Positions 1 to 64,000 of a stretch of DNA of 64,000 bases are shown here, piece by piece. A program made the position numbers and the translations under genes. Each line of letters starts with the position of its first letter. Position 1 is the stretch's first letter. The notes below the pieces were generated by a model. It was given only the letters and a program-made list of their open reading frames with translations. It searched no databases and had not been told where the DNA came from. The stretch lies in the NCBI GenBank assembly GCA_002269645.1, contig NIVC01000070.1, positions 496,001 through 560,000 on the forward strand. The letters run 5' to 3'. This DNA comes from Macrostomum lignano. Its lineage: Eukaryota.

Positions 1-1900
1 TTAATTTTTTAAATCGTTGAGCTGAACTTTCCTCTCCAGCTTTTCGCCCATTTTTTGCAGAATCTCGCGAGAGTATCAGGAATTAAATCTAGCCTTTCAT
101 GACGTTCCAACGATTATTTAACGAATGTCCTATTTTATAGATAGCTAGCTAACTGCTTGTATCACTTTTCTGACAATTTTACAAATATTTTTTATATTTC
201 TCATTTTTTAAGTGCCATTAAATGCCAATTTTTACTCTTAACAAATATTTTTAAATCTTTCCGACCATTTTGTTTAATTTGTTACAACGAATCAATTAAT
301 TTCTGGAGTTTTTGCTGAGATCTTGATAAAAAATTAAATAAAAACTTTGCTTTATAAAAAATGATAAATTCTTATTTTGTGTTTTATTTTACGCTTCGAT
401 CGATCCGTCCGTGCGGACCGCGCATACGGGGTGATCGGGGTTTGGGTACGGGACTGCCCAGAGCTTGCCGGGTATATAAGCGGGAGAGCGGCAACCCCCT
501 AGGCGTACTTAGGGGCGCAAGTGGAGGGCTGAGAGCGTACAGACACTCAGCAGCAGCAGAGGTTTCTGGAGGTTCCAGGTCTCTGGAGGCGTACACGGAC
601 ATTTCGCAGACCCGAATAAAGACTATGACGAGAGAAGAGAATACTTGGAAGACGAAAAATAAATGAAGAACAACACTCTGTACTTCCGGGATGGGTAACT
701 CTCGCTGCTGCGCTTATGCAGTCTGGCTTTGCCTTGTCGCTTTAATTCGTTTTGCTCTGACTATGTACTAAGTACGTAGTGGTAGAGGGAGCAGAAGAGG
801 CTAGAGGCATGGGGAGGGCGAGAGCCGGGCGAGGGCCGTGCGCGCACGTAAATACTTGGTGAGAGCAAGGGGTTGGGTGGGCTAAGCCACGCAGGGCTGG
901 GGACGGGGGGTGGGGGCAAAACTCACAGTGTTGAAGAGCGAGAGAGAAAGAATTGGGGGAAGGCTGGCCAATCAGGGGCCTGCGCGGCGAGAGACATGAT
1001 TGGACTGGCCCAAACGGGAGAGAGACAGCCAGCCAGTAAAAATAAAAACAAAAAATAAAATGAAGAATGGCAGCTTAAGACAGGGGGGCAGAACAGAATG
1101 TAAACCAGCGGCAGGGAGAGGAGAGGCGGAGAGCACAGTAGTCGGGGCAAGGGCATTGTAAGGCGCAGCTCACAACATATGCACTACATTTATATCGGTG
1201 CCAGCATTTTGGCGAATCCCTGCATGGTATTGGCTGAAAGTAGCACCGTTTCAGCGCAGTTTTAAATGGGATTTTCGCATGCAATATGTCAATTGATATG
1301 CGCTCTGTTAACTAAATTTACGCCACTGTTGGTGCAGGAAAACCTATATGTACGAGTATTTAGTGGTTTCATAAAATTACAATTATATTAAAGCAAGCAT
1401 TAAGCGTATAGTATAGGATAAGTCTGGTCGGAACTTTATAATAGCTCGTTAGTTTTCCCCCACACAAACCCTTCAAAATGTTCGCATCAAATAATAAATA
1501 ATGCGCCGCTCCCAGACTCGCAATCCTGGCCGATTCTCACGGACCTTCCTGCTGGACGTGCTGGTGCGTCTTCTGAATTATCTTAGTATTGGATGGACAT
1601 GTAGTTGAATCCCCGTCCCAAATAAAAGACATAAGACCCTTAAAGTGGAAACAGACTTTTAGGGCGGCCTGTACTCACTATTTACAATGCCCGTCATCAA
1701 GCACTTGTGGCTTTTTGTAAGGGTGCAGCTGTTAACAATTCTGCTACACGCCACGCTCTGATACATTGCAATTTCCTAATTTCCTCCATAACCTAACCTA
1801 AATCCTATTCATAATAGTCTCTAAAATAGTTCCTAAATAATATTGGATTAAATACGATTCTTAAGCGCACAAGCGCGCGGATACATACGCAGTCATACGC

Positions 1901-2113
1901 ACAGGCACACACACACAGGAGTGTACAGCGGCCCTATCTTTATTCATTGTTATGGCAAGTACATTTCACTGTGCCTTGGGGGTTGGCCCTCAAGGGTCAC
2001 GAGCAGAGCAAAGCCGAGATTCCAATTTAGCCCCAAATTAATGTGACTGCACTTGGAATCGAGCCAGATCAGAGCTCCGCACTGCTGGACCACTGTGCTG
2101 GGCTACGGCCCCC
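1901..2113 (-). mobile_element. tRNA-derived SINE-like element, copy 1
   Basis: The minus strand starts GGGGGCCGTAGCCCAGC (A-box-like), has B-box GGCTCGATTCC (2055-2065) and ends in a (TG)n tail. Clearly homologous to 25069-25305. Confidence 0.6.
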
Positions 2114-2336
2114 GTACGGCTACGGAGAGGGCCGAGGAAGAGGTCGGAGGAAGAGACGGGGAGGGAGGTTGTCGGAGAGTCCAGCTAGAGAACGCAAACA
2201 TATTCTAATACGACATTGCTCAGAGGTTTAGGCGGTCTGTAGCTGTAGCTGGGCAAACAGCCAGCTAGTCGATCCCAGATAAATAGCCCTTGGGAGAGAA
2301 GCAGCATTTTTTGTCAAAACATTGAAAAGCGGAGCG

Positions 2337-2690
2337 GTTGCCATGGGAACGGCTGTTCTGTTGGACAATGAGACACTCCTGAGTGAGGATCTAGGGTGCA
2401 GTGGCGGATAAAGTTTTACACTTTACTAGTGAAAAATGCCGGACCGCGCTTCTCTGATGAAGGAAATTTACAGAGATTTATTAGGGAAAATTTTCTACAT
2501 TTTATTCCCCCTGCCTACCATTCTCTCTCCGCCCGCATCCCGCATCCAACGCAACTGAACTGCTGCCAGTCACTGCACTCAGCATTGGCTATAAAATTCA
2601 ATCGACTGAATGACTCATGACTACCCCTGGAACGGCTTCAATTTTAATTGGGCAAAATATAATGACGTGTACGAGCGTAGCCATGGCAAC
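2337..2690. promoter_or_regulatory. Two X-box (RFX-type) palindromes
   Basis: GTTGCCATGGGAAC (2337-2350) and GTAGCCATGGCAAC (2677-2690) match the GTTNCCATGGNAAC consensus. Function not shown. Confidence 0.3.
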
Positions 2691-2892
2691 CGCCGTTGAG
2701 TGACTTTTTTAGTTTTATAATAGACAAGCATTCTCTACCTCCTTTGTGTAAGGGCTGACAGACTTGCTACAGCTAAGAACTCAGGGTTCCTCCGCTTGTT
2801 TCTGGTGAGTTTGTGCTCTATTGCTTATACATAATAACATCAAATTCAAAATCTCTCAATGATTAAAAATTTTTTAATACCAGGAATCGAAC

Positions 2893-3171
2893 ATGACTCG
2901 CGGAATGAAACATCATCTTGCGACCATTATTTCTGTGTGCTTGATGGCTGCCGTATCCAGACTATACATTTCACCGCGGCCAGAACGAGCAGTGCTTATA
3001 CACAAGCCCACTCTTACTTTAATTTGTGTCTTTGGCAACTTCTTGGTCGTTGGATTGTCGTTCGACAAGACAAGAAGCTGGGTGCAGTGTCAGGGACTTC
3101 TCTATAGTCTGCACCTCTGCATACTCGAGGCTGGCACGCATCTACATGTAAAACTTCTCAGTAGATACTAA
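2893..3171 (+). CDS. Possible small hydrophobic/secreted protein
   Basis: 92-aa ORF with a signal-like N-terminus (MKHHLATIISVCLMAAVS), preceded by a plausible 79-nt intron GTGAGT(2805)..AG(2883). No recognisable domain. Confidence 0.2.
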   Translation: MTRGMKHHLATIISVCLMAAVSRLYISPRPERAVLIHKPTLTLICVFGNFLVVGLSFDKTRSWVQCQGLLYSLHLCILEAGTHLHVKLLSRY

Positions 3172-4678
3172 GCTGGTAATTCAGGAAGGCAGTAAAATCA
3201 CCCATTGGGCAATTGCTTTCTGTGACGAGTAATAGCCTAGTAAAATGTTCCAATGCGCCGAGAGCGATTTTAAAAGCTACATGTATGCTGCACGCTCGTA
3301 TGCAATTTTAGGTATTGTGACGTAGCCTGGGCTGCATTGAAACACCTGTACAGTGTGCAACCTCTGGGCTCTGGCGCTGAAAGGTACAGCCGCTAGCAGG
3401 CCTCGTCCCCCAGACTTTGTCCACCTCTGGATGGTGCGGTAGCTGCGTTGCGGCCAAGAAGATCCCAAACAAGGACAGCGGGCCCGGGTTGTTTGAAGGT
3501 ACACGCCAGAGATTGGGGAGGGTGTTAGCGGGTGCCTACTGGGGCGATCCCGAGGATCTAAGAGCAATCAAAGTATTTTAGGGGCGAGAGTCAGTCCAGA
3601 GGAAAGGTGGGAAGTGCCGCTGATTCGGGTGCTAAGCTTCTCGGGGAAGGTTAAGTCCATGTGTGCATGTAGGGCTCAAGTCAGGCTTCTATTTATAGCC
3701 CTGAGACCACGCGTAGGGTAATTACGTGAGCGAGATGTGTGGCATTGAAGGCAAGTGACCTGTTCTTGACCTCCATTACCAAGCAACCCTGATGACGTCA
3801 CCCACCAGCCGCACTGTGATTGGGCAAGAAATTGGGGTGGGACGCAGCGAAGATTGATGATAGGGGATTACGTACATGCATTGTAATAGGCGGAGAAAAG
3901 CTTAGGGAGATATGGGGGGTCGTAAAGCTGTCACACGCATGAATTATGAATTCGAACAATAGAAATTTGTTGCTTGGGGGAGTGGGGTAGGCGATAAACA
4001 TGAGTCATCATTGGGATGAGTCATCACGGGGACAGGAACCACAGGGGAGGAAGGGAGGGTGCGCAAAGATAAGTGGGGGGGGCAGGACGTGCCTACATCC
4101 ATTGCATGCAGGCAATGTTTTTGCAGCGACACAATCGATCTTGAAGAGTCTCTCTCTCTGATGTTGAAGTGTTCGTATAAAATTACGGTTTTCAAACATT
4201 CCTTAGGACAAATAATCTAAGATTCGTAGCGCTGTTTTGCTAATTTCTCGTTTATGAAAATTTTGTGGAATGTTACACTAAAACAATGCACTCGCAATGT
4301 AAATTCTTAAAGGGTAAAATATATTTTGCATAGCCTTTATCATTTATGATACACGTACTTTTAGTGACAAAGGAAACTTAGTAATTGAAAAAATTATTTC
4401 GTCAGCCATAGTTGATGAATAAGAACTGAAAGCAGATTTGTCTTACTGCTTAGAAGAGTAACTTAACGAATGCACACATACACGTGTATGTAGTTCTGAT
4501 AGCATAAGTTATATAAAATTGGAGCTCAAGGGTCACAAAGAATTCTTCTATCACTGATAACTTTAGAAATCGAATATCGAACTCTAGGCAACTCAAATTA
4601 TGGCTATTCCATGGACATTCTGACGCAGCTCCAGCCTATTCTGATCAAACTGGATTATGTACAGTATTTGCTCCTACA

Positions 4679-5440
4679 TCAGATTGAAAAGCCAAACGCC
4701 ATGAGCTCGCAAATGGTGAGGGCTAAAGGCGGGTTGCTGCGACTCACGACTCGGATCCGAGAGCCGAAGGCGTTGCAGGTGAAGTTGGCCACGGAGAATG
4801 GCACGCTGACGGTCGAACTTGTTGAGCCTGTCAGTGCAGCAGCCCTGCTTGTTGTAGATGGTGACGAAAGTCACCAATGACCGGGCTGTAAAGCTGCCCT
4901 CCCACCACTTGTTAACGTTGTCTTTAGTGTGGGTGCAGGAGTTGGCGAATAAATCCTGATTCGAATTGCCGTCGATGGCTTCGTTGCAGGGGTAGGGATA
5001 GGCCGGTTCGGTTGAGCTCTGGCTGCAGCAGCCTGAAAACGACAAACGCTTCTAGTTTGACGTTGAGGTGATCCGGTGAATTTCATCTGCATATTTAGTT
5101 CAACTCATTTTTAAAATTCGTAAAGTCAATTTACAAGTAGATAGAAATCTATGCAGCTGATCGACCAACCGGTCACGAAGGCGTCGCATGTGCCGGTGTT
5201 GACCCAGACGCTAGCGTTGAAAAACGCCTGTAAGATGAACAGCCGACACGCTCCGAGCAGCCAGTAGAAGCCGAAGCAGTCCGGTCTGAAGCCGCAACCG
5301 ATCTCGCTGGGTCCGGGCCGCATGAGAAACTCCGATGGAGCGACATTGTGTATTGTGTGGATCATCCGATGAGTCATCTGGACTAAAGCTCGAGCAAGGG
5401 TCCTATCCAGTAATTGAGTAAAGCAAGTAACACAAAAATT
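4679..5440 (-). pseudogene. F-type lectin (fucolectin/FTP domain) with a PAN-like N-terminal exon; disrupted
   Basis: Exon A (~5440/5377-5170) has a Cys pattern (SEIGCGFRPDCFGFYWLLGAC). Intron 5169-5087. Exon B (5086-4679) encodes QSST..EAIDGN..SCTHT..WW..VTIYNKQGCCTDRL. In-frame TAG at 5054-5052. A frameshift/deletion near 4820 is followed by the FTL C-terminus (GSRIRV..LTICELMAFG*) in another frame. Confidence 0.75.
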
Positions 5441-6818
5441 AGAGACCAGACGGTATTTACATTACATTTGCATGTTTACATGTACTGGAGCTAAATGGAG
5501 CAGATACATACAGTATTTGTTATGGCATGTACATGCATGTACTGTATTTATACTTGCATATACTTAGAGTGTTTGAACATTTGATATTTTATCGTCAAGT
5601 TGGCTTCTGTAGCGACATATTTTTTTCAACTACAAGTGTATGTATGTATGTATATGTATGTAGTACATGATCATGTAATTGATTTTGTTAGGTTAGCGTA
5701 CAGCTTCAAAATAAAATTTATGGTTGCTGCTTGAATTGCTTTATATATTATAGGATCGAGACACCTGCGCCATTGACTTAAACCGTGTCTTTTTGGCTGC
5801 TTAATTCATGCAATTTGAAAACTACAACGCGCACAACAGCAGACAAAGCCGCACTACGCGTCTTTAAAACAGAATGAAAATTTAATCATCAATCTTCAAA
5901 ACGCTTCTAGTTAGTTATTCGTAATAGTTTCAATTAGCTCCTTCATTTTAAATAAAGTAAGATTTTTTTTAAATATTAAATCAGTCTTTTTATTAATATG
6001 GATCTCTATTATAATTGCTTGATTATCGATATCCACTATAATTTGTTATATTGACTAACCAAGCTCTTCTCGCGGCGTATTTAAACAACAAGTTAAAACA
6101 TTTTCGTGATTATAATCTTGAATTAATTATTACACTCAAGAATTAGTTCACTGACCACTGTATCATAAACTAAACGGTAAGTACTCAAATTTTAGCTGTC
6201 TATTTAGCTTGCACTCGTATATTTTTTCATATGAGTTAAGCAACTACATATAAATAACAACCCAAATTAAAACAAAATTAACACATTGCATTAACTGTCA
6301 ATGTCATTTTTTAGGACGTACAGTTGCATTTGGCAACTATTTACCAACCAAAACAATCTCAAAAATATGACGCTAGTGAACTTGAGTTACGAAAAGAAAT
6401 CCAGGTACATATGCATTACTGTACGAAATTAACTGTGTTGGCTAAAAGGTGTTCATCAGAATTTCGAGTATTTGCATTGAAGTTCTGTAGTCTGAAGAGA
6501 GAGCTAGAGCTTGTAGAGCCTATCCAGTTTGTACCATGCTACAATATGAAAAGATAATAAAATATATAGTGCTATCGATTTAGTGTTATATATTAGATTA
6601 GGGTCAAAATTTGTTTAAAAATTCGTCCAGTGGAGTTAAACAAAATTTGCATAGCCAAACTACGGAAGGCTCTCAATTGTTCCATAGGAGAATAAAATAA
6701 ATGTTATTTAAAGTTTTGGTAATCTACGAAGGCGAATTTCAATTTAGCTACACAAAACTGAAAACATATGCTTCTATGGTGGTGTGCTTCATTTTTTATA
6801 AATTGAATTTCGCAACCA

Positions 6819-7122
6819 ATCTCAGCCATGCGTAGAAATCTATTGTAGCGATAGAGGATGGCGTAGTGTTTCGTAGTGTTTCATGACACGTAAACTCAAC
6901 CTCGAGCATCCGATCTCATGCAATCGTCGCTGTTAAGGAGGGGTTCGCCGCATAGACAATCTCCGATCACTGGGACAACCAGAGCCATGCAGCCACGAGC
7001 ATCCAGACTCCGTCAATTCATTGAGCATTCATAGCAGACCATCTGTTCTTTTATGGCGCAATTGAGACTCAGGCGCTTTGATCCATTTGATGATTTCTAT
7101 GCATGGCTGAGATCGGGTGCTC
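6819..7122. repeat. Inverted repeats (MITE-like remnant)
   Basis: 6819-6840 vs 7092-7113 form a 22-bp IR with 1 mismatch. 6904-6918 vs 7108-7122 form a 15-bp IR with 1 mismatch. Confidence 0.5.
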
Positions 7123-7210
7123 ATAAACTGAGATGGGATAACAAATGCAATACTTGCAGCTACATAAAAGCATATAATTTAAACAAATACTCTACCCCAA
7201 ACACACCAGA

Positions 7211-10200
7211 ATGAGCAGCAGCAGCTCAGCTCAGAAGTGCTACTACTCGTATGTAGCAACTCGCTGCTTATCGTCATCGACCTTGGCAGATGGCAAGCCG
7301 AAGACGAGCTTGGAGACAGGCGATCTCGTTTTGACCGATTCGCCTCTGTTTAGTAAAGATATTATCAAGGGCAGAAAAGAGTCCACTGGAGAAACTGGAT
7401 CATTCCCTAGCGACGGTCTCAAGCGATGCATTCAGGCTCGGCTACTTCGAGACTTCAACAGGTTGCCAGGTGGCACAAAGGTGTTAATTACCGAGCTGAG
7501 CATCAAACCGCCTGGCTGCTCATTCTACTGCGCCGGGAGCACTTATTCCTTGCCTATTGATAAGTTTGATTTCGGTGAAGCCGATGACCTGGCAATTGCG
7601 ATGCATAATTATTCCGCTTTCGGCGTCGAAATCAAAGCCGGACAAATTGTCTGGACTTTGCGCAGGCCGACTCAGCATCGAAGAAAGTGGCTGGCATATT
7701 TAAACGGCAAAGCAGACTACTTTCCAGAGGAATATGCTCTGTCTTTGAATGAGGTAAGAGCCAGGCAGTCTGATCGTTGGATTTGAGTCAAATCATTTGA
7801 GACTTTAGAGCCTTAAAGTTTAATCGAGAATAACAAAATCGATGAATTTGACACTTGCCTTTTCCTAAAAAGAAAGGCAAACACTGCATTGATAAACTTC
7901 AACTATGTAAAAAACACATTTTGCAGGCCATGAATCAGCTAGTTAAATTTGCCAAGGAAGGAGACTTTGACAGTGTCCGTAAGCTGGCAAATCCGACACT
8001 AATGAAGATGCACGGCTTGCAAGGTCGCACCGTCCTGTTGATGCTAGCAGACGCTGATACTTACGCGAGGCGAACAGCAAAATGCGCTGACTACATGATC
8101 CACTTAGGCTGCAATCCTTCCGCTACGGATTCTAAGGGGGACACAGCCGCACACCTGGCGGCGGGAAACAATAATCTGCAACTCCTCGCTTTGCTAGCGT
8201 TTGAATCGAAGTGGCTGCAGAATTACCAGGGCCTCACGCCTCTCATGGTGGCGGTGGAAGCTGGCAAATGGAGGTGCATTAAACACCTGTTGCATCTCTT
8301 TCGGCAGAACAAATATCATCAATTCAAGACGAAATACCTGAATGAGATGAAGTCCTGTCAAGGTCTGTCAGCTTTGGATATCGCAAAGCGAGCCAAAATT
8401 GAAGAAATGATCGAGTTGTAGGTTGGACTGGCTTATTGACATTTGCAACAGTTTGTCCGATACAGGATTAGACCAGAATTATTACAAACTATTAATTATT
8501 GAAAATTTTAGTGAACTCGGACTTAGACCATCTGCTGGTTGTGATTGGCACATCCCTGTAAGTTAACTCATACAGGGGACGCTTAAAAACAAACATTTTA
8601 CTTTGCTACAGTTTTAGTAAAAACAAAGGCGGTGGCCGGCAGCCCGATACAACGCATTCGGCGACATCATCCCGGCTGAGACAATTCTGCCCATTCGCTG
8701 ACTCCTGAGCAAGAGCACCAATGCTATACGCAGACACGCACTCATACACATGCCCTGACTTTCTAATCATCAAGCATGTACACTCTCTGTGCTTTGGCAG
8801 CTGGCTCTCCTGGGTGTTGAATCGCACGGCAAGCCTCTGGCCAAATTTCCAAATGAATCGAATCAGGGGTCGTGACGCAATAGCCAGACGCGTTTATCAC
8901 TCATCTGCTCTGCCCCTCGTTGCTATTTTAGTTGATGGCTCAAAATTGTACGCAATGCAAAATTTTAGATTTTGTTTTTTTTCTATAAATTTTCAAAATT
9001 TTAAAGTCACAACTTCTTGCCAAGGAGATTAAAACTTCGTTAGAATTGATTAACTGAATGCCATTTTACTCTGCTCACACTCCACTAGGACCATTTGGCC
9101 CAGTTACAAGCTGTTGCTCCTTGCGAGCACCAGCGAACGATCTGCAAGTGCGATGTGCCAGACGAGAAAGGCCGAACCAAGCTGTGGAGAATTTCTAGCG
9201 GAACCGGAGTGTGCAGCGGCATCATGAACGAAGCTATTAGAGCCGATCCAACATGCGCAGATGCTACTGGCAACACCTGCCTACACGCGGCAGTAAACAG
9301 TGGAAATTTAGAAGCCGTGCGTGAGCTCATCGCACTCGACGTCAATGTGAACGCTCCAGCAGAGGACGGATCGACGCCGCTGATGCGCCTAGCCAGTAGC
9401 GACTGCTGCAGTGACTCACAGTCGGTGCAGGTGGCCAAAAAACTACTGGAGAATGATGCTAACTGGAATTTAAGAGACCGAAACGGATGCACTGCTTTGC
9501 AACTGGCTCGGAAAAGCAACAAGCATTCGCTTGTGAAGCTGCTTGAGGAGTAAGATTTGTTAGTTAAGTAGTACTCGTACTAAAGAAATTTCTAAGGCTC
9601 CTAAATCCTAATTAAAGGATGCGTGTAAGACCTTGTTAGTTTCACACTAGAAGCTTAGGTTGATGCCATTATGGAAGTAAAAGTTTGACTTATTTGATCA
9701 TCTGAAGTCTGACTTGTGAAAATACGTTCGTATATTATATATGCATTTAAACTACCTTTCAGATATGAAGGCAAGGATTATTTCGACACAGTTCAGTGAG
9801 TAATTTTTATTTTCACTCTTACGAGTATCCGGACGCCGTTTCAGTTAAGAATTATACATTACGCAATTGTCTGCCGAATTATATACACTAATTCGCTATG
9901 AAAAAACTGGATTTTAGACTTCCTCATAAATCTGAGGGCCCTGCAGCAGCAGAGAATTCCGAGCGCCTGGTATTTACTCCACATTCTGAGAAAAAAGCAC
10001 CACAGAATTTGTCTTCCCTGCACCCAGTCGCCAAATTCGCTCGTCTCCTGCAACAAGGCCAGGGTCTGCCGACGAACACATAAGTGAAGCTGAGTCTTAT
10101 TTGCCTGTAAGAAATCCTGTTCTAGAAAGTTACAATTCGCTCGGACAGACGCAGGTAGCGGTTGCTAGTAGTAACGGGGACAATACGACGCTAAGTAAGT

Positions 10201-12624
10201 TGCGTCAGTCGGTTGACAAAGAAGATCTTAAGCGAGCCGTTAACACGCCAGACAACTCGCTGAAGACGCCTGTGATGCTTGCCGCTTTAAATAATTATCC
10301 GACAACAATAAAGCTTTTGCACGAGATGGGAGCCACCGATCTCAGTCAAGGGGTAAGAGTAGCAGCAAAGTTTAAAATAGCGAATACATGTATTCGGAAT
10401 TAGAACTAACAACAACAACAAAGGCGTTACACAGTCCCCTAGTAAGTCGGTGGAGGGAGCGTCAGATAGGCGCGCCGAAGTGCCAGCGAGAGGACAATGT
10501 CGGGCCCATTGACGGTTTCGGTCGCCCCAGCGTCGCTCAAGATGCAGTCTACGTATCTCCGGGTCCTCGTTTGACCCCGCCTGAACGGTCCTGGCGTATT
10601 GAGCAGCTGCACAGGACGAGGGCAGGAGCTTTTAGCCCCGGATCACGTTGCTTGCCAGTTGGAGATGGTGGAGTTAGAACTAGCAGTATCAATGTCTTAC
10701 GCAGAGGGTCCCAGCACCCCACAAACATTGTAGCGCCCTCATAAAGAAAGCTCGATTTCCACCAATAACGAATGAGAGGAATTTAACTTTTGCCACCCAT
10801 TGGACGTGGTATTCACCAGCCTAGGAGACACAAGTAGGGGCGCCCATCAAGAGACAGAGATGCCAACCCAGGAGATCAAACCCAGACACCAGATGGCAGT
10901 GTAAAATTGATTTTTTGTCAACCTTTTCAGGACCGAGCCAAGCTAACGGCTCTTGCGCACGCGGCTATGCGAGGGAACAAGGACTGCATTGCCGTTCTGC
11001 TCTCTCTGGGCGCAGAGCCTCACACAGAAGACTTTAGCGGTAATACGCCTCTGATCTGGGCGGCTAGAGAAAACCACTTTGATGTAATTGGAAAACTGAG
11101 TGAGGTTCTGCAAAATCTGTCGAATTGGACACATCGTGGCGAGTATAATATGAGCGCGTTGGAGTGGGCGACTTACTTGCAGCATCATAAGATTGCGAAT
11201 TTGATTGTGCTGAGGTAAAGGCTTCTTTCTCTGCTCAAGTTTACCTCTTTACACTTCTTCCGCTTCAAAACTGTATTTGAGTGTACATTTGAAATTATAA
11301 TTTCTTTTCTAGACTTACACACAGTGAGCGTAAAAGCGCACAACTTTTACAGCGCATTTTCTGGTGCAGGCGTCTAGAGATACAGTGTATAGCAGTGTAG
11401 TGGAGAATGAAACTGATTGTCGTAATCTCATTCCAACTAGCGCTATCAAATAAGAAGCACACACTTAAGCCTTTTCGTTTCGCAGTTTTATTTTTATAGT
11501 CTCTTTCTCTCGTGCCTAAGTAACTGCTTTAGGCTATATTCAAGTGGTGTTTTGGCTTAATTGTCTGGCCAAAAAGCTAGGTAATCTCATCATTATACTC
11601 GTAGCTGGTATATCTTTATACGGCATTAAGCATCCATATTCTAAAGAATTCCTAACTACACTACTCACGAGTAGACAGAGCAAATATTCTTTAGATAAAC
11701 ATCGATCCAGCTTTCACAATTTTATAACCGTTGCCTCTGATAACGTAGGATATGAATTTGTCGTCTTTTATGAACATTTATAGCCACTTTTTTAAATCCA
11801 GCATCAACAGCCTCCAAACCGATGCTCGGGCTCAAGAAGCTGCACAGGAAATGCCATCAATTGAGGCTTCTGAAGCAATCAGTGCACAATTACCGCTACC
11901 TGCGCTTCTGCCCAACGACCGATACCGGATGCTGAGCAGGCCGAGCTCAAGAGGCGTTGCCATCATGATAAATAATGTGGATTTTGACAATACAGACAGG
12001 AGAAACGGTGCGATGGCGGACACCCATGAGACAGGACTGTACCAAGCCTTTGTCAAATTGGGATTGCGCGTTGAGACTCACCATAATTTGAGTAGCCACT
12101 TTTTCAACAGCCACAATCTAATCAGCCTAAACAGGCATGAGACAGAGTACGAGCAGCACGATGTGTTCGTGCTCTGCGTTATGAGCCACGGCGAGGACGG
12201 CCACATCATTGGTTCTGATGGTGGGCGAATCGAACTCGAGCCTTTGTTCAACCAGGTGCGCCAGTGCGACAGCCTCGCGGGCAAGCCGAAGATTTTTATA
12301 GTACAGGCCTGTCGCTTGTTGAGTACCTCCCATCCTGCAGAGTCAGCCAATGTCATTCGCGGGCAAGACTGTCTGTATATCTACAGCGCTTGCAGAGGTC
12401 AGCTGTCGGGGCGAGATCCCAACACTGGTTGCATATTTATTCAAGCGCTCAAAGACGAAATCTTGGCCGCCGACCTACGATCTGTCGAGTTCACTCACCT
12501 GCTGCCTAAAGTTGTCAAGCGAGTTCTGGAACTGACTAACGGCGCTCAGGTTGTGAGTTCGGAGACAACTCTTTCTAAGCTGCTGTGCCTTCCACCAACA
12601 CGCGATCTGTTAACCAATCTGTAA
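7211..12624 (+). CDS. SH3-like x3 / ankyrin-repeat / caspase protein, paralog 1 (~1038 aa if one apparent frameshift is corrected)
   Basis: Exons 7211-7753, 7927-8417, 8512-8557, 9089-9549, 9763-9795, 9918-10352, 10931-11214, 11802-12624, all GT-AG with the same phases as paralog 2. SH3 motifs TGETGSFP and KWLAYLNGKADYFPEEY; ankyrin motifs GDTAAHLAA, GLTPLMVAV, GNTCLHAAV, GSTPLM, GNTPLIWAA; caspase SHG and QACR. One extra A is needed in the A6 run at 9991-9996. Confidence 0.85.
11802..12624 (+). CDS. Caspase (peptidase C14A) domain exon of paralog 1
   Basis: RGVAIMINN..RRNGAMAD..VLCVMSHG..LAGKPKIFIVQACR..DCLYIYS..SGRDP..FIQAL..QV..TLSKLL; catalytic His/Cys dyad present. Confidence 0.92.
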
Positions 12625-13696
12625 ACGTCTAAAGTGCCATTTACTCATTTGAGCTCGTATAACTACATGTCCGAGCTATATAGCTTTAAACTTGAATGAC
12701 AGACGACTTCTTAGTTATACGGTCAGCCAGTTTTTTATAAACATGCCATTAACATTGACTGCAGTATTATACTCTGTGATACTTTTTTAAAGTTACTCGT
12801 ACACGAGCGTATATTAATACTTGAAAAATGTTTTATAACAGCAACATTGATATATAGCTACCTCTTGTGGATATCTAATTCTGTTTTTATAAATCTCTGC
12901 ACTAAGAAATCTCACGCGCGCCTCTACAGTATTAAAAACATTTTCGAACATTTTTAAGCGTTGGCATGCCTCGATCTAAAGCGTCATATGGCTTTTACCT
13001 AATGATTGTAAAGTAGTCTGATATGCTCTATATTAATCGTGTGGATAAACGCTGAATTCGCATTGATAGCTTCGATCAGAACAATTTTTTCCGTAGCTAC
13101 TAAAGATTCCCAAGGAAAAATATGGTATTGAGAATTAGACACAGTTAAAGAACTACATTTTCCATCGCTATTTGAAATGCGGGTGTCTGTCTTGGTTCTT
13201 AAAGTTATGTTCGATTTTGTATGCACCAGTAACTGAAATGCATTTGCTACATAAATACGAAAACTATATAGGCATCCATGTAACTTCTCATTCTTTTGAC
13301 ATGAATAGAGAATAGAATACTGAGCACTATACAAAAGTTGTAAAACTTGCACTCTAATTCTGTGTGATGTTGATCCTTTATTTATTTATTTCCAAAGAAA
13401 TGTTTCACTTTTATCTGTTTTCCACAATGAGACTGCAGGCAGCTATATTTATCCAGAAATTTGTTTTGGGACAACAAAGCAAGGAAAAAATCGTACCAAC
13501 TGTCATCCGCTGTGTAAAGTCAGTTTCTTCCTATTTCGGGGCATTCATTTCTTATGCAACTTTTGTGCGATCTCTACGCTTTTATTTTTTATATTGTCAG
13601 GAATTTTTAAGTTGAAATATAATTAAATTCAGTCAGCCATGATTAGAAATACAAAATGCACTTTATTTCTCATATTTATACTGACATTATACTTAC

Positions 13697-16488
13697 ATGC
13701 ATGTAACCTCCTCGCAGTTTGAGGAGGTCACCCGGAGTGATGGGCGCCTTGCGCGCCGGTGGCTTGGCGAGTTTGCGCTGGACACCGCGGAGGAGCAGGT
13801 CGATGCGGGGGTCGCGAGGAAGGCCGCGGCCGGTCTTGAGCTTGCAGTGCAGGTCTGCGGCGTTAATGTACGCACCGACACTGGCATGCGAGGAGAGGCG
13901 GTCGGACAGCGCGATGATGTAGTGCGCGACCTGCTGCAGAGGCGGTCTGGTGCTGTCGATGCGCATCTGCTTGCAGAACCGCTTCCAGGAGTCGATCTGG
14001 CAGCGGTAAGAGCGCGTGGTAGTCTCAGCGAAGGCCAGGTGGCAAAGCTCGCGGTAGCGTTTGCTGAAGTTCGCGCTCGGGACTTGAGGCGGGCGATCTG
14101 TTGGGCGAGAAATTCGCAGGTGGCTGGCGAGAGGGTGTGCTCTCTAAGGTTGCTAAGGTCAACGTGAACAGAGCCAAAGAGCCGGAGCAGGAAGTTTGTC
14201 AGCTCGCTGATGTCATCGGCTCGGCTGCCACTATCAGCGAAGATCTGGAATGTCCCGGGGACGTGGAAGGCCTGGACGGAGAGGTCGCGGTGCGCAGCGA
14301 GGAGCATCAGCTGTTGCAGAGCCGAGTTGACGACCCGATTTGGCGACGAGCCCTTGTTGATGGCGCCGACTGCGGCGGTGCTGTCAGAGTAGATCACAAG
14401 CTGGCTGCCCAGTTGCAGCTGCTGCTGGAAATGCAGGGCCGTAAGCACTGGCGCGAGACTTTCCTTGAAGTTGACGTGCAGCGGCTCGATCTCGGTTGAG
14501 TCGCGGTGCCAGTCCATGATGAGCCAGCTGGTGATGTCTGGGCCGCGGATGATGCCGCAGCCGCCCCAGTTGGACGCGTCGGACTCGATGGCCCAGCTGG
14601 GCCCGTTAGAACGCCAGATTTTGCAGCTGGGGGAGGCGGCCAGGCAGGCGTCCCACCAGCTAAGGATCTCGCGGAGATCATTGTGCACGCGCAGTTTATG
14701 CCGCTGCTGCTTCAGGTCGCTGAGTTCGAGCAGGAGTGGTCTCAGGAAGCACCTCCCGATGCGGACCACCTGGCAGACCCAGTTGATGCGGCCACAGAGC
14801 GATTGGAGCTGGCGCTTGGTGATGCGCTTGCGAGAGAGCGCGGAATGCAGCTGAGACTTGGTGGCGTCGAGCTTGTCCTTCGGAAGCTCCAGCAGGCCGC
14901 TGACGGTGTCGATGAGGACGCCCAGGTAGACTAGTCTGGTGCACGGCGCCACCACCTTGCTCCAGTTGATGGAGAAGCCAAGCTTCCGCAGCAGATTGAG
15001 CAGGGTGTTGAGAGCGAGCTGGCAGTCGTCCTTGCTGGAGGCTGCTATGGCGAAGTCGTCGAGATAACTGCCGATATCGTTGAAGCCCCGTCTCTGCATC
15101 ATGCGCTTGACAGCCTGGCTCAGGCGGTGGAAAACTTCCATGGAGGCAGCAGCGCCAAAGGGGAGCCGCGTGTCGCAGATGTACGAATCGCTGCGCTGGT
15201 CGCTGAATTTCCACTTCAAGCCGGTGAGCCGAAAATCGTGCGGGCTGATGCCGACACTCCGGTAGGCATTGGCGAGGTCGACTTTGGCCATGAACCAACC
15301 GGGCTGCAGCTTGGCGGTGAAGTAACTGACGGTCTCGAACTTGATTCTGTTGTCGGAAGAAAATCGGCTGTTTAGGGAGAGACCCGGAGGGTTAGAGCAG
15401 TCGTAGATGAGACGAATCTTGTTGTTGCTTTTCGGAATGGCGCCAAGGGCGCTGATGACCTCCGGTTTGTCATTGACTTGAACGTAGCGGCCATTAAGGA
15501 TTTACTCTCGCATCTGCTGCTCGACCAGCTGCCGGTAACTGTTGACTGATAGGTAGTTCTGGATTTCTGACATAGTTGAGGCTCTTTCTGACGGGTCAGG
15601 GCAGGTGAGTTGGAAGCCGTTGCGGATGCCATTCAGCAGGAATTCGCGGTCAGGATCATCAGCCAGCTCAGCTTCCCAGGCGGCTGTGGCGAGGTCGGAT
15701 GAGAAAGCGACGGACTCGAGGGGCTTGGGACAGGGCCAGCCGGGGGGCAGCGGGGGTTCGACTTTGGCTTCGGCCGGGGCAACTGCGCTGCCAGTTGAGC
15801 CCCCCGGCCGGCCGCGATCTAGTTTTTTTGAAGTGCAGAACTGGCGCGGGTGCGCCTCGTAGCAGGCGGAGCAGACGTGCCTGAACTTGCAGTCGCGCCG
15901 TAGGCAGCCGTTGCGGTTGAACTTCACGCACAGCTCCCGCCCCTCAGGATCGATCGGGCCGACGAAGCCGGACGGCTGCTGCTTTGGCCTACTGGGCTTG
16001 AAGTTGGTGCGCTGGGAGATCGCGTGCCGCCCTGATTTGACTTTGGTGCCAGAATGTGCTTGGATAGCGACTGCCGCTCCCAGCTGCCGCTCGACTGGTG
16101 TTGCAGGATCCTGAAGTCTTCATCGTAACAGTTGAGGGCGGCATGACTGAAACCCTGGTGCATAAACTCGCCGAACTGCACACAGTAGTGAACGTAGGCC
16201 TTCAGCTGTTCAAGATCCACCGCGCCATCCTTAACGGTGACCAAGAACCCTTCGTCGAGGAGTTTCAGCAGGATTCGGTTGCTGCCTGCTACCCACTGAC
16301 CCGCCGAGATCTGCTCAGTCCGGACTCTAGACTTCTCGCCAGAGGCAGGCTCCTCGCCATCACGGTTGATAAAGTCCTTTACCAGAAGGGGCTTTGACGG
16401 TCCTGACGGCCTGGCAGAAGTGCTGTAGAGGCCTTGAGGGCCCAGGTCTGGCAGTCCCAGCTCCGGCTCATAGGCAGCAGGGGACCGG
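13697..16488 (-). mobile_element. Ngaro/DIRS-like tyrosine-recombinase retrotransposon, 3' part (gag C-terminus, RT, RNase H, truncated YR); degenerate
   Basis: Gag Cys/His finger (ELCVKFNRNGCLRRDCKFRHVCSACYEAHPRQFC); pol start (WEAELADDPDREFLLNGIRNGF); RT AKVDLANAYR..LPFG..YLDDF; RNase H ESDAS..DS..AD; overlapping YR N-terminus (..LLRGVQRK..RKAPITPGDLLKL) cut off at ~13700. No methyltransferase between RH and YR, as in Ngaro. Several frameshifts and a stop. Confidence 0.85.
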
Positions 16489-16853
16489 TGTCGCGAAATT
16501 TCAGCTTGCTCTAATAGAATTCACTTTCTCCCTTTTCATTTTCTTCCATTCCCTGTGTGCCTAGTCCATCTTCTATCTGCCGCGCTCTACGTACTGTACA
16601 TTCTTATCTTGTTTTCCGATTATCGATCGGTGAGTTTTCAGTCAGCCCCCCCTCTCGGTCTCGTTAGAGCATTTTAGCCCTCGCCCTTCTTACCCATTTC
16701 TTCTTATCTTTTCTCTCCCCCCTCTCTCAACCACGTAAATAAATATACTTGTTTGGGCCCTGCGCCCACTTACTGGCGTATCTTAGTATTCAATTTTCAA
16801 CAGTATTCAACATCCTGTTCAACTTCTAGTTTTTTAGTCTATTTTTCTCGACA
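16489..16853 (+). repeat. BEL/Pao 5' LTR
   Basis: 365-bp near-identical direct repeat of 23635-24002. Confidence 0.95.
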
Positions 16854-17782
16854 TGGCGCCCGACTGAATTGAACCCGAGTTATATTCTGCTACTATCGAT
16901 ATTCACCTCGTTCACTACACTGCTTCTGCTTGTGACCCTTCGTTCGGCTCGTTTATCGTCTCGCATCGTATCGATTTCGTTACCTCTGCGTTCGTCCGCT
17001 CGTCTTCGTCGAATCTGCCTTCGTTAACTCTTCTTCTTCTTCTTCTTCTTCTTCTCGCTTTTTGTCGCCTTTCGGCATAGCTCACCGGGAGTCCCTTACT
17101 CCAGCTCTTACGCTTCGCATTGCCGATCTTGTCTCTCTCGCCTGCTCTCTCCGGTGATTCACGATGGTTTTGTTTAAAGAGGTCCCACGGTTCGTTATGC
17201 CGTGGTCACTCTGCCGGGTGCGGTTTTGCCCGCGGGACGTGGTTTTCAAATCACGGCCGCGGGCCTCACCGCCCCCCCCGGTTCCTTATTTGCCAGACTG
17301 GCACGCCAGTCTGCCCGCTTGGCACCAATCGTGGAGGTTGGGAACCATCGCCAAGCGCCTTCGTTAACTCTGCGTTCGTCTGCTCGTCTTCGTCATCGTC
17401 TTTGCTTCTCATCGGGCTCAAGGCTTCAGACTCTGTGCTCACTCCGGATTCAGGACTCAGGACGGACGAACAGGTCAGCTGCCTGGGGAAGTCGATTCGT
17501 CTGCCAGCTAAGTTTTCATTTGGACTGTTTCAGTTGGCTGTTCGAGTTTCCATTAATTTATAATCCTTTCTATTCATTGCGTGTTGTTTGTTTCACTGCT
17601 TTGCTATCAGTCACGTAGTCGTAGATTTTCACTTTGCAATTTTATTCACATTTTCCTAATTCAGTAAAATTTTCGCTTGCTTTGGGTGTGCACTGAGGTT
17701 AGTTGTGGGTCCTACTGCGCTCCTCTCTGAAATCTCTCACTGCTAGCTGGTTGGTTGCTGCTCGTTGCTACTCGAGGTCGTT

Positions 17783-20700
17783 ATGTCTGCGGAGGTCAAG
17801 AAGAGGGCTCTGATTAGAGCAGCTGTCACTCGGACTATCGCGAAGGCAGACAAGCTCTTGTCGCTTAGTTGGTGGAATGCCGAAGCCGTTGCTGATGCTG
17901 AGGCGTGCTTAGAGGTTCTCAAGGAGAAGCTGGAGGCGTTAAAAGGTGCAGATGAGGTGATTCAGGAAGATCTCTCTGAAGATAAGATGAAATCTGAGTT
18001 GGCTGAGAGCTATGACTACTCGTTTCGCTGCCGCAAGTACATTAAATTGCTGGAAAATTCCCCAAGTTCAAACGTGGCGCTTCAACAGCCTTCAGGCTCC
18101 GCTCAACCTCAGGTGAAGCTACCTAAGTGTCAGCTACCGACCTTTGATGGGACAGTTACGGGTTGGCAGACCTTTTGGGATCAGTTTTCGTCATCTGTGG
18201 ATTCAAATTCATCGCTCGCTGATATCGACAAATTCAATTACTTGCTCGCTTCTCTCTCTGACTCCGCCAAGGCTGGCATTCGGGGTCTGGCGGTGACGGG
18301 TGCGAATTACGCAGCTGCAATCACAATTCTGCGAGATCGGTTTGGCAAGCCAGATTTGATAGTCAGAGACCTCATGCATCAGCTGTCAGAGCTTAGGCTA
18401 AGTGACACCTCGCTTTCAAGCCTTCAGCGTTTTCATGACGATGTGTCTGCTGCCGTGCGCAGCCTTGAAGCTCAGAATGTGCAAGCTGCCTCGTATGAGA
18501 CATTGTTGCTGCCAAACCTACTCAAGCGGTGCCCAGATGAATTTAGGTTGGACATGCTCAAGTCAGCCGCTTATTCAGGATCACAGTGCGATTCAGTTAA
18601 GGACTTTTTACACCTCTTAAGCCGGGAAATTGAGGTTCGTGAGAAGGCTGTTTTGATTGGCAAGAAGACTGGACACGATCGCGAGCGGTCTGGAGGCTCG
18701 CCGAAGCCTTCACTTTCAACTCTGACAGTTCAATCTAGCTCGAATAGCACACCAAAGGAACATGGCAAAATCTTCTGCACTTACTGCAAGGCTGGACACA
18801 AGTCTGAAGATTGTCTTCAATTTGCAACAGCGAATAGACGTCGCGAGTTTTTGCACCAGGAAAAACGTTGCTTTCGGTGCTTGCGCACAGGTCATGGTGC
18901 TCACACGTGCAATGATCCGCGGCAGTGCAGATTCTGTGACGGCGCACATCACGTGAGCATTTGCAACAAGGCTCCAGCAAAAACTGTCATCACTAGGCCT
19001 GCCGGTCTAGCTAAGTCTAATAAACCTGCCGGAAAGCAACTTGGAAGACAGGCAAGGTCAAATAATCAGTGCTTAACTACGACTGCAGTTTCCGCTGAGT
19101 CCTCGCCACTCGATCATTCGGCTCAAGCTCAGTCTAATAATTCGAACGCGCGGGCCGATGCTGGCAGCTCAGTCACCGTCTGTGCTACTCATGAAGAGCC
19201 GGCACCGGTCGCTTCACCGAATCACGTCTCTGATCATTTTTCTTCGACCATGTTCCTTAGCAGCAATCCTTCAGTGGCCCTTCCTGTTGCCAAAGCTATA
19301 CTGTTGAGTGCTGATGGTCAGCGAGAGCTCCTGATTCGGGTGTTGCTCGATACAGCTAGCAACAGATCCTACATCAGAAAAGATGTATGCGATCTCTTAG
19401 GCATCACGGCAACCAGGAGTGAGCCATTGACTGTGTCGACATTCACTGGTCTCACTACAACAATCGAATCCGGTACTGTCACTTTCTCAATCAGGAAAAT
19501 AGATTCGCGTCAAGTTTTGAACATCCGTGCTAATATGATCAATGATATCTGTCAGCCTCAGCGCTCAGTCTTAGTGAACCAGTTTCCTCATCTGCGCAAT
19601 TTAGACTTAGCAGATCCGCATGACCCACGCGATGAGAGCACGCCAATTTCTGTGCTGATCGGGGCCGATCAATATTATGATATCGTCGGCGGAGAAGTAA
19701 TTCGTGGATCATCTGGACCGTCAGCTGTGTCGTCAAAGTTGGGTTTCGTCCTTTGCGGGCCAGTCAAGTTGACTGAGGACTCCGGCAGTCCCTCGAACAA
19801 TTCAGCAGCTGATTGGCCAAGTGAAGCTTCTCAAGTTCTCTGCTGTACAGTTGCAGACCCACTGACTGTCACTTCTGACTGTGACTTGTCCCGATTCTGG
19901 CGCTTAGAAGCTATTGGTATCTCAGAAGTTCAGTGTCAGTCCTCGATCGATGAATTCGTTTACGACCCGCAGCTCATCAACGGACGCTACGAAGTCAAGC
20001 TTCCTTGGAAGCATCCAGATAGCTCACTCGTGCTACGCAATCATTTTGATCTCGCATACAAGCGTCTGGACACGACTATGCGCGCTCTCTTGCGCCAACC
20101 GGATACGTTCGAGAAAGCATTTGCGATCATCCATGAGCAGGAAGCTACAGGCGTCATTGAGAAAGTGCCGGATGCCGACCTACAGCAGGATACTAACTGT
20201 CATTATCTTCCTCATAGCTGTGTCGTGAAAGCTGACAGTGAGCACACAAAACTGCGTATTGTCTTTGACGGTTCTGCACGCGCTTTCAGGGAAGATTATT
20301 CAATCAACGATCATCTACAAGTCGGTCCGACGGATTTTCCTCGCATTCCCGAGATTCTCCTGCGCTTTCGTCGTAACCCTATTGCTATTCTTGGTGACAT
20401 TGAGAAAGCATTTCTCCAAATCTCTGTTCACGCTAGCGATCGCGATATGCTGCGTTTTTTGTGGCCCGATTTGTTGGACGAAAGACAAATATGGCATTAT
20501 CGATTTTGCCGTCTACCATTCGGTTTGAGTTGTTCGCCAGGTGTGCTCCGAGCTACCATCCTGCGCCATCTGGACACGTTTGAGTCTGCTTTTCCAGAAT
20601 GTGTCGGTATCGTTCGGAAAGACCTTTACGTCGATAATCTCGTAACCAGTTGTAATTCGGACACAGAAGCTCTAGCTCTGTACCATGACGCTAAAAAATT

Positions 20701-23236
20701 GTTCGATCTGGCTGGTATGAATATGCGTCAGTGGATGTCGAATTCTGCCTCCTTGAACGCGAATCTTCCGGAGCAAGATGTGGGTCACGCCAAAAAAGTC
20801 CTTGGGCTCGTCTGGTGTTCGAGTAATGACGTCATTCGTATGGATTTCCGTGACTTGGCTTGCGTGCACAGTGAGCATTGTCCAACTAAGCGCTCAGTAC
20901 TAAGTAAGCTGGCATCAGTGTACGATCCGCTTGGACTAGTGTCTCCAGCCGTAATCTCTGCCAAGATATTGCTTCAACAGTTGTGTGTCAGAAAAATCGA
21001 CTGGGATGAGCCTCTCCCACCTGACATCTCCCAGGCTTGGCACTCCTGGCAGCAATCGTGGGATGGTTGCATCTTCGAGTTTCCTCGTTATTTCTTCCGC
21101 ACGCTTGGTGCCAAGCCAACAAACATTCAACTACACGGCTTCTGTGATGCTAGTGAGTCAGCTTTTGCTGCTTGCATCTACGCGCGTGTTGCATCTGACG
21201 ATGGCGCCGTCGACACCGTGCTCCTCATGGCTAAGTCTCGCGTTGCGCCGCTGCTGAATCTATCCATTGCTCGCTTGGAACTGCTAGGAGCCTTAATACT
21301 ATCGCGCCTTATGCACCTGGTCTCACAACAATTCCCAGGCGCGGAGCGTTTCCTTTGGACTGACAGTTTAACGACACTCTGCTGGATCACTAACATAGAA
21401 AAGCTTCGCAAGGTGTTTGTTCAGAATCGGGTCCGAGAAATTCGTAGCTTAACCTCTATTTCTGAATGGCGACATGTGCCAGGAGAGAATAATCCTGCCG
21501 ACATTCCGTCTAGAGGCTGTCGACCAGAGAGTCTGCAGTCCAACACCCTCTGGATGCACGGCCCAGATTTTTTGCGATCAGGAGACTTTCCGTCATCTGT
21601 GACTCCGTTTCCTCAACCGGTGGCCGAAGAGTCCACGTCTCAGTCTGGTACAGTGCTCCTTGCCTCTGTGGCTGCAACCATGCTCCTTGATCGTGAGTCT
21701 GGTTCGGATTCCCCAACTTCGGACATGTCTTCGATTATGGATGTCGAGCGGTTCTCTAGTTTTAACAAGTTACTTCGCGTCACAGCTTGGGTCAGGCGTT
21801 TCGTTCTGAATTTAAAAGCCTCGTTGGCGCGGTCACCGCTGCAAAAATTCAATTTTGTGACCGCAGCAGAGTTGCACACGTGTGAAACACTCTGGCTCCG
21901 TTCTGCTCAACGTTCTGGATTCTCGAAAGAAATCGATCACCTCTCGAAACACTCGACAGCTACTCCGCTGTGCAGGGATCTAAATCTGGTTCTCGACGAC
22001 GAAGGTTTGCTTCGATCGAAAGGACGAATCGGTGAAGCCTTTCCCTATGAGACCAATTATCCGATTCTAATTCCTCGTCATTCTCACCTGGAACAGCTCC
22101 TCATCAGGAGGGCTCATCAGTCAGTCGCGCACGGGGGAGTAGCTCCCACGCTCTGCAAAATTCGAGAGAAGTTTTGGGTACTCAAAGGTAGACAACGAGT
22201 GAAGCAGGAGTTGTCTCGGTGTGTTGTATGTCGGAAGATTCAAGGGCGTACGTACACCGTGCCGGTCGTTCCCCAGTTACCGAACTTTCGTTTGGCGGAT
22301 CTTCGCCCCTTTCAGACTGTTGGTCTCGATTATTTTGGTCCGATTTTGTATCGGACGGGGGAGAGTGACGTCTCGACTAGTGAGCCTGCAAAAGGGTACG
22401 TGTTGCTCTTCACATGCTCGACCACTCGAGCAGTGCATTTGGAGCTGCTATCAGATATGTCAACTCGACAATTTCTTCACGGCTTGCGACGCTTTGTGGC
22501 GCGTCGTGGACTTCCTTCGTTGATCAGCGACAACGCAAAAACCTTCCGTTCAGCAGCTCGAATCCTCGGTGCCAGCACTAGCGATCAGGTGCAGGCGTTC
22601 TGTGCTGAAAGGAGAATTACCTGGCAGTTCATACCGGAAAGGGCCCCATGGTGGGGCGGATTCTGGGAGCGGTTAGTTGGAGTCATTAAGGGCTCTTTGA
22701 AGAAAAGCATCGGTCGTGCTCAGTTAAACTTTGATCAGTTGTCGTCTACAATCATCGAAATCGAAGCTATCATCAACAGTAGGCCATTGTTGTACGTCTC
22801 TGCCGATGACCGGAGTGAAGTTATTACTCCTTCACACTTTCTACTTGGAGTGCGACTCACTTGGGAACCTGATCAAGGTGCGACTCAGTCGTCAACGCTG
22901 CTGTCACTACCTAGACGACTTGATCTTCTGCGCAACGCTCTGAATCGTTTTTGGAAGGTTTGGCAAGAGGACTACGTCACCGCTCTCCGCGAGAAGCCGT
23001 TGCATGGGCAAGGATGCGGTCCCTTTCCGAAACCTGGTGATGTTGTGGTGGTGTGCGGAGAATCACACCAGCCGAGGCTGATGTGGAAGCTCGGTGTAGT
23101 TGAGTCGGTTTCTGTTGGTCGTGATAGTGTTAGTCGCTCTGCTCTGGTTCGTGTAGTTAGCGGTGTGGGAGCTAGGAGGAGGGAGCGCATTAGGCGCCCG
23201 GTGCGAGCCTTGGTGCCACTCGAAGTCTCTGAGTGA
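17783..23236 (+). CDS. BEL/Pao gag-pol polyprotein (intact)
   Basis: Single long ORF (ATG 17783): gag, three Cys/His knuckles (CTYCKAGHKSEDC, CFRCLRTGHGAHTC, CRFCDGAHHVSIC), protease LLDTASNRSYI, RT YVDN, RNase H LHGFCDASE, integrase GLDYFGP / SDNAKTF / GGFWERLV. Confidence 0.95.
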   Translation: MSAEVKKRALIRAAVTRTIAKADKLLSLSWWNAEAVADAEACLEVLKEKLEALKGADEVIQEDLSEDKMKSELAESYDYSFRCRKYIKLLENSPSSNVALQQPSGSAQPQVKLPKCQLPTFDGTVTGWQTFWDQFSSSVDSNSSLADIDKFNYLLASLSDSAKAGIRGLAVTGANYAAAITILRDRFGKPDLIVRDLMHQLSELRLSDTSLSSLQRFHDDVSAAVRSLEAQNVQAASYETLLLPNLLKRCPDEFRLDMLKSAAYSGSQCDSVKDFLHLLSREIEVREKAVLIGKKTGHDRERSGGSPKPSLSTLTVQSSSNSTPKEHGKIFCTYCKAGHKSEDCLQFATANRRREFLHQEKRCFRCLRTGHGAHTCNDPRQCRFCDGAHHVSICNKAPAKTVITRPAGLAKSNKPAGKQLGRQARSNNQCLTTTAVSAESSPLDHSAQAQSNNSNARADAGSSVTVCATHEEPAPVASPNHVSDHFSSTMFLSSNPSVALPVAKAILLSADGQRELLIRVLLDTASNRSYIRKDVCDLLGITATRSEPLTVSTFTGLTTTIESGTVTFSIRKIDSRQVLNIRANMINDICQPQRSVLVNQFPHLRNLDLADPHDPRDESTPISVLIGADQYYDIVGGEVIRGSSGPSAVSSKLGFVLCGPVKLTEDSGSPSNNSAADWPSEASQVLCCTVADPLTVTSDCDLSRFWRLEAIGISEVQCQSSIDEFVYDPQLINGRYEVKLPWKHPDSSLVLRNHFDLAYKRLDTTMRALLRQPDTFEKAFAIIHEQEATGVIEKVPDADLQQDTNCHYLPHSCVVKADSEHTKLRIVFDGSARAFREDYSINDHLQVGPTDFPRIPEILLRFRRNPIAILGDIEKAFLQISVHASDRDMLRFLWPDLLDERQIWHYRFCRLPFGLSCSPGVLRATILRHLDTFESAFPECVGIVRKDLYVDNLVTSCNSDTEALALYHDAKKLFDLAGMNMRQWMSNSASLNANLPEQDVGHAKKVLGLVWCSSNDVIRMDFRDLACVHSEHCPTKRSVLSKLASVYDPLGLVSPAVISAKILLQQLCVRKIDWDEPLPPDISQAWHSWQQSWDGCIFEFPRYFFRTLGAKPTNIQLHGFCDASESAFAACIYARVASDDGAVDTVLLMAKSRVAPLLNLSIARLELLGALILSRLMHLVSQQFPGAERFLWTDSLTTLCWITNIEKLRKVFVQNRVREIRSLTSISEWRHVPGENNPADIPSRGCRPESLQSNTLWMHGPDFLRSGDFPSSVTPFPQPVAEESTSQSGTVLLASVAATMLLDRESGSDSPTSDMSSIMDVERFSSFNKLLRVTAWVRRFVLNLKASLARSPLQKFNFVTAAELHTCETLWLRSAQRSGFSKEIDHLSKHSTATPLCRDLNLVLDDEGLLRSKGRIGEAFPYETNYPILIPRHSHLEQLLIRRAHQSVAHGGVAPTLCKIREKFWVLKGRQRVKQELSRCVVCRKIQGRTYTVPVVPQLPNFRLADLRPFQTVGLDYFGPILYRTGESDVSTSEPAKGYVLLFTCSTTRAVHLELLSDMSTRQFLHGLRRFVARRGLPSLISDNAKTFRSAARILGASTSDQVQAFCAERRITWQFIPERAPWWGGFWERLVGVIKGSLKKSIGRAQLNFDQLSSTIIEIEAIINSRPLLYVSADDRSEVITPSHFLLGVRLTWEPDQGATQSSTLLSLPRRLDLLRNALNRFWKVWQEDYVTALREKPLHGQGCGPFPKPGDVVVVCGESHQPRLMWKLGVVESVSVGRDSVSRSALVRVVSGVGARRRERIRRPVRALVPLEVSE

Positions 23237-23634
23237 ATGTTAAAGTGTCGAGATAGTTCAATTTCAAAACTTTACTTTTCCGCCATTACTATTTAATGAT
23301 CGCGCATTTTGCTTTCGGTTTCTTTGTTGCAAGAGGTCACTCGTTTAGCCTTTGTAGTTTTTTTTTGTTTCCTAGTGACAGTTACCTATTGGCCTTAGCG
23401 TCATCGTGTTATTTTCTCTAAATCACTAAGTGTTTTGTCACCAACCTTTTGTATGTTTCATGTCATTTATTACAATTTTTTTTCATTTTTTGTCGAATCT
23501 TTAGTGATGATTGGTGAAGGAATCCTCAACCTTTTCAATGGTCTAAATTTTTTTATAATGAAGTCATTGTCATTTCCTGCGTTTGTTTTTTTGCGTTTTT
23601 GGTATCGGGAAAAATTTTATCATTTTTGGGGGAG

Positions 23635-24002
23635 TGTCGCGAAATTTCAGCTTGCTCTAATAGAATTCACTTTCTCCCTTTTCATTTTCTTCCATTCCCT
23701 GTGTGCCTAGTCCATCTTCTATCTGCCGCGCTCTACGTACTGTACATTCTTATCTTGTTTTCCGATTATCGATCGGTGAGTTTTCAGTCAGCCCCCCCCC
23801 CTCTCGGTCTCGTTAGAGCATTTTAGCCCTCGCCCTTCTTACCCATTTCTTCTTATCTTTTCTCTCCCCCCTCTCTCAACCACGTAAATAAATATACTTG
23901 TTTGGGCCCTGCGCCCACTTACTGGCTTATCTTAGTATTCAATTTTCAACAGTATTCAACATCCTGTTCAACTTCTAGTTTTTTAGTCTATTTTTCTCGA
24001 CA
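23635..24002 (+). repeat. BEL/Pao 3' LTR
   Basis: 368-bp near-identical direct repeat of 16489-16853. Confidence 0.95.
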
Positions 24003-24007
24003 ACCGG

Positions 24008-24720
24008 TCAATCGGCAAGGGGCTCCGCAACTTACGGCTCTGTTGGCAAGGCTTGTTCTCCAGCTCAGCCTCGATCTCAGCAGTCTGGCGTTGAAGAGTC
24101 CTCAGCCGAAGCAGTTTCTCCTGACGGGCGATCCTCTTGTCCAGATCGTCGGTGCCCTGCGGGGCGCCAGCCTCGTCCAGGGTCGCTTCTTCATCGTCGT
24201 CGCTGCTGCTGGTGCTGACTCGGTCGATTTCGCTCGAGTGAGTGGCTGTTGGCCGTCCACGTCGCTTGGCTTGATTCGAGAAACTGGCTTGTTCGAGTCT
24301 GACTTGCAACTCTCGCTTGCGACCGCCACTGGACAGTCCCAGTTGGCGTAGACGGTCTCTAAGCTGCCTTGCAGTCATTTGGTCAATTGAAATCTCGGCC
24401 ATTGCAGTTGCAGCCTAGGCAGCACTCACGCCACTCCGTACGATACAAAAAAATTTCATGCAGCGCGAGAAAGGTGAGGCAGGCTGAGTAAAAGCTAGGT
24501 GATATAAGCCTCACGGCGGAGGGGTGCAGTGCAGAGAGGGGGGTGGACTTGGGGTGGTTGTTTACAACCAATCAGCAAACGCCGATTGGACACTATAATT
24601 TGCGCCGCCCCCAGAGAGCACGGAATTAATTTCCAAAACAGTAGAACTAGAAAAAATTGAATAAAAAAAGGCTCCCAGTACCTGCTTCCTCAAGTTAGCC
24701 CTCCCTCCAGCTTAGCACCA
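24008..24720 (-). mobile_element. 5' part of the Ngaro-like element (leader and gag N-terminus with a SAP-like motif)
   Basis: The ORF from ATG 24402 (MAEISIDQMTARQLRDRLRQLGLSSGGRKRELQVRL) joins in frame to the gag at 16488 when BEL and one TSD are removed (..PIDR|SPAAYEPELG..LVTVKDG). The 5' boundary is approximate. Confidence 0.8.
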
Positions 24721-25068
24721 ACCCCCGTCAAATTTGCACTACTCCCAGCAGATAATTTTTTTGAAAATAAATTTCTACGAAAATGAGGATTTTAATTTTA
24801 CACAACTTACAACGATTGTACAATTCGAATACATATTCGGGTGAATGAACATTGCGCGTACATCACGTGCGAATCGATAATGCGCAGACACACATAGGTG
24901 ACAGTCGGCATTAGCTGATTCACATATCAAAGGCGAGCCCCTGGCTGGAACTCTCACTATTTGTTTTAATTAGAGGCAGGGGGGTCGTGTGCACCCTGGC
25001 GCACTTTAAGCGACATAGGTACGCAACCGGCGAGAGGCATTACTGCGCATTCCGCCGACTCCCCTGAG

Positions 25069-25305
25069 CAGGCACACACTCACACAGGAGTGTACAGCGG
25101 CCCTAACTTTATTTTATCGTTAGGCATGTACACTTCACTGCGCCTTGGGGGTTGGCTCTCAAGGCCGTTAATTGCACGAGCAGATCCAAGCCGAGATTCC
25201 AATTCAGCCCCAAATTAATGTGACTGCACTTGGAATCGAGCATGGGTCGCTGGCACACCAGAGCAGCTGCGCTACCGCTGGGCTACCGCTGGGCTACGCC
25301 CCCCC
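25069..25305 (-). mobile_element. tRNA-derived SINE-like element, copy 2
   Basis: Minus strand GGGGGGCGTAGCCCAGCGGTAGCCCAGCGGTAGCG with a duplicated A-box, B-box GCTCGATTCC (25232-25241), and a body homologous to 1901-2113. Confidence 0.65.
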
Positions 25306-25984
25306 TGAACACTCACTATATAGAATGTCTGCTAAAAGTGACAGTGACAGTGACAGCCTTGCTAGTGAGCCAAAAAAGACAGACAATGCAACCCTTTCAA
25401 AGGATGATTGCGCTAAAACTGACTGCAAAGCAGCAGTAAAAGTGCCGCTGATGAATGATTTTTATCGGAAGGCGGCTTAGTGAAGCTGTTCTTGAGGGTC
25501 TCACGGACGTAAAGATTGCTTTTAACAGGCTTTGCCTTGAAGCAAAACAGCCCAAATCCAGTGTCGCTTCGATCAGTGTTGCCAGTGAAAACTGCAATCG
25601 ACAATGGCACCATGCATAAAAGCGTCATTACCCTATGACAATTCACTCAGAAACTGTAAACTATAGTTTATTGTCTCTGAGTGAAAGCTGAAAGACGAGA
25701 AGACAAAAGCAAAAAATTCAAATTCAAAGCAGCTGCTGCTCAGTAGATAAATTCGCCTCAGTTGTCACAAGTCAGTAAATGGAAATCAGAAGACAGTTCA
25801 ATCCGCATTGAAAGTCTATCGATGTGCTGTATAAAATACATGTACAAAAATTCGAAAGGAAGCACCGCTCTAAAAACTTTGAATTGAGTAAAAATACTCA
25901 TACGAGCTACAGTCCGGTGATTGGCAAGTCCGCCTTTTTCAGAAAGACAGCTTACAGGAAATATTTGAAAAACTCACTGCGACG

Positions 25985-26970
25985 ATGATGGTTCCGTCTC
26001 CCCGACTTCTGTTGTGCGTGGCTGCCTGCTGCTTTCTGTCACTGCAGACCGTCTTTGCCGGATGCCGATCGAAGTGGAAGCAGCTCCGAGGCGACATCAC
26101 AGAGTACAAGCTGATCACTGTGCTCAATTTTCCAAAGATTACCGACTGTCTGATGAAATCGTCAGCGGCCGAGGCTCACGCAGCCTCCTTCGACGCTGAG
26201 TCGGGCGACTGCGCCCTGCTGCAGTGCGACCGGTGCGGCAGGGACGCCTGCAGGAAGTGTCGACACGAGAAGGACGCGAGTCTGCCGATGCTCTGGGTAG
26301 GTGACCCGTTTCACTACATTTTTTCCATTTAGCATGATAACTGATATAGTTATTGAGCCAAACAGTGGATTTTAATCGACGTTGCTGGTTTGTACTTCAG
26401 ATCAAGGATCCACCGAAGACTTGCTGGAAGACGTTCCAGCGCAGAGTCGACGGTTCCGTCAGCTTCAACCGGAACTGGTCGGAGTACGCGAGCGGATTCG
26501 GTCAGGGCGAGAGTCTCAACTACTGGATGGGACTGGAGCAGCTGCACCAGCTCACCGCCACTGGAGTGTGGAGAGTCCGCTGGGAGTTCAGCGACTGGAA
26601 TGACAACTGGTACTGGGCTGAGAATGCTCCGTTCTCTGTAGGCCCAGCGGCTGACAAATACAGGTGCTCGATGGGTCCGCTGGACGCGAGCAGGTCGAAC
26701 GTTAGACAACCGACGGGGTTAGCTTCTTCATCAATGAATGAGTCGTTTAGCACTCCTGATTCTGATAATGACAATTGGCCCTATGGGAAGTGCGCTGGAC
26801 GTTCTGGCTGGTGGTACAGTTAATGCGCTTTCATGAGCCCGAATGAACTTTACCCGTATCCTCCTTACGCGTATGATAACATGGGTATCTACTACTTTTT
26901 GTCTCACTCTGACCCCGTGTTGCGAGTGAAATGCTCCATGAAGACGTTCGAGCGCATGATTCGGCAGTAA
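25985..26970 (+). pseudogene. Secreted fibrinogen-related domain (FReD) protein with a Cys-rich N-terminal exon; premature stop
   Basis: Exon 1 25985-26296 (signal peptide), intron 26297-26400, exon 2 26401-26970: FQRRVDGSVSFNRNWSEYASGFG..YWMGLEQLHQLT..FSTPDSDND..C..GWWYS. In-frame TAA 26821-26823, then the frame continues CAFMSPN..MIRQ* to 26970. Confidence 0.85.
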
Positions 26971-28816
26971 ATTTTAAAATCTAAAACGGAACATAATTAC
27001 ATTTACATGTAATTATGTTCGATCGTCCATAGGAAAAATTCTGAGACAATAATTTTGTTTTAATAGCAACATCAGTTTTTGTCATCAAGTCAAACTAAAA
27101 CCGCGTGATAATTAATTTACAAAAAATATCTTCAGCTTCATTGAGATACGAGTGTATAGCTAACTATTCGTAATATAGCTAAATGCAAATTATCTCGCTG
27201 ATTCTTTCCATTGCAAACTTCAACAATTTTCTAACTTTGGGCTCAGTTAACTGACTAGAATGACGCGCCAACTTCTCTCTCATGTAGTAGACTATGCTAT
27301 TTAGTTTTAAGATTGTTTGTATGTTTCTTGTTTAAATAGCACGTCATTTATTAATTTAACAGCCAGTGGATAAATCGTTGTTGCTAGATTTGCAAGGTAA
27401 ACTTTTAAGATGTTTAAATTGTTGCAATTGTATTTCTAAGCATTTAAGAACATATACTTCAGTTCTTAAGTACTATAATATTATAAACAGTTGTACATAT
27501 AATTTTGTTTCAATTATTAACTTACACTCAATATGATAGTCATATGGTTAGTTATCTCATTTTTCATCTTTAGTTTGTCACTAGGATGATTTAATTAAGT
27601 AAATTTATGCATTAAGCCATGTAATCTGAATAATCTGAACTTCGATTAGCCTCACCTAGCATTGTGATTTGGCATTTGAGCTTTCAAATCTTGCTACTTT
27701 GGTATTTCATCTTTAAAATTTGTAAGTTTGCGAGTATCATTGTGTCAGTAATAGAGAAAGAGAATGCAGATAGCAAAATATGTGGCTGGAGTTTGTTAGA
27801 GTTATTTTTTAACAGTTTGTAACTTTCAAATTATGCTCTTACTGTTACAAAGAAAATTTTTAGAGAAAATTAGATTATTTTTCACCGGGTCGTAAGTAAA
27901 GCTTCTGAAGACTAGCTTCTAATGATTAATTTTAAGCCTATGGCCAAGCTTATAAGGTGCGTGCAGCCAATGTCAAGTGCTTGCTTGTGCAGGAGATCAA
28001 AACTCTCCCTATACAGCTGTCAGCAACAAGATAAATGATTAATATTCACAAGAAGAATGTGGCCACCTGGGCGCAACGCCTTCGGCGACATTGTCCAGCC
28101 ATCAGCGATAAGACGATTCTGCCTATTCTGCTGACTTCTGAGCACATTACAAGGGTGCCAATACTGTACGCAGGCATTTACACTGTGCCTTTGGGGTTGG
28201 CCCTCCAGTGAAGTGTGAATCCATGTGAATCCATGACGCGACAGTAAGAGGCGTTTACCGCTAAGCAGCTTCCGCCCCGAGCAGCAGGGTGAACTGGACC
28301 TTAACAGTAGGAATACCAAGCTATGCCCCCCCCCCCCTGGTGCCACTTGTTGAAGGTCCAGAATGCTAGCGACCAAAGAATTCAAAGCTAATGCAGACAT
28401 ATGCAGTTGGCTTGCTGATGAAATTTTGAGGCTTGGCAAGGTCACACTGAGGCGCAGTACGGATTGACGCACAGGGCTGTATTGAACATCTACGCTCGTA
28501 GACGGTCTCAAGGGCTGGCGACTGGATTCTTGTTTGAGAGAAATAAAAAGTTAGCCTGTACCCTTGAAATTTCGTGGGCCTGCGTTACTCCGTTCAAAAA
28601 CAAGTCAGGGTGAATCCCCCTTAGTTGTTCTATACTGGTAACTTTCCTTAGAGGTGACGCAAGCCCAAACTGAGCAGCTGCCTACTAACCATTTGGCCGA
28701 TTCTGCTAAACTTAAATCCCAGCTTATATGCTATTCAGATATCTCTGCTAAGAGTTGTTTCTTGCTAAGACGGCTATGGCATTCGGCACCAGCTTTTTAA
28801 ATTATTTTCTTGCAGC

Positions 28817-31800
28817 ATGGCCAGCAACAGCACGGGCGAACCAGAGGACTGCAGCTACACATACGCGGCAACTCGCTGCCAATCAGCCTCGGCAGATGGG
28901 AGGGTGCTAGCTGTGCAAACAGGTGACCTTATTTGTGCCTGTAACCCGCCTTTATTTGATAGTCCAACAATCCATGGTCGAAACGTATCAACGGGCCAGA
29001 CGGGAATATTTCCCGGCGACTGTCTCATGCGATGCATCCGGGCTAACTTGCGCAGCAACTTTGACCAGCTGCAAGCTGCTGCAGAGGTGCTGATCACTGA
29101 GATCAGAATGCAACAGCCCGGCTGCCCGTTCTACTGCGGCGACAGTTGCTACACCAGGCCAATCGATTGGTTCTATTTTGACTGCGCGGAAGATTTGGCA
29201 GTTGTTGTCCGCGCCTACTCGGCCCGCGAGGAGGACGAGCACAGCCTGGCAGTGAGCCAAGTTCTGTGGATTCTCCACAGGCGTACAAGCGACCTCGGCT
29301 GGTGGCTGGGCGAGTACAACGGAAGAGCGGCTTATGTTCATTGCAGCTGCGTTATGCCACTTGACGAGGTGAGAATTTTGTGCAAAGGGGGACAAATTAT
29401 CGTACTTATTCGTGCTTTGTCCTCCCGCCTTAGGTGGTTCAAATTCACTGCAAGACATCAATGTTACTTCTATACTTAAGCAAAGGCTCATAAAGTTAAA
29501 AAACTCCTTAACGAAGTTAAGCTAAGGAAAAGTGTTTTCCTGGCCCTACAAAAGGAAAAGCGGTCGCTCGTCCATTTCACTATCGGTAGACGCACTATGA
29601 AATCTATAATTAGATACGCACAACAATGATAAATCTGATAATATAACACTTCAAACTTCCCCAATAAGGCTGATATTGAATTGGTATGAATGATGGGCAT
29701 GTGGGAGATTGCCACAGGTCACAAAAAGGATAATTGAAGTGGGAAGTTCGATGCAGTTTAAATGCTAAGGGACGCAAAATCTCGTAGGAGCGATCACAAG
29801 TTTGAGCTTTATGATTCCCGTGCGACTAATTTAATCTCGCGATTGACAATTTCCTTGAGCGTCACCAGCAGCACCTCCTGCACCGGCTGTGTGCAGTACA
29901 ACTGCTAGATGGAGTCGCCGACAGCGCAACAGATTGCTTGAGCAGACCAGTGCTTCGTTGGTGACTTTTCAATTATTTTTCAAATGTGAAGTGTAAAGGC
30001 TTATTAAGTGGCTGGGGCGATGGCACCCCGTAACCACAGCGTCCATGAATTTTGCTTAATGATAAGTGTATTTTATGTACTTTAAACTACCAGATCCAGA
30101 CGCTGCTCGCCCAGTGGGCCATGCAAGGTGATTTCGAGGCAATTCGGGCTATTGTCACACCCGAGCTCATGCGGTTTTACGGTAAGAATGGTCAGACGGT
30201 CTTGATGCTGGCGGCGACATTCGGCGCTCTGCAGTCAAAGGCCTCGGCTGCCAAGTGCGTAGGCTATTTGATTCACAGCGGCTGCGATCCTCGAGCAAGC
30301 GAAACTTCGGGCAATACGGCCGCGCACATGGCAGCCGCTCTCGATAATTTACAACTACTGGCGCTGATACCGTTTGAAGCGAAGTGGCTACTCAATAGCC
30401 TGGGTTTCACGCCTCTCATGGTGGCTGCTCAGGCTGGCAGCTGGAGATGCGCCAAGCATCTGCTGCATCTATTGCGCCAGAGCAGATACCACCAACAGCG
30501 TGACAGCTGCATCCACATCAGAGCTGGCGACGGTCGCACAGCGTTGAACATCGCGAAAGATAGCGGCAAGAATGATATCGCGCAGATGATTGAAAAGTAT
30601 GTTTATAGCTTGATTAATCAACTTTACAGTGACATAAAAAAATTCTATTCGACTGCCAACTTGCTACTATTTTAGCGAAATCGGTTTTAATTATGCCGGA
30701 CCCCGCTCAATCTTCTTGGAGCACACAGTAAGACTCACATCGTTTAACTATGCAGTTTAACAGAGTTCAGAAATACGACTTTGTTCCTTCAAAGCTCAGT
30801 CAAACTTCTATCAGCTGATTTATCATATCACTCAACTGATGTACTAAGCAACAAGTATATGAAGGTCATCGATCGCGTAAACATTAATCTCTAATTTTGC
30901 CTGAAAATATTTGTCACCAGCTTTAAAAGCTCGCTCACAACGCAATCAGATAAGACCAATTTATTGGCGTCGTACGGCTGCACCTACGCTCGTAGTATAT
31001 ACGAGCTATATTTAGTCGCTTTTTACATCAGTCGCGTGATTTGATTGCTCCGATCGATACTACTGTGAATGGGCCTATCACAGCAACTTTTAAAATTACA
31101 CTTACAGCTTGAATACACACGAAAACGGCTCGTAGAATTCGCCAAGACGAGCAAAAATGGCAATCTAAGAGACCTGTTAACGTTGTCAAACTCGGATTTG
31201 CCGGACAGAACCGGCAGAACCGCTCTGTGTATTTTCTCTGAGGGCAAAGAAAACAATAAACATATTGCCCGATCGTTGTTGTCCAACTGCGATCCAACCT
31301 GCGCAGACGTTGGCGGCGGGACCTGCTTGCACGCGGCGATGCTAAGCGGCAACTTGGTAGCCTTGCAGAGCCTCCTTGGCGCTGGCGTAGACGTGAACGC
31401 CTGCACTGAGGACGGGACCACGCCTTTGATGCAAGCGGCCCGCCAAACCGGCTGTGACGACGCTGTGGCTGTGAAAATGTCTCGGCTGTTGCTGCAGTCG
31501 GGCGCAGACTGGACTGCGAGAAACAGCACTGGAAACACGGCGCTGAGTATGGCAAGGGAGAGCCACAAAACTTCTCTGTCTACTCTGCTGCAGCAGTAAG
31601 CTGGCAATGTCCTTTCAATCCTAAATTTAAAATGTGTACATGTATCGTGCCAGCACTTTTATTTATATTCCTTCTATTTTTCAGATACGAAGGCAACAAT
31701 TACTTCGATGTTGTTCAGTAAGAATGTTTTTGAAATATGCCTTATTTACTACAATGGACTGCTAGCAAATACGCTCGTATTCAATAATGTAAGTCAACAA

Positions 31801-34800
31801 TGCTTCCCCGAGTTCCCCCTGTGTTTGATGTCCCTGTGTACGCTCCTGAGGGCCAACCCCTTGAGGCAATGAGTTGCTACTCATGTTGTACGGACCACTG
31901 ACTATAAGAAATTTGTCACCCCTGTGCGTTCGATCCATGTACGTGTAGGTGTTCAGGTGTCAGCGAGCTGAGACGGGTACCTTTTTTGTCTTCTCGCTGG
32001 CTGCGGGTTGACCGTCGCCAGAAGTTGCGCAATTTCCCAAAGCCTTTGAAAATTAACTAACAAATACAATATAGCAACACGGAATGGTTAAGTAAAGAAT
32101 TCGATGAGCAAGGTGCAACATAAAATTTAATTCAAAAAACCGAAACAAAATTTTAGACCAAACGATGAGTCGCTAAAACTGAGCTTCAATGCAACAAGTA
32201 CGGAGAGAAACCTTCAGTCAGCTCAGACGCCCGTTTTGCTAAGACTGGCGGCGAAAAAGCAACAGCCACCTATGAGGCAATTGAGTTCAGGTGATCCACC
32301 GCAAAGGCACATACCCTCGCGAGCGCGTCAGTTGAGAAGACCTAGTAGTGAGATTCCAATCTCATTCGGTGGACCTAGCAGTGACCGGCCGTTGTATTCA
32401 TCGTCGAGAACCCATAAGGACAAAACTTACGTACCTTTTAACTCACAACAACAATGTGTCTTGAAAAAGCCAGATTTTTTTATTGCACCAGATAGTCGAG
32501 AGAACGAGGCGTTTTTGAATCCACAAGTGGCGTCAGACTGTGGTGCATCTTCATCTCCGCGAGTGAGCCATGAAAACGAGGCTTCCAAATTTACGAGCCT
32601 TACCGAAAACTCTTCAGAGCAATCTGGAAACGAGGTGTTTTCAGATTCTCCTGAGCGACCCGGATTTGGGAACGAGGTTTCTTCAGAGGATCCTCCCGAG
32701 CGACCCGAGGTTGGGAACGTTGTGTCTTCAGAGGATCCTCCCGAGCGACCCGAGATTGGGAGCGAGGTGTCTTTAGAGGATCTTTCTGAGCAACCCGAGA
32801 TTGGGAACGAAGTGTCTTCGGATCCTCCTGAGCGACCCGAGATTGGGAACGAGGTGTCTTCGGAGAATTCTCCCGAGCGACCCGAGATTGGGAACGAGGT
32901 GTCTTCGGAGAATTCTCCCGAGCGACCCGAGATTGGGAACGAGGTGTCTTCGGAGGATCCTCCCGAACGACTTGAAATTCGGAAAAAAGCGTCTTTGAAT
33001 CCTCCCGAGCGACCCGAGATTGGGAACGAGGTCTCTTCAGAGGATCCTTCTGAGCGACCTGAGAGTGGAGTAGTGTCTTTAGGCCCATCGGAGCGTCCAG
33101 AGAGTGGAGTGTCTTTAGATTCCACTGAAATTAAGTTATCCCCTAAGCTAATGGAGAGACCTGAGAGTGGAATATCTGTGAACTTGCCTAAAACTAAGTG
33201 TGGCACCTCTTCATCTCAAGAGGAAATTCAAAAAGGCAACGCGACTTCAAGCAAGCTAAAGCGGTCAAGGAGGACGTTGTCTTCAAGAAAAATTGTAGAA
33301 AAGCATTGCTTAGCTGAAGAGTCAAGTGTAAAACAGAGCAAAGATGCAGACTATGAGTCGGATCTAAAACACCAGATTTCCGAAGACTGCATCATGTCTC
33401 TAATCAAAGAGAATAAAGCGAGTTTATCTCTAAATGACTTGAACGAACTGCCACTTATTGCGGCAGCAAAATATGGCGATCCAAACCTTTTGCTCAATCT
33501 GCTAAACCACGGAGCTTCGCTCAATGAAAAGGACACCCTCGGACAATCGCCGATTACAGTAGCTAGTTACTATGGAAAGAGTGAGATTCTTAAAGCCTTG
33601 GAGGGGCGCCGCACTCTGGTTGACGAAGTTAACACGCGGGATAATTCGCTCAAAACTCCACTGATGCATGCCGCTGCTAACGACCATCCGGATGTAGTTG
33701 TGCTATTGCACAATATGGGAGCTGATGTGAACAAAAAGGTGAGTTATAGCTATATTCGTTTATCAAGCCCCCCCCCCCAATACCTGTGTGGCTTCTCAAA
33801 AGCATTGCTGGCATTTTGCTACCAGTACGGCAAGTTAAGCTGAGTCGGTCGCGGCTAGTACGCTAGCGCATTAAACTGAGCTTGAGTCTGTACCTGCTGT
33901 GAGTAGTGATAGCGCAATAACGCGGCCGAGTCTCGCGTCCCTGTATGTGTAGCTGTAGGTTTAGTCCCTGTAGGCTCGATTCCCTGTAGGTGTAGCTGTA
34001 GTTGTAGTCCCTGTAGGTGTAGCTGTAGGTTTAGTCCCTGTAGGCTCGATTCCCTGTAGGTGTAGCTGCAGGTGTAGTCCCTGTAGGTGTAGCTGTAGGT
34101 GTAGTCCCTGTAGGTGTAGCTGTAGGTGTAGTCCCTGTAGGTGTAGCTGTAGGTGTAGTCCCTGTAGGTGTAGCTGTAGGTGTAGTCCCTGTAGGCTCGA
34201 TTCCCTGTAGGTGTAGCTGCAGGTGTAGTCCCTGTAGGTGTAGCTGTAGGTGTAGTCCCTGTAGGTGTAGCTGTAGGTTTAGTCCCTGTAGGCTCGATTC
34301 CCTGTAGGTGTAGCTGCAGGTGTAGTCCCTGTAGGTGTAGCTGTAGGTGTAGTCCCTGTAGGTGTAGCTGTAGGTGTAGTCCCTGTAGGTGTAGCTGTAG
34401 GTGTAGTTCCTGTAGGTGTAGCTGTAGGTTTAGTCCCTGTAGGTGTAGCTGTAGGTGTAGTCCCTGTAGGTGTAGCTGTAGGTGTAGTCCCTGTAGGTTC
34501 GATTCCCTGTAGGTGTAGCTGTAGGTGTAGTCCCTGTAGGCTCGATTCCCTGTAGGTGCGGTCCCAAAAACTTTGGGTTTACAAAAATTGGGCCTGAGAG
34601 CTTTTTGTCTGTTGTTGACCAAGATTCATCGACATTTTATTTGCACATGTCGAACGATCCTCTTAACATCTAATTGCGCCATCCTCAAGCCATTAAATCG
34701 TGGAGATCACCCTTTCACGCTCTTTAGGATCGGTGTGAGCAAACCGCGCTGACCCACGCAGCCATTCAAGGCTCCGACAGGTGCGTCGAAGCTTTGATAA

Positions 34801-37800
34801 AGCTGAAGGCGGAGGCCCACACTGTGGACTATTGCGGCAACACGCCGCTCATCTGGGCGGCCAGAGAGAATCACAGTAGAGTTGTGGTGGCACTCGACCC
34901 GGCCTTGGACCAGCCGGCCTATTGGTCACACCGTGGGGAGTACCACATGTCAGCGTTGCAGTGGGCGGTGTACTTAGGCCATCGGGCCGTTGAGGATACC
35001 ATCAAGCAGTGGTGAGAGTTGATGCGATTAACTACATGTACAACAAGTACAGCAGAAGCGGCCTTGCTTGAGCAATATACAGTTAAACACTACTCCCAAG
35101 AGATTCGTTCACACCATCATCAAATTACGCCAAATTTTGGCAGGATGACTGCCAAATGAAGGATTATACGAGCTAGATGTGCAAGAGCACCTTTTTTGTC
35201 CTCGTTTTGTACATTATTACGTTAGTTCTGTAATTCGATGGCTAATTTGGTAGCGGTGTAAACAAGCCTCCAACGAAACGTCCGAGAAAACGTTTTCGCT
35301 CGAAGCCATTTACTTAGTGTAGAATAGCGTCAAAACTTTGGTGCGCTTGAAGTTATACAAGATAGAAGAAAATGCAATGCCTTCGCTCGAGCGTATAGCT
35401 GCGGTCTCTAGGCATATATGAAAGGCACAATAGATGGAATAAACTTTTGTTAAAACGGTATTCAGGCAATAACTATGAAAGAATTGGCATCTTCATAGCA
35501 TGCTACGAGCTAGTTCTCGCAACACTGGTTTTACGAGCAAACTGTCCATACCTCTCGAATATTATACAATAGAACTTTTCTCAAAGACTAGCGCTTTAGA
35601 CTGAAATTTTGTTCTATGCATACCAAAGCTGTCTTAATTTCGAATGGCTGGCTAAGCACTGAGGCGTTAAGGCCAGCAGCTGTATATGGTACTTCAAATA
35701 CTCGTCGTCGTCATTTTCTTTATGCGGTAAAATAGTGAGCAGAAAACTGCCTATAGTCTTTGCTCCGCAGCTAAAACTATACAGCACGTATAGCAAAGAG
35801 AAAACAAATGGGCATCGTAAAAAATTCTATTAGAACTTTGTTTAACTGCAATGACTGGGTATTCACCCCGCAAGACGTGGTTCAAAATAAAGCATTAGTT
35901 AAAAAAGCTATATGCTAAATAACGTCAAAGGTCTCAAAATGTAATGCTTCGAAAAGTAAAAGTCCACCTGTTGTGTTCTAGTTGATTGATTAAATTCAAT
36001 TCAGTTGGAGACACTTGAGTCTCGCTCAATATATTTATACTCATGTGCACGTTGAAAACAGTGTTACGCAATCGAAACAACGATACCATGATTGAACGCA
36101 CGATGCATATAAGGTAATTGAACAATTCTAGCCTCAAAGTTAGTTAGTTACAACACCTAGGCCCGATGCACAGTCACTACATTCTCCCCCTTCCGGAAGA
36201 GGATAACGCGCCGGTTGCCGTCGAGCTCGAGTTGACCTTCGAAGTTCAGGTGGAGGTGGCGGCTCGCCCGTCCGTGGGGCGGAGCCGGCGGCAGCGGCAA
36301 ATCGAACCAGTCGTCCTCTTGGTCGGCCGCGCCGTTGTCAGCCGGTGGGCTGTTGCACTTAACCAGCCGACTCGCTTGCCACTTTGTACCGTCGGACAGC
36401 ACGAAGGTGTTGCGCCCTGCTTTGGAGGCGATCTTTAGCGGTTCCTTCAGTCGGGTCGCCAGCTTGTGCGCTCGGTACGGCCTCTGTCGCCAGACCCAGT
36501 CTCCGGCCTGGAGCGTAGAGTCACGAGCCCGCCTTCGCTTGTTGGTGTAGTCGGCGTTCTTGGCTTGCCTCTCAATGATAGCGTCGCGCAGATCGCTGTC
36601 GTCCCGCTGTTGCACTGGAGTTGGCCTGAGCAGCTGCAGTCCGGACCGCAGCTTGCGCCCGATCATCAGCTCGGCTGGAGTCAGCCCGGTGAGAGCGTGC
36701 TGGCTGGTCCTGTAGGTCTTGAGCACCAGGTCGATGGCGTCCTCGAACTTCGCTCCCGCCCTCAGGTTCGCTGCCAGGCCCTCCTTCAGACTCCGGTTGA
36801 ATCGCTCAACTCCGCCGTTGCCTTGCGGGTAGTACCGGCTCACTCGGCTGTGCTTGATGCCCTCGGCTCGCAGGAACTCTTCGAACTCGTCGCTGACGAA
36901 CTGGGGTCCGTTGTCGCTGATCAGCATCTTCGGGACTCCCCACCGGCCGAATAGCTTCCGAAGCGTCTTGATGATGTTGGCAGAGGTGACGGTTTCCATG
37001 GCTGCAATCTCCGGCCACTTGCTGTACAGGTCGTGGATCACCAGTAGAAACCGCTGGTGTCGAGGAGCCGCGGCGACCTCGCCGAAGATGTCGATCTCGA
37101 CCTTGTCCCACGGTCCATCTGGCCACTCGATTGGTGTCACGATCGTCTGTTGAGGCTTGCCGGACTTCTCCGCCAGAGTGCAGGCCGTGCAGTTCTTGAC
37201 GTAGTCCTCCACCTGCCGGTCAATTCCAGGAAACCAGACCGTGTCGCGGCACCGCTGCTTTGACCGAACGACGCCCGGATGCCCTTCGTGGGCCTCCTCG
37301 ATGACTTGAAGTCGCAGGCTCGTCGGGATGATCGCGCGTTCACCACGACCGAGGCACTGACCGTTGTTCCAGCAGAACAGCTCGTCCCGGACGTTGAAGT
37401 ACGGCTTTAGAGAGCTGTCCACCTTCGTTGGCCAGCCGCCCGAGATGTACTGCAAAACCGCCTGCAGCACTTCGTCCTCCTTGGTCGCCGTTGCCAGTGC
37501 GTCTGCCGTCAGCGTTGTCTTCGAGTCGACGACTGCGTAGACGTAGCCCTCCTCGTCGGTCTCCTCGGCTGGAACGCGCTCCGTCGTGGCCCATCTGGAC
37601 AGCATGTCCGCGCACTTGTTGTCAGCGCCAGGGATGTGCTCAAACCGAACGTCGTAGCCGCGAAGTCTCTCGACCCATCGATGAATGCGAAGAGGCCTGT
37701 GCCCCATGCCTTTCGAGTCGAGCAGAGTTGTCAGGGCCTTGTGGTCGGTGCGCAGCGTTACTCGTCTGCCGTATAGATAGTAGTGCCAGCGTTCGATGCT

Positions 37801-40800
37801 CCATACACAGGCCAGGGCTTCTCGCTCTCCGGCTGAGTATCGCTTTTCCGCTGGGCTGAGTGCTCTCGATGCGAACGCGATTGGCACCTCTTTTTCGTTT
37901 TGTACTTGGCTGAGCACTGCCCCCAGTCCGTCTAGACTTGCATCGCAGGTGACGTACGTCTCAGCTTGGCAGTCAAAATGAGCTAACACTGGGCTGCTGG
38001 TTACGGCTGACTTGAGTGTACGGAAGGCTGTACGTTCCCGCTCACCCCAGTGCCAGTCCGCGTCCTTTTTGAGCAGTTGTCTCAGAGGCTCGGCAATTGC
38101 TGAGTAATGCGGTATGAACTTGTGCAAAAAGTTCACTGCCCGAGAAACGATTGAATTTGCGCGACCGTTGATGGCTCAGGAATTCTTAGAATTGCGTCGA
38201 CGTTGCACTTGGTCGGTTTGATGCCGTCTGCAGAGATGACCAATCCGAAGAAATCCACGCTCGCCTGCCGGAATTTGCACTTCTCTCGATTGAGTGTGAA
38301 GCCTTCGCGATGAATCCGCCCTAGGACTTCTCGGAGGTTCTTGTCGTGCTCAGTCTCGTCCTTGCCGTGCACCAGGATGTCGTCCACGATGTTGATGGCG
38401 CCAGGAGCTCCTCGAAGCACCGTCTGCAGGGCTCGCTGGAAGGCAGCTCCGGAGCTAGATAGCCCGAATGGCACCACGGTGAACTGGTACAGGCCGGCAT
38501 CGGTGATGAAGCACGTCAGTCCTCGAGAGTCTGGATGCAGCGGAATCTGCTGGTAGCCTTGACGCAGGTCCAGCTTGCTGAAGCACTTCGAGCCGTTGAT
38601 GCTGGCCGATAGGTCCTCGATTGACGGTACCGGATAGCGGTCCGCGATCACCGCCTTGTTGACCTGCCGCAGATCCACGCAGAGACGAACCTTGTTGGAC
38701 TCCTTCTTGCGCGTCACGACAACGTTGCTAACCCACTCGGACGCGTCGACCTTCTCAATGATGCCCTGTTGCTCCATCCGGCTGATCTCTGACGTCACTT
38801 CGTCCTTCAGGCCGATCGGCAGCTTCCGCATTGGCTGAGACACTGGCTTGACCGAGGCGTCGATCTTTGTCCGGTGAATGAAGCTCTTGGACCGGCCCAG
38901 ACCGTCGAAGATTCCGGGGAAGTCGCGCTCGATCGTAGTCTCGCTGATGCTCATCACTCTGTTGTCACCTTGGAAGATTTTGAATCCGAGGGCCTGAAAC
39001 AGGTCGCGGCCCAGGATGTTCGCTCCTTTGTCGGCGACGTAGAATGTGGCTTCTGTCCTGATGCCGTTGAACGTCACTGGAAGCTCGACCTTGCCGATGG
39101 TCTTGATCGCAGATCCGCCGTATGCCTCCAGTTTTGTGCTCGTCGGAAGCAGCGGGTGCCTAGCGAAGGACTTCTTGAACGTCTCCATGTTGAGCAACGA
39201 AACGGCGGCACCGCAGTCGATTTGCAGTCGAATCAGCTGTCCGCCCAGACGGCATTCGCAGAATAAGCTGTCTGTGCTCTTGTTGTTCACGGCCAGGACC
39301 GTCAGACTGGACTCTGCAGGCTCTTTGGTGTCGATCGCAGAGACCGCTTTCATGCGGCACATTTTCGCGAAATGGTTCGTCTTGCCGCATCGTCTGCATT
39401 TCTGGCCCATCGCCTTGCATTCGCCCTTGTGTCCGTGGTTGCCTCCGCATCGAGTGCACTTTGGACCTGCTGCTGCGGTCTTCTCATGGCGAGCAGCTGG
39501 CTTCGGCTTCTTGCTCAGCGCCTTCACGTGGAGCTCTGGGCCGCTGACCTGCTTGGCATCTTTGATGGCTGCTTCGATTCGCTCAGCCTTCTTGATGGCG
39601 TCATCTAGCGTCAGATCGTCCTCCTCCATCAGGAGTCTTTCCCTAATGCGAGGTACGCAGGTTTTCTCCACAAGTTGGTCTCGAATCATTTCGTCGTGAA
39701 AGGTGTCAAATTTGCAGTTTGTTGCCAGTTCTCTCAGGGCCATCACGTAGTCTCCGATGCTCCGCCGTCGTGCTGGGCTCGCTGCCGAAAGGCGAAGCGC
39801 TCTGCTATGACGCTTCTCGACGAGCTGAAAATCGCCTTCAGTGCCGTTTTGGTCTCCTGAAGCGACTTGCTTGCATCGACGTTTGCAGCTCGGCGGCGTC
39901 CTTCCTCACCAAGCAGATGCAGGAGGATCGCCTTTTTCCGACTCTCTGATGCCTCTTCGAGAGCTCCAGCTACCAGGAAGTTCTCAAATGACTTGATCCA
40001 CCTTGCCCATGGCACAGGAGGTTCGCCTGGTACTGGTTGAGACTCCGCTGGGTACGGGAGTCCGCTCGTCGCCATTTGTTGTGTTCTAGTTGATTGATTA
40101 AATTCAATTCAGTTGGAGACACTTGAGTCTCGCTCAATATATTTATACTCATGTGCACGTTGAAAACAGTGTTACGCAATCGAAACAACGATACCATGAT
40201 TGAACGCACGATGCATATAAGGTAATTGAACAATTCTAGCCTCAAAGTTAGTTAGTTACAACACCTAGGCCCGATGCACAGTCACTACACCACCCCTGAC
40301 AATGCTGTTGGTCTAGACTCGAAAATTTACTCACGAGTGTAGAATTGTTTCGTAATATTTTCACTAGAGCGGAAATCTACCAGCTCAAATCAAATATTCT
40401 TAAGCAGCGAAAGGGGCTAAAAAGCTAAAAAGTATTTTCGATGATGTGAAGTTTCGAACTTTAAGAGCAAAATCCGCACTCTTGAGGAGTCTCAAACAAT
40501 GTCGACTTGAAATTTCAAACTTTTTGAGAATTTAGGGAGCCTGCGAAGTAAAACATTGCTTAGGAAGTACATGTGATATTGTCAAACAACATCCTCTCAA
40601 AACAGCATTCGCAGACATCAAAGAGACGCTACCGCAGAGTCGGCAGCAGCTGCCGACGACGACGACCACGAAACTTTATCGTCGCCATGGAGCGAGGCGC
40701 TCGAGGCTGCGGACAGCGTAGCTCAACAGCCGACTCTGAGTCCGGTCGATGTTCAGGAGAGATACTGCATGACAGCCAGCTTCCGAGGCGTTGCTATAGT

Positions 40801-41464
40801 GATAAACAACATCGATCCAGAGTGTAACAACTCCGGTTTTAACGAAAGACAAGGCGCCATGGCAGACAGCAGCCAGACCGGACTGTACCAGGGCTTTAAG
40901 CGGCTGGGCCTGTATGTTGAGCTGCACAAGAACACTACTAGCCACTTCATGAAGAAACCCTTGCTAAGCTTAAACAGACCAATATCTGACTATGCACAGC
41001 ACGACGTATTTCTTTTGTGCTTGATGAGCCACGGTGAACATGGCTACATCTGCGGCTCGGATAATAATAAAATTTTATTGGAGTCGTTGTTTGAACAGGT
41101 GCGCGAGTGTCCCGGACTGGCTGGCAAGCCGAAGATCTTCGTCATTCAAGCCTGTCGCGAGGCGGGTACCCAACAGGCGACACCGCGGACTTGCCTACAA
41201 GGCTTGGAAGACTGTCTGTACATCTACAGCACCTCGGAGGGCCTGCCGTCGCACAGAGACCCTAACACTGGTGGCGCATTCGCGCAAGCGCTCAACAAGG
41301 TCATTTTGAGCGCCGATCTAAGGAGCAAAGAGTTCACCCACCTGTTGCCAAAGGTGGTTGACCAGGTTTATCAAGAAACCAACGGACAGCAAGTTGTTGA
41401 ATCGGTAACAACGCTTAGAAAGCTGCTGTACTTTCCAATTAGGGAGTCGCAGAACAGAAACTGA
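28817..41464 (+). CDS. SH3-like x3 / ankyrin-repeat / caspase protein, paralog 2 (1450 aa, open frame)
   Basis: Exons 28817-29368, 30094-30596, 30676-30727, 31108-31595, 31685-31717, 32157-33738, 34728-35011, 40606-41464; total 4353 nt, no stops. SH3 motifs TGQTGIFP and AVVVRAYSAREEDE..GWWLGEYNGR; ankyrins; caspase SHG and QACR. Confidence 0.88.
32630..33120 (+). repeat. Coding tandem repeat (~42-45 bp, SSEDPPERPEIGNEV-like)
   Basis: About 10-11 in-frame acidic/Pro units inside exon 6 of paralog 2; absent from paralog 1. Confidence 0.9.
33939..34557. repeat. Intronic 27-bp minisatellite (CCCTGTAGGTGTAGCTGTAGGTGTAGT) with interspersed Pol III B-boxes
   Basis: Tandem units. GG(C/T)TCGATTCC at 33973, 34043, 34194, 34291, 34496 and 34539. 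Confidence 0.9.
35969..40289 (-). mobile_element. Full-length Ty3/Gypsy (Mag-like) LTR retrotransposon in the last intron of caspase paralog 2
   Basis: Two apparently identical 213-bp LTRs (35969-36181, 40077-40289; TG..CA), TSD CCACC (35964-35968, 40290-40294), PBS TGGCGACGAG (40074-40065), PPT AAGGGGGAGAA. Confidence 0.97.
36157..40075 (-). CDS. Gypsy gag-pol, split by three apparent 1-nt deletions
   Basis: Gag (FRQRAQ..LRELATNCKF, knuckle CRRCGKTNHFAKMC), protease IDCGAAVS, RT (LDLRQGYQQI, VDDI), RNase H (CDAS..AFAS..ERE), integrase (HEGHPG..CTAC, EIDIFG, SDNGPQF, GVERFN). Frame breaks at ~39762, ~38140 and ~36277. Confidence 0.9.
40606..41464 (+). CDS. Caspase (peptidase C14A) domain exon of paralog 2
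   Basis: RGVAIVINN..ERQGAMAD..LLCLMSHG..LAGKPKIFVIQACR..DCLYIYS..SHRDP..FAQAL..TLRKLLYFP. Confidence 0.92.
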
Positions 41465-42220
41465 TTGAATATTTCCAAACTGACGAACTTTTTGCTAATT
41501 GTGTTAATCATAGCCATTAATTGCCAGTAGAACTAGCAAGGCTGAGGAAAGCATATCTATAGAGAACCTGCTAAAGAGCTAAAAAAAACAAAGAATCATT
41601 AGAAACCAGCATGTTTAGAAGGTGGTTTTAAATTTGATTCACTTTAAGTTCGGAAAATACTACTAGAAACGTGCAGAGAAGCCAAATTGCAGTATAATTC
41701 ATCGCACCTTCCAATGTTTCTAAACTTAGATACCTCTAATTAATTGCAAGGAAGTTTTCTACTTTTACCTCTGATTATTATTTTCTGTTTTTTACTAATA
41801 TTTCCGAGCAAACTATTTTCACAAAAAAAATAAACAAGTTTTGTTATAACGTTCATTTTTCAATTCGGTTTTATTGTCAATCAATGATATATCTGTTGCC
41901 GCAAGATACAGCGAGTTCTAGCTGAAGTCAGTAAACAGGCAGCTATTTTATTTTTTCTCAATTAACATTTACAGCTTTTAAACGTTGAAAAAATTCGTTT
42001 ATAACGACAAAACACGCAAATTTCGAAGAACATGATTACAATAATTTAGAACAGTGAAATGAAGCTACACAGCAATATCTAGATTAAAAAATGCGACTCA
42101 TTAATATCCAGAGCAAACAGGTACATGGTGCACTTGCAGTCGAGGGCCTGGCTAAAATTCTGTTGTGTCCAGTTGATTGCGTGCAATGCAGGCATTGTGA
42201 CTAAAAGCACTTGGCTCACC

Positions 42221-42638
42221 CAGATACTAGAATAACTAGATGGGCCACTCAGCACATTTGCGTGTAAGCTACTCTCAGTTCAGTAGTAAGTTAAACAGAA
42301 GCATTTTAATGCATTTTAAAGCCAAGGCTCATTTATTGGCTTTTACCCCCCCCCCAGCTTAGACCCTCCAACCGTTTAAACTACCCCCCCCGCCTGCCCC
42401 AATTTTATTGCTCTTCTCGTAATTCCACACCAAATCTGCCATGTACATTTCAGTGTTGTGGCCAATGTACATTACTGCTGAACCAATTAGCAAGTTGTTT
42501 ACGCCTGCAAGCTTGGGCTTCTAAACTTATCAAAGTCATTTAAGCTGCCTTTATCTTTATAAAATAGCTTATGTATTCTTCATTGCTACTGAACTGAAAG
42601 TAGAAAGCAGTTTTACTAAGTATATGTGCCTGCGTGGC
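42221..42638 (+). mobile_element. Dispersed ~420-bp repeat (non-autonomous DNA transposon-like), copy 1
   Basis: Highly similar direct copy of 49118-49541; begins with AATAACTAGATGGGCCA and lacks the right TIR. Confidence 0.7.
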
Positions 42639-43164
42639 ATAATTAGTAAGGCAGTTAATTTTTTAATTGTTTTTTACCTTCAGGTTACCAGCAATCAGTG
42701 GTTTATCAAATTAGCCACGGCTTCTTAGTCTCAAGACTCAATTAAATCATAAAAAACGATGCAATATTTTCAATTTAAGAACCACGACGTAAAACAAAGC
42801 ATAACAAACCAACTTCTATGCTCCATATTTAAGAAATAACTGCTATTAATTTTCAGCATGATAGCTTGTGGTCTTATTACTCGTACAGACGATAATTGCA
42901 AAAAAGCTTAGATAAAGATATGAATACTATTGTACATTATACTACAGCACCAATTATGAGTTAGTCGAGTCAACTTAGATTAACACTAATTTGCATTTTA
43001 AAAAATCAACTTTGCATTGCCAATGGTGCAAAGCACAAAGCTTATGCGAGCAATGACTTAAATTCAAGCCATCATAAAATGGTTATTAAAACGATCGCAA
43101 ACATATAATTTACTATATATTAAAAGTAAAAGCTCTCTAATGCTTATTAGCACTTCACTGATAC

Positions 43165-43400
43165 CTAATTGGCCTCTCACAAATACCTACTTAGCCTCTT
43201 GCTAATGCCTAATTAGCCTCTCACTAATGTCTAATTGGCCTCTCACTAATGCCTAATTGGCCTCTCGCTAATGACTAACTAGTGACTAACAAATGCCTAA
43301 TTAGCCTCTCGCTAATGCCTAATTGGCTTCTCACTATTGCCTAATCAGTCGCTGAAGTTACTAATACCTAATTGGCCTCTCACTAATGCCTAATGTTACC
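43165..43400. repeat. 22-bp minisatellite (GCCTAATTGGCCTCTCACTAAT)
   Basis: About 10 degenerate tandem units just downstream of the ABC transporter stop codon. Confidence 0.8.
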
Positions 43401-43449
43401 TAAAAAATCCTGATATTCGAGAGCAAAAATAATCCCCGAATTATCCCCA

Positions 43450-46400
43450 TCACAGAGTTTGCCGATCGATGAGCCGCCTAAACACTCCATTCGGCCTCGC
43501 CATCAGTTCGGCGTAGCTGCCCAGCTCGGCTAGTCGACCGTCGGACAGAACTCCAATGAGATCCGCTGTTCTAATAGTGGACAATCGGTGCGCTATGGTG
43601 ATCACTGTTCTGCCTTTGGCTACTTTTAGTAGAGCGTCGTGCACAAGGTATTCGCTTTCCGCGTCGAGTGCGCTGAAATTTGAGGGGATTTTTTATGTTT
43701 TTCAGAAATTTATTTTTACGAGCGTAGGTGATCTTTAGGGACTAAGTTCGGCGCTAATTTGGTAGCTAATACATTGCTAATTAGGAAGGTAATCTGTATA
43801 TTAATTTACGCTGTTTTTCGGTCTGTCTATCTGTCTGTCTGTCTGTCTGTCTGTGTAATTTATTTTTCCAAAAATCGTCTGGCTGAGAAAAAAGCCGATA
43901 TGCAAAGAAATCGCTAATTAAAAAACTAGTGCATTACTTATTTGGTAGCTAATGCATCACTAATTAGGAAGCTAATGCATCGCTAATTAGGAAGCTAATG
44001 CATCGCTAATTAGGAAGCTAATGATTAGGAAGGTAATACATCGCTAATTAGAAAGCTAATGATTAGGAAGGTAATGCATCGCTAATTAGGAAGCTAATGC
44101 ATCGCTAATTAGGAAGCTAATGCATCGCTAATTAGGAAGCTAATGATTAGGAAGGTAACGCATCGCTAATTATCAGCCTATCCGGTCCCTAAACCACTCC
44201 CGCCTACCAGCAGCCGCTCTGCTCACCTGGTGGCCTCATCCAGCAGCAGTACCCGCGGATTCTTGACGATGGCCCGAGCGATGGCCACCCGCTGCCGCTG
44301 CCCGCCGGACAGCAGGACGCCCCGTTCGCCAACCAGAGTGTCGTAGCCCTGCGGCAGAGCCGACACGAATCCGTGCGCGTTAGCCAACCGGGCCGCCGCC
44401 TCGACATCGGCTTGCGACACAGTCGTCGATGACAGGGCGGCGCCGTAGCGAATGTTGTCTGCGACGCTGCAGGAGAACAGCATCGGCTCCTGGGGCACAC
44501 AGCCGATCTGCTCAGAGAGTGAGGACCGTGCGGATGGAATTGATCCCATTGTCTGCCACCCCATATCCCATTGTCCGCCACCCCATATCCCATCGTCTGC
44601 CACCCCATATCCCATTGTCTGCCACCCCATATCCCATTGTCTGCCACCCCATATCCCATTGTCTGCACCCCATATCCCATTGTCTGCACCCCATATCCTA
44701 TTGTCCACCACCCACCCCATATCCCATTGTCAGCCACCCTATATCCCATTGTCTGCCAGCCTATATCCCCTTGTCTGCCACCCCATATCCCATTGTCTGC
44801 ACCCCATATCCCATTGTCTGCCACCCTATATCCCATTGTCTGCACCCCATATCCCATTGTCAACCACCCCATATCCCATTGTCTGCCATCCCATATCCCA
44901 TTGTCTAACACCAGCCCATATCCCACTGTCTGCCCCCCACCCCATATCCCATTATCCCCTCTTTAGTATTTTTCTCTCCCAACCAGATATCCCATACACA
45001 GGAGTTCTCTCATACGCTCGTAAATCCCAGGAATTCCCCAAAAAAATCCCAGAAATTCCCCCATAAAATCACAGGAACTCCCCAAAAATCCCACTAATTC
45101 CCCCATAAAATCCCACGAATTCCCACATAAAATCCCACACGCACCTGATTCCGCAGCCACACCGGGTCCAATGTCCGAATGTCCACCCCGTCCAGCCGGA
45201 CGAACCCCCGGTCGGGATCGTAGAAGCGCATGAGCAGATGGCCGAGCGTGGACTTGCCCGAGCCCGACGGTCCAACGATGGCCACGCTGGCCCCGGCCGG
45301 CACAGTCAGGTCCAGGCTGTGGAACAGCTGCAGCCGAGCCGCCTCTTCGCCCAGACCGCCTCCGCAGTAGGAGAAGGCCACTCTCTCGAACTTGATCTCG
45401 CCTCGAACTCTGCCTAATCGGCTGTCGGTCGCCGATGCCGCTGATTGCTCGGCAACTGGCAGGGCGGGGATCAGCGGCTGCCGGTCGATAAGCTGCCACA
45501 GGCGCTGACTGGCGCCCAGGCCTCGCATGAGGTCTGAGTAGAAGGAGCTCACCCCGTTGATGGAGACTCCAACATAGACGGCGTAGAGCAGGAAAGCGGA
45601 CAAACTCCCTACGCTTAGTCTGCCGTCCGACATCATTATACCGCCGAAATAAAGTACGCAGAGTACTACCAGATTCCCGGCGGCGGTTACGGAGCCGAAG
45701 AAAGCTGCTCGAGCTTTGGCTTCGTTCAGGGTGGCCAGGTAGACAGACTGGGTCTCCTGGGAGTAGCTGGGAGGGTTGCGGGCGACTCTGCTTGTTATCC
45801 AGAATTCTGGGTTTGATACTCGGTAGTAGAGAGGGAGGTTCAGGTGTTGATGAAGGAGGGAGTGAAAAAAAATTGATATTAAATTGAGGAGACATAAAAC
45901 AGTGTGTGATGTAAATAAGGGAAAGTAAGGAGATACAGAAGAGAAAGAGAGGTAGATAAAGATGAGTGAGAGGTAGATAAGAAAGAGTGAGAGGGAGATA
46001 GGGGAGAGTGAGAGAGATAGGGGAGAGTGAGAGAGATAAGAGAAAAATGAGAGGGATATTAGGGAGAGTGAGAGGGAGATTATGGAGAGGGAGAGGTAGA
46101 TAAGAGGGAGTGAGAGGTACATAAGAGAGAGTAAGAGAGAGATAAGGGAAAGTGAGTGGTAGATAAGAGTGAGAGGGAGATAAGAAAGAGTGAGAAGGAG
46201 ATAGGGGAGAGTGAGAGAGATAGGGGAGAGTGAGAGAGATAAGAGAAAAATGAGAGGGATATTAGGGAGAGTGAGAGGGAGATTATGGAGAGGGAGAGGT
46301 AGATAAGAGGGAGTGAGAGGTACATAAGAGAGAGTAAGAGAGAGATAAGGGAAAGTGAGTGGTAGATAAGAGTGAGAGGGAGATAAGGGAAAGTGAGAGG

Positions 46401-47687
46401 TAGATAAGAGAGTGAGAGGGAGATAGGGAGAGTGAGAACAGCAGCAGTTGAACCCCAACCTGCGAATCTCGTGGGCCTCCTTAGCAAAGGCCCGCACAGT
46501 CCTGATGCCGCTGAAGCGCTCCTCGGCGAGCTGAGTAGCCGCGGCCAGCCGGTCCTGCACCTGCAGAGTGATCCGCTTCACGTAGCGGCCATAGACAACC
46601 GCCAGGACGGCCACGGGCGGCACCACGGCGAGGGACACGGCGGCAAGGCGGGGGCAGACGTAGATCATCATGCCGACGCTGGCTACGGCCATGAAAGTTG
46701 ACCGGATTCCGTCCGCCACGTTGAGGGTGAGCGACTCGCCAACGAGGGCGGTGTCGGCTGACAGGCGATTCACCAGCTCGCCGGTGCGCGACCGGTCGAA
46801 GAAAGCAATCTGGGCGGATCGCGGTAAGACTGGTTGTTTGTTATACTGTTCCTAGAGTTCCCCTACTGTCAGTGGTCCAAGAATTCCCCTGTTCTGTGCT
46901 TCTCTGTTCCTAGAATTCCCTGTTCCGTCTGTTCCGAGAATTTCCTTGTTTCCTCCTTTCCTAGAATTCACCTGTTCTTTCTATTCCCAGAATTCCCTTG
47001 TTCTGTTCTGTGTTCTTAGAATTCCCTGTTCCCTTTGTTCCCAGAATTCCCCTGTTCTCCGTGTTCCTAGAGTTCCCCTGTTCTCCGTGTTCCTAGAATT
47101 CCCCTATTCACTGTGTTCCTAGAATTCCCCAGTTTTGTTCTCCATGTTCCAAGAATTCCCCTGTTCGCTGTGCTCTTGGAACTCATTGGTTCTTCTCCCA
47201 GTGCCCACGCGCCCACCTCCTGAGTCAGCGTGCTGGAGTACACGGCATCCCGCATCCGTTTGATAATCCGCTGGCCGGCGGACCGCATCAGGTACACCCT
47301 AGCGGCATTGGCGGCCCCGCCAAGCAGGAACAGGCCCGCCAATCCCGTCGAAATCCGCGTCAACGATCGACTCAACGCAGCTTTGTCGTCTTTCTCCGAA
47401 TCGATGACGTCAACAATTCGGCCGATGAAGAACGGCAGCGACACGGTGATGCCGCTGGAGAATGCCAGCAGGCCGATGCCGGCCAGGATGTGCCGCCGTT
47501 CGGGCCGAGATTGAGCCGCCAATCGGCGGATGTCGCTCAGTCTGGGCCGCTGCTTCGACGGCTGCGGAGCTGAGGACTGTAGCTGACGCCGGCAGAAAAA
47601 CAGAAAGTCTTGCCGGTGTCTCTGATGCCAGCTCTGCTGCTGGTGAAGGCACCGTTGGCCTCGAAGAGTTGGCAACAGGCGCAACAT
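43450..47687 (-). CDS. ABCB10: ABC half transporter, ABCB10-like (mitochondrial), ~648 aa
   Basis: Exons 47687-47217, 46809-46460, 45766-45145, 44507-44227, 43672-43450 with consistent phases (1947 nt). Basic presequence-like N-terminus; TMD ([19 protein letters not shown]); Walker [10 protein letters not shown], signature LSGGQRQR, Walker B LLLDE, D-loop SALD, H-loop AHRL. Confidence 0.88.
43950..44172. repeat. 23-bp intronic minisatellite (GCTAATGCATCGCTAATTAGGAA)
   Basis: Tandem units in ABCB10 intron 4. Confidence 0.85.
44545..44955. repeat. 20-22-bp intronic minisatellite (CCCCATATCCCATTGTCTGCCA)
   Basis: Tandem units in ABCB10 intron 3. Confidence 0.9.
45900..46435. repeat. GA-rich polypurine tract with internal duplications
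   Basis: Fills ABCB10 intron 2. Confidence 0.85.
46850..47165. repeat. Degenerate ~26-bp minisatellite (TTCCTAGAATTCCCCTG core)
   Basis: Fills ABCB10 intron 1. Confidence 0.75.
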
Positions 47688-47814
47688 GACTTGGGCTTTA
47701 AATGATTTCGTATCGTCAGCCTACTCTAAGTAGCATATGGTAGCTCAGATCCAGGGCTCGCAACTGCTGAGGGGAAGTGTGTTTAAGAATTCGTAGTTAG
47801 AGACTGTTTTTGCG

Positions 47815-48610
47815 ACTATGGCTGTCTGTATTTTGCTGTTGCCTACTATAACTGTCTGTAATCGACTATGACTGTCTGAAGCTGTCTGTAATCGACTATG
47901 ACTGTCTGTAGCTGTCTGTAATCGATTATGACTGTCTGTAGCTGTCTGTAATCGATTATGACTGTCTGTAGCTGTCTGTAACCGACTATGACTGTAGCTG
48001 TCTGTAACTGATCATGACTGTCTGTAGCTGTCTGTAACCGACTATGACTGTAGCTGTCTGTAATCGACTATGACTGTCTGTAGCTGTCTGTAATCGACTA
48101 TGACTGTTTGTACATGTAGCCGTCTGTAACTGATCATGACTGTCTGTAGCTGTCTGTAACTGATCATGACTATCTGTAGCTGTCTGTAACTGATCATGAC
48201 TGTCTGTAGCTGTCTGTAACTGATCATGACTGTCTGTAGCTGTCTGTAACTGATCATGACTATCTGTAGCTGTCTGTAACTGATCATGACTGTCTGTAGC
48301 TGTCTGTAACTGATCATGACTGTCTGTAGCTGTCTGTAACTGATCATGACTATCTGTAGCTGTCTGTAACTGATCATGACTGTCTGTAGCTGTCTGTAAC
48401 TGATCATGACTATCTGTAGCTGTCTGAAACTGATCATGACTGTCTGTAGCTGATCAGGAGTCATGACTGTCTAGCTGTCTGTAACTGATCATGACTATCT
48501 GTAGCTGTCTGAAACTGATCATGAGTGTCTGTAGCTGTCTGTAACTGATCATGACTGTCTGTAGCTGTCTGTAACTGATCATGACTATCTGTAGCTGTCT
48601 GTAACCGACT
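47815..48610. repeat. 30-bp minisatellite (TGTCTGTAACTGATCATGACTGTCTGTAGC)
   Basis: About 26 tandem units starting ~130 bp upstream of the ABCB10 ATG. Confidence 0.92.
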
Positions 48611-49117
48611 ATAAAACCATTTTAGTAAAACAAAACACAAACTACTTATAGATTAACTTTTAAAAGCTACAAAAATGTTCAATTATATGCCGCGATAGTA
48701 TATTTAATATGCTTGCACTTTTGCATAAACAGAATTTAATAATATCGTAATTGAGAAGTAGAGTAACAAAGACTCAGACAGAGACTTGTATACGTATATT
48801 TAGGAAAAGGTAATACAACAGCAAATGTAGAAAAAAAGTTTACGCATGTCTAACAGATATATAGTTAACTATAATCATACTATTATAACATTACTGTATA
48901 ATTAAACCAACAAGACGACAGAAATTTATAAGCTTTAAAATACAAAACAAAATAATATAAACCAGATAATATAAATAAAATATAAAGTGTACTTATGCTA
49001 AACAACAGGCAGTCATGTTCAGGCCAATCGCTAACCGGATTGAAAACGGCACTGCGCATGCATTATGTAACATTTGCAGCAGAGACCTGTTGATTCAGAA
49101 ACACCCAATCCTAGCCA

Positions 49118-49541
49118 CAGATACTAGAATAACTAGATAAGCCGCTTAGCACATTTGTGCTTAAGCTACTCTCAGTTCAGTAGTAAGTTAAACAGAAGCA
49201 TTTTAATGTATTTTAAAGTCAAGGCTCATTTATTGGCTCTTACCCCCCAGCTTAGACCCTCCAACCGTTTAAGCTACCCCCCGCCCCGCCCAAATTTTAT
49301 TGCTTTTCTCGGAATTCCACACCAAAGCTGCCATGTACATTTCAGTGGACTGGCCAATGTACATTACTGCTGAACCAATTAGCAAGTTGTTTACGCCTGC
49401 AAGCTGGGGCTTCTAAACTTATCAAAGTCATTTCAGCTGCCTTTATTTTTATAAAATAGCTTATGTATTCTTCTTTGCTACTGAACTGAGAGTAGAAAGC
49501 TGTTTTGCTAAGTATATGCCTGCGTGGCCCATCTAGTTATT
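49118..49541 (+). mobile_element. Dispersed ~420-bp repeat (MITE-like), copy 2
   Basis: Left end AATAACTAGATAAGCCG (49128) and right end TGGCCCATCTAGTTATT (49525-49541) are imperfect 17-bp TIRs. Confidence 0.7.
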
Positions 49542-49719
49542 ATTTTACTATCTGTGGTCCAAGCCTTCTTTCTTTCACTATGAAAAAACTGTCAGATTAG
49601 TGTAAACATTGCAGAAAATGCCAACTTGTACTACTATTAGCAGTAATTCATGCGTATGAGCTGCACAGGTGAAAATCTATTAATCAAACAGATTTCTCCC
49701 CTTTTATGCGATTCTGTGA

Positions 49720-49830
49720 GACTAAAGGGGTGGTTTATTGGCGATTCTGTGAGGCTAAGTAGGGTTTAAGGAAATTTCGTGAGGCTAAGGAGGGTTTAAG
49801 GAGATTCTGTGAGGCTAAGAAGGGTTTATT
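49720..49830. repeat. Short 30-bp tandem repeat
   Basis: About 4 units of GGAGATTCTGTGAGGCTAAGAAGGGTTTA-like sequence. Confidence 0.7.
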
Positions 49831-50264
49831 GGTGATTCACAGCAAAAGGGTTAACTGGAATTAAGCTGAAAGCAAAAATCATAAGTAAATAAAAAATTCG
49901 GGTTTATCTTCCAAAACAAAAAGCATTGTCTGCATAATAATTAAAATAAAAGGAAAACGCTTAACATAGGCTCATCTGGAGCTGACAAGTAGTATATCTT
50001 GCAACTTAATAAAATTCGCGCGAGACAAATTAAAAGAATTTAACTACGCTCAACTAAACTAATGGAATATAAAAAAATTCCAAAAAGCATTCAGCTGTAT
50101 TAGCGGCAGGACTAGATAATGGGACAGAGTAAAGAACTGTGCAGCTTAATTTAACTCGTTTTAACACTGCGTTAAGAGAGACTCACAGCCTTCACTGGGC
50201 TATTATTCCAAATCTATGAGTATAAGGACATACGAGCGTACCGTTGCAATCTCAGCAATTTTTT

Positions 50265-51250
50265 AGTGGGCCATCAACCCCCAACCCATTTAGGGTTATT
50301 ATCGATTTTTGAGTGGGCCATAAACCCTCAACCCATCTTGGGTTATTATCGATTTTTGAGTGCACCACAAACCTCCAACCCATCTAGGGTTATTATCGAT
50401 TTTTGAGTGGACCAGAAACCCCCAACCCATCTAGGGTTATTATCGATTTTTGAGTGGACCAGAAACCCCCAACCCATCTAGGGTTATTATCGATTTTTGA
50501 GTGGACCACAAACCTCCAACCCATCTAGGGTTATTATCGATTTTTGAGTGCACCACAAACCTCAAACCCATCTTGGGTTATTATCGATTTTTGAGTGGAC
50601 CACATCCTCCAATCCATCTAGAAGGGTTATTATCGATTTTTGAGTGGGCCACTAACCCCCTAACCTATATAGGGTTATTATTTCCCGTGGGCCACAAACC
50701 CTAATCCATCTAGGGTTATAATTGATTTTCCAGTGGGCCACGAACCCCCCTAACCCATCAGGGTTATTATTGATTTTCCTGTGGGCCTTCTGGGCTACTA
50801 ACTTCAAACTACTAACTTAACTACTACTAACTACTACTAACTATTAACTACTAACTAACTACTAACTTATCGATTTTTAGTGGGCCATCAACCCCCTAAT
50901 TAATCTAGGGTATTATCGATTTTCCAGTGAGCTACCGACCCCCCGCTAACCCATCTATGGTTATTATCGATTTTCCCGCGGGCAACCAATCCCTAAACAT
51001 CTAGGGTTATTATCGATTTCCCCGCGGGCAACCAATTCCTGAACATCTAGGGTTATTATCGATTTTCCCGCGGGCAACCAATCCCTAAACATCTAGGGTT
51101 ATTATCGATTTTCCCGCGGGCAACCAATCCCTAAACATCTAGGGTTATTATCGATTTTCCCACGGGCAACCAATCCCTAAACATCTAGGGTTATCAATTT
51201 CCAGTGAGCCACCAACCTCCTAAATCATGTAGGGTTATTATCGATTTTCG
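50265..51250. repeat. ~50-bp minisatellite (CCATCTAGGGTTATTATCGATTTT core)
   Basis: About 18 degenerate units in two sub-variants, interrupted by a (CTA/ACT)n patch near 50775-50865. Confidence 0.85.
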
Positions 51251-51807
51251 AATCTGCTGAGACTTGAAAGTTGCCGGTTTCAAGATCCAAAGTAGTTGCG
51301 TTGAGTTAGGCTCGCAGATTAAAAGGCGCCCAACCTTGTTTTAAAAAGAAAATTAAGCAAGAAAACCTAAAAAGTGAAACGCATATTAACTAATTATGCT
51401 ATCATTTATTTTCGAAATGTTTTGTACGATAAAAGCGATAAATATGAGGCAACAACAACAATTAAGCTAAGCGGGATACTGAAACATTGCATTATCATTT
51501 TACGATGTTAAGTACGGCATGTACTAGAGAAAAAAACAGAATTCGACTTTTGCTATTACTTCTCTGTGTAATAGCTTAAAAAGCTAATAGCTTATGTGAC
51601 TTAAAACAAAACAAAACCAATGCAGCAGAGAGCGACATTAAAGTCACTATTGTACTTTTTTCATATCTCTTACGATTTTACTTATTTAAAACACGTACAA
51701 AACAAGCATCAAAGCGAGAACTGCATTTCATTCTATTTAGCTAAAATTGTACAAATTGTAAATCCTTAGCCAGGCGGCAGAATTTGAAGATCAGAGCATC
51801 AGCAGAA

Positions 51808-54800
51808 TCACATGTTCATTATTTCGTCATCATCGTCGTCCTGAAAGTTATTGATTGAAAATATGTTAAAATGTGTCAAAATATGATTATTAAAAATGTA
51901 AAAAAACTACTAATGACAGTAAGAATTCTACTAACCTCGTTCATGATATAGCGACGGTGGGAAGATGAAGCGTAGAGATGGGAGCTCCGGGAGTTGGAGG
52001 GCACATTGCTGCAAACAAGTGGGCAAGGATTAGGCAATGTTAGTACTAAATGCCATGGTTACTAAAATGCTAAATAAGAACTGCATAAATCAAAATAAAA
52101 CCTTTTCATACTACTTGAAGTCAAGTTAGTCAACACAACTGACACGACTTGGCATGTCTTGGGTTCACCTCACAGCGTCAAACATTACTCCAAGCAGTCA
52201 GAGTGTCCTTAAACAGCCATTTCTCTTTTCTCACGCTCGACGTTAAGGACAATTCTGATCGCGCCAGGCACTTCGCACCTGAGGGCCTATCGCCATCTAA
52301 TTGACCCCAGCAACTACCCGACTTGCAACTGGACACCCAGGAGCACCGGCCGTGCGCTGCCCTGCCCTCCGTAACATTCGCATCCGGCATCAATCCTCTC
52401 GACTGACCCGACAAAGGCAGCGGCGCTGAAGATGGCGGAGCTTCTAGTCCTCTCAGCGCCTGGCCAGCAGTAACAACAACAACAACAGAAACAACAGCAA
52501 CAACAACAGAAACAACAGCCTCACATCCAGCAGGCCTCCGAGCAGCTCCAGACACTGGCTAGACCCCATCGGGGCTGGCCGCCAGTGCTGGACTGTCAGG
52601 CGTGGGGTGGAAGGTCCGCTGGCCACGGACACGAAAGCTGGAATAACGGCCCCTCTGCTGGGGTTGACCCTGGTGGACCTGGTGGCAAGCTCGCCGACAT
52701 GCCCTCTGCACACTCACGCGGCGACGCGGTGGTGCAAGGCCCCTGTCCTATGGTGAGCGGGACAATGATGGCTGGCTGTGCCTTGTTGCAGTCAGATCGT
52801 TCCCGTAGGCCCAATGACCAGGTGACCCAGCTGGGCCGTCATCAACAACAACAACAACAGAAACAACAACAGCAGCAACAACAACAGTAACAACAGCAAC
52901 AACAGAAACAACAACAGAAACAACAAACAACAACAGCAGCAACAACAACAGTAACAACAGCAACAACAACAACAGAAACAACAACAGAAACAACAACAGC
53001 AACAACAGCAGAAACAACAAACAACAACAATAACAACAGAAACAACAACAACAACAACAACAGAACAACAGCAACAACAGAAACGACAACAGCAAAACAA
53101 CAGAAACAACAGCAACACCAAGCTGTGTATAGTACTGCGGAGCAGCCTGGCTACCTTGGATAGCAAAGTCCAACCTCAACAAGTTAGAACGAGCCCACAG
53201 AGAGTGTCTCAGAAGTACTGCGGGCCTGATGAAGTCCACCCCGATCGATGCCGTTTCCCTGGAAACGGGAATCTTACCTATCACCAGCTCTGCTAGAATC
53301 AAGAGCATGATGGAGTGGGAAAAAGCGGCTAGAGACCCAGCCTGGAACCCTAGAAGAAAAATGTGGGAGCAGCATGGAAACCGCAGACTCAAAGCCAACA
53401 GAGGATGGAGAGACCAAACTAGAGAACTCTGCCTCATGATCTGCAACGCACTAATAGAAGAGTTTGCAACTAAAAGACACCCCACCGTGGAAAAGACTTC
53501 AGGCGGACGGAATCAAGATCTGCCATGAGCTCCCAGGAGGACAAAAAAGGGAGACACAGACCCCACCGAGGCCGCGAGGAAGACCATTGAGGAGGCCGTC
53601 AACGCCAAAAACAAACAACAACACCGAACAACGTCAACGCCGAACTTAAAATCTACACTGATTGCTCGGTCAGATGTGAAGGTAGAAACGGCGTTGCAGC
53701 GTGCATAGCTTACAGCAACGAATTTACCGGAGCGCTATGCAGCTCGCTCGTGGCTGAAAGAAAAGCTTTGCACCTAGCAATGGACGTGATAGAAGAACAC
53801 ACCCCAAAATCTGCCACTATCCTGACTGACAGCAAAGCTTTAATCCTCAGACTTAAGAACGAAACGCCCACCAGAAGCAATTGCCACTACCAACTGATCA
53901 CACGCCTGAGAGAAGCGAGCAGATACTGCCACATCGTTTTACAGTGGATCCCAGGCCACATTGGTATTGAAGGAAATGAGAGGGCCGACCAGATGGCTAA
54001 AGAAGCGACGAGATTGGACCAAAGCGCTATCAACCTGGACTTCGAAGCCATGAAGAGATTTCTACGCGAAAAAGAGACCCTCACTACTAACGACCAGAGA
54101 CTGAAATCCGTGTACAACCACCCGATCATCAGGTCCGCCACGACCAGAGACTGAAATCCGTGTACAACAACCCGATCATCAGGTCCGCCACGACCAGAGA
54201 TTGAAATCCGTGTACAACCACCCGATCATCAGGTCCGCCACGACCAGAGATTGAAATCCGTGTACAACCACCCGATCATCAGGTCCGCCACGACCAGAGA
54301 CTGAAATCCGTGTACAACCACCCGATCATCAGGTCCGCCACGACCAGAGATTGAAATCCGTGTACAACAACCCGATCATCAGGTCCGCCACGACCAGAGA
54401 CTGAAATCCGTGTACAACCACCCGATCATCAGGCCCGCCACGACCAGAGACTGAAATCCGTGTACAACCACCCGATCATCAGGCCCGCCACGACCAGAGA
54501 CTGAAATCCGTGTACAACCACCCGATCATCAGGTCCGCCACGACCAGAGATTGAAATCCGTGTACAACCACCCGATCATCAGGTCCGCCACGACCAGAGA
54601 CTGAAATCCGTGTACAACCACCCGATCATCAGGTCCGCCACGACCAGAGATTGAAATCCGTGTACAACCACCCGATCATCAGGTCCGCCACGACCAGAGA
54701 CTGAAATCCGTGTACAACCACCCGATCATCAGGCCCGCCACGACCAGAGACTGAAATCCGTGTACAACCACCCGATCATCAGGTCCGCCACGACCAGAGA

Positions 54801-56301
54801 CTGAAATCCGTGTACAACCACCCGATCATCAGGTCCGCCACGACCAGAGACTGAAATCCGTGTACAACCACCCGATCATCAGGCCCGCCACGACCAGAGA
54901 CTGAAATCCGTGTACAACCACCCGATCATCAGGCCCGCCACGACCAGAGACTGAAATCCGTGTACAACCACCCGATCATTAGGTCCGCCACGACCAGAGA
55001 CTGAAATCCGTGTACAACCACCCGATCATCAGGCCCGCCACGACCAGAGACTGAAATCCGTGTACAACCACCCGATCATCAGGTCCGCCACGACCAGAGA
55101 CTGAAATCCGTGTACAACCACCCGATCATCAGGTCCGCCACGACCAGAGACTGAAATCCGTGTACAACCACCCGATCATCAGGTCCGCCACGACCAGAGA
55201 CTGAAATCCGTGTACAACCACCCGATCATCAGGCCCGCCACGACCAGAGACTGAAATCCGTGTACAACCACCCGATCATCAGGCCCGCCACGACCAGAGA
55301 TTGAAATCCGTGTACAACCACCCGATCATCAGGTCCGCCACGACCAGAGACTGAAATCCGTGTACAACCACCCGATCATCAGGTCCGCCACGACCAGAGA
55401 CTGAAATCCGTGTACAACCACCCGATCATCAGGCCCGCCACGACCAGAGACTGAAATCCGTGTACAACCACCCGATCATCAGGTCCGCCACGACCAGAGA
55501 TTGAAATCCGTGTACAACCACCCGATCATCAGGTCCGCCACGACCAGAGACTGAAATCCGTGTACAACCACCCGATCATCAGGTCCGCCACGACCAGAGA
55601 TTGAAATCCGTGTACAACCACCCGATCATCAGGTCCGCCACGACCAGAGACTGAAATCCGTGTACAACCACCCGATCATCAGGCCCGCCACGACCAGAGA
55701 CTGAAATCCGTGTACAACCACCCGATCATCAGGTCCGCCACGACCAGAGACTGAAATCCGTGTACAACCACCCGATCATCAGGTCCGCCACGACCAGAGA
55801 CTGAAATCCGTGTACAACCACCCGATCATCAGGCCCGCCACGACCAGAGACTGAAATCCGTGTACAACCACCCGATCATCAGGCCCGCCACGACCAGAGA
55901 CTGAAATCCGTGTACAACCACCCGATCATCAGGTCCGCCACGACCAGAGACTGAAATCCGTGTACAACCACCCGATCATCAGGCCCGCCACGACCAGAGA
56001 CTGAAATCCGTGTACAACCACCCGATCATCAGGCCCGCCACGACCAGAGACTGAAATCCGTGTACAACAACCCGATCATCAGGTCCGCCACGACCAGAAG
56101 GGAGGCCGTCATCCTGGCCCAACTCAGAACTGGGTGTGGCGCGCCTAGCGACAAGGACCATTGGTTTGAATGCGCGAAGTGGGATTGGATCTGCATCACG
56201 TGTGGCCTCAATGGCACGAATAATTTGCACGAGTTGGTGACTCTACGCTTCCTGAGGGCTGATCACCCTGATAGCAAGCCTGAAGGACGGCTTTTCCAAA
56301 C

Positions 56302-56347
<46 letters not shown>

Positions 56348-59300
56348 GACAACAACAACAACAGAAGCAACAACAAAAACAACAACAACAACAACAGAAA
56401 CAACAGCAACAACAACAGCAACAACAATAGCAGAAAGAACAACAACAACAACAATAACAACAACAGAAACAACAGCAACAACAACAGCAACAACAATAGC
56501 AGAAAGAACAACAACAACAACAATAACAACAACAGAAACAACAGCAACAACAACAGCAACAACAATAGCAGAAAGAACAACAACAACAACGCCAGTACAG
56601 CAGGCTGTCACCTGTAATTCCCCGGCCGGTCAATGGCATCCCCAGACTCCTCAGTCTTGCCGCTGCCGCTCAATCCAAAATCGCCCAGATTGAAGTCGGA
56701 GCCCCAGAAGCTGTCGTCGGCCCCGTCAGCAGCCGCGCCAGCAGCAGCACAGGCAGCCGATCCCGCAGGCGTCGTAGCAACCGAAGCCGTGGTCTCCGAC
56801 GAATTGGAAGCCGTGGAGGCGGTGGACAGTCGCTGCGAGCAGACGCTGCCGGCGGTTCGCACGTCGCCAAAGTTCACCGACTTCAGAGCGGCCGATGCGG
56901 ATGACGCCTTGCCGGCCGCTGCCGTGCCTGCAGGAATGGAAGATGCTGAAATCTCAATTTCATCCTCTAAAAATGAGAATCTCTGTCTTTGAATAACAAT
57001 CTAAGAATCTCACCAGTCAATCTCAGACTCTCACCAGTCAATCTAAGACTCCACCAGTCAATCTAAGAATCTCACCAGTCAATCTCAGACTCCTACCAGT
57101 CAATTTCAGAATCTCACCAGTCAATCTCAGAATCTCACCAGCCAATCTAAGACTCCACCAGTCAATCTAAGAATCTCACCAGTCAATCTCAGACTCCTAC
57201 CAGTCAATTTCAGAATCTCACCAGTCAATCTCAGACTCCTACCAGTCAATCTCAGACTCCTACCAGTTCATCTAAGAATCTCACCAGTCAATTTAAGACT
57301 CTCACCAGTCAATCTCAGACGCTCACTAGTCAATCTAAGAATCTCATCAGTAAATCTCATAGTTTCACCATTTAATCTCAGAATCTCACCGGTAAATCTC
57401 AGAATCTCACCGGTAAATCTCAGAATTTCACCGATCAATCTTAGAATCTCACTACTTAATCTTAGAATCACATTAGTAAATCTCCGAATCTTACCACTCA
57501 ATCTCCGAATCTTACTACTCAATCTCCGAATCTTACCACTCAATCTCAGAATTTCACCACTCAATCTCAGAATCTCATCAGTAAATCTCATAGTTTCACA
57601 AGTCAATCTCAGAATCTCCCCAGTCAATCTCAGAATCTCACCCCTCTCATTCCCGAGACAGTCATCAGTTAACAATGGGATCAAAACCGCACCTGTAGGC
57701 GCCGGGGCCCTGAACACCTGGTTGCCACGCAGAGCTCTCAGCGTGGTGTGCCCAGTCGCGGCTCCGATTGTAGCGACACCGGCTGGCGGCTCGCCGCCGA
57801 CACCGCTGGCCACGGTGCTGATGCTGGAGTTGGACGAGGACTGCAGACCGATAGGGCCGGAGATCAGCAGCGGCTTGGAGATGCCAGCGGCGCCTGCGGC
57901 AGAGTCAGCCGATGCCGCAGCAGCAGCAGCCGCCTTCGATCTGCGACCAGACGCAAAGCTGAGAAACGAACTCCTAGACGACCGTCGGGGACTTCCAGAG
58001 GAAGCTGGAGCGGCAGCAGCAGCCGCCGATGTCGCTTCACCTGGAAGGGTCCTGGCTTTGCTCAAGCCGCTATCGCTGCTGCCCTGCGAGTTCAAGGATT
58101 GGTTGCTGCGTTTCTGCTGCTGCTGCTGCTGCTGCTGTTGTTGTCTCGACGGCGAGTCGTTCAAGGAGCTGACATTCGAAGCTGTCGAGTTGGTGCTGGA
58201 ATTGGCCGAGCCTGGCCGGTTCAATGACTGATGATGAGCAGCGGAGGCAGTGAGCTGATGATGCTGCTGCTGCTGCTGATGATGATGAGGCAGATTCCGG
58301 AACTGAGCATGCTGCTCACCGCTGCTGCTGCTGTTGCTGGTGATGCTGCCGCTGCCGCCGTTCCTCTTGTTGATGCCCTCAGCTGACTGCAGGAGCGAGC
58401 TTGGTCCCCGCTCGTCAGTAGGCGTCTCATCGTCGCATCCGCCGCCGCCTGCGCCCCCGACAACAGAGGACTTTCCGCTGCCCAGATTGAGGCTGAGTAA
58501 AGCAGCACTAATTGAATCTGTATCGTCCGTATCATCGTTGCCATGGTAACCGCCGCTGCCCGAGGCGCCTAACGTAGAATTATTATTGTTACCGTTGCTA
58601 TGGGAACTAGCGGCCTGACGACAGCTGGTGAGGGTCAAAGTGTTGCTGCCGCTGTCTGAGTCGCCTCCGCTTAGGGACCAGGATTTGAAGATCTCGTCCA
58701 TCAGGGAGCTGCCGCCCGTGAGGCCTGGGGTGGGGAGGGCGATTCTCGAATGTGTGAGGGCGATTCTCGAATGTGTGAGGGCGATTCTCGAATGTGTGAG
58801 GGCGATTCTCGAATGTGTGAGGGCGATTCTCGAATGTGTGAGGGCGATTCTCGAATGTGTGAGGGCGATACTTGAATGTGTGAGGGCGATTCTCGAATGT
58901 GTGAGGGCGATTCTCGAATGTGTGAGGGCGATTCTCGAATGTGTGAGGGCGATTCTCGAATGTGTGAGGGCGATACTTGAATGTGTGAGGGCGATTTTCG
59001 AATGTGTGAGGGCGATTCTCGAATGTGTGAGGGCAATATTTGAATGTGTCAGGGCGATATTTGAATGTGTGAGGGTGATATTTGAATGTGTGAGGGCGAT
59101 ATTTGAATGTGTGAGGGCGATATTTGAATGTGTGAGGGCGATATTTGAATGTGTGAGGGCGATATTTGAATGTGTGAGGGCGATATTTAAATGTGTGAGG
59201 GCGATATTTAAATGTGTGAGGGCGATATTTGAATGTGTGAGGGCGATATTTGAATGTGTGAGGGCGATATTTGAATGTGTGAGGGCGATATTTGAATGTG

Positions 59301-62300
59301 TGAGGGCGATATTTGAATGTGTGAGGGCGATATTTGAATGTGTGAGGGCGATATTTGAATGTGTGAGGGCGATATTTGAATGTGTGAGGGCGATATTTGA
59401 ATGTGTCAGGGCGATACCTAAAATTTACTAGGACAAAATTTACCTAGGCCATCGGTAGAGTCTCTCCCTCCTGAACTGTCGCCGCTGCCACCGACGCCGC
59501 TGCCGCTTCCGCCGCCGCCGCCGCCGCCGCCGCTACTCGCCGTGTCGCCACCGAAACCTCCGCCGAAGTCGCTAAAGTTGAAATCGGCAAACAGGTCGAG
59601 CTCGGCCGCGCCAGATGGCCGGCCAGGCCCAGCGGATCTCTCATAGCCGTCCTCCTCGTCTTCCTCGTCCTCTTCAAGCGCTTCGGCCAGAGCCTCGGAC
59701 GCCAGAGTGCAGGTGTCCACGCCCAGGCTGAGGCTGGAGCCGAGCTTGCAGTAGCCGGGCTGGTGCTGCAGGGTGTCCATTGTGCTCACCGAGGTCACGC
59801 TGCCTAGCGACATGTTGCTAGGGCTGGGAGTCGAATTATTATTACTACTGTTAGTAGCAGCAGTCTGCAAATTCAATGCCTTCGTAGCTGGCGGCTGGGA
59901 CGACGCACGCATCATCATCATCGACGTTGTTGTCGGCGGCGGCGGCGTCGGTTTAGGCGGCGGTGGCCCGGACGGGCTGAGCGGCAATCCGGAAGCCGAC
60001 ATAAACGACACGTCGCCGAACACGGAACCGTCGTGTCCGACGTGGCCGGTGTGACGAAAATCGTCCTGCGGGCCGGAGATCATGTCCCGCCGGATGCGCG
60101 GCTGGTGCTGCTGGTGATGCTTGGAAGATTGGGCCGCTTCTGCGTGGAGAAAACAAAAAATAATTTAAAAAAAACTTTCCAGCTTACTTATAGTAGACAA
60201 AATAGAAAATTTACGGTAAAATGTGCAAAAACCGCTTAATTTTCTCATTGGCCTACTGTCAGCAGACTAAAAGCGCTTTTTATCTGCAATAAAGGTGGTA
60301 AGTTATTTTTTGCTCTAATTACTTTTTAGAACTATTATATAAAGTTTCGTTACTAAAAGCGGGTAGTTAGTGGGCAGGTTAGTAGGATTAGTTAACCAAG
60401 CAAAAATAACCAATACTTTAGCAGCTTAGACTGCAATTATTAGCGCTGATAAACGATTTACTCGATAATTAAGTAGGCATAGTTAGTAGCTGAACACACT
60501 GTTAAATATTACATCAAACAGTTAAGCCAAACACAACACTACAAAACGCATAATTAAGGCAGAATAAACAGCATAATTAGTGACCAATTATAATGATAAA
60601 TTGTGTTTTTAAACCAGTTAAAAATATTTATAAACATAATTAAATACTCACTTTTAACTAAGTTAACTTTGGCGCTAAATTCCTTAGCATAGGAGCTGCC
60701 AAGAGTCGCTGCAATATTAATAATTAAAAAGGCTAATTGCTAGCATAAAGAATAGAATGCATATATTACTCATTCATAGTAGTAGCAGTAGTAAATAAAT
60801 TAGGCAAAAAAGCGCATCGCAAAAAATAATATAGGAAAACTAATCTAGTTTAAGGCAAATAAATGAATTGTATCAGTGAAAAGAAAGATAGGTCTCATTG
60901 AGATTCTCACGTCTCAGCACAAAACTAATTACAGATGGAGTAAAACATTTCTTTGTTTTGAAGTACAGAGTTCAGAATCAATAAGTAGGCGGTTATTATA
61001 AGGCTTTTAGGGTGAATATGAGGTGGGGATGAGTATAATTGGTGAAGCTGAGGGAGATTATAAAGGGACTTTGTGAGGGTGAGTATAATTGGTGAAGCTG
61101 AGGGAGATTATAAAGGGACATTGTGAGGATGAGTATAATTGGTGAAGCTGAGGGAGATTATAAAGGGACATTGTGAGGGTGAGTATAATTGGTGAAGCTG
61201 AGGGAGATTATAAAGGGACATTGTGAGGATGAGTATAATTGGTGATGCTGAGGGAGATTATAAAGGGACATTGTGAGGGTGAGTATAATTGGTGAAGCTA
61301 AGGGAGATTATAAAGGGACACTGTGAGGATGAGTATAATTGGTGATGCTGAGGGAGATTATAAAGGGACATTGTGAGGGTGAGTATAATTGGTGAAGCTA
61401 AGGGAGATTATAAAGGGACACTGTGAGGATGAGTATAATTGGTGATGCTGAGGGAGATTATAAAGGGACATTGTGAGGGTGAGTATAATTGGTGATGCTG
61501 AGGGAGATTATAAAGGGACATTGTGAGGGTGAGTATAATTGGTGAAGCTGAGGGAGATTATAAAGGGACATTGTGAGGGTGAATACGAGGCGATGCTGAG
61601 AAAGATGATGGAGCGATTATAAAGGCGATAACAAAGCGATTGCCCCTCACTCAAAGTACTGAACTCACCTCGTCTCGACACTTTCTTCGATGGCGACGCG
61701 GCAGCAGCGGCAGCGGCGGCGGCAGCCTCCAGCTCGTGCATCACAGGCCGGGTCAGATGCGGCTGGAAGAAGCCGGAGTTGCCGCTCAGGCCGATGCCAC
61801 GCCAAGGCTCGCCGCCCATCCGCTTGTCCAGCACAAACAGGGTGTCGCCAGCAGCGAAGTGCAACTGCTCGCGAACTGCCGGCGGGCTGGGGCTCGACTC
61901 CAGGGCCACGTGCTTCTCCGGGATGATCTTGGGCAGGTGGGCGGCGATCTCAGCAAAGGTCGGCCGCCGTTTAGAATCGTGATCCCAGCACTTGAGCATC
62001 AGGGCGTAGTGAGCAGTCGGACAGGCGTCCGGGCGCTCCAGCCGGCCAAGCTGAGGCTCGTCAATGGTCTCAAGAATCTGCTGCCCGGTGAGGCCGGCCC
62101 AGGGCTGGAAGCCGTAGGAGAACATCTCCCACAGGGTGACGGCGTAGGCCCACACGTCAGACGCGGAGGTGAATCTCAGGTAATTAATACTCTCAGGTGC
62201 GCACCAGGCTATTGGCAGTTTCAGGTTCACATTGAAATTTGTCTGATAATACTCCTTGCCCAGCTGCAGCGCTCGGCTCATGCCGAAGTCTGAGATCTTC

Positions 62301-62471
62301 ACTCGATCCTTGGTGAACACCAAAATGTTTCTCGCGGCCAAGTCGCGATGGATGAGGCGCTGATTCTCCAAGTAGGACATGCCTTCGGCGATCTGCTGGG
62401 CGAAGCTGCACAGCGCGCCAACGTGGAAACTGCAGCGCAGGGCCGCCTCGCGGACGCATTCGAGTAGGGAT
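51808..62471 (-). CDS. Ack-like: Ack-like non-receptor tyrosine kinase (kinase C-lobe, SH3, CRIB, low-complexity tail); 5' exons not found in this window
   Basis: Exons 62471-61669, 60139-59444, 58724-57642, 56966-56612, 52008-51936, 51840-51808 with compatible phases. HRDLAARN, KISDFG, YYQTNFNVNLKLPIAWCAPE (ACK family, PR2/ARK-1-type loop); SH3 directly after the kinase; CRIB ISGPQDDFRHTGHVG. The two small terminal exons are less certain. Confidence 0.88.
52843..53115. repeat. (CAA)n/(CAG)n microsatellite
   Basis: Imperfect trinucleotide run; a smaller run lies at 52462-52510. Confidence 0.9.
53120..56300 (+). mobile_element. 5'-truncated non-LTR retrotransposon with RNase H (I/Ingi/R1-group-like), decayed
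   Basis: RT thumb (YCGAAWLPW..LERAHRECLR..KSTPIDAVSLETGILP); RNase H (IYTDCS..AE..TDS..WIPGHIGIEGNERADQMAK); after the array, RREAVILAQLRTG..C..DHWFEC; 3' (CA)n/(CAA)n tail. Frameshifted. Confidence 0.8.
54091..56098 (+). repeat. Homogeneous 50-bp tandem array, 40 copies
   Basis: Unit CGACCAGAGACTGAAATCCGTGTACAACCACCCGATCATCAGGTCCGCCA. 54091-56090 is exactly 2000 bp, plus a terminal CGACCAGA; only a few variant positions. Confidence 0.97.
56300..56592. repeat. (CA)n followed by (CAA)n with a 69-bp higher-order repeat
   Basis: The same block recurs at 56401, 56470 and 56539. Confidence 0.85.
56995..57641. repeat. 21-bp intronic minisatellite containing splice-donor-like GGTGAGA on the gene strand
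   Basis: Minus-strand unit ACTGGTGAGATTCTGAGATTG; the array begins at the donor of the kinase exon ending at 57642. Confidence 0.9.
58735..59416. repeat. 21-bp intronic minisatellite (GAGGGCGATTCTCGAATGTGT / GAGGGCGATATTTGAATGTGT)
   Basis: About 32 units, with two variants segregated along the array. Confidence 0.95.
61020..61582. repeat. 50-bp intronic minisatellite
   Basis: About 11 units of GAGTATAATTGGTGAAGCTGAGGGAGATTATAAAGGGACATTGTGAGGGT. Confidence 0.92.
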
Positions 62472-62524
62472 CTGGCGACGGGGAATCGGGATTAGCAGAT
62501 AAACCCGATGATAAAACCCTGGCA

Positions 62525-63232
62525 TATCAGAGGTGTTACAGTAGATTAACCTAACAATAACACTCTGGGATATTCATGTAGGGGTGTTACAGCAAATTAA
62601 CCCATTAATAACACCCTGGGATACAGGGGTGTTACAGTAGATTAACCGATCAATAACACCCTGGGATATAGAGGTGTTACAGCAGATTAACCCATCAATA
62701 ACATCCTGGGGCTATAGGGGTGTTACAGCAGATTAACGCATCAATAACACCCTCGGATACAGGGGTGTTACAGCAGATTAACCCAACAATAACACCCTGG
62801 GGCTATAGGGGTGTTACAGCAGATTAACCCATCAATAACATCCTGGGGCTATAGGGGTGTTACGGCAGATTAACCCATCAATAACACCCTGGGATACAGG
62901 GATGTTACAGCAGATTAACCCAACAATAACACCCTGAGATACAGGGGTGTTACATTAGATTAACCTAACAATAACACCCTGGGATACAGGGGTGTTACAG
63001 CAGATTAACCCAACAATAACACTCTGGGATATAGGGGTGTTACAGCAGATTAACCCATCAATAACACCCTGGGATACAGGGGTGTTACAGTAGATTAACC
63101 TAACAATAACACTCTGGGATGTAGGGGTGTTACAGCAAAGTAACCGATCAATAACACCCTGGGATATAGATGTGTTACAGCAGATTAACCCATCAATAAC
63201 ACCCTGGCGTAGGGGTGTTACAGCAGATGAAT
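62525..63232. repeat. 45-bp intronic minisatellite with an internal inverted repeat
   Basis: About 15 units of CTGGGATACAGGGGTGTTACAGCAGATTAACCCAACAATAACACC. Confidence 0.92.
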
Positions 63233-63844
63233 CGCTAAGCAAAACGTCACCAACAGCAAAGTCAAATTAAAGACTCATAAAAGTCAAGCGCATTAGTTAA
63301 TTGCGCACCTGGACCCAGACCCTATTCGTCAAGAATAAAATAATTTGCAACGCCAATCGATCACACAGTCGCACACTGGGGTGTTGGTGGTAATTTGGAC
63401 CACCAAACAAGAGACCTCCGGGTGCCATAAAAAAATTCAAAAGTCAGTCTGTTGGATACTTGCTAATAAGCAACATATCCAGCCATAAAATAAGCATTAC
63501 TGAATGTAGCCATTATACATGCATAAGCAATTTACCAGCCATACCCATAGTGTAACCGTTTCAATAATACGAAACCGTATAAACCATATATGGTAATGTG
63601 CACTTCTAATATAATTGCATGATTTCTTTTCCTACTTTGCCATTAGTTTAACACTTAGCGATACTGCGAAATAAAGGCAATACTGAGCCGGCATCGCAAC
63701 ACTGCGAATTGCTTCGTAACTGAAAGCAATTCATTGCCTGCGCATTCTCTTTAGTTGTTCTTTATTGTAACAGCTCAAATCCAAGCTCTAGGGACACTTT
63801 GATGAGGAATGTAAAAGATTACATCTGGCCAAGCAACTGAAACT

Positions 63845-64000
63845 CTGGGAGGCTGGCCCAGCAACTGAGGATCTGAGAGGCTGGCCCAGCAACTGAGGAT
63901 CTGAGAGGCTGGCCCAGCAACTGAGGATCTGGGAGGCTGGCCCAGCAACTGAGGATCTGAGAGGCTGGCCCAGCAACTGAGGATCTGAGAGGCTGACCCA
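63845..64000. repeat. 28-bp minisatellite running off the window end
   Basis: Tandem units of GGCTGGCCCAGCAACTGAGGATCTGAGA. Confidence 0.9.

Follow-up and report, generated by a model that had tools for sequence, protein, structure and literature searches.

Tandem genes predicted to encode SH3-ankyrin-caspase proteins in the free-living flatworm Macrostomum lignano

Introduction

In the textbook scheme of caspase activation, zymogens are gathered by CARD or DED adaptors. Two neighboring genes of the flatworm Macrostomum lignano, described in an initial annotation as caspases preceded by SH3-like modules and ankyrin repeats, raise the question of whether these parts belong to one polypeptide and how a caspase of this kind might be activated. 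We analyzed the locus within a 64,000-nt window (assembly GCA_002269645.1, contig NIVC01000070.1, positions 496,001-560,000, forward strand); all coordinates below are those of the window. The best explanation overall, in which we place moderate confidence, is that the genes are old tandem long-prodomain caspases, that they belong to a Macrostomum clade sharing an exon cassette, and that their activation is driven by the prodomain.

Ankyrin-prodomain caspases, previously thought to be a parasite speciality, are present in a flatworm that is free-living and open to experiment. Both RNAi and transgenesis are established in M. lignano, and the genes offer an entry point to caspase activation without death folds. 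Several head types, one of them with SH3 domains, stand on a common exon cassette, and the results bear on the question of a single or repeated origin of ankyrin prodomains in flatworms. We regard this as a useful result for gene-family description and annotation, not as the demonstration of a mechanism.

Gene structure and paralogy

Independent rebuilding of the two genes, termed G1 and G2, confirmed the initial observation as a whole: their coordinates, the shared 8-exon plan and the intron phases (0,2,0,2,2,0,2) were all reproduced, and the introns are of the GT-AG type in 14 out of 14 cases (7 per gene). The parts of G1 are:

7211..12624, + strand: G1, SH3-ankyrin-caspase gene; 8 exons, 3006 nt, 1001 aa, open frame, GT-AG introns
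7211..7753, + strand: exon 1, three-module N-terminal region
7232-7426, + strand: module 1, probable SH3
7427-7573, + strand: module 2, with PGCxFYC
7574-7753, + strand: module 3, predicted SH3
7927..8417, + strand: exon 2, ankyrin repeats 1-4 (Pfam Ank_2 6.9e-12)
8512..8557, + strand: exon 3, 46-nt micro-exon, the weakest piece of the G1 model
9089..9549, + strand: exon 4, ankyrin repeats 5-8 (Pfam Ank 2.9e-17)
9763..9795, + strand: exon 5, 33-nt micro-exon coding YEGKDYFDTV, conserved with G2 31685-31717 (tblastx)
10028..10352, + strand: exon 6, linker and ankyrin repeats 9-10 (Pfam Ank_2 weak), first exon of the cassette
10931..11214, + strand: exon 7, 284 nt, ankyrin repeats 11-13 (Pfam Ank_2 1.3e-12)
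11802..12624, + strand: exon 8, linker and complete caspase domain at about 11950-12579 (Pfam Peptidase_C14 1.1e-29)
12001-12003, + strand: Arg795
12187-12189, + strand: His857
12304-12306, + strand: Gln896
12310-12312, + strand: Cys898
12412-12414, + strand: Arg932

Those of G2, with a mobile element that lies in its last intron, are:

28817..41464, + strand: G2, same 8-exon plan; 4353 nt, 1450 aa
28817..29368, + strand: exon 1, SH3 region (Pfam SH3_9 2.5e-7 and SH3_1 9e-6 at residues 131-170; SH3_2 8.4e-5, best stretch at residues 18-70)
30094-30596, + strand: exon 2
30676-30727, + strand: exon 3
31108-31595, + strand: exon 4
31685-31717, + strand: exon 5
32157..33738, + strand: exon 6, Ser/Glu/Pro-rich insert, then ankyrin repeats
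34728-35011, + strand: exon 7
36157..39746, - strand: Ty3/gypsy-type retrotransposon pol ORFs within intron 7 (Pfam RVT_1, RT_RNaseH, Integrase_H2C2, rve)
40606..41464, + strand: exon 8, linker and caspase (Pfam Peptidase_C14 5.1e-30)
41030-41032, + strand: His1307
41153-41155, + strand: Cys1348

Insertion of the Ty3/gypsy-type element, which lies outside the gene product, accounts for the length of G2 intron 7 (5.6 kb). A fibrinogen-domain gene sits between G1 and G2.

The genes are genuine duplicates, as had been proposed, and their proteins are identical at 473 of 990 aligned residues (47.8%). In each structured domain, the SH3 region included, pN (0.30-0.40) is well below pS (0.65-0.74), in agreement with the purifying selection suggested earlier; the dN/dS of ~0.1-0.35 is only approximate because dS is saturated. 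Both diverged copies also retain the catalytic motifs, with the His/Cys dyad and the Asp-pocket residues present in G1 and G2 alike. Under the explanation that we favor, G1 and G2 would be old tandem paralogs, each a single gene, whose product consists of an SH3 domain, a Cys-containing module, another SH3 domain, 8 ankyrin repeats, a linker, 5-6 ankyrin repeats, a second linker and a p20/p10 caspase.

Domain content

The N-terminal region had been read as three SH3-like modules, a reading that stood clearly for module 3 and as a probable, divergent case for module 1, and failed for module 2. Module 3 (G1 residues ~122-181) matches SH3 profiles at a PDB profile E of 1.2e-5 (SH3 domains of Vav2, DNMBP and CIN85), and its G2 counterpart passes the Pfam cut-offs for SH3_9 (30.9 bits, cut-off 30) and SH3_1 (25.6 bits, cut-off 22.9). 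Alignment by hhalign to an SH3 reference alignment, partly entered by hand, gave 97.3% probability (E 2e-11), and module 3 is a clear SH3 domain by these sequence criteria. Module 1 (residues ~8-72) lacks the WW dipeptide and has two PDB matches in all, both of them SH3 domains and both weak (E 0.33 and 0.75); hhalign against the same reference alignment gave 27% probability (P 7e-4) in the correct register, so that it is probably a divergent SH3. Module 2 (residues ~73-121) carries a PGCxFYC motif conserved in G1 and G2. It gave no SH3 match in the PDB profile search or Pfam at E<=10, and no SH3 signal by hhalign against either module 3 or the SH3 alignment. Two AlphaFold runs on a 2-sequence alignment (pLDDT 40 and 33) yielded no fold for it.

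In G1 and G2 alike, Pfam ankyrin families match exons 2, 4, 6 and 7. Counted by eye and with a consensus scan, the repeats number ~13 in G1 (8 + 5) and ~14 in G2 (8 + 6), which bears out the earlier estimate of ~13-14 repeats in two blocks. G2 exon 6 additionally holds an insert of ~440 aa that is absent from G1 in the paralog alignment and contains ten 15-aa repeats, GNEVSSEDPPERPEI, coded at 32625-33068 (tandem repeat of 45-nt period, 10.1 copies). Seven PERP (PxxP) motifs occur in this insert and no PxxP motif in G1; the PERP motifs are without the flanking basic residue typical of class I or class II SH3 ligands.

The C-terminal caspase with its His/Cys dyad was likewise recovered: Peptidase_C14 (PF00656) lies in exon 8, with SHG and QACR in both genes. 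In the PDB, 166 caspase chains were matched at E<1e-5, and the nearest structures are caspase-3 (the best, 4.4e-18) and caspase-6, both with E values of about 4e-18 and some 30% identity, in an alignment spanning SHG, QACR and the small-subunit Arg. The dyad motifs VMSHGEDG and IVQACRL (G1) and LMSHGEHG and VIQACRE (G2) align to caspase-3 H121 and C163, with the last Gly of the pentapeptide replaced by Leu in G1 and by Glu in G2. In the S1 pocket, Q161 and R207 have their aligned counterparts in the Gln of QACR and the Arg of S-x-R-D-P-N-T-G. The Arg of R-x-G-A-M-A-D, invariant between G1 and G2, is a candidate equivalent of R64, an equivalence left slightly ambiguous by an offset of this Arg within one residue in the HMMER alignment. 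G1 and G2 are predicted to encode Asp-specific cysteine proteases of family C14A. Sequence similarity places the domain nearest to the effector caspases 3, 6 and 7 and farther from initiators.

A long prodomain without a death fold, as first annotated, is what Pfam returns, with ankyrin and Peptidase_C14 and no CARD, DED or Death; none of CARD, DED, Death or PYD matched at E<=0.1 in any exon of more than 50 codons in G1 or G2. A Q-x-D|A site is conserved at the start of exon 8. Apart from a structural (E/Q)D that precedes the CLYIYS strand, no obvious Asp cleavage site is seen in the inter-subunit linker of G1 and G2.

Joining of the parts

The exon 7-8 junction is the only join backed by an independent NCBI gene model, the M. 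lignano protein BOX15_Mlig004809g2 (P0001), to which the 3' part of G1 is 99% identical. This model also gives a reason to consider that the gene models were mis-joined, since NCBI annotates the related copy as a mere 356-aa ankyrin-caspase starting inside exon 7. In that case each locus would hold two genes, one for an SH3-ankyrin adaptor made of exons 1-2 (or 1-5), the other for an ankyrin-caspase made of exons 6-8 (or 7-8). M. lignano uses trans-splicing, and the two genes of a locus may be co-transcribed and split in that way. A stop codon directly after the exon-2 donor in G1, an in-frame ATG just upstream of exon 4 in G2 and the weak conservation of exon 3, which measures 46 nt in G1 and 52 nt in G2, point in the same direction. 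The 356-aa copy, however, is damaged upstream: the first 52 codons of exon 1 are missing, exon 2 is frameshifted and a 6.9-kb insert replaces exons 3-5, and a short annotated model is therefore expected there. Exon 3 itself rests on a conserved acceptor region, strong donors and frame restoration; in G1, no other candidate combines a strong acceptor (ttttag) and donor (gtaagt) with a return to the reading frame from exon 2 to exon 4. Both the phase-0 acceptor and the phase-2 donor of G1 exon 2 are kept in G2, and exon 5 of G1 has phase-2 introns on both sides.

Other evidence argues against a split as well. All 7 intron phases are compatible and have been conserved beyond synonymous-site saturation. 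In G1, neither exon 4 nor exon 6 has an ATG close to its start. The NCBI models of two paralogs (P0004 and P0008, see below) splice the same phase-2 cassette entry to upstream coding exons. Moreover, UniProt A0A1I8G2I6 (P0003), an automatic, lower-quality model of G1 whose N-terminus is identical to ours, independently unites the SH3 region, the ankyrin repeats and the caspase. We consider mis-joining quite unlikely.

A Macrostomum clade with a shared exon cassette

Searching 1.84 billion representative proteins exhaustively with HMMER, we found only M. lignano proteins adjoining this caspase (nearest matches P0001, P0003, P0004, P0005, P0008 and P0013), followed by generic animal caspases. 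A neighbor-joining tree of 153 caspase units, crude and with taxa picked by similarity to the query, placed G1 and G2 in a Macrostomum clade in 193 out of 200 bootstraps (96%). As judged from these sequences, the clade has so far been seen only in Macrostomum.

The cassette common to the clade consists of three exons: the first codes for a linker and ankyrin repeats, the second (284-293 nt) for further ankyrin repeats and the third for the caspase, and a phase-2 intron leads into the first. Exon 6 of G1 accordingly has a phase-2 start, and its phase-0 end lies at a position homologous to that of P0004 and P0008. The last two introns of these paralogs, of phases 0 and 2 in that order, interrupt exactly the residues homologous to those in G1 and G2; exon 7 measures 284 nt in G1, G2 and P0008 and 293 nt in P0004, with equal phases. 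Three heads occur on this cassette: the SH3 head of G1 and G2, a kinase with a second caspase-like domain (PAA89054.1, P0004; A0A1I8GZ94, P0005) and a Mab-21-like head (PAA59752.1, P0008; PAA80948.1, P0158; PAA93319.1, P0013). The NCBI models of P0004 and P0008 have head and cassette in one product. The motifs NTPLIWAAR, (E/Q)DC(L/M)Y and STL(R/S)K.L.(F/L)P are common to G1, G2 and these other-head paralogs, whereas the kinase and Mab-21-like heads are unrelated to the SH3 head, and G1 and G2 have a further block of 8 ankyrin repeats, coded by exons 2 and 4. The Mab-21 matches reach 22-25 bits, at or under the Pfam cut-off. The family has expanded, with tandem pairs at the G1/G2 locus and at the P0004 locus.

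Possible modes of activation

FADD is missing in flatworms and DED caspases are missing in most of them (PMC11463336), which leaves room for other means of recruiting apical caspases. Most likely, G1 and G2 encode an apical caspase whose prodomain brings about its recruitment and activation, a mechanism that we infer. The protein would act as an initiator, an apical and Asp-specific cysteine protease in which the SH3 and ankyrin prodomain substitutes for CARD or DED. This prodomain could dock the zymogen on proline-rich or other partners, or on itself, so that caspase domains meet and are activated by induced proximity, presumably as in initiator caspases, by analogy. The Q-x-D|A site would be a candidate for prodomain release, and the ten PxxP-bearing repeats of G2, located between its SH3 region and its caspase, might serve as built-in SH3 ligands for autoinhibition or self-association.

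The same architecture could instead form a self-contained sensor-protease, as first proposed by analogy with an NLR fused to its effector, with one chain serving as receptor, adaptor and caspase: the SH3 and ankyrin part would bind a danger or non-self ligand directly, thereby relieving autoinhibition or driving oligomerization. Consistent with this, sister genes put potentially ligand-sensing heads, Mab-21-like (cGAS-family) and kinase, on the same cassette, and the family has grown through tandem pairs at two loci. Invertebrate fibrinogen-domain proteins often act as immune lectins, and one such gene separates G1 from G2. Nevertheless, SH3 domains and ankyrin repeats usually bind proteins and not foreign molecules, Pfam finds no NACHT, LRR, TIR or other recognized innate-immune sensing domain in G1 or G2, and the paralogs' Mab-21 matches are no stronger than noted above. 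The other heads make a modular recognition-plus-protease design plausible, but adaptor-mediated recruitment fits them equally well, and we judge direct sensing by G1 and G2 unlikely. We give a similarly low probability to the broader proposal that Macrostomum shuffled SH3, kinase and cGAS-like Mab-21 heads onto the cassette, creating direct sensor-executioner fusions for immunity or stress-induced death; if true, it would amount to inflammasome-like logic without death-fold adaptors in a lineage from which FADD and DED caspases have reportedly been lost. SH3 domains and ankyrin repeats are also a typical scaffold combination, as in SHANK-type proteins. This combination, the effector-like catalytic domain and the lack of an obvious auto-processing Asp in the inter-subunit linker would suit a single gene whose prodomain tethers the caspase to a scaffold of the cytoskeleton or of a membrane. 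Instead of starting cell death, the enzyme would then carry out limited proteolysis on the spot, for instance during differentiation, spermatogenesis or regeneration. The same evidence fits prodomain-driven recruitment of an apical caspase, from which such a role differs only in its downstream outcome, and we hold it to be doubtful.

Comparison with known caspases

The prodomains of G1 and G2 measure 775 and 1220 aa, compared to the short ones (20-30 aa) of effector caspases such as 3, 6 and 7 (MEROPS C14A), and their pentapeptides are QACRL and QACRE instead of QACRG; the dyad and the Asp pocket are common to both groups. With caspase-2, -8 and -9, Dronc and CED-3, they share a long N-terminal interaction prodomain before the protease, although neither CARD nor DED was detected in G1 or G2.

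The initial annotation did not recognize the architecture as a described family. Indeed, we found no description of SH3, ankyrin and caspase together in the literature, but the automatic model A0A1I8G2I6 already joins the three parts and ankyrin (ANK) caspases are known in flatworms. According to PMC11463336, they were first noted in Schistosoma (Lee et al. 2014); Krasovec et al. 2024 (Genome Biol Evol, PMC11463336) described them in parasites only, without SH3, and stated that they are restricted to parasitic flatworms, monophyletic and sister to DED caspases. Like G1 and G2, these flatworm proteins have an ankyrin prodomain before a p20/p10 caspase and no CARD or DED. G1 and G2 differ in coming from a free-living animal, which falls outside the stated restriction, in their additional SH3 region and in the two-block arrangement of their 13-14 repeats. 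The ankyrin-caspase architecture is therefore not wholly new, whereas the SH3-bearing form is new among flatworm caspases with ankyrin prodomains.

The published Bayesian tree contains one M. lignano caspase whose pro-domain is kinase-like, and places this protein, which is evidently of the P0004/P0005 kind, as sister to ANK caspases (PMC11463336). In our crude neighbor-joining tree with similarity-picked taxa, the Macrostomum clade joined that of the Neodermata ANK caspases in 1 out of 200 bootstraps; the Neodermata proteins P0129 (Cichlidogyrus), P0121 and P0072 (Trichobilharzia) grouped together in 200 out of 200 and lay nearest to DED caspases. P0129 has about 220 residues between its ankyrin repeats and its caspase, and the terminal repeat of the Macrostomum family, W-x3-GE-x-M-x-AL-x-WA, was not seen in it when the sequence was read by eye. 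Beyond flatworms, an ANK caspase of Alitta virens is mentioned in PMC11463336, and the jellyfish Sanderia malayensis P0017, in which no SH3 domain was detected, carries ankyrin and caspase twice, with ankyrin directly upstream of the caspase as in G1 and G2. Such ankyrin-caspase fusions of other animals (e.g. P0017) are independent and fall outside the Macrostomum clade in the tree.

Gene models and selection

The SH3-ankyrin-caspase genes occupy the following positions in the window:

7211-12624, + strand: G1, 8 exons
28817-41464, + strand: G2, the paralog of G1, 8 exons

Stop-to-stop ORFs, tblastn, and tblastx between both regions revealed six large collinear coding blocks per gene, along with a 33-nt micro-exon kept in G1 and G2 (tblastx). 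In both genes, exon 2 leaves in phase 2 and the following large exon enters in phase 0, which rules out a direct junction of exons 2 and 4 and requires a small exon between them. Pairwise scoring of the frame-restoring GT-AG candidates between these exons, G1 against G2, gave no conserved pair, and exon 3 was then singled out by listing the candidates with their splice-site context. The selected micro-exons (8512-8557 in G1, 46 nt; 30676-30727 in G2, 52 nt) were the best among all frame-restoring GT-AG candidates; their sequence is weakly conserved, acceptor and donor are strong in both, and ttttag|.GAA.TCGG at the acceptor is kept between the two genes.

The rebuilt models are open from ATG to stop (G1, 3006 nt, 1001 aa; G2, 4353 nt, 1450 aa). 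Every one of the 14 introns has GT-AG borders, and the phase series is 0,2,0,2,2,0,2 in each gene. This reproduces exactly the coordinates, phases, and eight-exon structure of the initial annotation. Over 990 aligned positions, the two proteins share 47.8% identity. The G1 caspase exon is 99% identical to M. lignano BOX15_Mlig004809g2 (P0001), and all 181 residues encoded by exon 1 of G1 are matched without a difference by UniProt A0A1I8G2I6 (P0003) from the same species, an automatic model of G1 that contains the SH3 region, ankyrin repeats, and caspase in one product. These two matches identify the window as nuclear DNA of M. lignano. Compared with the model rebuilt here, P0003 is of lower quality: it lacks exons 3 and 5 as well as the last part of exon 2, leaves out 46 residues from the caspase fold, and contains intronic sequence. 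G1 and G2 are a real and correctly described gene pair.

Purifying selection between the paralogs, also proposed at the outset, was borne out by Nei-Gojobori comparison, with pN of 0.30-0.40 versus pS of 0.65-0.74 for every structured domain. The synonymous sites are nearly saturated, which marks the duplication as old and makes dN/dS (~0.12-0.35) no more than an approximation. The synonymous excess in every part, including the SH3 region, indicates constraint across the whole protein.

Ankyrin and caspase domains

Pfam identified ankyrin families in exons 2, 4, 6, and 7 of both genes, amounting to ~13 repeats in G1 (8 in exons 2 and 4, 5 in exons 6 and 7) and ~14 in G2, and Peptidase_C14 in exon 8 (1.1e-29 for G1 and 5.1e-30 for G2). 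No CARD, DED, or Death domain was matched by Pfam in either gene, consistent with the lack of a death-fold prodomain noted in the initial annotation. The caspase domain lies wholly within the last exon. Its nearest solved structures are caspases 3 and 6 (~4e-18), and the stretch aligned to solved caspases takes in the histidine of SHG, the glutamine and cysteine of QACR, and the arginine of the small subunit. The arginine of R-x-G does not vary between G1 and G2. Both paralogs therefore retain the catalytic motifs first ascribed to them, and the conservation of these residues predicts an active, Asp-directed protease. Assignment to the metacaspases, paracaspases, or bacterial orthocaspases was ruled out, given an S1 pocket of the Asp type and closest relatives among the animal caspases.

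The inter-subunit linker is short and contains no obvious Asp site. A conserved (E/Q)D|C-L-Y motif was considered as an inter-subunit cleavage site and rejected, because its counterpart in caspase-3 is the structural ADFLY strand and not IETD|S. Where exon 8 begins, both genes encode Q-x-D|A (LQTD|A in one, HQRD|A in the other), which is a candidate site for cleavage of the prodomain.

The N-terminal SH3 region

Three SH3-like modules had been described in each protein; in exon 1 they correspond approximately to residues 8-72, 73-121, and 122-181. Pfam gave no match in exon 1 of G1; in exon 1 of G2, SH3_9, SH3_1, and SH3_2 all scored above cut-offs, the first two over residues 131-170 and SH3_2 scoring best over residues 18-70. 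The last ~55 residues of a two-paralog profile matched the SH3 domains of Vav2, DNMBP, and CIN85 at 1e-5. The modules were also run one by one against a small SH3 alignment with hhalign. Module 3 reached a probability of 97% and is certainly an SH3 domain by these profile comparisons. Module 1 is a probable SH3 domain, as its PDB matches were SH3 domains only and hhalign aligned it in the right register (27%, P 7e-4). Module 2 (~50 residues with a conserved PGCxFYC) showed no SH3 match in either the PDB profile search or hhalign, so the description holds for modules 3 and, probably, 1, but not for module 2, which is left unassigned.

AlphaFold2 predictions of exon 1 were unusable (mean pLDDT values of 40 and 33; two-sequence alignment with G1 or G2 first), because alignment depth was lacking. 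A word-index protein search with the SH3 region (G1 alone, or the G1 and G2 alignment) returned no match; it also missed P0003, which is identical over the 181 N-terminal residues, and its negatives are thus not evidence that homologues of this region are absent.

Relatives and a shared exon cassette

When the caspase profile was run exhaustively with HMMER against 1.84 billion cluster representatives, six M. lignano proteins came out on top, followed by ordinary animal caspases. Two of the M. lignano relatives, PAA89054.1 (P0004) and A0A1I8GZ94 (P0005), carry a protein kinase and a second caspase-like domain in addition to ankyrin repeats and the C-terminal caspase. In the second caspase-like domain of these kinase-type paralogs, QTHRD or QAEKQ replaces QACRG. 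Three others, PAA59752.1 (P0008), PAA80948.1 (P0158), and PAA93319.1 (P0013), show weak matches to Mab-21_C (cGAS family, 22-25 bits) together with ankyrin repeats and a caspase.

P0004 and P0008 were mapped exactly onto their genomic loci, L002 (NIVC01000166.1) and L003 (NIVC01002235.1), respectively. In both, a first cassette exon encoding a linker and ankyrin repeats enters at phase 2 and leaves at phase 0, a penultimate ankyrin exon of 293 or 284 nt leaves at phase 2, and a single caspase exon follows; the penultimate exon measures 284 nt in G1, G2, and P0008. Both cassette introns lie at the same residues as in G1 and G2, i.e., before the D of D(R/S)xxxTA(L/V) and in the codon directly after the last ankyrin helix. 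From these exon boundaries, one ankyrin-caspase cassette is common to the family behind different upstream parts, the signature of exon shuffling. L002 also harbours another kinase-caspase gene, oriented head-to-head with P0004.

A neighbour-joining tree (200 bootstraps) was built from 153 caspase units taken from the HMMER matches, with parasitic-flatworm ANK caspases drawn from the same hit list. A Macrostomum group (G1, G2, P0004, P0005, P0008, P0013, and the further sequence P0036) was supported in 193/200 replicates and the parasitic ANK caspases (Cichlidogyrus P0129, Trichobilharzia P0072, and P0121) in 200/200; the two groups were joined in only 1/200, and the parasitic group was nearest to DED caspases. 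A protein of the jellyfish Sanderia malayensis (P0017, EukProt) contains two tandem ankyrin and caspase units. Its placement outside the Macrostomum clade suggests more than one origin of ankyrin-caspase fusions in animals.

Probably one gene per locus

Each locus could in principle hold two separate genes, as the weak conservation of exon 3 might suggest and as the only NCBI model at L001, the assembly locus of a G1-related copy, spans exons 7-8 alone (P0001). That copy is damaged upstream, however: exon 1 lacks its first 52 codons, exon 2 carries a frameshift, and a 6.9-kb insert (L001 1984-8855, NIVC01000713.1) replaces exons 3-5, so that a truncated model is expected there. This copy represents a duplicate that has degraded, or else an assembly error. 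The two-gene reading is further countered by intron phases that are compatible and kept between G1 and G2, by constraint on every exon, by the absence of start codons near exons 4 and 6 in G1, and by the joining of SH3 region, ankyrin repeats, and caspase in P0003. In addition, the phase-2 acceptor of the cassette is joined to coding exons further upstream in the NCBI models of P0004 and P0008, which supports the exon 5-6 junction of G1 and G2 by analogy. Taken together, these points argue for a single gene at each locus, and we consider two genes improbable.

The L001 insert contains an ORF resembling a Src-family N-terminus (MGCCFSKH..., Pfam SH3_1 4.6e-14) and long minisatellites.

Relation to described caspases and possible activation

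ANK caspases were described by Krasovec et al. 2024 (PMC11463336; preprint 10.1101/2023.12.11.571055) as monophyletic, sister to DED caspases, and limited to parasitic flatworms, and those authors suggested an initiator role for them, through an activator that is not known. Their only report for M. lignano is of a kinase-like pro-domain caspase, sister to ANK caspases; they state that they found no other unexpected pro-domain in flatworms, and SH3 is not mentioned (PMC11463336). The general idea of a flatworm caspase with an ankyrin prodomain is thus already known, and the initial view that the SH3-ankyrin-caspase combination is undescribed stands, as none was found in the literature searched on ankyrin or SH3 terms. 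New with respect to the searchable papers are the SH3-bearing form, its occurrence with Mab-21-type relatives in a free-living flatworm, and the common exon cassette. G1 and G2 represent a form with SH3 that is undescribed in the papers searched, placed either inside the known class of flatworm ankyrin-prodomain caspases or alongside it, and they belong to a modular family seen so far in Macrostomum only. The pair is of moderate interest and not categorically new.

In both genes, protein-interaction modules spanning ~775-1220 residues precede a caspase that is intact, constrained, and apparently competent for catalysis. Such a prodomain may recruit or restrain the zymogen, and activation would follow clustering, by analogy with other long-prodomain caspases. 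The earlier proposal that the SH3/ankyrin caspase might itself be a direct sensor finds some support in the variety of heads (the domains upstream of the cassette) among family members. Between its SH3 region and caspase, G2 contains ten GNEVSSEDPPERPEI repeats with seven PxxP motifs, which could be putative internal SH3 ligands; the motifs are without the basic flank of classical SH3 ligands and none occurs in G1, making this a weak lead.

Surroundings of the genes

Other features of the window are:

13693-15291, - strand: reverse-transcriptase fragment, downstream of G1
17765-23236, + strand: intact 1823-aa polyprotein of a BEL/Pao-type LTR retrotransposon (Peptidase_A17, DUF1759, RVT_1, rve)
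23986-24414, - strand: SAP-domain ORF (2.5e-08), adjoining the BEL/Pao insertion
26350-26820, + strand: fibrinogen C-terminal domain exon (Pfam Fibrinogen_C 9e-28), between G1 and G2
36157-39746, - strand: Ty3/gypsy-type pol, two ORFs (659 and 537 aa), in G2 intron 7 on the opposite strand
44200-47720, - strand: ABC transporter exons (ABC_membrane, ABC_tran), broken up by short-period repeats
59421-60164, - strand: exon with a borderline CRIB/PBD match, downstream of the tyrosine-kinase exon
61508-62380, - strand: tyrosine-kinase catalytic-domain exon (PK_Tyr_Ser-Thr 7.9e-52)
33937-34558, 47989-48470, and 52100-59450: minisatellites or low-complexity arrays

Fibrinogen-related proteins are often immune lectins in invertebrates. 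The window differs structurally from the corresponding L001 stretch of GCA_002269645.1; 7.5 kb around the BEL/Pao element (16490-24002) is missing from the matching place, an insertion difference between haplotypes, copies, or assemblies. The Ty3/gypsy-type pol accounts for most of the 5.6-kb G2 intron 7, and a 27/54-nt array is located in G2 intron 6. Together, the tyrosine-kinase and borderline CRIB/PBD exons suggest an ACK-like kinase gene at 59421-62491 (- strand). The short-period repeats in 44200-47720 produce long spurious ORFs on both strands, and Q/T-, C-, and V-rich codon arrays farther downstream account for the strong skews in GC and AT content between 52 and 60 kb.

What the first reader, a model, noticed from the sequence alone, without database searches (positions are those of the whole stretch)
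12286..12420. Both caspases have QACR(L/E) instead of QACxG and a short intersubunit linker with no Asp
Seen: paralog 1 reads QACRLLSTSHPAESANVIRGQD-CLY and paralog 2 reads QACREAGTQQATPRTCLQGLED-CLY (41147-41220). The only Asp is the conserved first residue of the small subunit. Residues matching the S1 pocket (R in RRNG/RQG, Q of QACR, R in SGRD/SHRD) are retained. Known: caspases are usually matured by cleavage after a linker Asp; Dronc cleaves after Glu, and MALT1 works uncleaved. Inference: these may be Asp-specific single-chain caspases activated by dimerisation or Glu cleavage. The loss is shared by both paralogs, so it is unlikely to be an error.
Basis: partly seen in the sequence, partly recalled or inferred. 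Interest (0 to 1): 0.7.

Follow-up and report, generated by a model that had tools for sequence, protein, structure and literature searches.

The report
Flatworm caspases without a cleavable linker
Two neighbouring genes of the free-living flatworm Macrostomum lignano encode ankyrin-repeat caspases that keep a complete catalytic site but have a short inter-subunit linker with no aspartate, so they probably work as uncut single chains, which is a rare, lineage-specific way of switching on a cell-death protease.

Summary
The window is Macrostomum lignano DNA with two paralogous genes on the + strand, each encoding SH3-like domains, ankyrin repeats and a caspase domain. Each caspase domain lies in one uninterrupted last exon (11802-12624 and 40606-41464). 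Both keep the catalytic His-Gly and Cys and the Arg/Gln/Arg S1 pocket. They read QACRL and QACRE instead of QACxG. Only 16 residues, none of them Asp, separate the pentapeptide from the invariant Asp before strand beta5. In 107 comparable caspase domains the median linker was 28 residues and 11% of linker residues were Asp.

The trait is not an error. It recurs in an independent assembly and in three further M. lignano genes (QSCRD, QACRH, QSCRQ). The six M. lignano sequences placed in the tree form a 100%-bootstrap clade inside the initiator caspases, separate from the published flatworm "ANK caspases". The catalytic core is under purifying selection, while the linker sequence drifts at fixed length.

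Best reading: these are Asp-specific, initiator-type caspases that stay single-chain and are switched on by prodomain-driven dimerisation. Cleavage after Glu is not supported, because no Glu is conserved in position. No biochemistry exists. A 2024 survey of lophotrochozoan caspases did not include this clade. I rate it a new variant of a known kind, of moderate interest.

The parts
7211..11215 (+). Gene 1 prodomain exons. An SH3-like N-terminal exon (7211-7756) is followed by ankyrin-repeat exons at about 7924-8253, 9089-9535, 10155-10358 and 10907-11215.
   Evidence: tblastn of the UniRef model P0005 and the GenBank model P0001 on the window. Pfam Ank families. Donor site CTGAG|GTAAAG at 11215/11216.
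11216..11801 (+). Last intron of gene 1 (586 bp, GT..AG, phase 2).
   Evidence: Sequence. The splice reproduces the P0001 junction ...LIVL|SINSLQ.
11802..12624 (+). Gene 1 caspase exon. It holds the prodomain-protease spacer and the whole caspase domain in one uninterrupted reading frame, and ends in a stop codon.
   Evidence: ORF list. Pfam Peptidase_C14 E 1.1e-29. AlphaFold2 model pLDDT 90.2 and Foldseek matches to solved caspases at TM 0.78-0.81.
12001..12003 (+). Gene 1 first S1-pocket Arg (the second R of RRNG, equivalent to caspase-3 R64).
   Evidence: Invariant column R32 in the 50-caspase alignment. Coordinates.
12187..12192 (+). Gene 1 catalytic His and oxyanion-hole Gly (SHG).
   Evidence: Invariant columns H94 and G95. 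Coordinates.
12304..12318 (+). Gene 1 active-site pentapeptide QACRL (catalytic Cys at 12310-12312). The fifth residue is Leu instead of the usual Gly.
   Evidence: Gly is found at this position in 85 of 107 comparable domains.
12319..12366 (+). Gene 1 inter-subunit linker LSTSHPAESANVIRGQ: 16 residues, no Asp, one Glu.
   Evidence: The model block covering residues 141-150 has the second-lowest pLDDT (58), as expected for a flexible loop.
12367..12369 (+). Gene 1 invariant Asp immediately before strand beta5 (equivalent to caspase-3 D192).
   Evidence: Invariant column D154. Asp in 107 of 108 domains.
12412..12414 (+). Gene 1 second S1-pocket Arg (SGRD, equivalent to caspase-3 R207). The residue before it is Gly, where caspase-3 has Trp206.
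   Evidence: phmmer alignment to caspase-3. Column statistics.
28817..35011 (+). Gene 2 prodomain exons. The first exon encodes two SH3 domains (28817-29371). Ankyrin-repeat exons follow at about 30106-30546, 31180-31578, within 32236-33843 and at 34728-35011.
   Evidence: tblastn. Pfam SH3_9, SH3_1, SH3_2 and Ank families. Donor site TG|GTGAGA at 35011/35012.
35012..40605 (+). Last intron of gene 2 (about 5.6 kb). It carries an antisense gypsy-like LTR retrotransposon.
   Evidence: Minus-strand ORFs at 36157-38136, 38133-39746 and 39743-40075 whose translations read like retrotransposon pol (reverse transcriptase, integrase) and zinc-knuckle gag; no Pfam scan was run on them. Acceptor site cag|C at 40605/40606.
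40606..41464 (+). Gene 2 caspase exon, uninterrupted and ending in a stop codon.
   Evidence: Pfam Peptidase_C14 E 2.7e-30. 57% identical to the gene 1 domain.
41147..41161 (+). Gene 2 pentapeptide QACRE (Cys at 41153-41155).
41162..41209 (+). Gene 2 linker AGTQQATPRTCLQGLE: 16 residues, no Asp. It is followed by the invariant Asp at 41210-41212.
41030..41035 (+). Gene 2 catalytic His-Gly. The two S1 Arg codons are at 40847-40849 and 41255-41257.

Best explanation
The two genes encode initiator-type caspases that cleave after Asp and are never matured by cutting between the large and small subunits. A long prodomain (two SH3-like domains plus about ten ankyrin repeats) would bring two molecules together on some partner or scaffold. 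Dimerisation of the single-chain protease domains would then order the active site. The 16-residue linker would serve only as the crossover from the end of strand beta4 (catalytic Cys) to the start of beta5.

Shown: the caspase fold; the intact dyad and S1 pocket; the absence of any Asp in a short linker; the same state in a six-gene M. lignano clade; purifying selection on the core with a freely drifting linker of fixed length.

Inferred: that the enzymes are active, that dimerisation is the trigger, and that the prodomain mediates it.
For: 1. Catalytic competence is conserved. His-Gly, Gln-x-Cys and both S1 Arg are retained in both paralogs and across the clade.

2. Selection acts on the core. 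The caspase exon differs from an independent assembly by 8 synonymous and 3 non-synonymous changes (dN/dS about 0.11, binomial p = 7e-4). Between paralogs the core has dN/dS about 0.2 with dS saturated. The linker has pN 0.66 but identical length.

3. Relatives that lost catalysis show what drift looks like: P0041 reads QANRG, and the first caspase-like domains of P0006 and P0007 read QTHRD and QAEKQ.

4. There is no Asp in the linker of gene 1, gene 2, P0007, P0011 or P0015. Only 2 of the remaining 100 complete domains share that state.

5. The placement is initiator-like. The six M. lignano sequences form a clade (100% NJ bootstrap) inside the CARD/DED/ANK initiator group (100%) and away from the executioners. 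The beta6 motif TL(R/S)KLL(Y/C)(F/L)P resembles the initiator TLRKKLxF (own knowledge). Loop L4 is short, at 7 residues.

6. For initiators, 'dimerization is sufficient for activation' (PMC8628267).

7. The long protein-interaction prodomain was confirmed by Pfam.

8. In other caspases, a non-Gly fifth residue goes with a shorter linker (median 23 versus 29 residues, Mann-Whitney p = 1e-5). This fits a different, shorter path for loop L2.
Against: No biochemical, expression or structural data exist for any member.

[quoted passage not shown] 2013, seen only in the reference lists; the paper itself is not held). That result implies a short uncut linker restrains the active conformation. A linker 10 residues shorter than that of caspase-3 might therefore lock the enzyme off, unless the loop architecture differs.

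The residue equivalent to caspase-3 Trp206 is Gly in gene 1 and His in gene 2, and the pentapeptide Gly is lost. Either change could lower activity or alter specificity.

Two clade members keep Asp in the linker (P0006 LESD, P0031 with five Asp), so cleavage may still be used in the family.

The tree is a rough neighbour-joining tree of 18 sequences.
Confidence: 0.5

Rival explanations
1. The caspases are still matured by a cut in the linker, but at a residue other than Asp. The cut would be made either by themselves after Glu (as Dronc does) or by an unrelated protease.
For: Each linker holds at least one Glu (gene 1 PAE|S; gene 2 GLE|D). Most also hold an Arg (VIR|G, TPR|T). Dronc autoprocessing after Glu is established (own knowledge).
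Against: No Glu, Arg or Lys is conserved in position between the two paralogs or across the clade, and P0015 has no basic residue in its linker at all. The only recurrent Glu lies directly before the invariant Asp at the entrance of beta5, and gene 1 has Gln there. The linker evolves almost neutrally (pN 0.66), which is not expected of a recognition site.
Confidence: 0.15
2. They are regulators rather than working proteases. The short uncleavable linker would hold them permanently in a zymogen-like state, and they would act as scaffolds or as FLIP-like partners of other caspases.
For: Short uncut linkers restrain procaspase-3 (title of MacKenzie et al. 2013). Both the pentapeptide Gly and the Trp206 equivalent are lost. 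The family does produce pseudo-caspase domains.
Against: Every catalytic and S1 residue is retained across paralogs whose synonymous sites are saturated, with core dN/dS about 0.2 and about 0.11 between assemblies. True pseudo-domains in the same family have lost Cys or His.
Confidence: 0.2
3. They are cut after the single remaining Asp (GQD|C, LED|C).
For: It is the only Asp between the catalytic Cys and the small-subunit core.
Against: This Asp is invariant in essentially all caspases (107 of 108 domains). It directly precedes the buried strand beta5 (model strand 155-159). It is not a known maturation site in any caspase (own knowledge).
Confidence: 0.04
4. The feature is an artefact: an assembly error, a pseudogene, or an unrecognised intron or exon.
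For: Nothing found here supports it.
Against: The same sequence is present in a second assembly at 98.7% nucleotide identity with a synonymous excess. Both paralogs keep open frames of equal linker length. Two independent gene models read through. Three further genes share the state. No usable in-frame intron exists in the 48-nt linker.
Confidence: 0.02

Closest known systems
Initiator caspases (caspase-8, -9, -2, -10)
   Same: Long protein-interaction prodomain. Groups with them in the tree. Short L4 loop and a TLRKxL-type beta6 motif. Their zymogens are activated by dimerisation, and cleavage is not strictly required (PMC8628267; own knowledge for caspase-9).
   Different: Those enzymes keep QAC(R/Q/G)G and a 20-35-residue linker with Asp sites that are cut to stabilise the dimer. 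Here the linker is 16 residues and Asp-free, and the prodomain is SH3+ANK rather than CARD or DED.
Flatworm 'ANK caspases' (Casp.Ank; PMC11463336; first noted in Schistosoma)
   Same: An ankyrin-repeat prodomain fused to a caspase domain, in Platyhelminthes.
   Different: Casp.Ank as represented by E. granulosus CDS23854 and M. lignano PAA88208 has the canonical QACRG and a long, Asp-rich linker. These two group together (83%) and apart from the window clade. The paper scored M. lignano as lacking ANK caspases and did not include any member of this clade.
Drosophila Dronc
   Same: An initiator caspase with a non-canonical pentapeptide whose maturation does not use a linker Asp (own knowledge).
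   Different: Dronc has a defined Glu autoprocessing site and a CARD. No conserved Glu exists here. No alignment to Dronc was made.
MALT1 paracaspase and metacaspases (family C14B)
   Same: They work without cleavage between the 'subunits' and are switched on by dimerisation or scaffolding (own knowledge). This is an analogy of mechanism only.
   Different: Paracaspases have an acidic S1 pocket and cleave after Arg. The window proteins keep the basic Arg/Gln/Arg pocket and are sequence- and fold-level caspases.
Engineered or uncleaved procaspase-3 (pseudo-activated V266E; linker-lengthening mutants)
   Same: They show that an uncut caspase chain can be active if the linker lets the active-site loops rearrange (PDB 3ITN appears; paper title cited).
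   Different: In those cases activity came from a longer linker or an interface mutation. Here the linker is shorter than in the wild-type procaspase-3.
[quoted passage not shown]
   Same: A lineage-specific remodelling of the linker that changes how cleavage activation is controlled (abstract).
   Different: The change runs the opposite way: a long linker that inhibits cleavage, in executioner-type enzymes that still have Asp sites.

Membership tests
Caspases (MEROPS C14A, Pfam PF00656) | Sequence match to the family profile above the curated threshold | tested here: met
   Peptidase_C14 scores 104.3 and 106.2 bits against a cut-off of 21.4.
Caspases (MEROPS C14A, Pfam PF00656) | Caspase alpha/beta fold | tested here: met
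   AlphaFold2 model pLDDT 90.2, pTM 0.89. Foldseek top 50 PDB hits are all caspases, probability 1.00, TM 0.74-0.81.
Caspases (MEROPS C14A, Pfam PF00656) | Catalytic His (SHG) and Cys (QAC) dyad | tested here: met
   H94, G95, Q133 and C135 are invariant columns. Coordinates.
Caspases (MEROPS C14A, Pfam PF00656) | Basic S1 pocket (Arg, Gln, Arg) that confers Asp specificity | tested here: met
   R32 is invariant. Q133 and R169 are conserved in the clade. R169 pairs with caspase-3 R207.
Caspases (MEROPS C14A, Pfam PF00656) | Gly as fifth residue of the QACxG pentapeptide (typical, not absolute) | tested here: not met
   Leu and Glu here. Gly in 85 of 107 comparable domains.
Caspases (MEROPS C14A, Pfam PF00656) | Zymogen maturation at an Asp in the inter-subunit linker (typical) | tested here: not met
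   No Asp in either 16-residue linker. Whether any cleavage occurs cannot be tested with these tools.
Initiator-type caspases | Long prodomain with a protein-interaction module | tested here: met
   SH3 and ANK Pfam matches in the upstream exons and exon mapping.
Initiator-type caspases | Phylogenetic grouping with CARD/DED caspases rather than executioners | tested here: met
   NJ tree with 200 bootstraps. The initiator group including the window clade has 100% support. This is a rough method with few taxa.
Initiator-type caspases | Monomeric zymogen activated by induced dimerisation | not testable with these tools
   Requires biochemistry.
Flatworm Casp.Ank clade (PMC11463336) | Ankyrin-repeat prodomain plus caspase domain | tested here: met
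Flatworm Casp.Ank clade (PMC11463336) | Monophyly with the neodermatan ANK caspases | tested here: not met
   The window clade is separate. M. lignano PAA88208 is the sequence that pairs with E. granulosus CDS23854 (83%). PAA88208 is ANK plus Peptidase_C14 by Pfam.
Paracaspases (C14B) | Acidic S1 pocket and Arg specificity | tested here: not met
   The S1 residues are the caspase Arg/Gln/Arg.
Pseudo-caspases (cFLIP-like) | Loss of the catalytic Cys and/or His | tested here: not met
   Both residues are present in both genes. They are lost in relatives P0041 and in the first domains of P0006 and P0007.

The most novel reading that the evidence does not exclude
Macrostomum has evolved a family of true caspases (C14A) that have given up proteolytic maturation altogether. 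These would be natural single-chain caspases with a minimal L2/L4 loop set. They are coupled through ankyrin repeats to interchangeable N-terminal modules (SH3 pairs, protein kinase domains, Mab-21/nucleotidyltransferase-like domains, or a tandem pseudo-caspase). On this reading they act as self-contained sensor-effector proteins, analogous to paracaspases but with Asp specificity.
Probability: 0.3. Interest if true: 0.7.

Novelty: new variant of a known kind. Interest (0 to 1): 0.5.

Why it matters
Caspase regulation is usually taught as cleavage at a linker Asp, with dimerisation added for initiators. A natural clade that keeps the catalytic site but offers no Asp in a very short linker would be a ready-made test of how much of the activation mechanism really depends on cleavage. 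It would also test what the conserved Gly of QACxG is for; here its loss goes with short linkers.

The finding also corrects the current picture of flatworm cell-death genes. Ankyrin-repeat caspases were reported as confined to parasitic flatworms and interpreted as an adaptation to parasitism. The free-living M. lignano has both an orthologue of that type and this second, larger and more divergent ANK-caspase clade.

Tried and rejected
- The profile search with the search for homologous proteins returned ordinary caspase-3/6/7 sequences. It did not return the M. lignano relatives or any Schistosoma ANK caspase, so it was no help for the neodermatan comparison. The comparison sequences came from the supplement of the bioRxiv version of the 2024 paper instead.
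- The first single-sequence search found only P0001 as a close relative. The family was found only by the exhaustive representative search.
- The Mab-21-like N-terminus of P0011 gave no significant hit by sequence against the PDB. Support for it rests on two weak Pfam Mab-21_C matches (21.9 and 24.7 bits against a cut-off of 24.1).
- The MacKenzie et al. 2013 paper on linker lengthening is not held. Only its title could be used.
- A literature search for QACRE, QACQE and similar pentapeptides found nothing relevant.
- Hidden intron or exon: rejected. The frame is continuous, and the only in-frame GT..AG in the gene 1 linker is 18 nt and would delete residues.
- Pseudogene: rejected on dN/dS.
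No sequence of either was retrieved, and they did not appear among the PDB hits that were displayed.
Full report
**What the window is.** The best database match to the gene 1 caspase region is a GenBank protein of Macrostomum lignano, a free-living flatworm. It is 99% identical and annotated as ankyrin repeats plus Peptidase_C14 (P0001). An independent assembly of that species (GCA_002269645.1) carries the same locus at 98% nucleotide identity. The window is eukaryotic DNA with introns and several retrotransposons.

**Gene anatomy.** Two paralogous genes lie on the + strand. I mapped the fuller UniRef model P0005 and the model P0001 onto the window and read the splice sites.
- Gene 1: an SH3-like first exon at 7211-7756; ankyrin-repeat exons up to 11215; a 586-bp phase-2 intron; and a last exon at 11802-12624 that holds the whole caspase domain.
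- Gene 2: a first exon with two SH3 domains from 28817; ankyrin-repeat exons up to 35011; a 5.6-kb phase-2 intron with an antisense gypsy-like retrotransposon; and a last exon at 40606-41464.
- Pfam confirms SH3, Ank and Peptidase_C14.
- The two caspase domains are 57% identical.

- Gene 1 reads QACRL (12304-12318), then LSTSHPAESANVIRGQ, then D-CLYIYS.
- Gene 2 reads QACRE (41147-41161), then AGTQQATPRTCLQGLE, then D-CLYIYS.
- Both linkers are 16 residues long and have no Asp.
- Against human caspase-3 the alignment needs a 10-residue gap exactly here.
- In an alignment of 50 caspases, the first S1 Arg, the His-Gly, the Gln and Cys, and the Asp before beta5 are invariant. The fifth pentapeptide residue is Gly in at least 90% of sequences, and the M. 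lignano sequences are the exceptions.
- The second S1 Arg pairs with caspase-3 R207.
It is the invariant Asp that precedes strand beta5 (Asp in 107 of 108 domains).

**They are real caspases.** An AlphaFold2 model of the gene 1 domain is confident (pLDDT 90.2, pTM 0.89). Confidence dips to 58 in the block that covers the linker. Foldseek against the PDB returns only caspases, at probability 1.00 and TM about 0.8.

**How unusual the linker is.** An exhaustive profile search of 1.84 billion representative proteins gave 5833 caspase-like hits. I aligned the best 150, the P0002-P0004 proteins and the window sequences to one profile. This gave 107 complete domains with His, Cys, the S1 Arg and the pre-beta5 Asp.
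- 85 of them have Gly at position 5.
- The median linker is 28 residues (5th-95th percentile 16-35).
- Asp makes up 11.3% of linker residues outside this clade.
- Only nine domains have an Asp-free linker. Seven of these are gene 1 (three copies of the same sequence), gene 2 and three further M. lignano proteins: P0007 (QSCRD, 17 residues), P0011 (QACRH, 20) and P0015 (QSCRQ, 17).
- Five distinct genes, 86 linker positions and no Asp gives P about 0.008 at the 5.5% Asp content of these exons. It gives about 3e-5 at the frequency typical of caspase linkers (my arithmetic).
- Other short-linker, non-Gly caspases exist, for example in a crinoid and a herring, but they keep Asp.
- Outside the clade, caspases without Gly at position 5 have shorter linkers (median 23 versus 29 residues, Mann-Whitney p = 1e-5). 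This suggests the Gly is tied to the canonical path of loop L2. The test is not corrected for relatedness.

**It is not an artefact.**
- The frame is uninterrupted in both paralogs, and the two linkers have the same length.
- Two independent gene models read straight through.
- The only in-frame GT..AG in the gene 1 linker is 18 nt and would delete residues, not add an Asp.
- Against the second assembly the caspase exon shows 8 synonymous and 3 non-synonymous differences (dN/dS about 0.11, p = 7e-4).
- Between the paralogs the core has dN/dS about 0.2 with synonymous sites saturated. The 17 codons from the fifth pentapeptide residue through the linker are almost fully diverged (pN 0.66), yet the length is unchanged.
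- So the core is constrained. The linker is constrained in length and, apparently, in avoiding Asp, but not otherwise in sequence.

**The family.** All near relatives are from M. lignano. They share ankyrin repeats before the caspase domain but differ at the N-terminus.
- P0006 and P0007 carry a protein kinase domain and an additional degenerate caspase-like domain (QTHRD, QAEKQ).
- P0011 and P0015 carry a weak Mab-21_C match.
- Two members keep Asp in the linker (P0006 LESD, which is also QACRG; fragment P0031). One has lost the Cys (P0041 QANRG).
- In a neighbour-joining tree the six M. lignano sequences form a clade (100%) inside the initiator group (100%) and apart from the executioners.

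**Relation to the published ANK caspases.** A 2024 survey described ankyrin-prodomain caspases as specific to parasitic flatworms and scored M. lignano as lacking them (PMC11463336).
- The supplement to its bioRxiv version contains an E. granulosus ANK caspase with the canonical QACRG and a long Asp-rich linker. It also contains an M. lignano sequence, PAA88208, which Pfam shows to be ANK plus caspase.
- These two pair in my tree (83%), separate from the window clade.
- None of the accessions of the window clade is in that paper's M. lignano list.
- So M. lignano has an orthologue of the parasite-type ANK caspase and also this second, divergent clade, which that survey did not include.

**Mechanism.** I consider a single-chain, dimerisation-activated, Asp-specific initiator-type caspase the most likely reading (confidence about 0.5).
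- For initiators, dimerisation is sufficient for activation (PMC8628267).
- The prodomain is built from interaction modules, and the tree placement and short L4 loop are initiator-like.
- Cleavage after Glu is unlikely because no Glu is conserved in position.
- Cleavage at the remaining Asp is unlikely because that residue is invariant in all caspases and abuts a core strand.
- The main counter-argument is that lengthening the procaspase-3 linker activates the zymogen (title of MacKenzie et al. 2013). A shorter uncut linker might therefore hold the enzyme off. That keeps a regulator or pseudo-zymogen reading alive (about 0.2), although the conserved catalytic residues argue against it.
- All of this remains inference until the proteins are expressed and assayed.

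**Verdict.** It is a new variant of a known kind, of moderate interest.

Noticed in passing
window 7211-12624 and 28817-41464; the bioRxiv supplement of the paper (PMC11463336): Ankyrin-repeat caspases occur in the free-living M. lignano, both as this divergent clade and as PAA88208, which pairs with the E. granulosus ANK caspase. This contradicts the published statement that ANK caspases are restricted to parasitic flatworms and that M. lignano has none.
   Followed up: partly
relatives P0006, P0007, P0011, P0015 (not in the window): Family members carry different N-terminal modules ahead of the ankyrin repeats. P0006 and P0007 have a protein kinase domain plus a degenerate extra caspase-like domain. 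P0011 and P0015 have a weak Mab-21_C match with a GS...DxD nucleotidyltransferase-like motif. This suggests sensor-effector fusions. A PDB sequence search of the Mab-21-like part found nothing.
   Followed up: partly
window 11812-11823 and 40616-40627: Both paralogs have an Asp at the same place eight residues into the caspase exon (SLQTD|A and RHQRD|A). Gene 2 also has a DDDD run. These could be prodomain-removal sites, so Asp sites exist upstream of the protease domain even though none exists in the linker.
   Followed up: no
window 12409-12411 and 41252-41254: The residue before the second S1 Arg is Trp206 in caspase-3 and aromatic in 73 of 108 comparable domains. It is Gly in gene 1 and His in gene 2, and G, D or E in other clade members. 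This hints at an altered S2/S4 wall and an unusual extended specificity.
   Followed up: partly
window 35012-40605: The last intron of gene 2 holds an antisense gypsy-like LTR retrotransposon with long open gag/pol reading frames (36157-38136, 38133-39746, 39743-40075). The homologous intron of gene 1 is only 586 bp.
   Followed up: no
window 32236-33843: A gene 2 exon-sized ORF contains about ten tandem copies of a roughly 13-residue unit (PERPEIGNEVSSE/D) ahead of its ankyrin repeats. Gene 1 has no counterpart. Whether all of it is coding was not checked.
   Followed up: no
window 33855-34622 (- strand): A 255-aa ORF made of simple repeats (LHLQGLHLQ, YTYSYTYRD) has no Pfam match. It is probably a tandem repeat inside a gene 2 intron rather than a gene.
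   Followed up: no
window 13693-15291 (-), 17765-23236 (+): There is a reverse-transcriptase fragment and a 1823-aa Pao/BEL-type retrotransposon polyprotein ORF (Peptidase_A17, RVT_1, integrase). Both lie between the two caspase genes.
   Followed up: partly
window 44204-47687 (-), 61508-62380 (-): Exons of an ABC transporter (ABC_membrane, ABC_tran) and of a protein tyrosine/Ser-Thr kinase lie downstream of gene 2.
   Followed up: partly
window 52001-58000: This region has strongly skewed base composition (AT skew up to 0.37, GC skew down to -0.28), and its long ORFs have no Pfam match. It was not examined.
   Followed up: no
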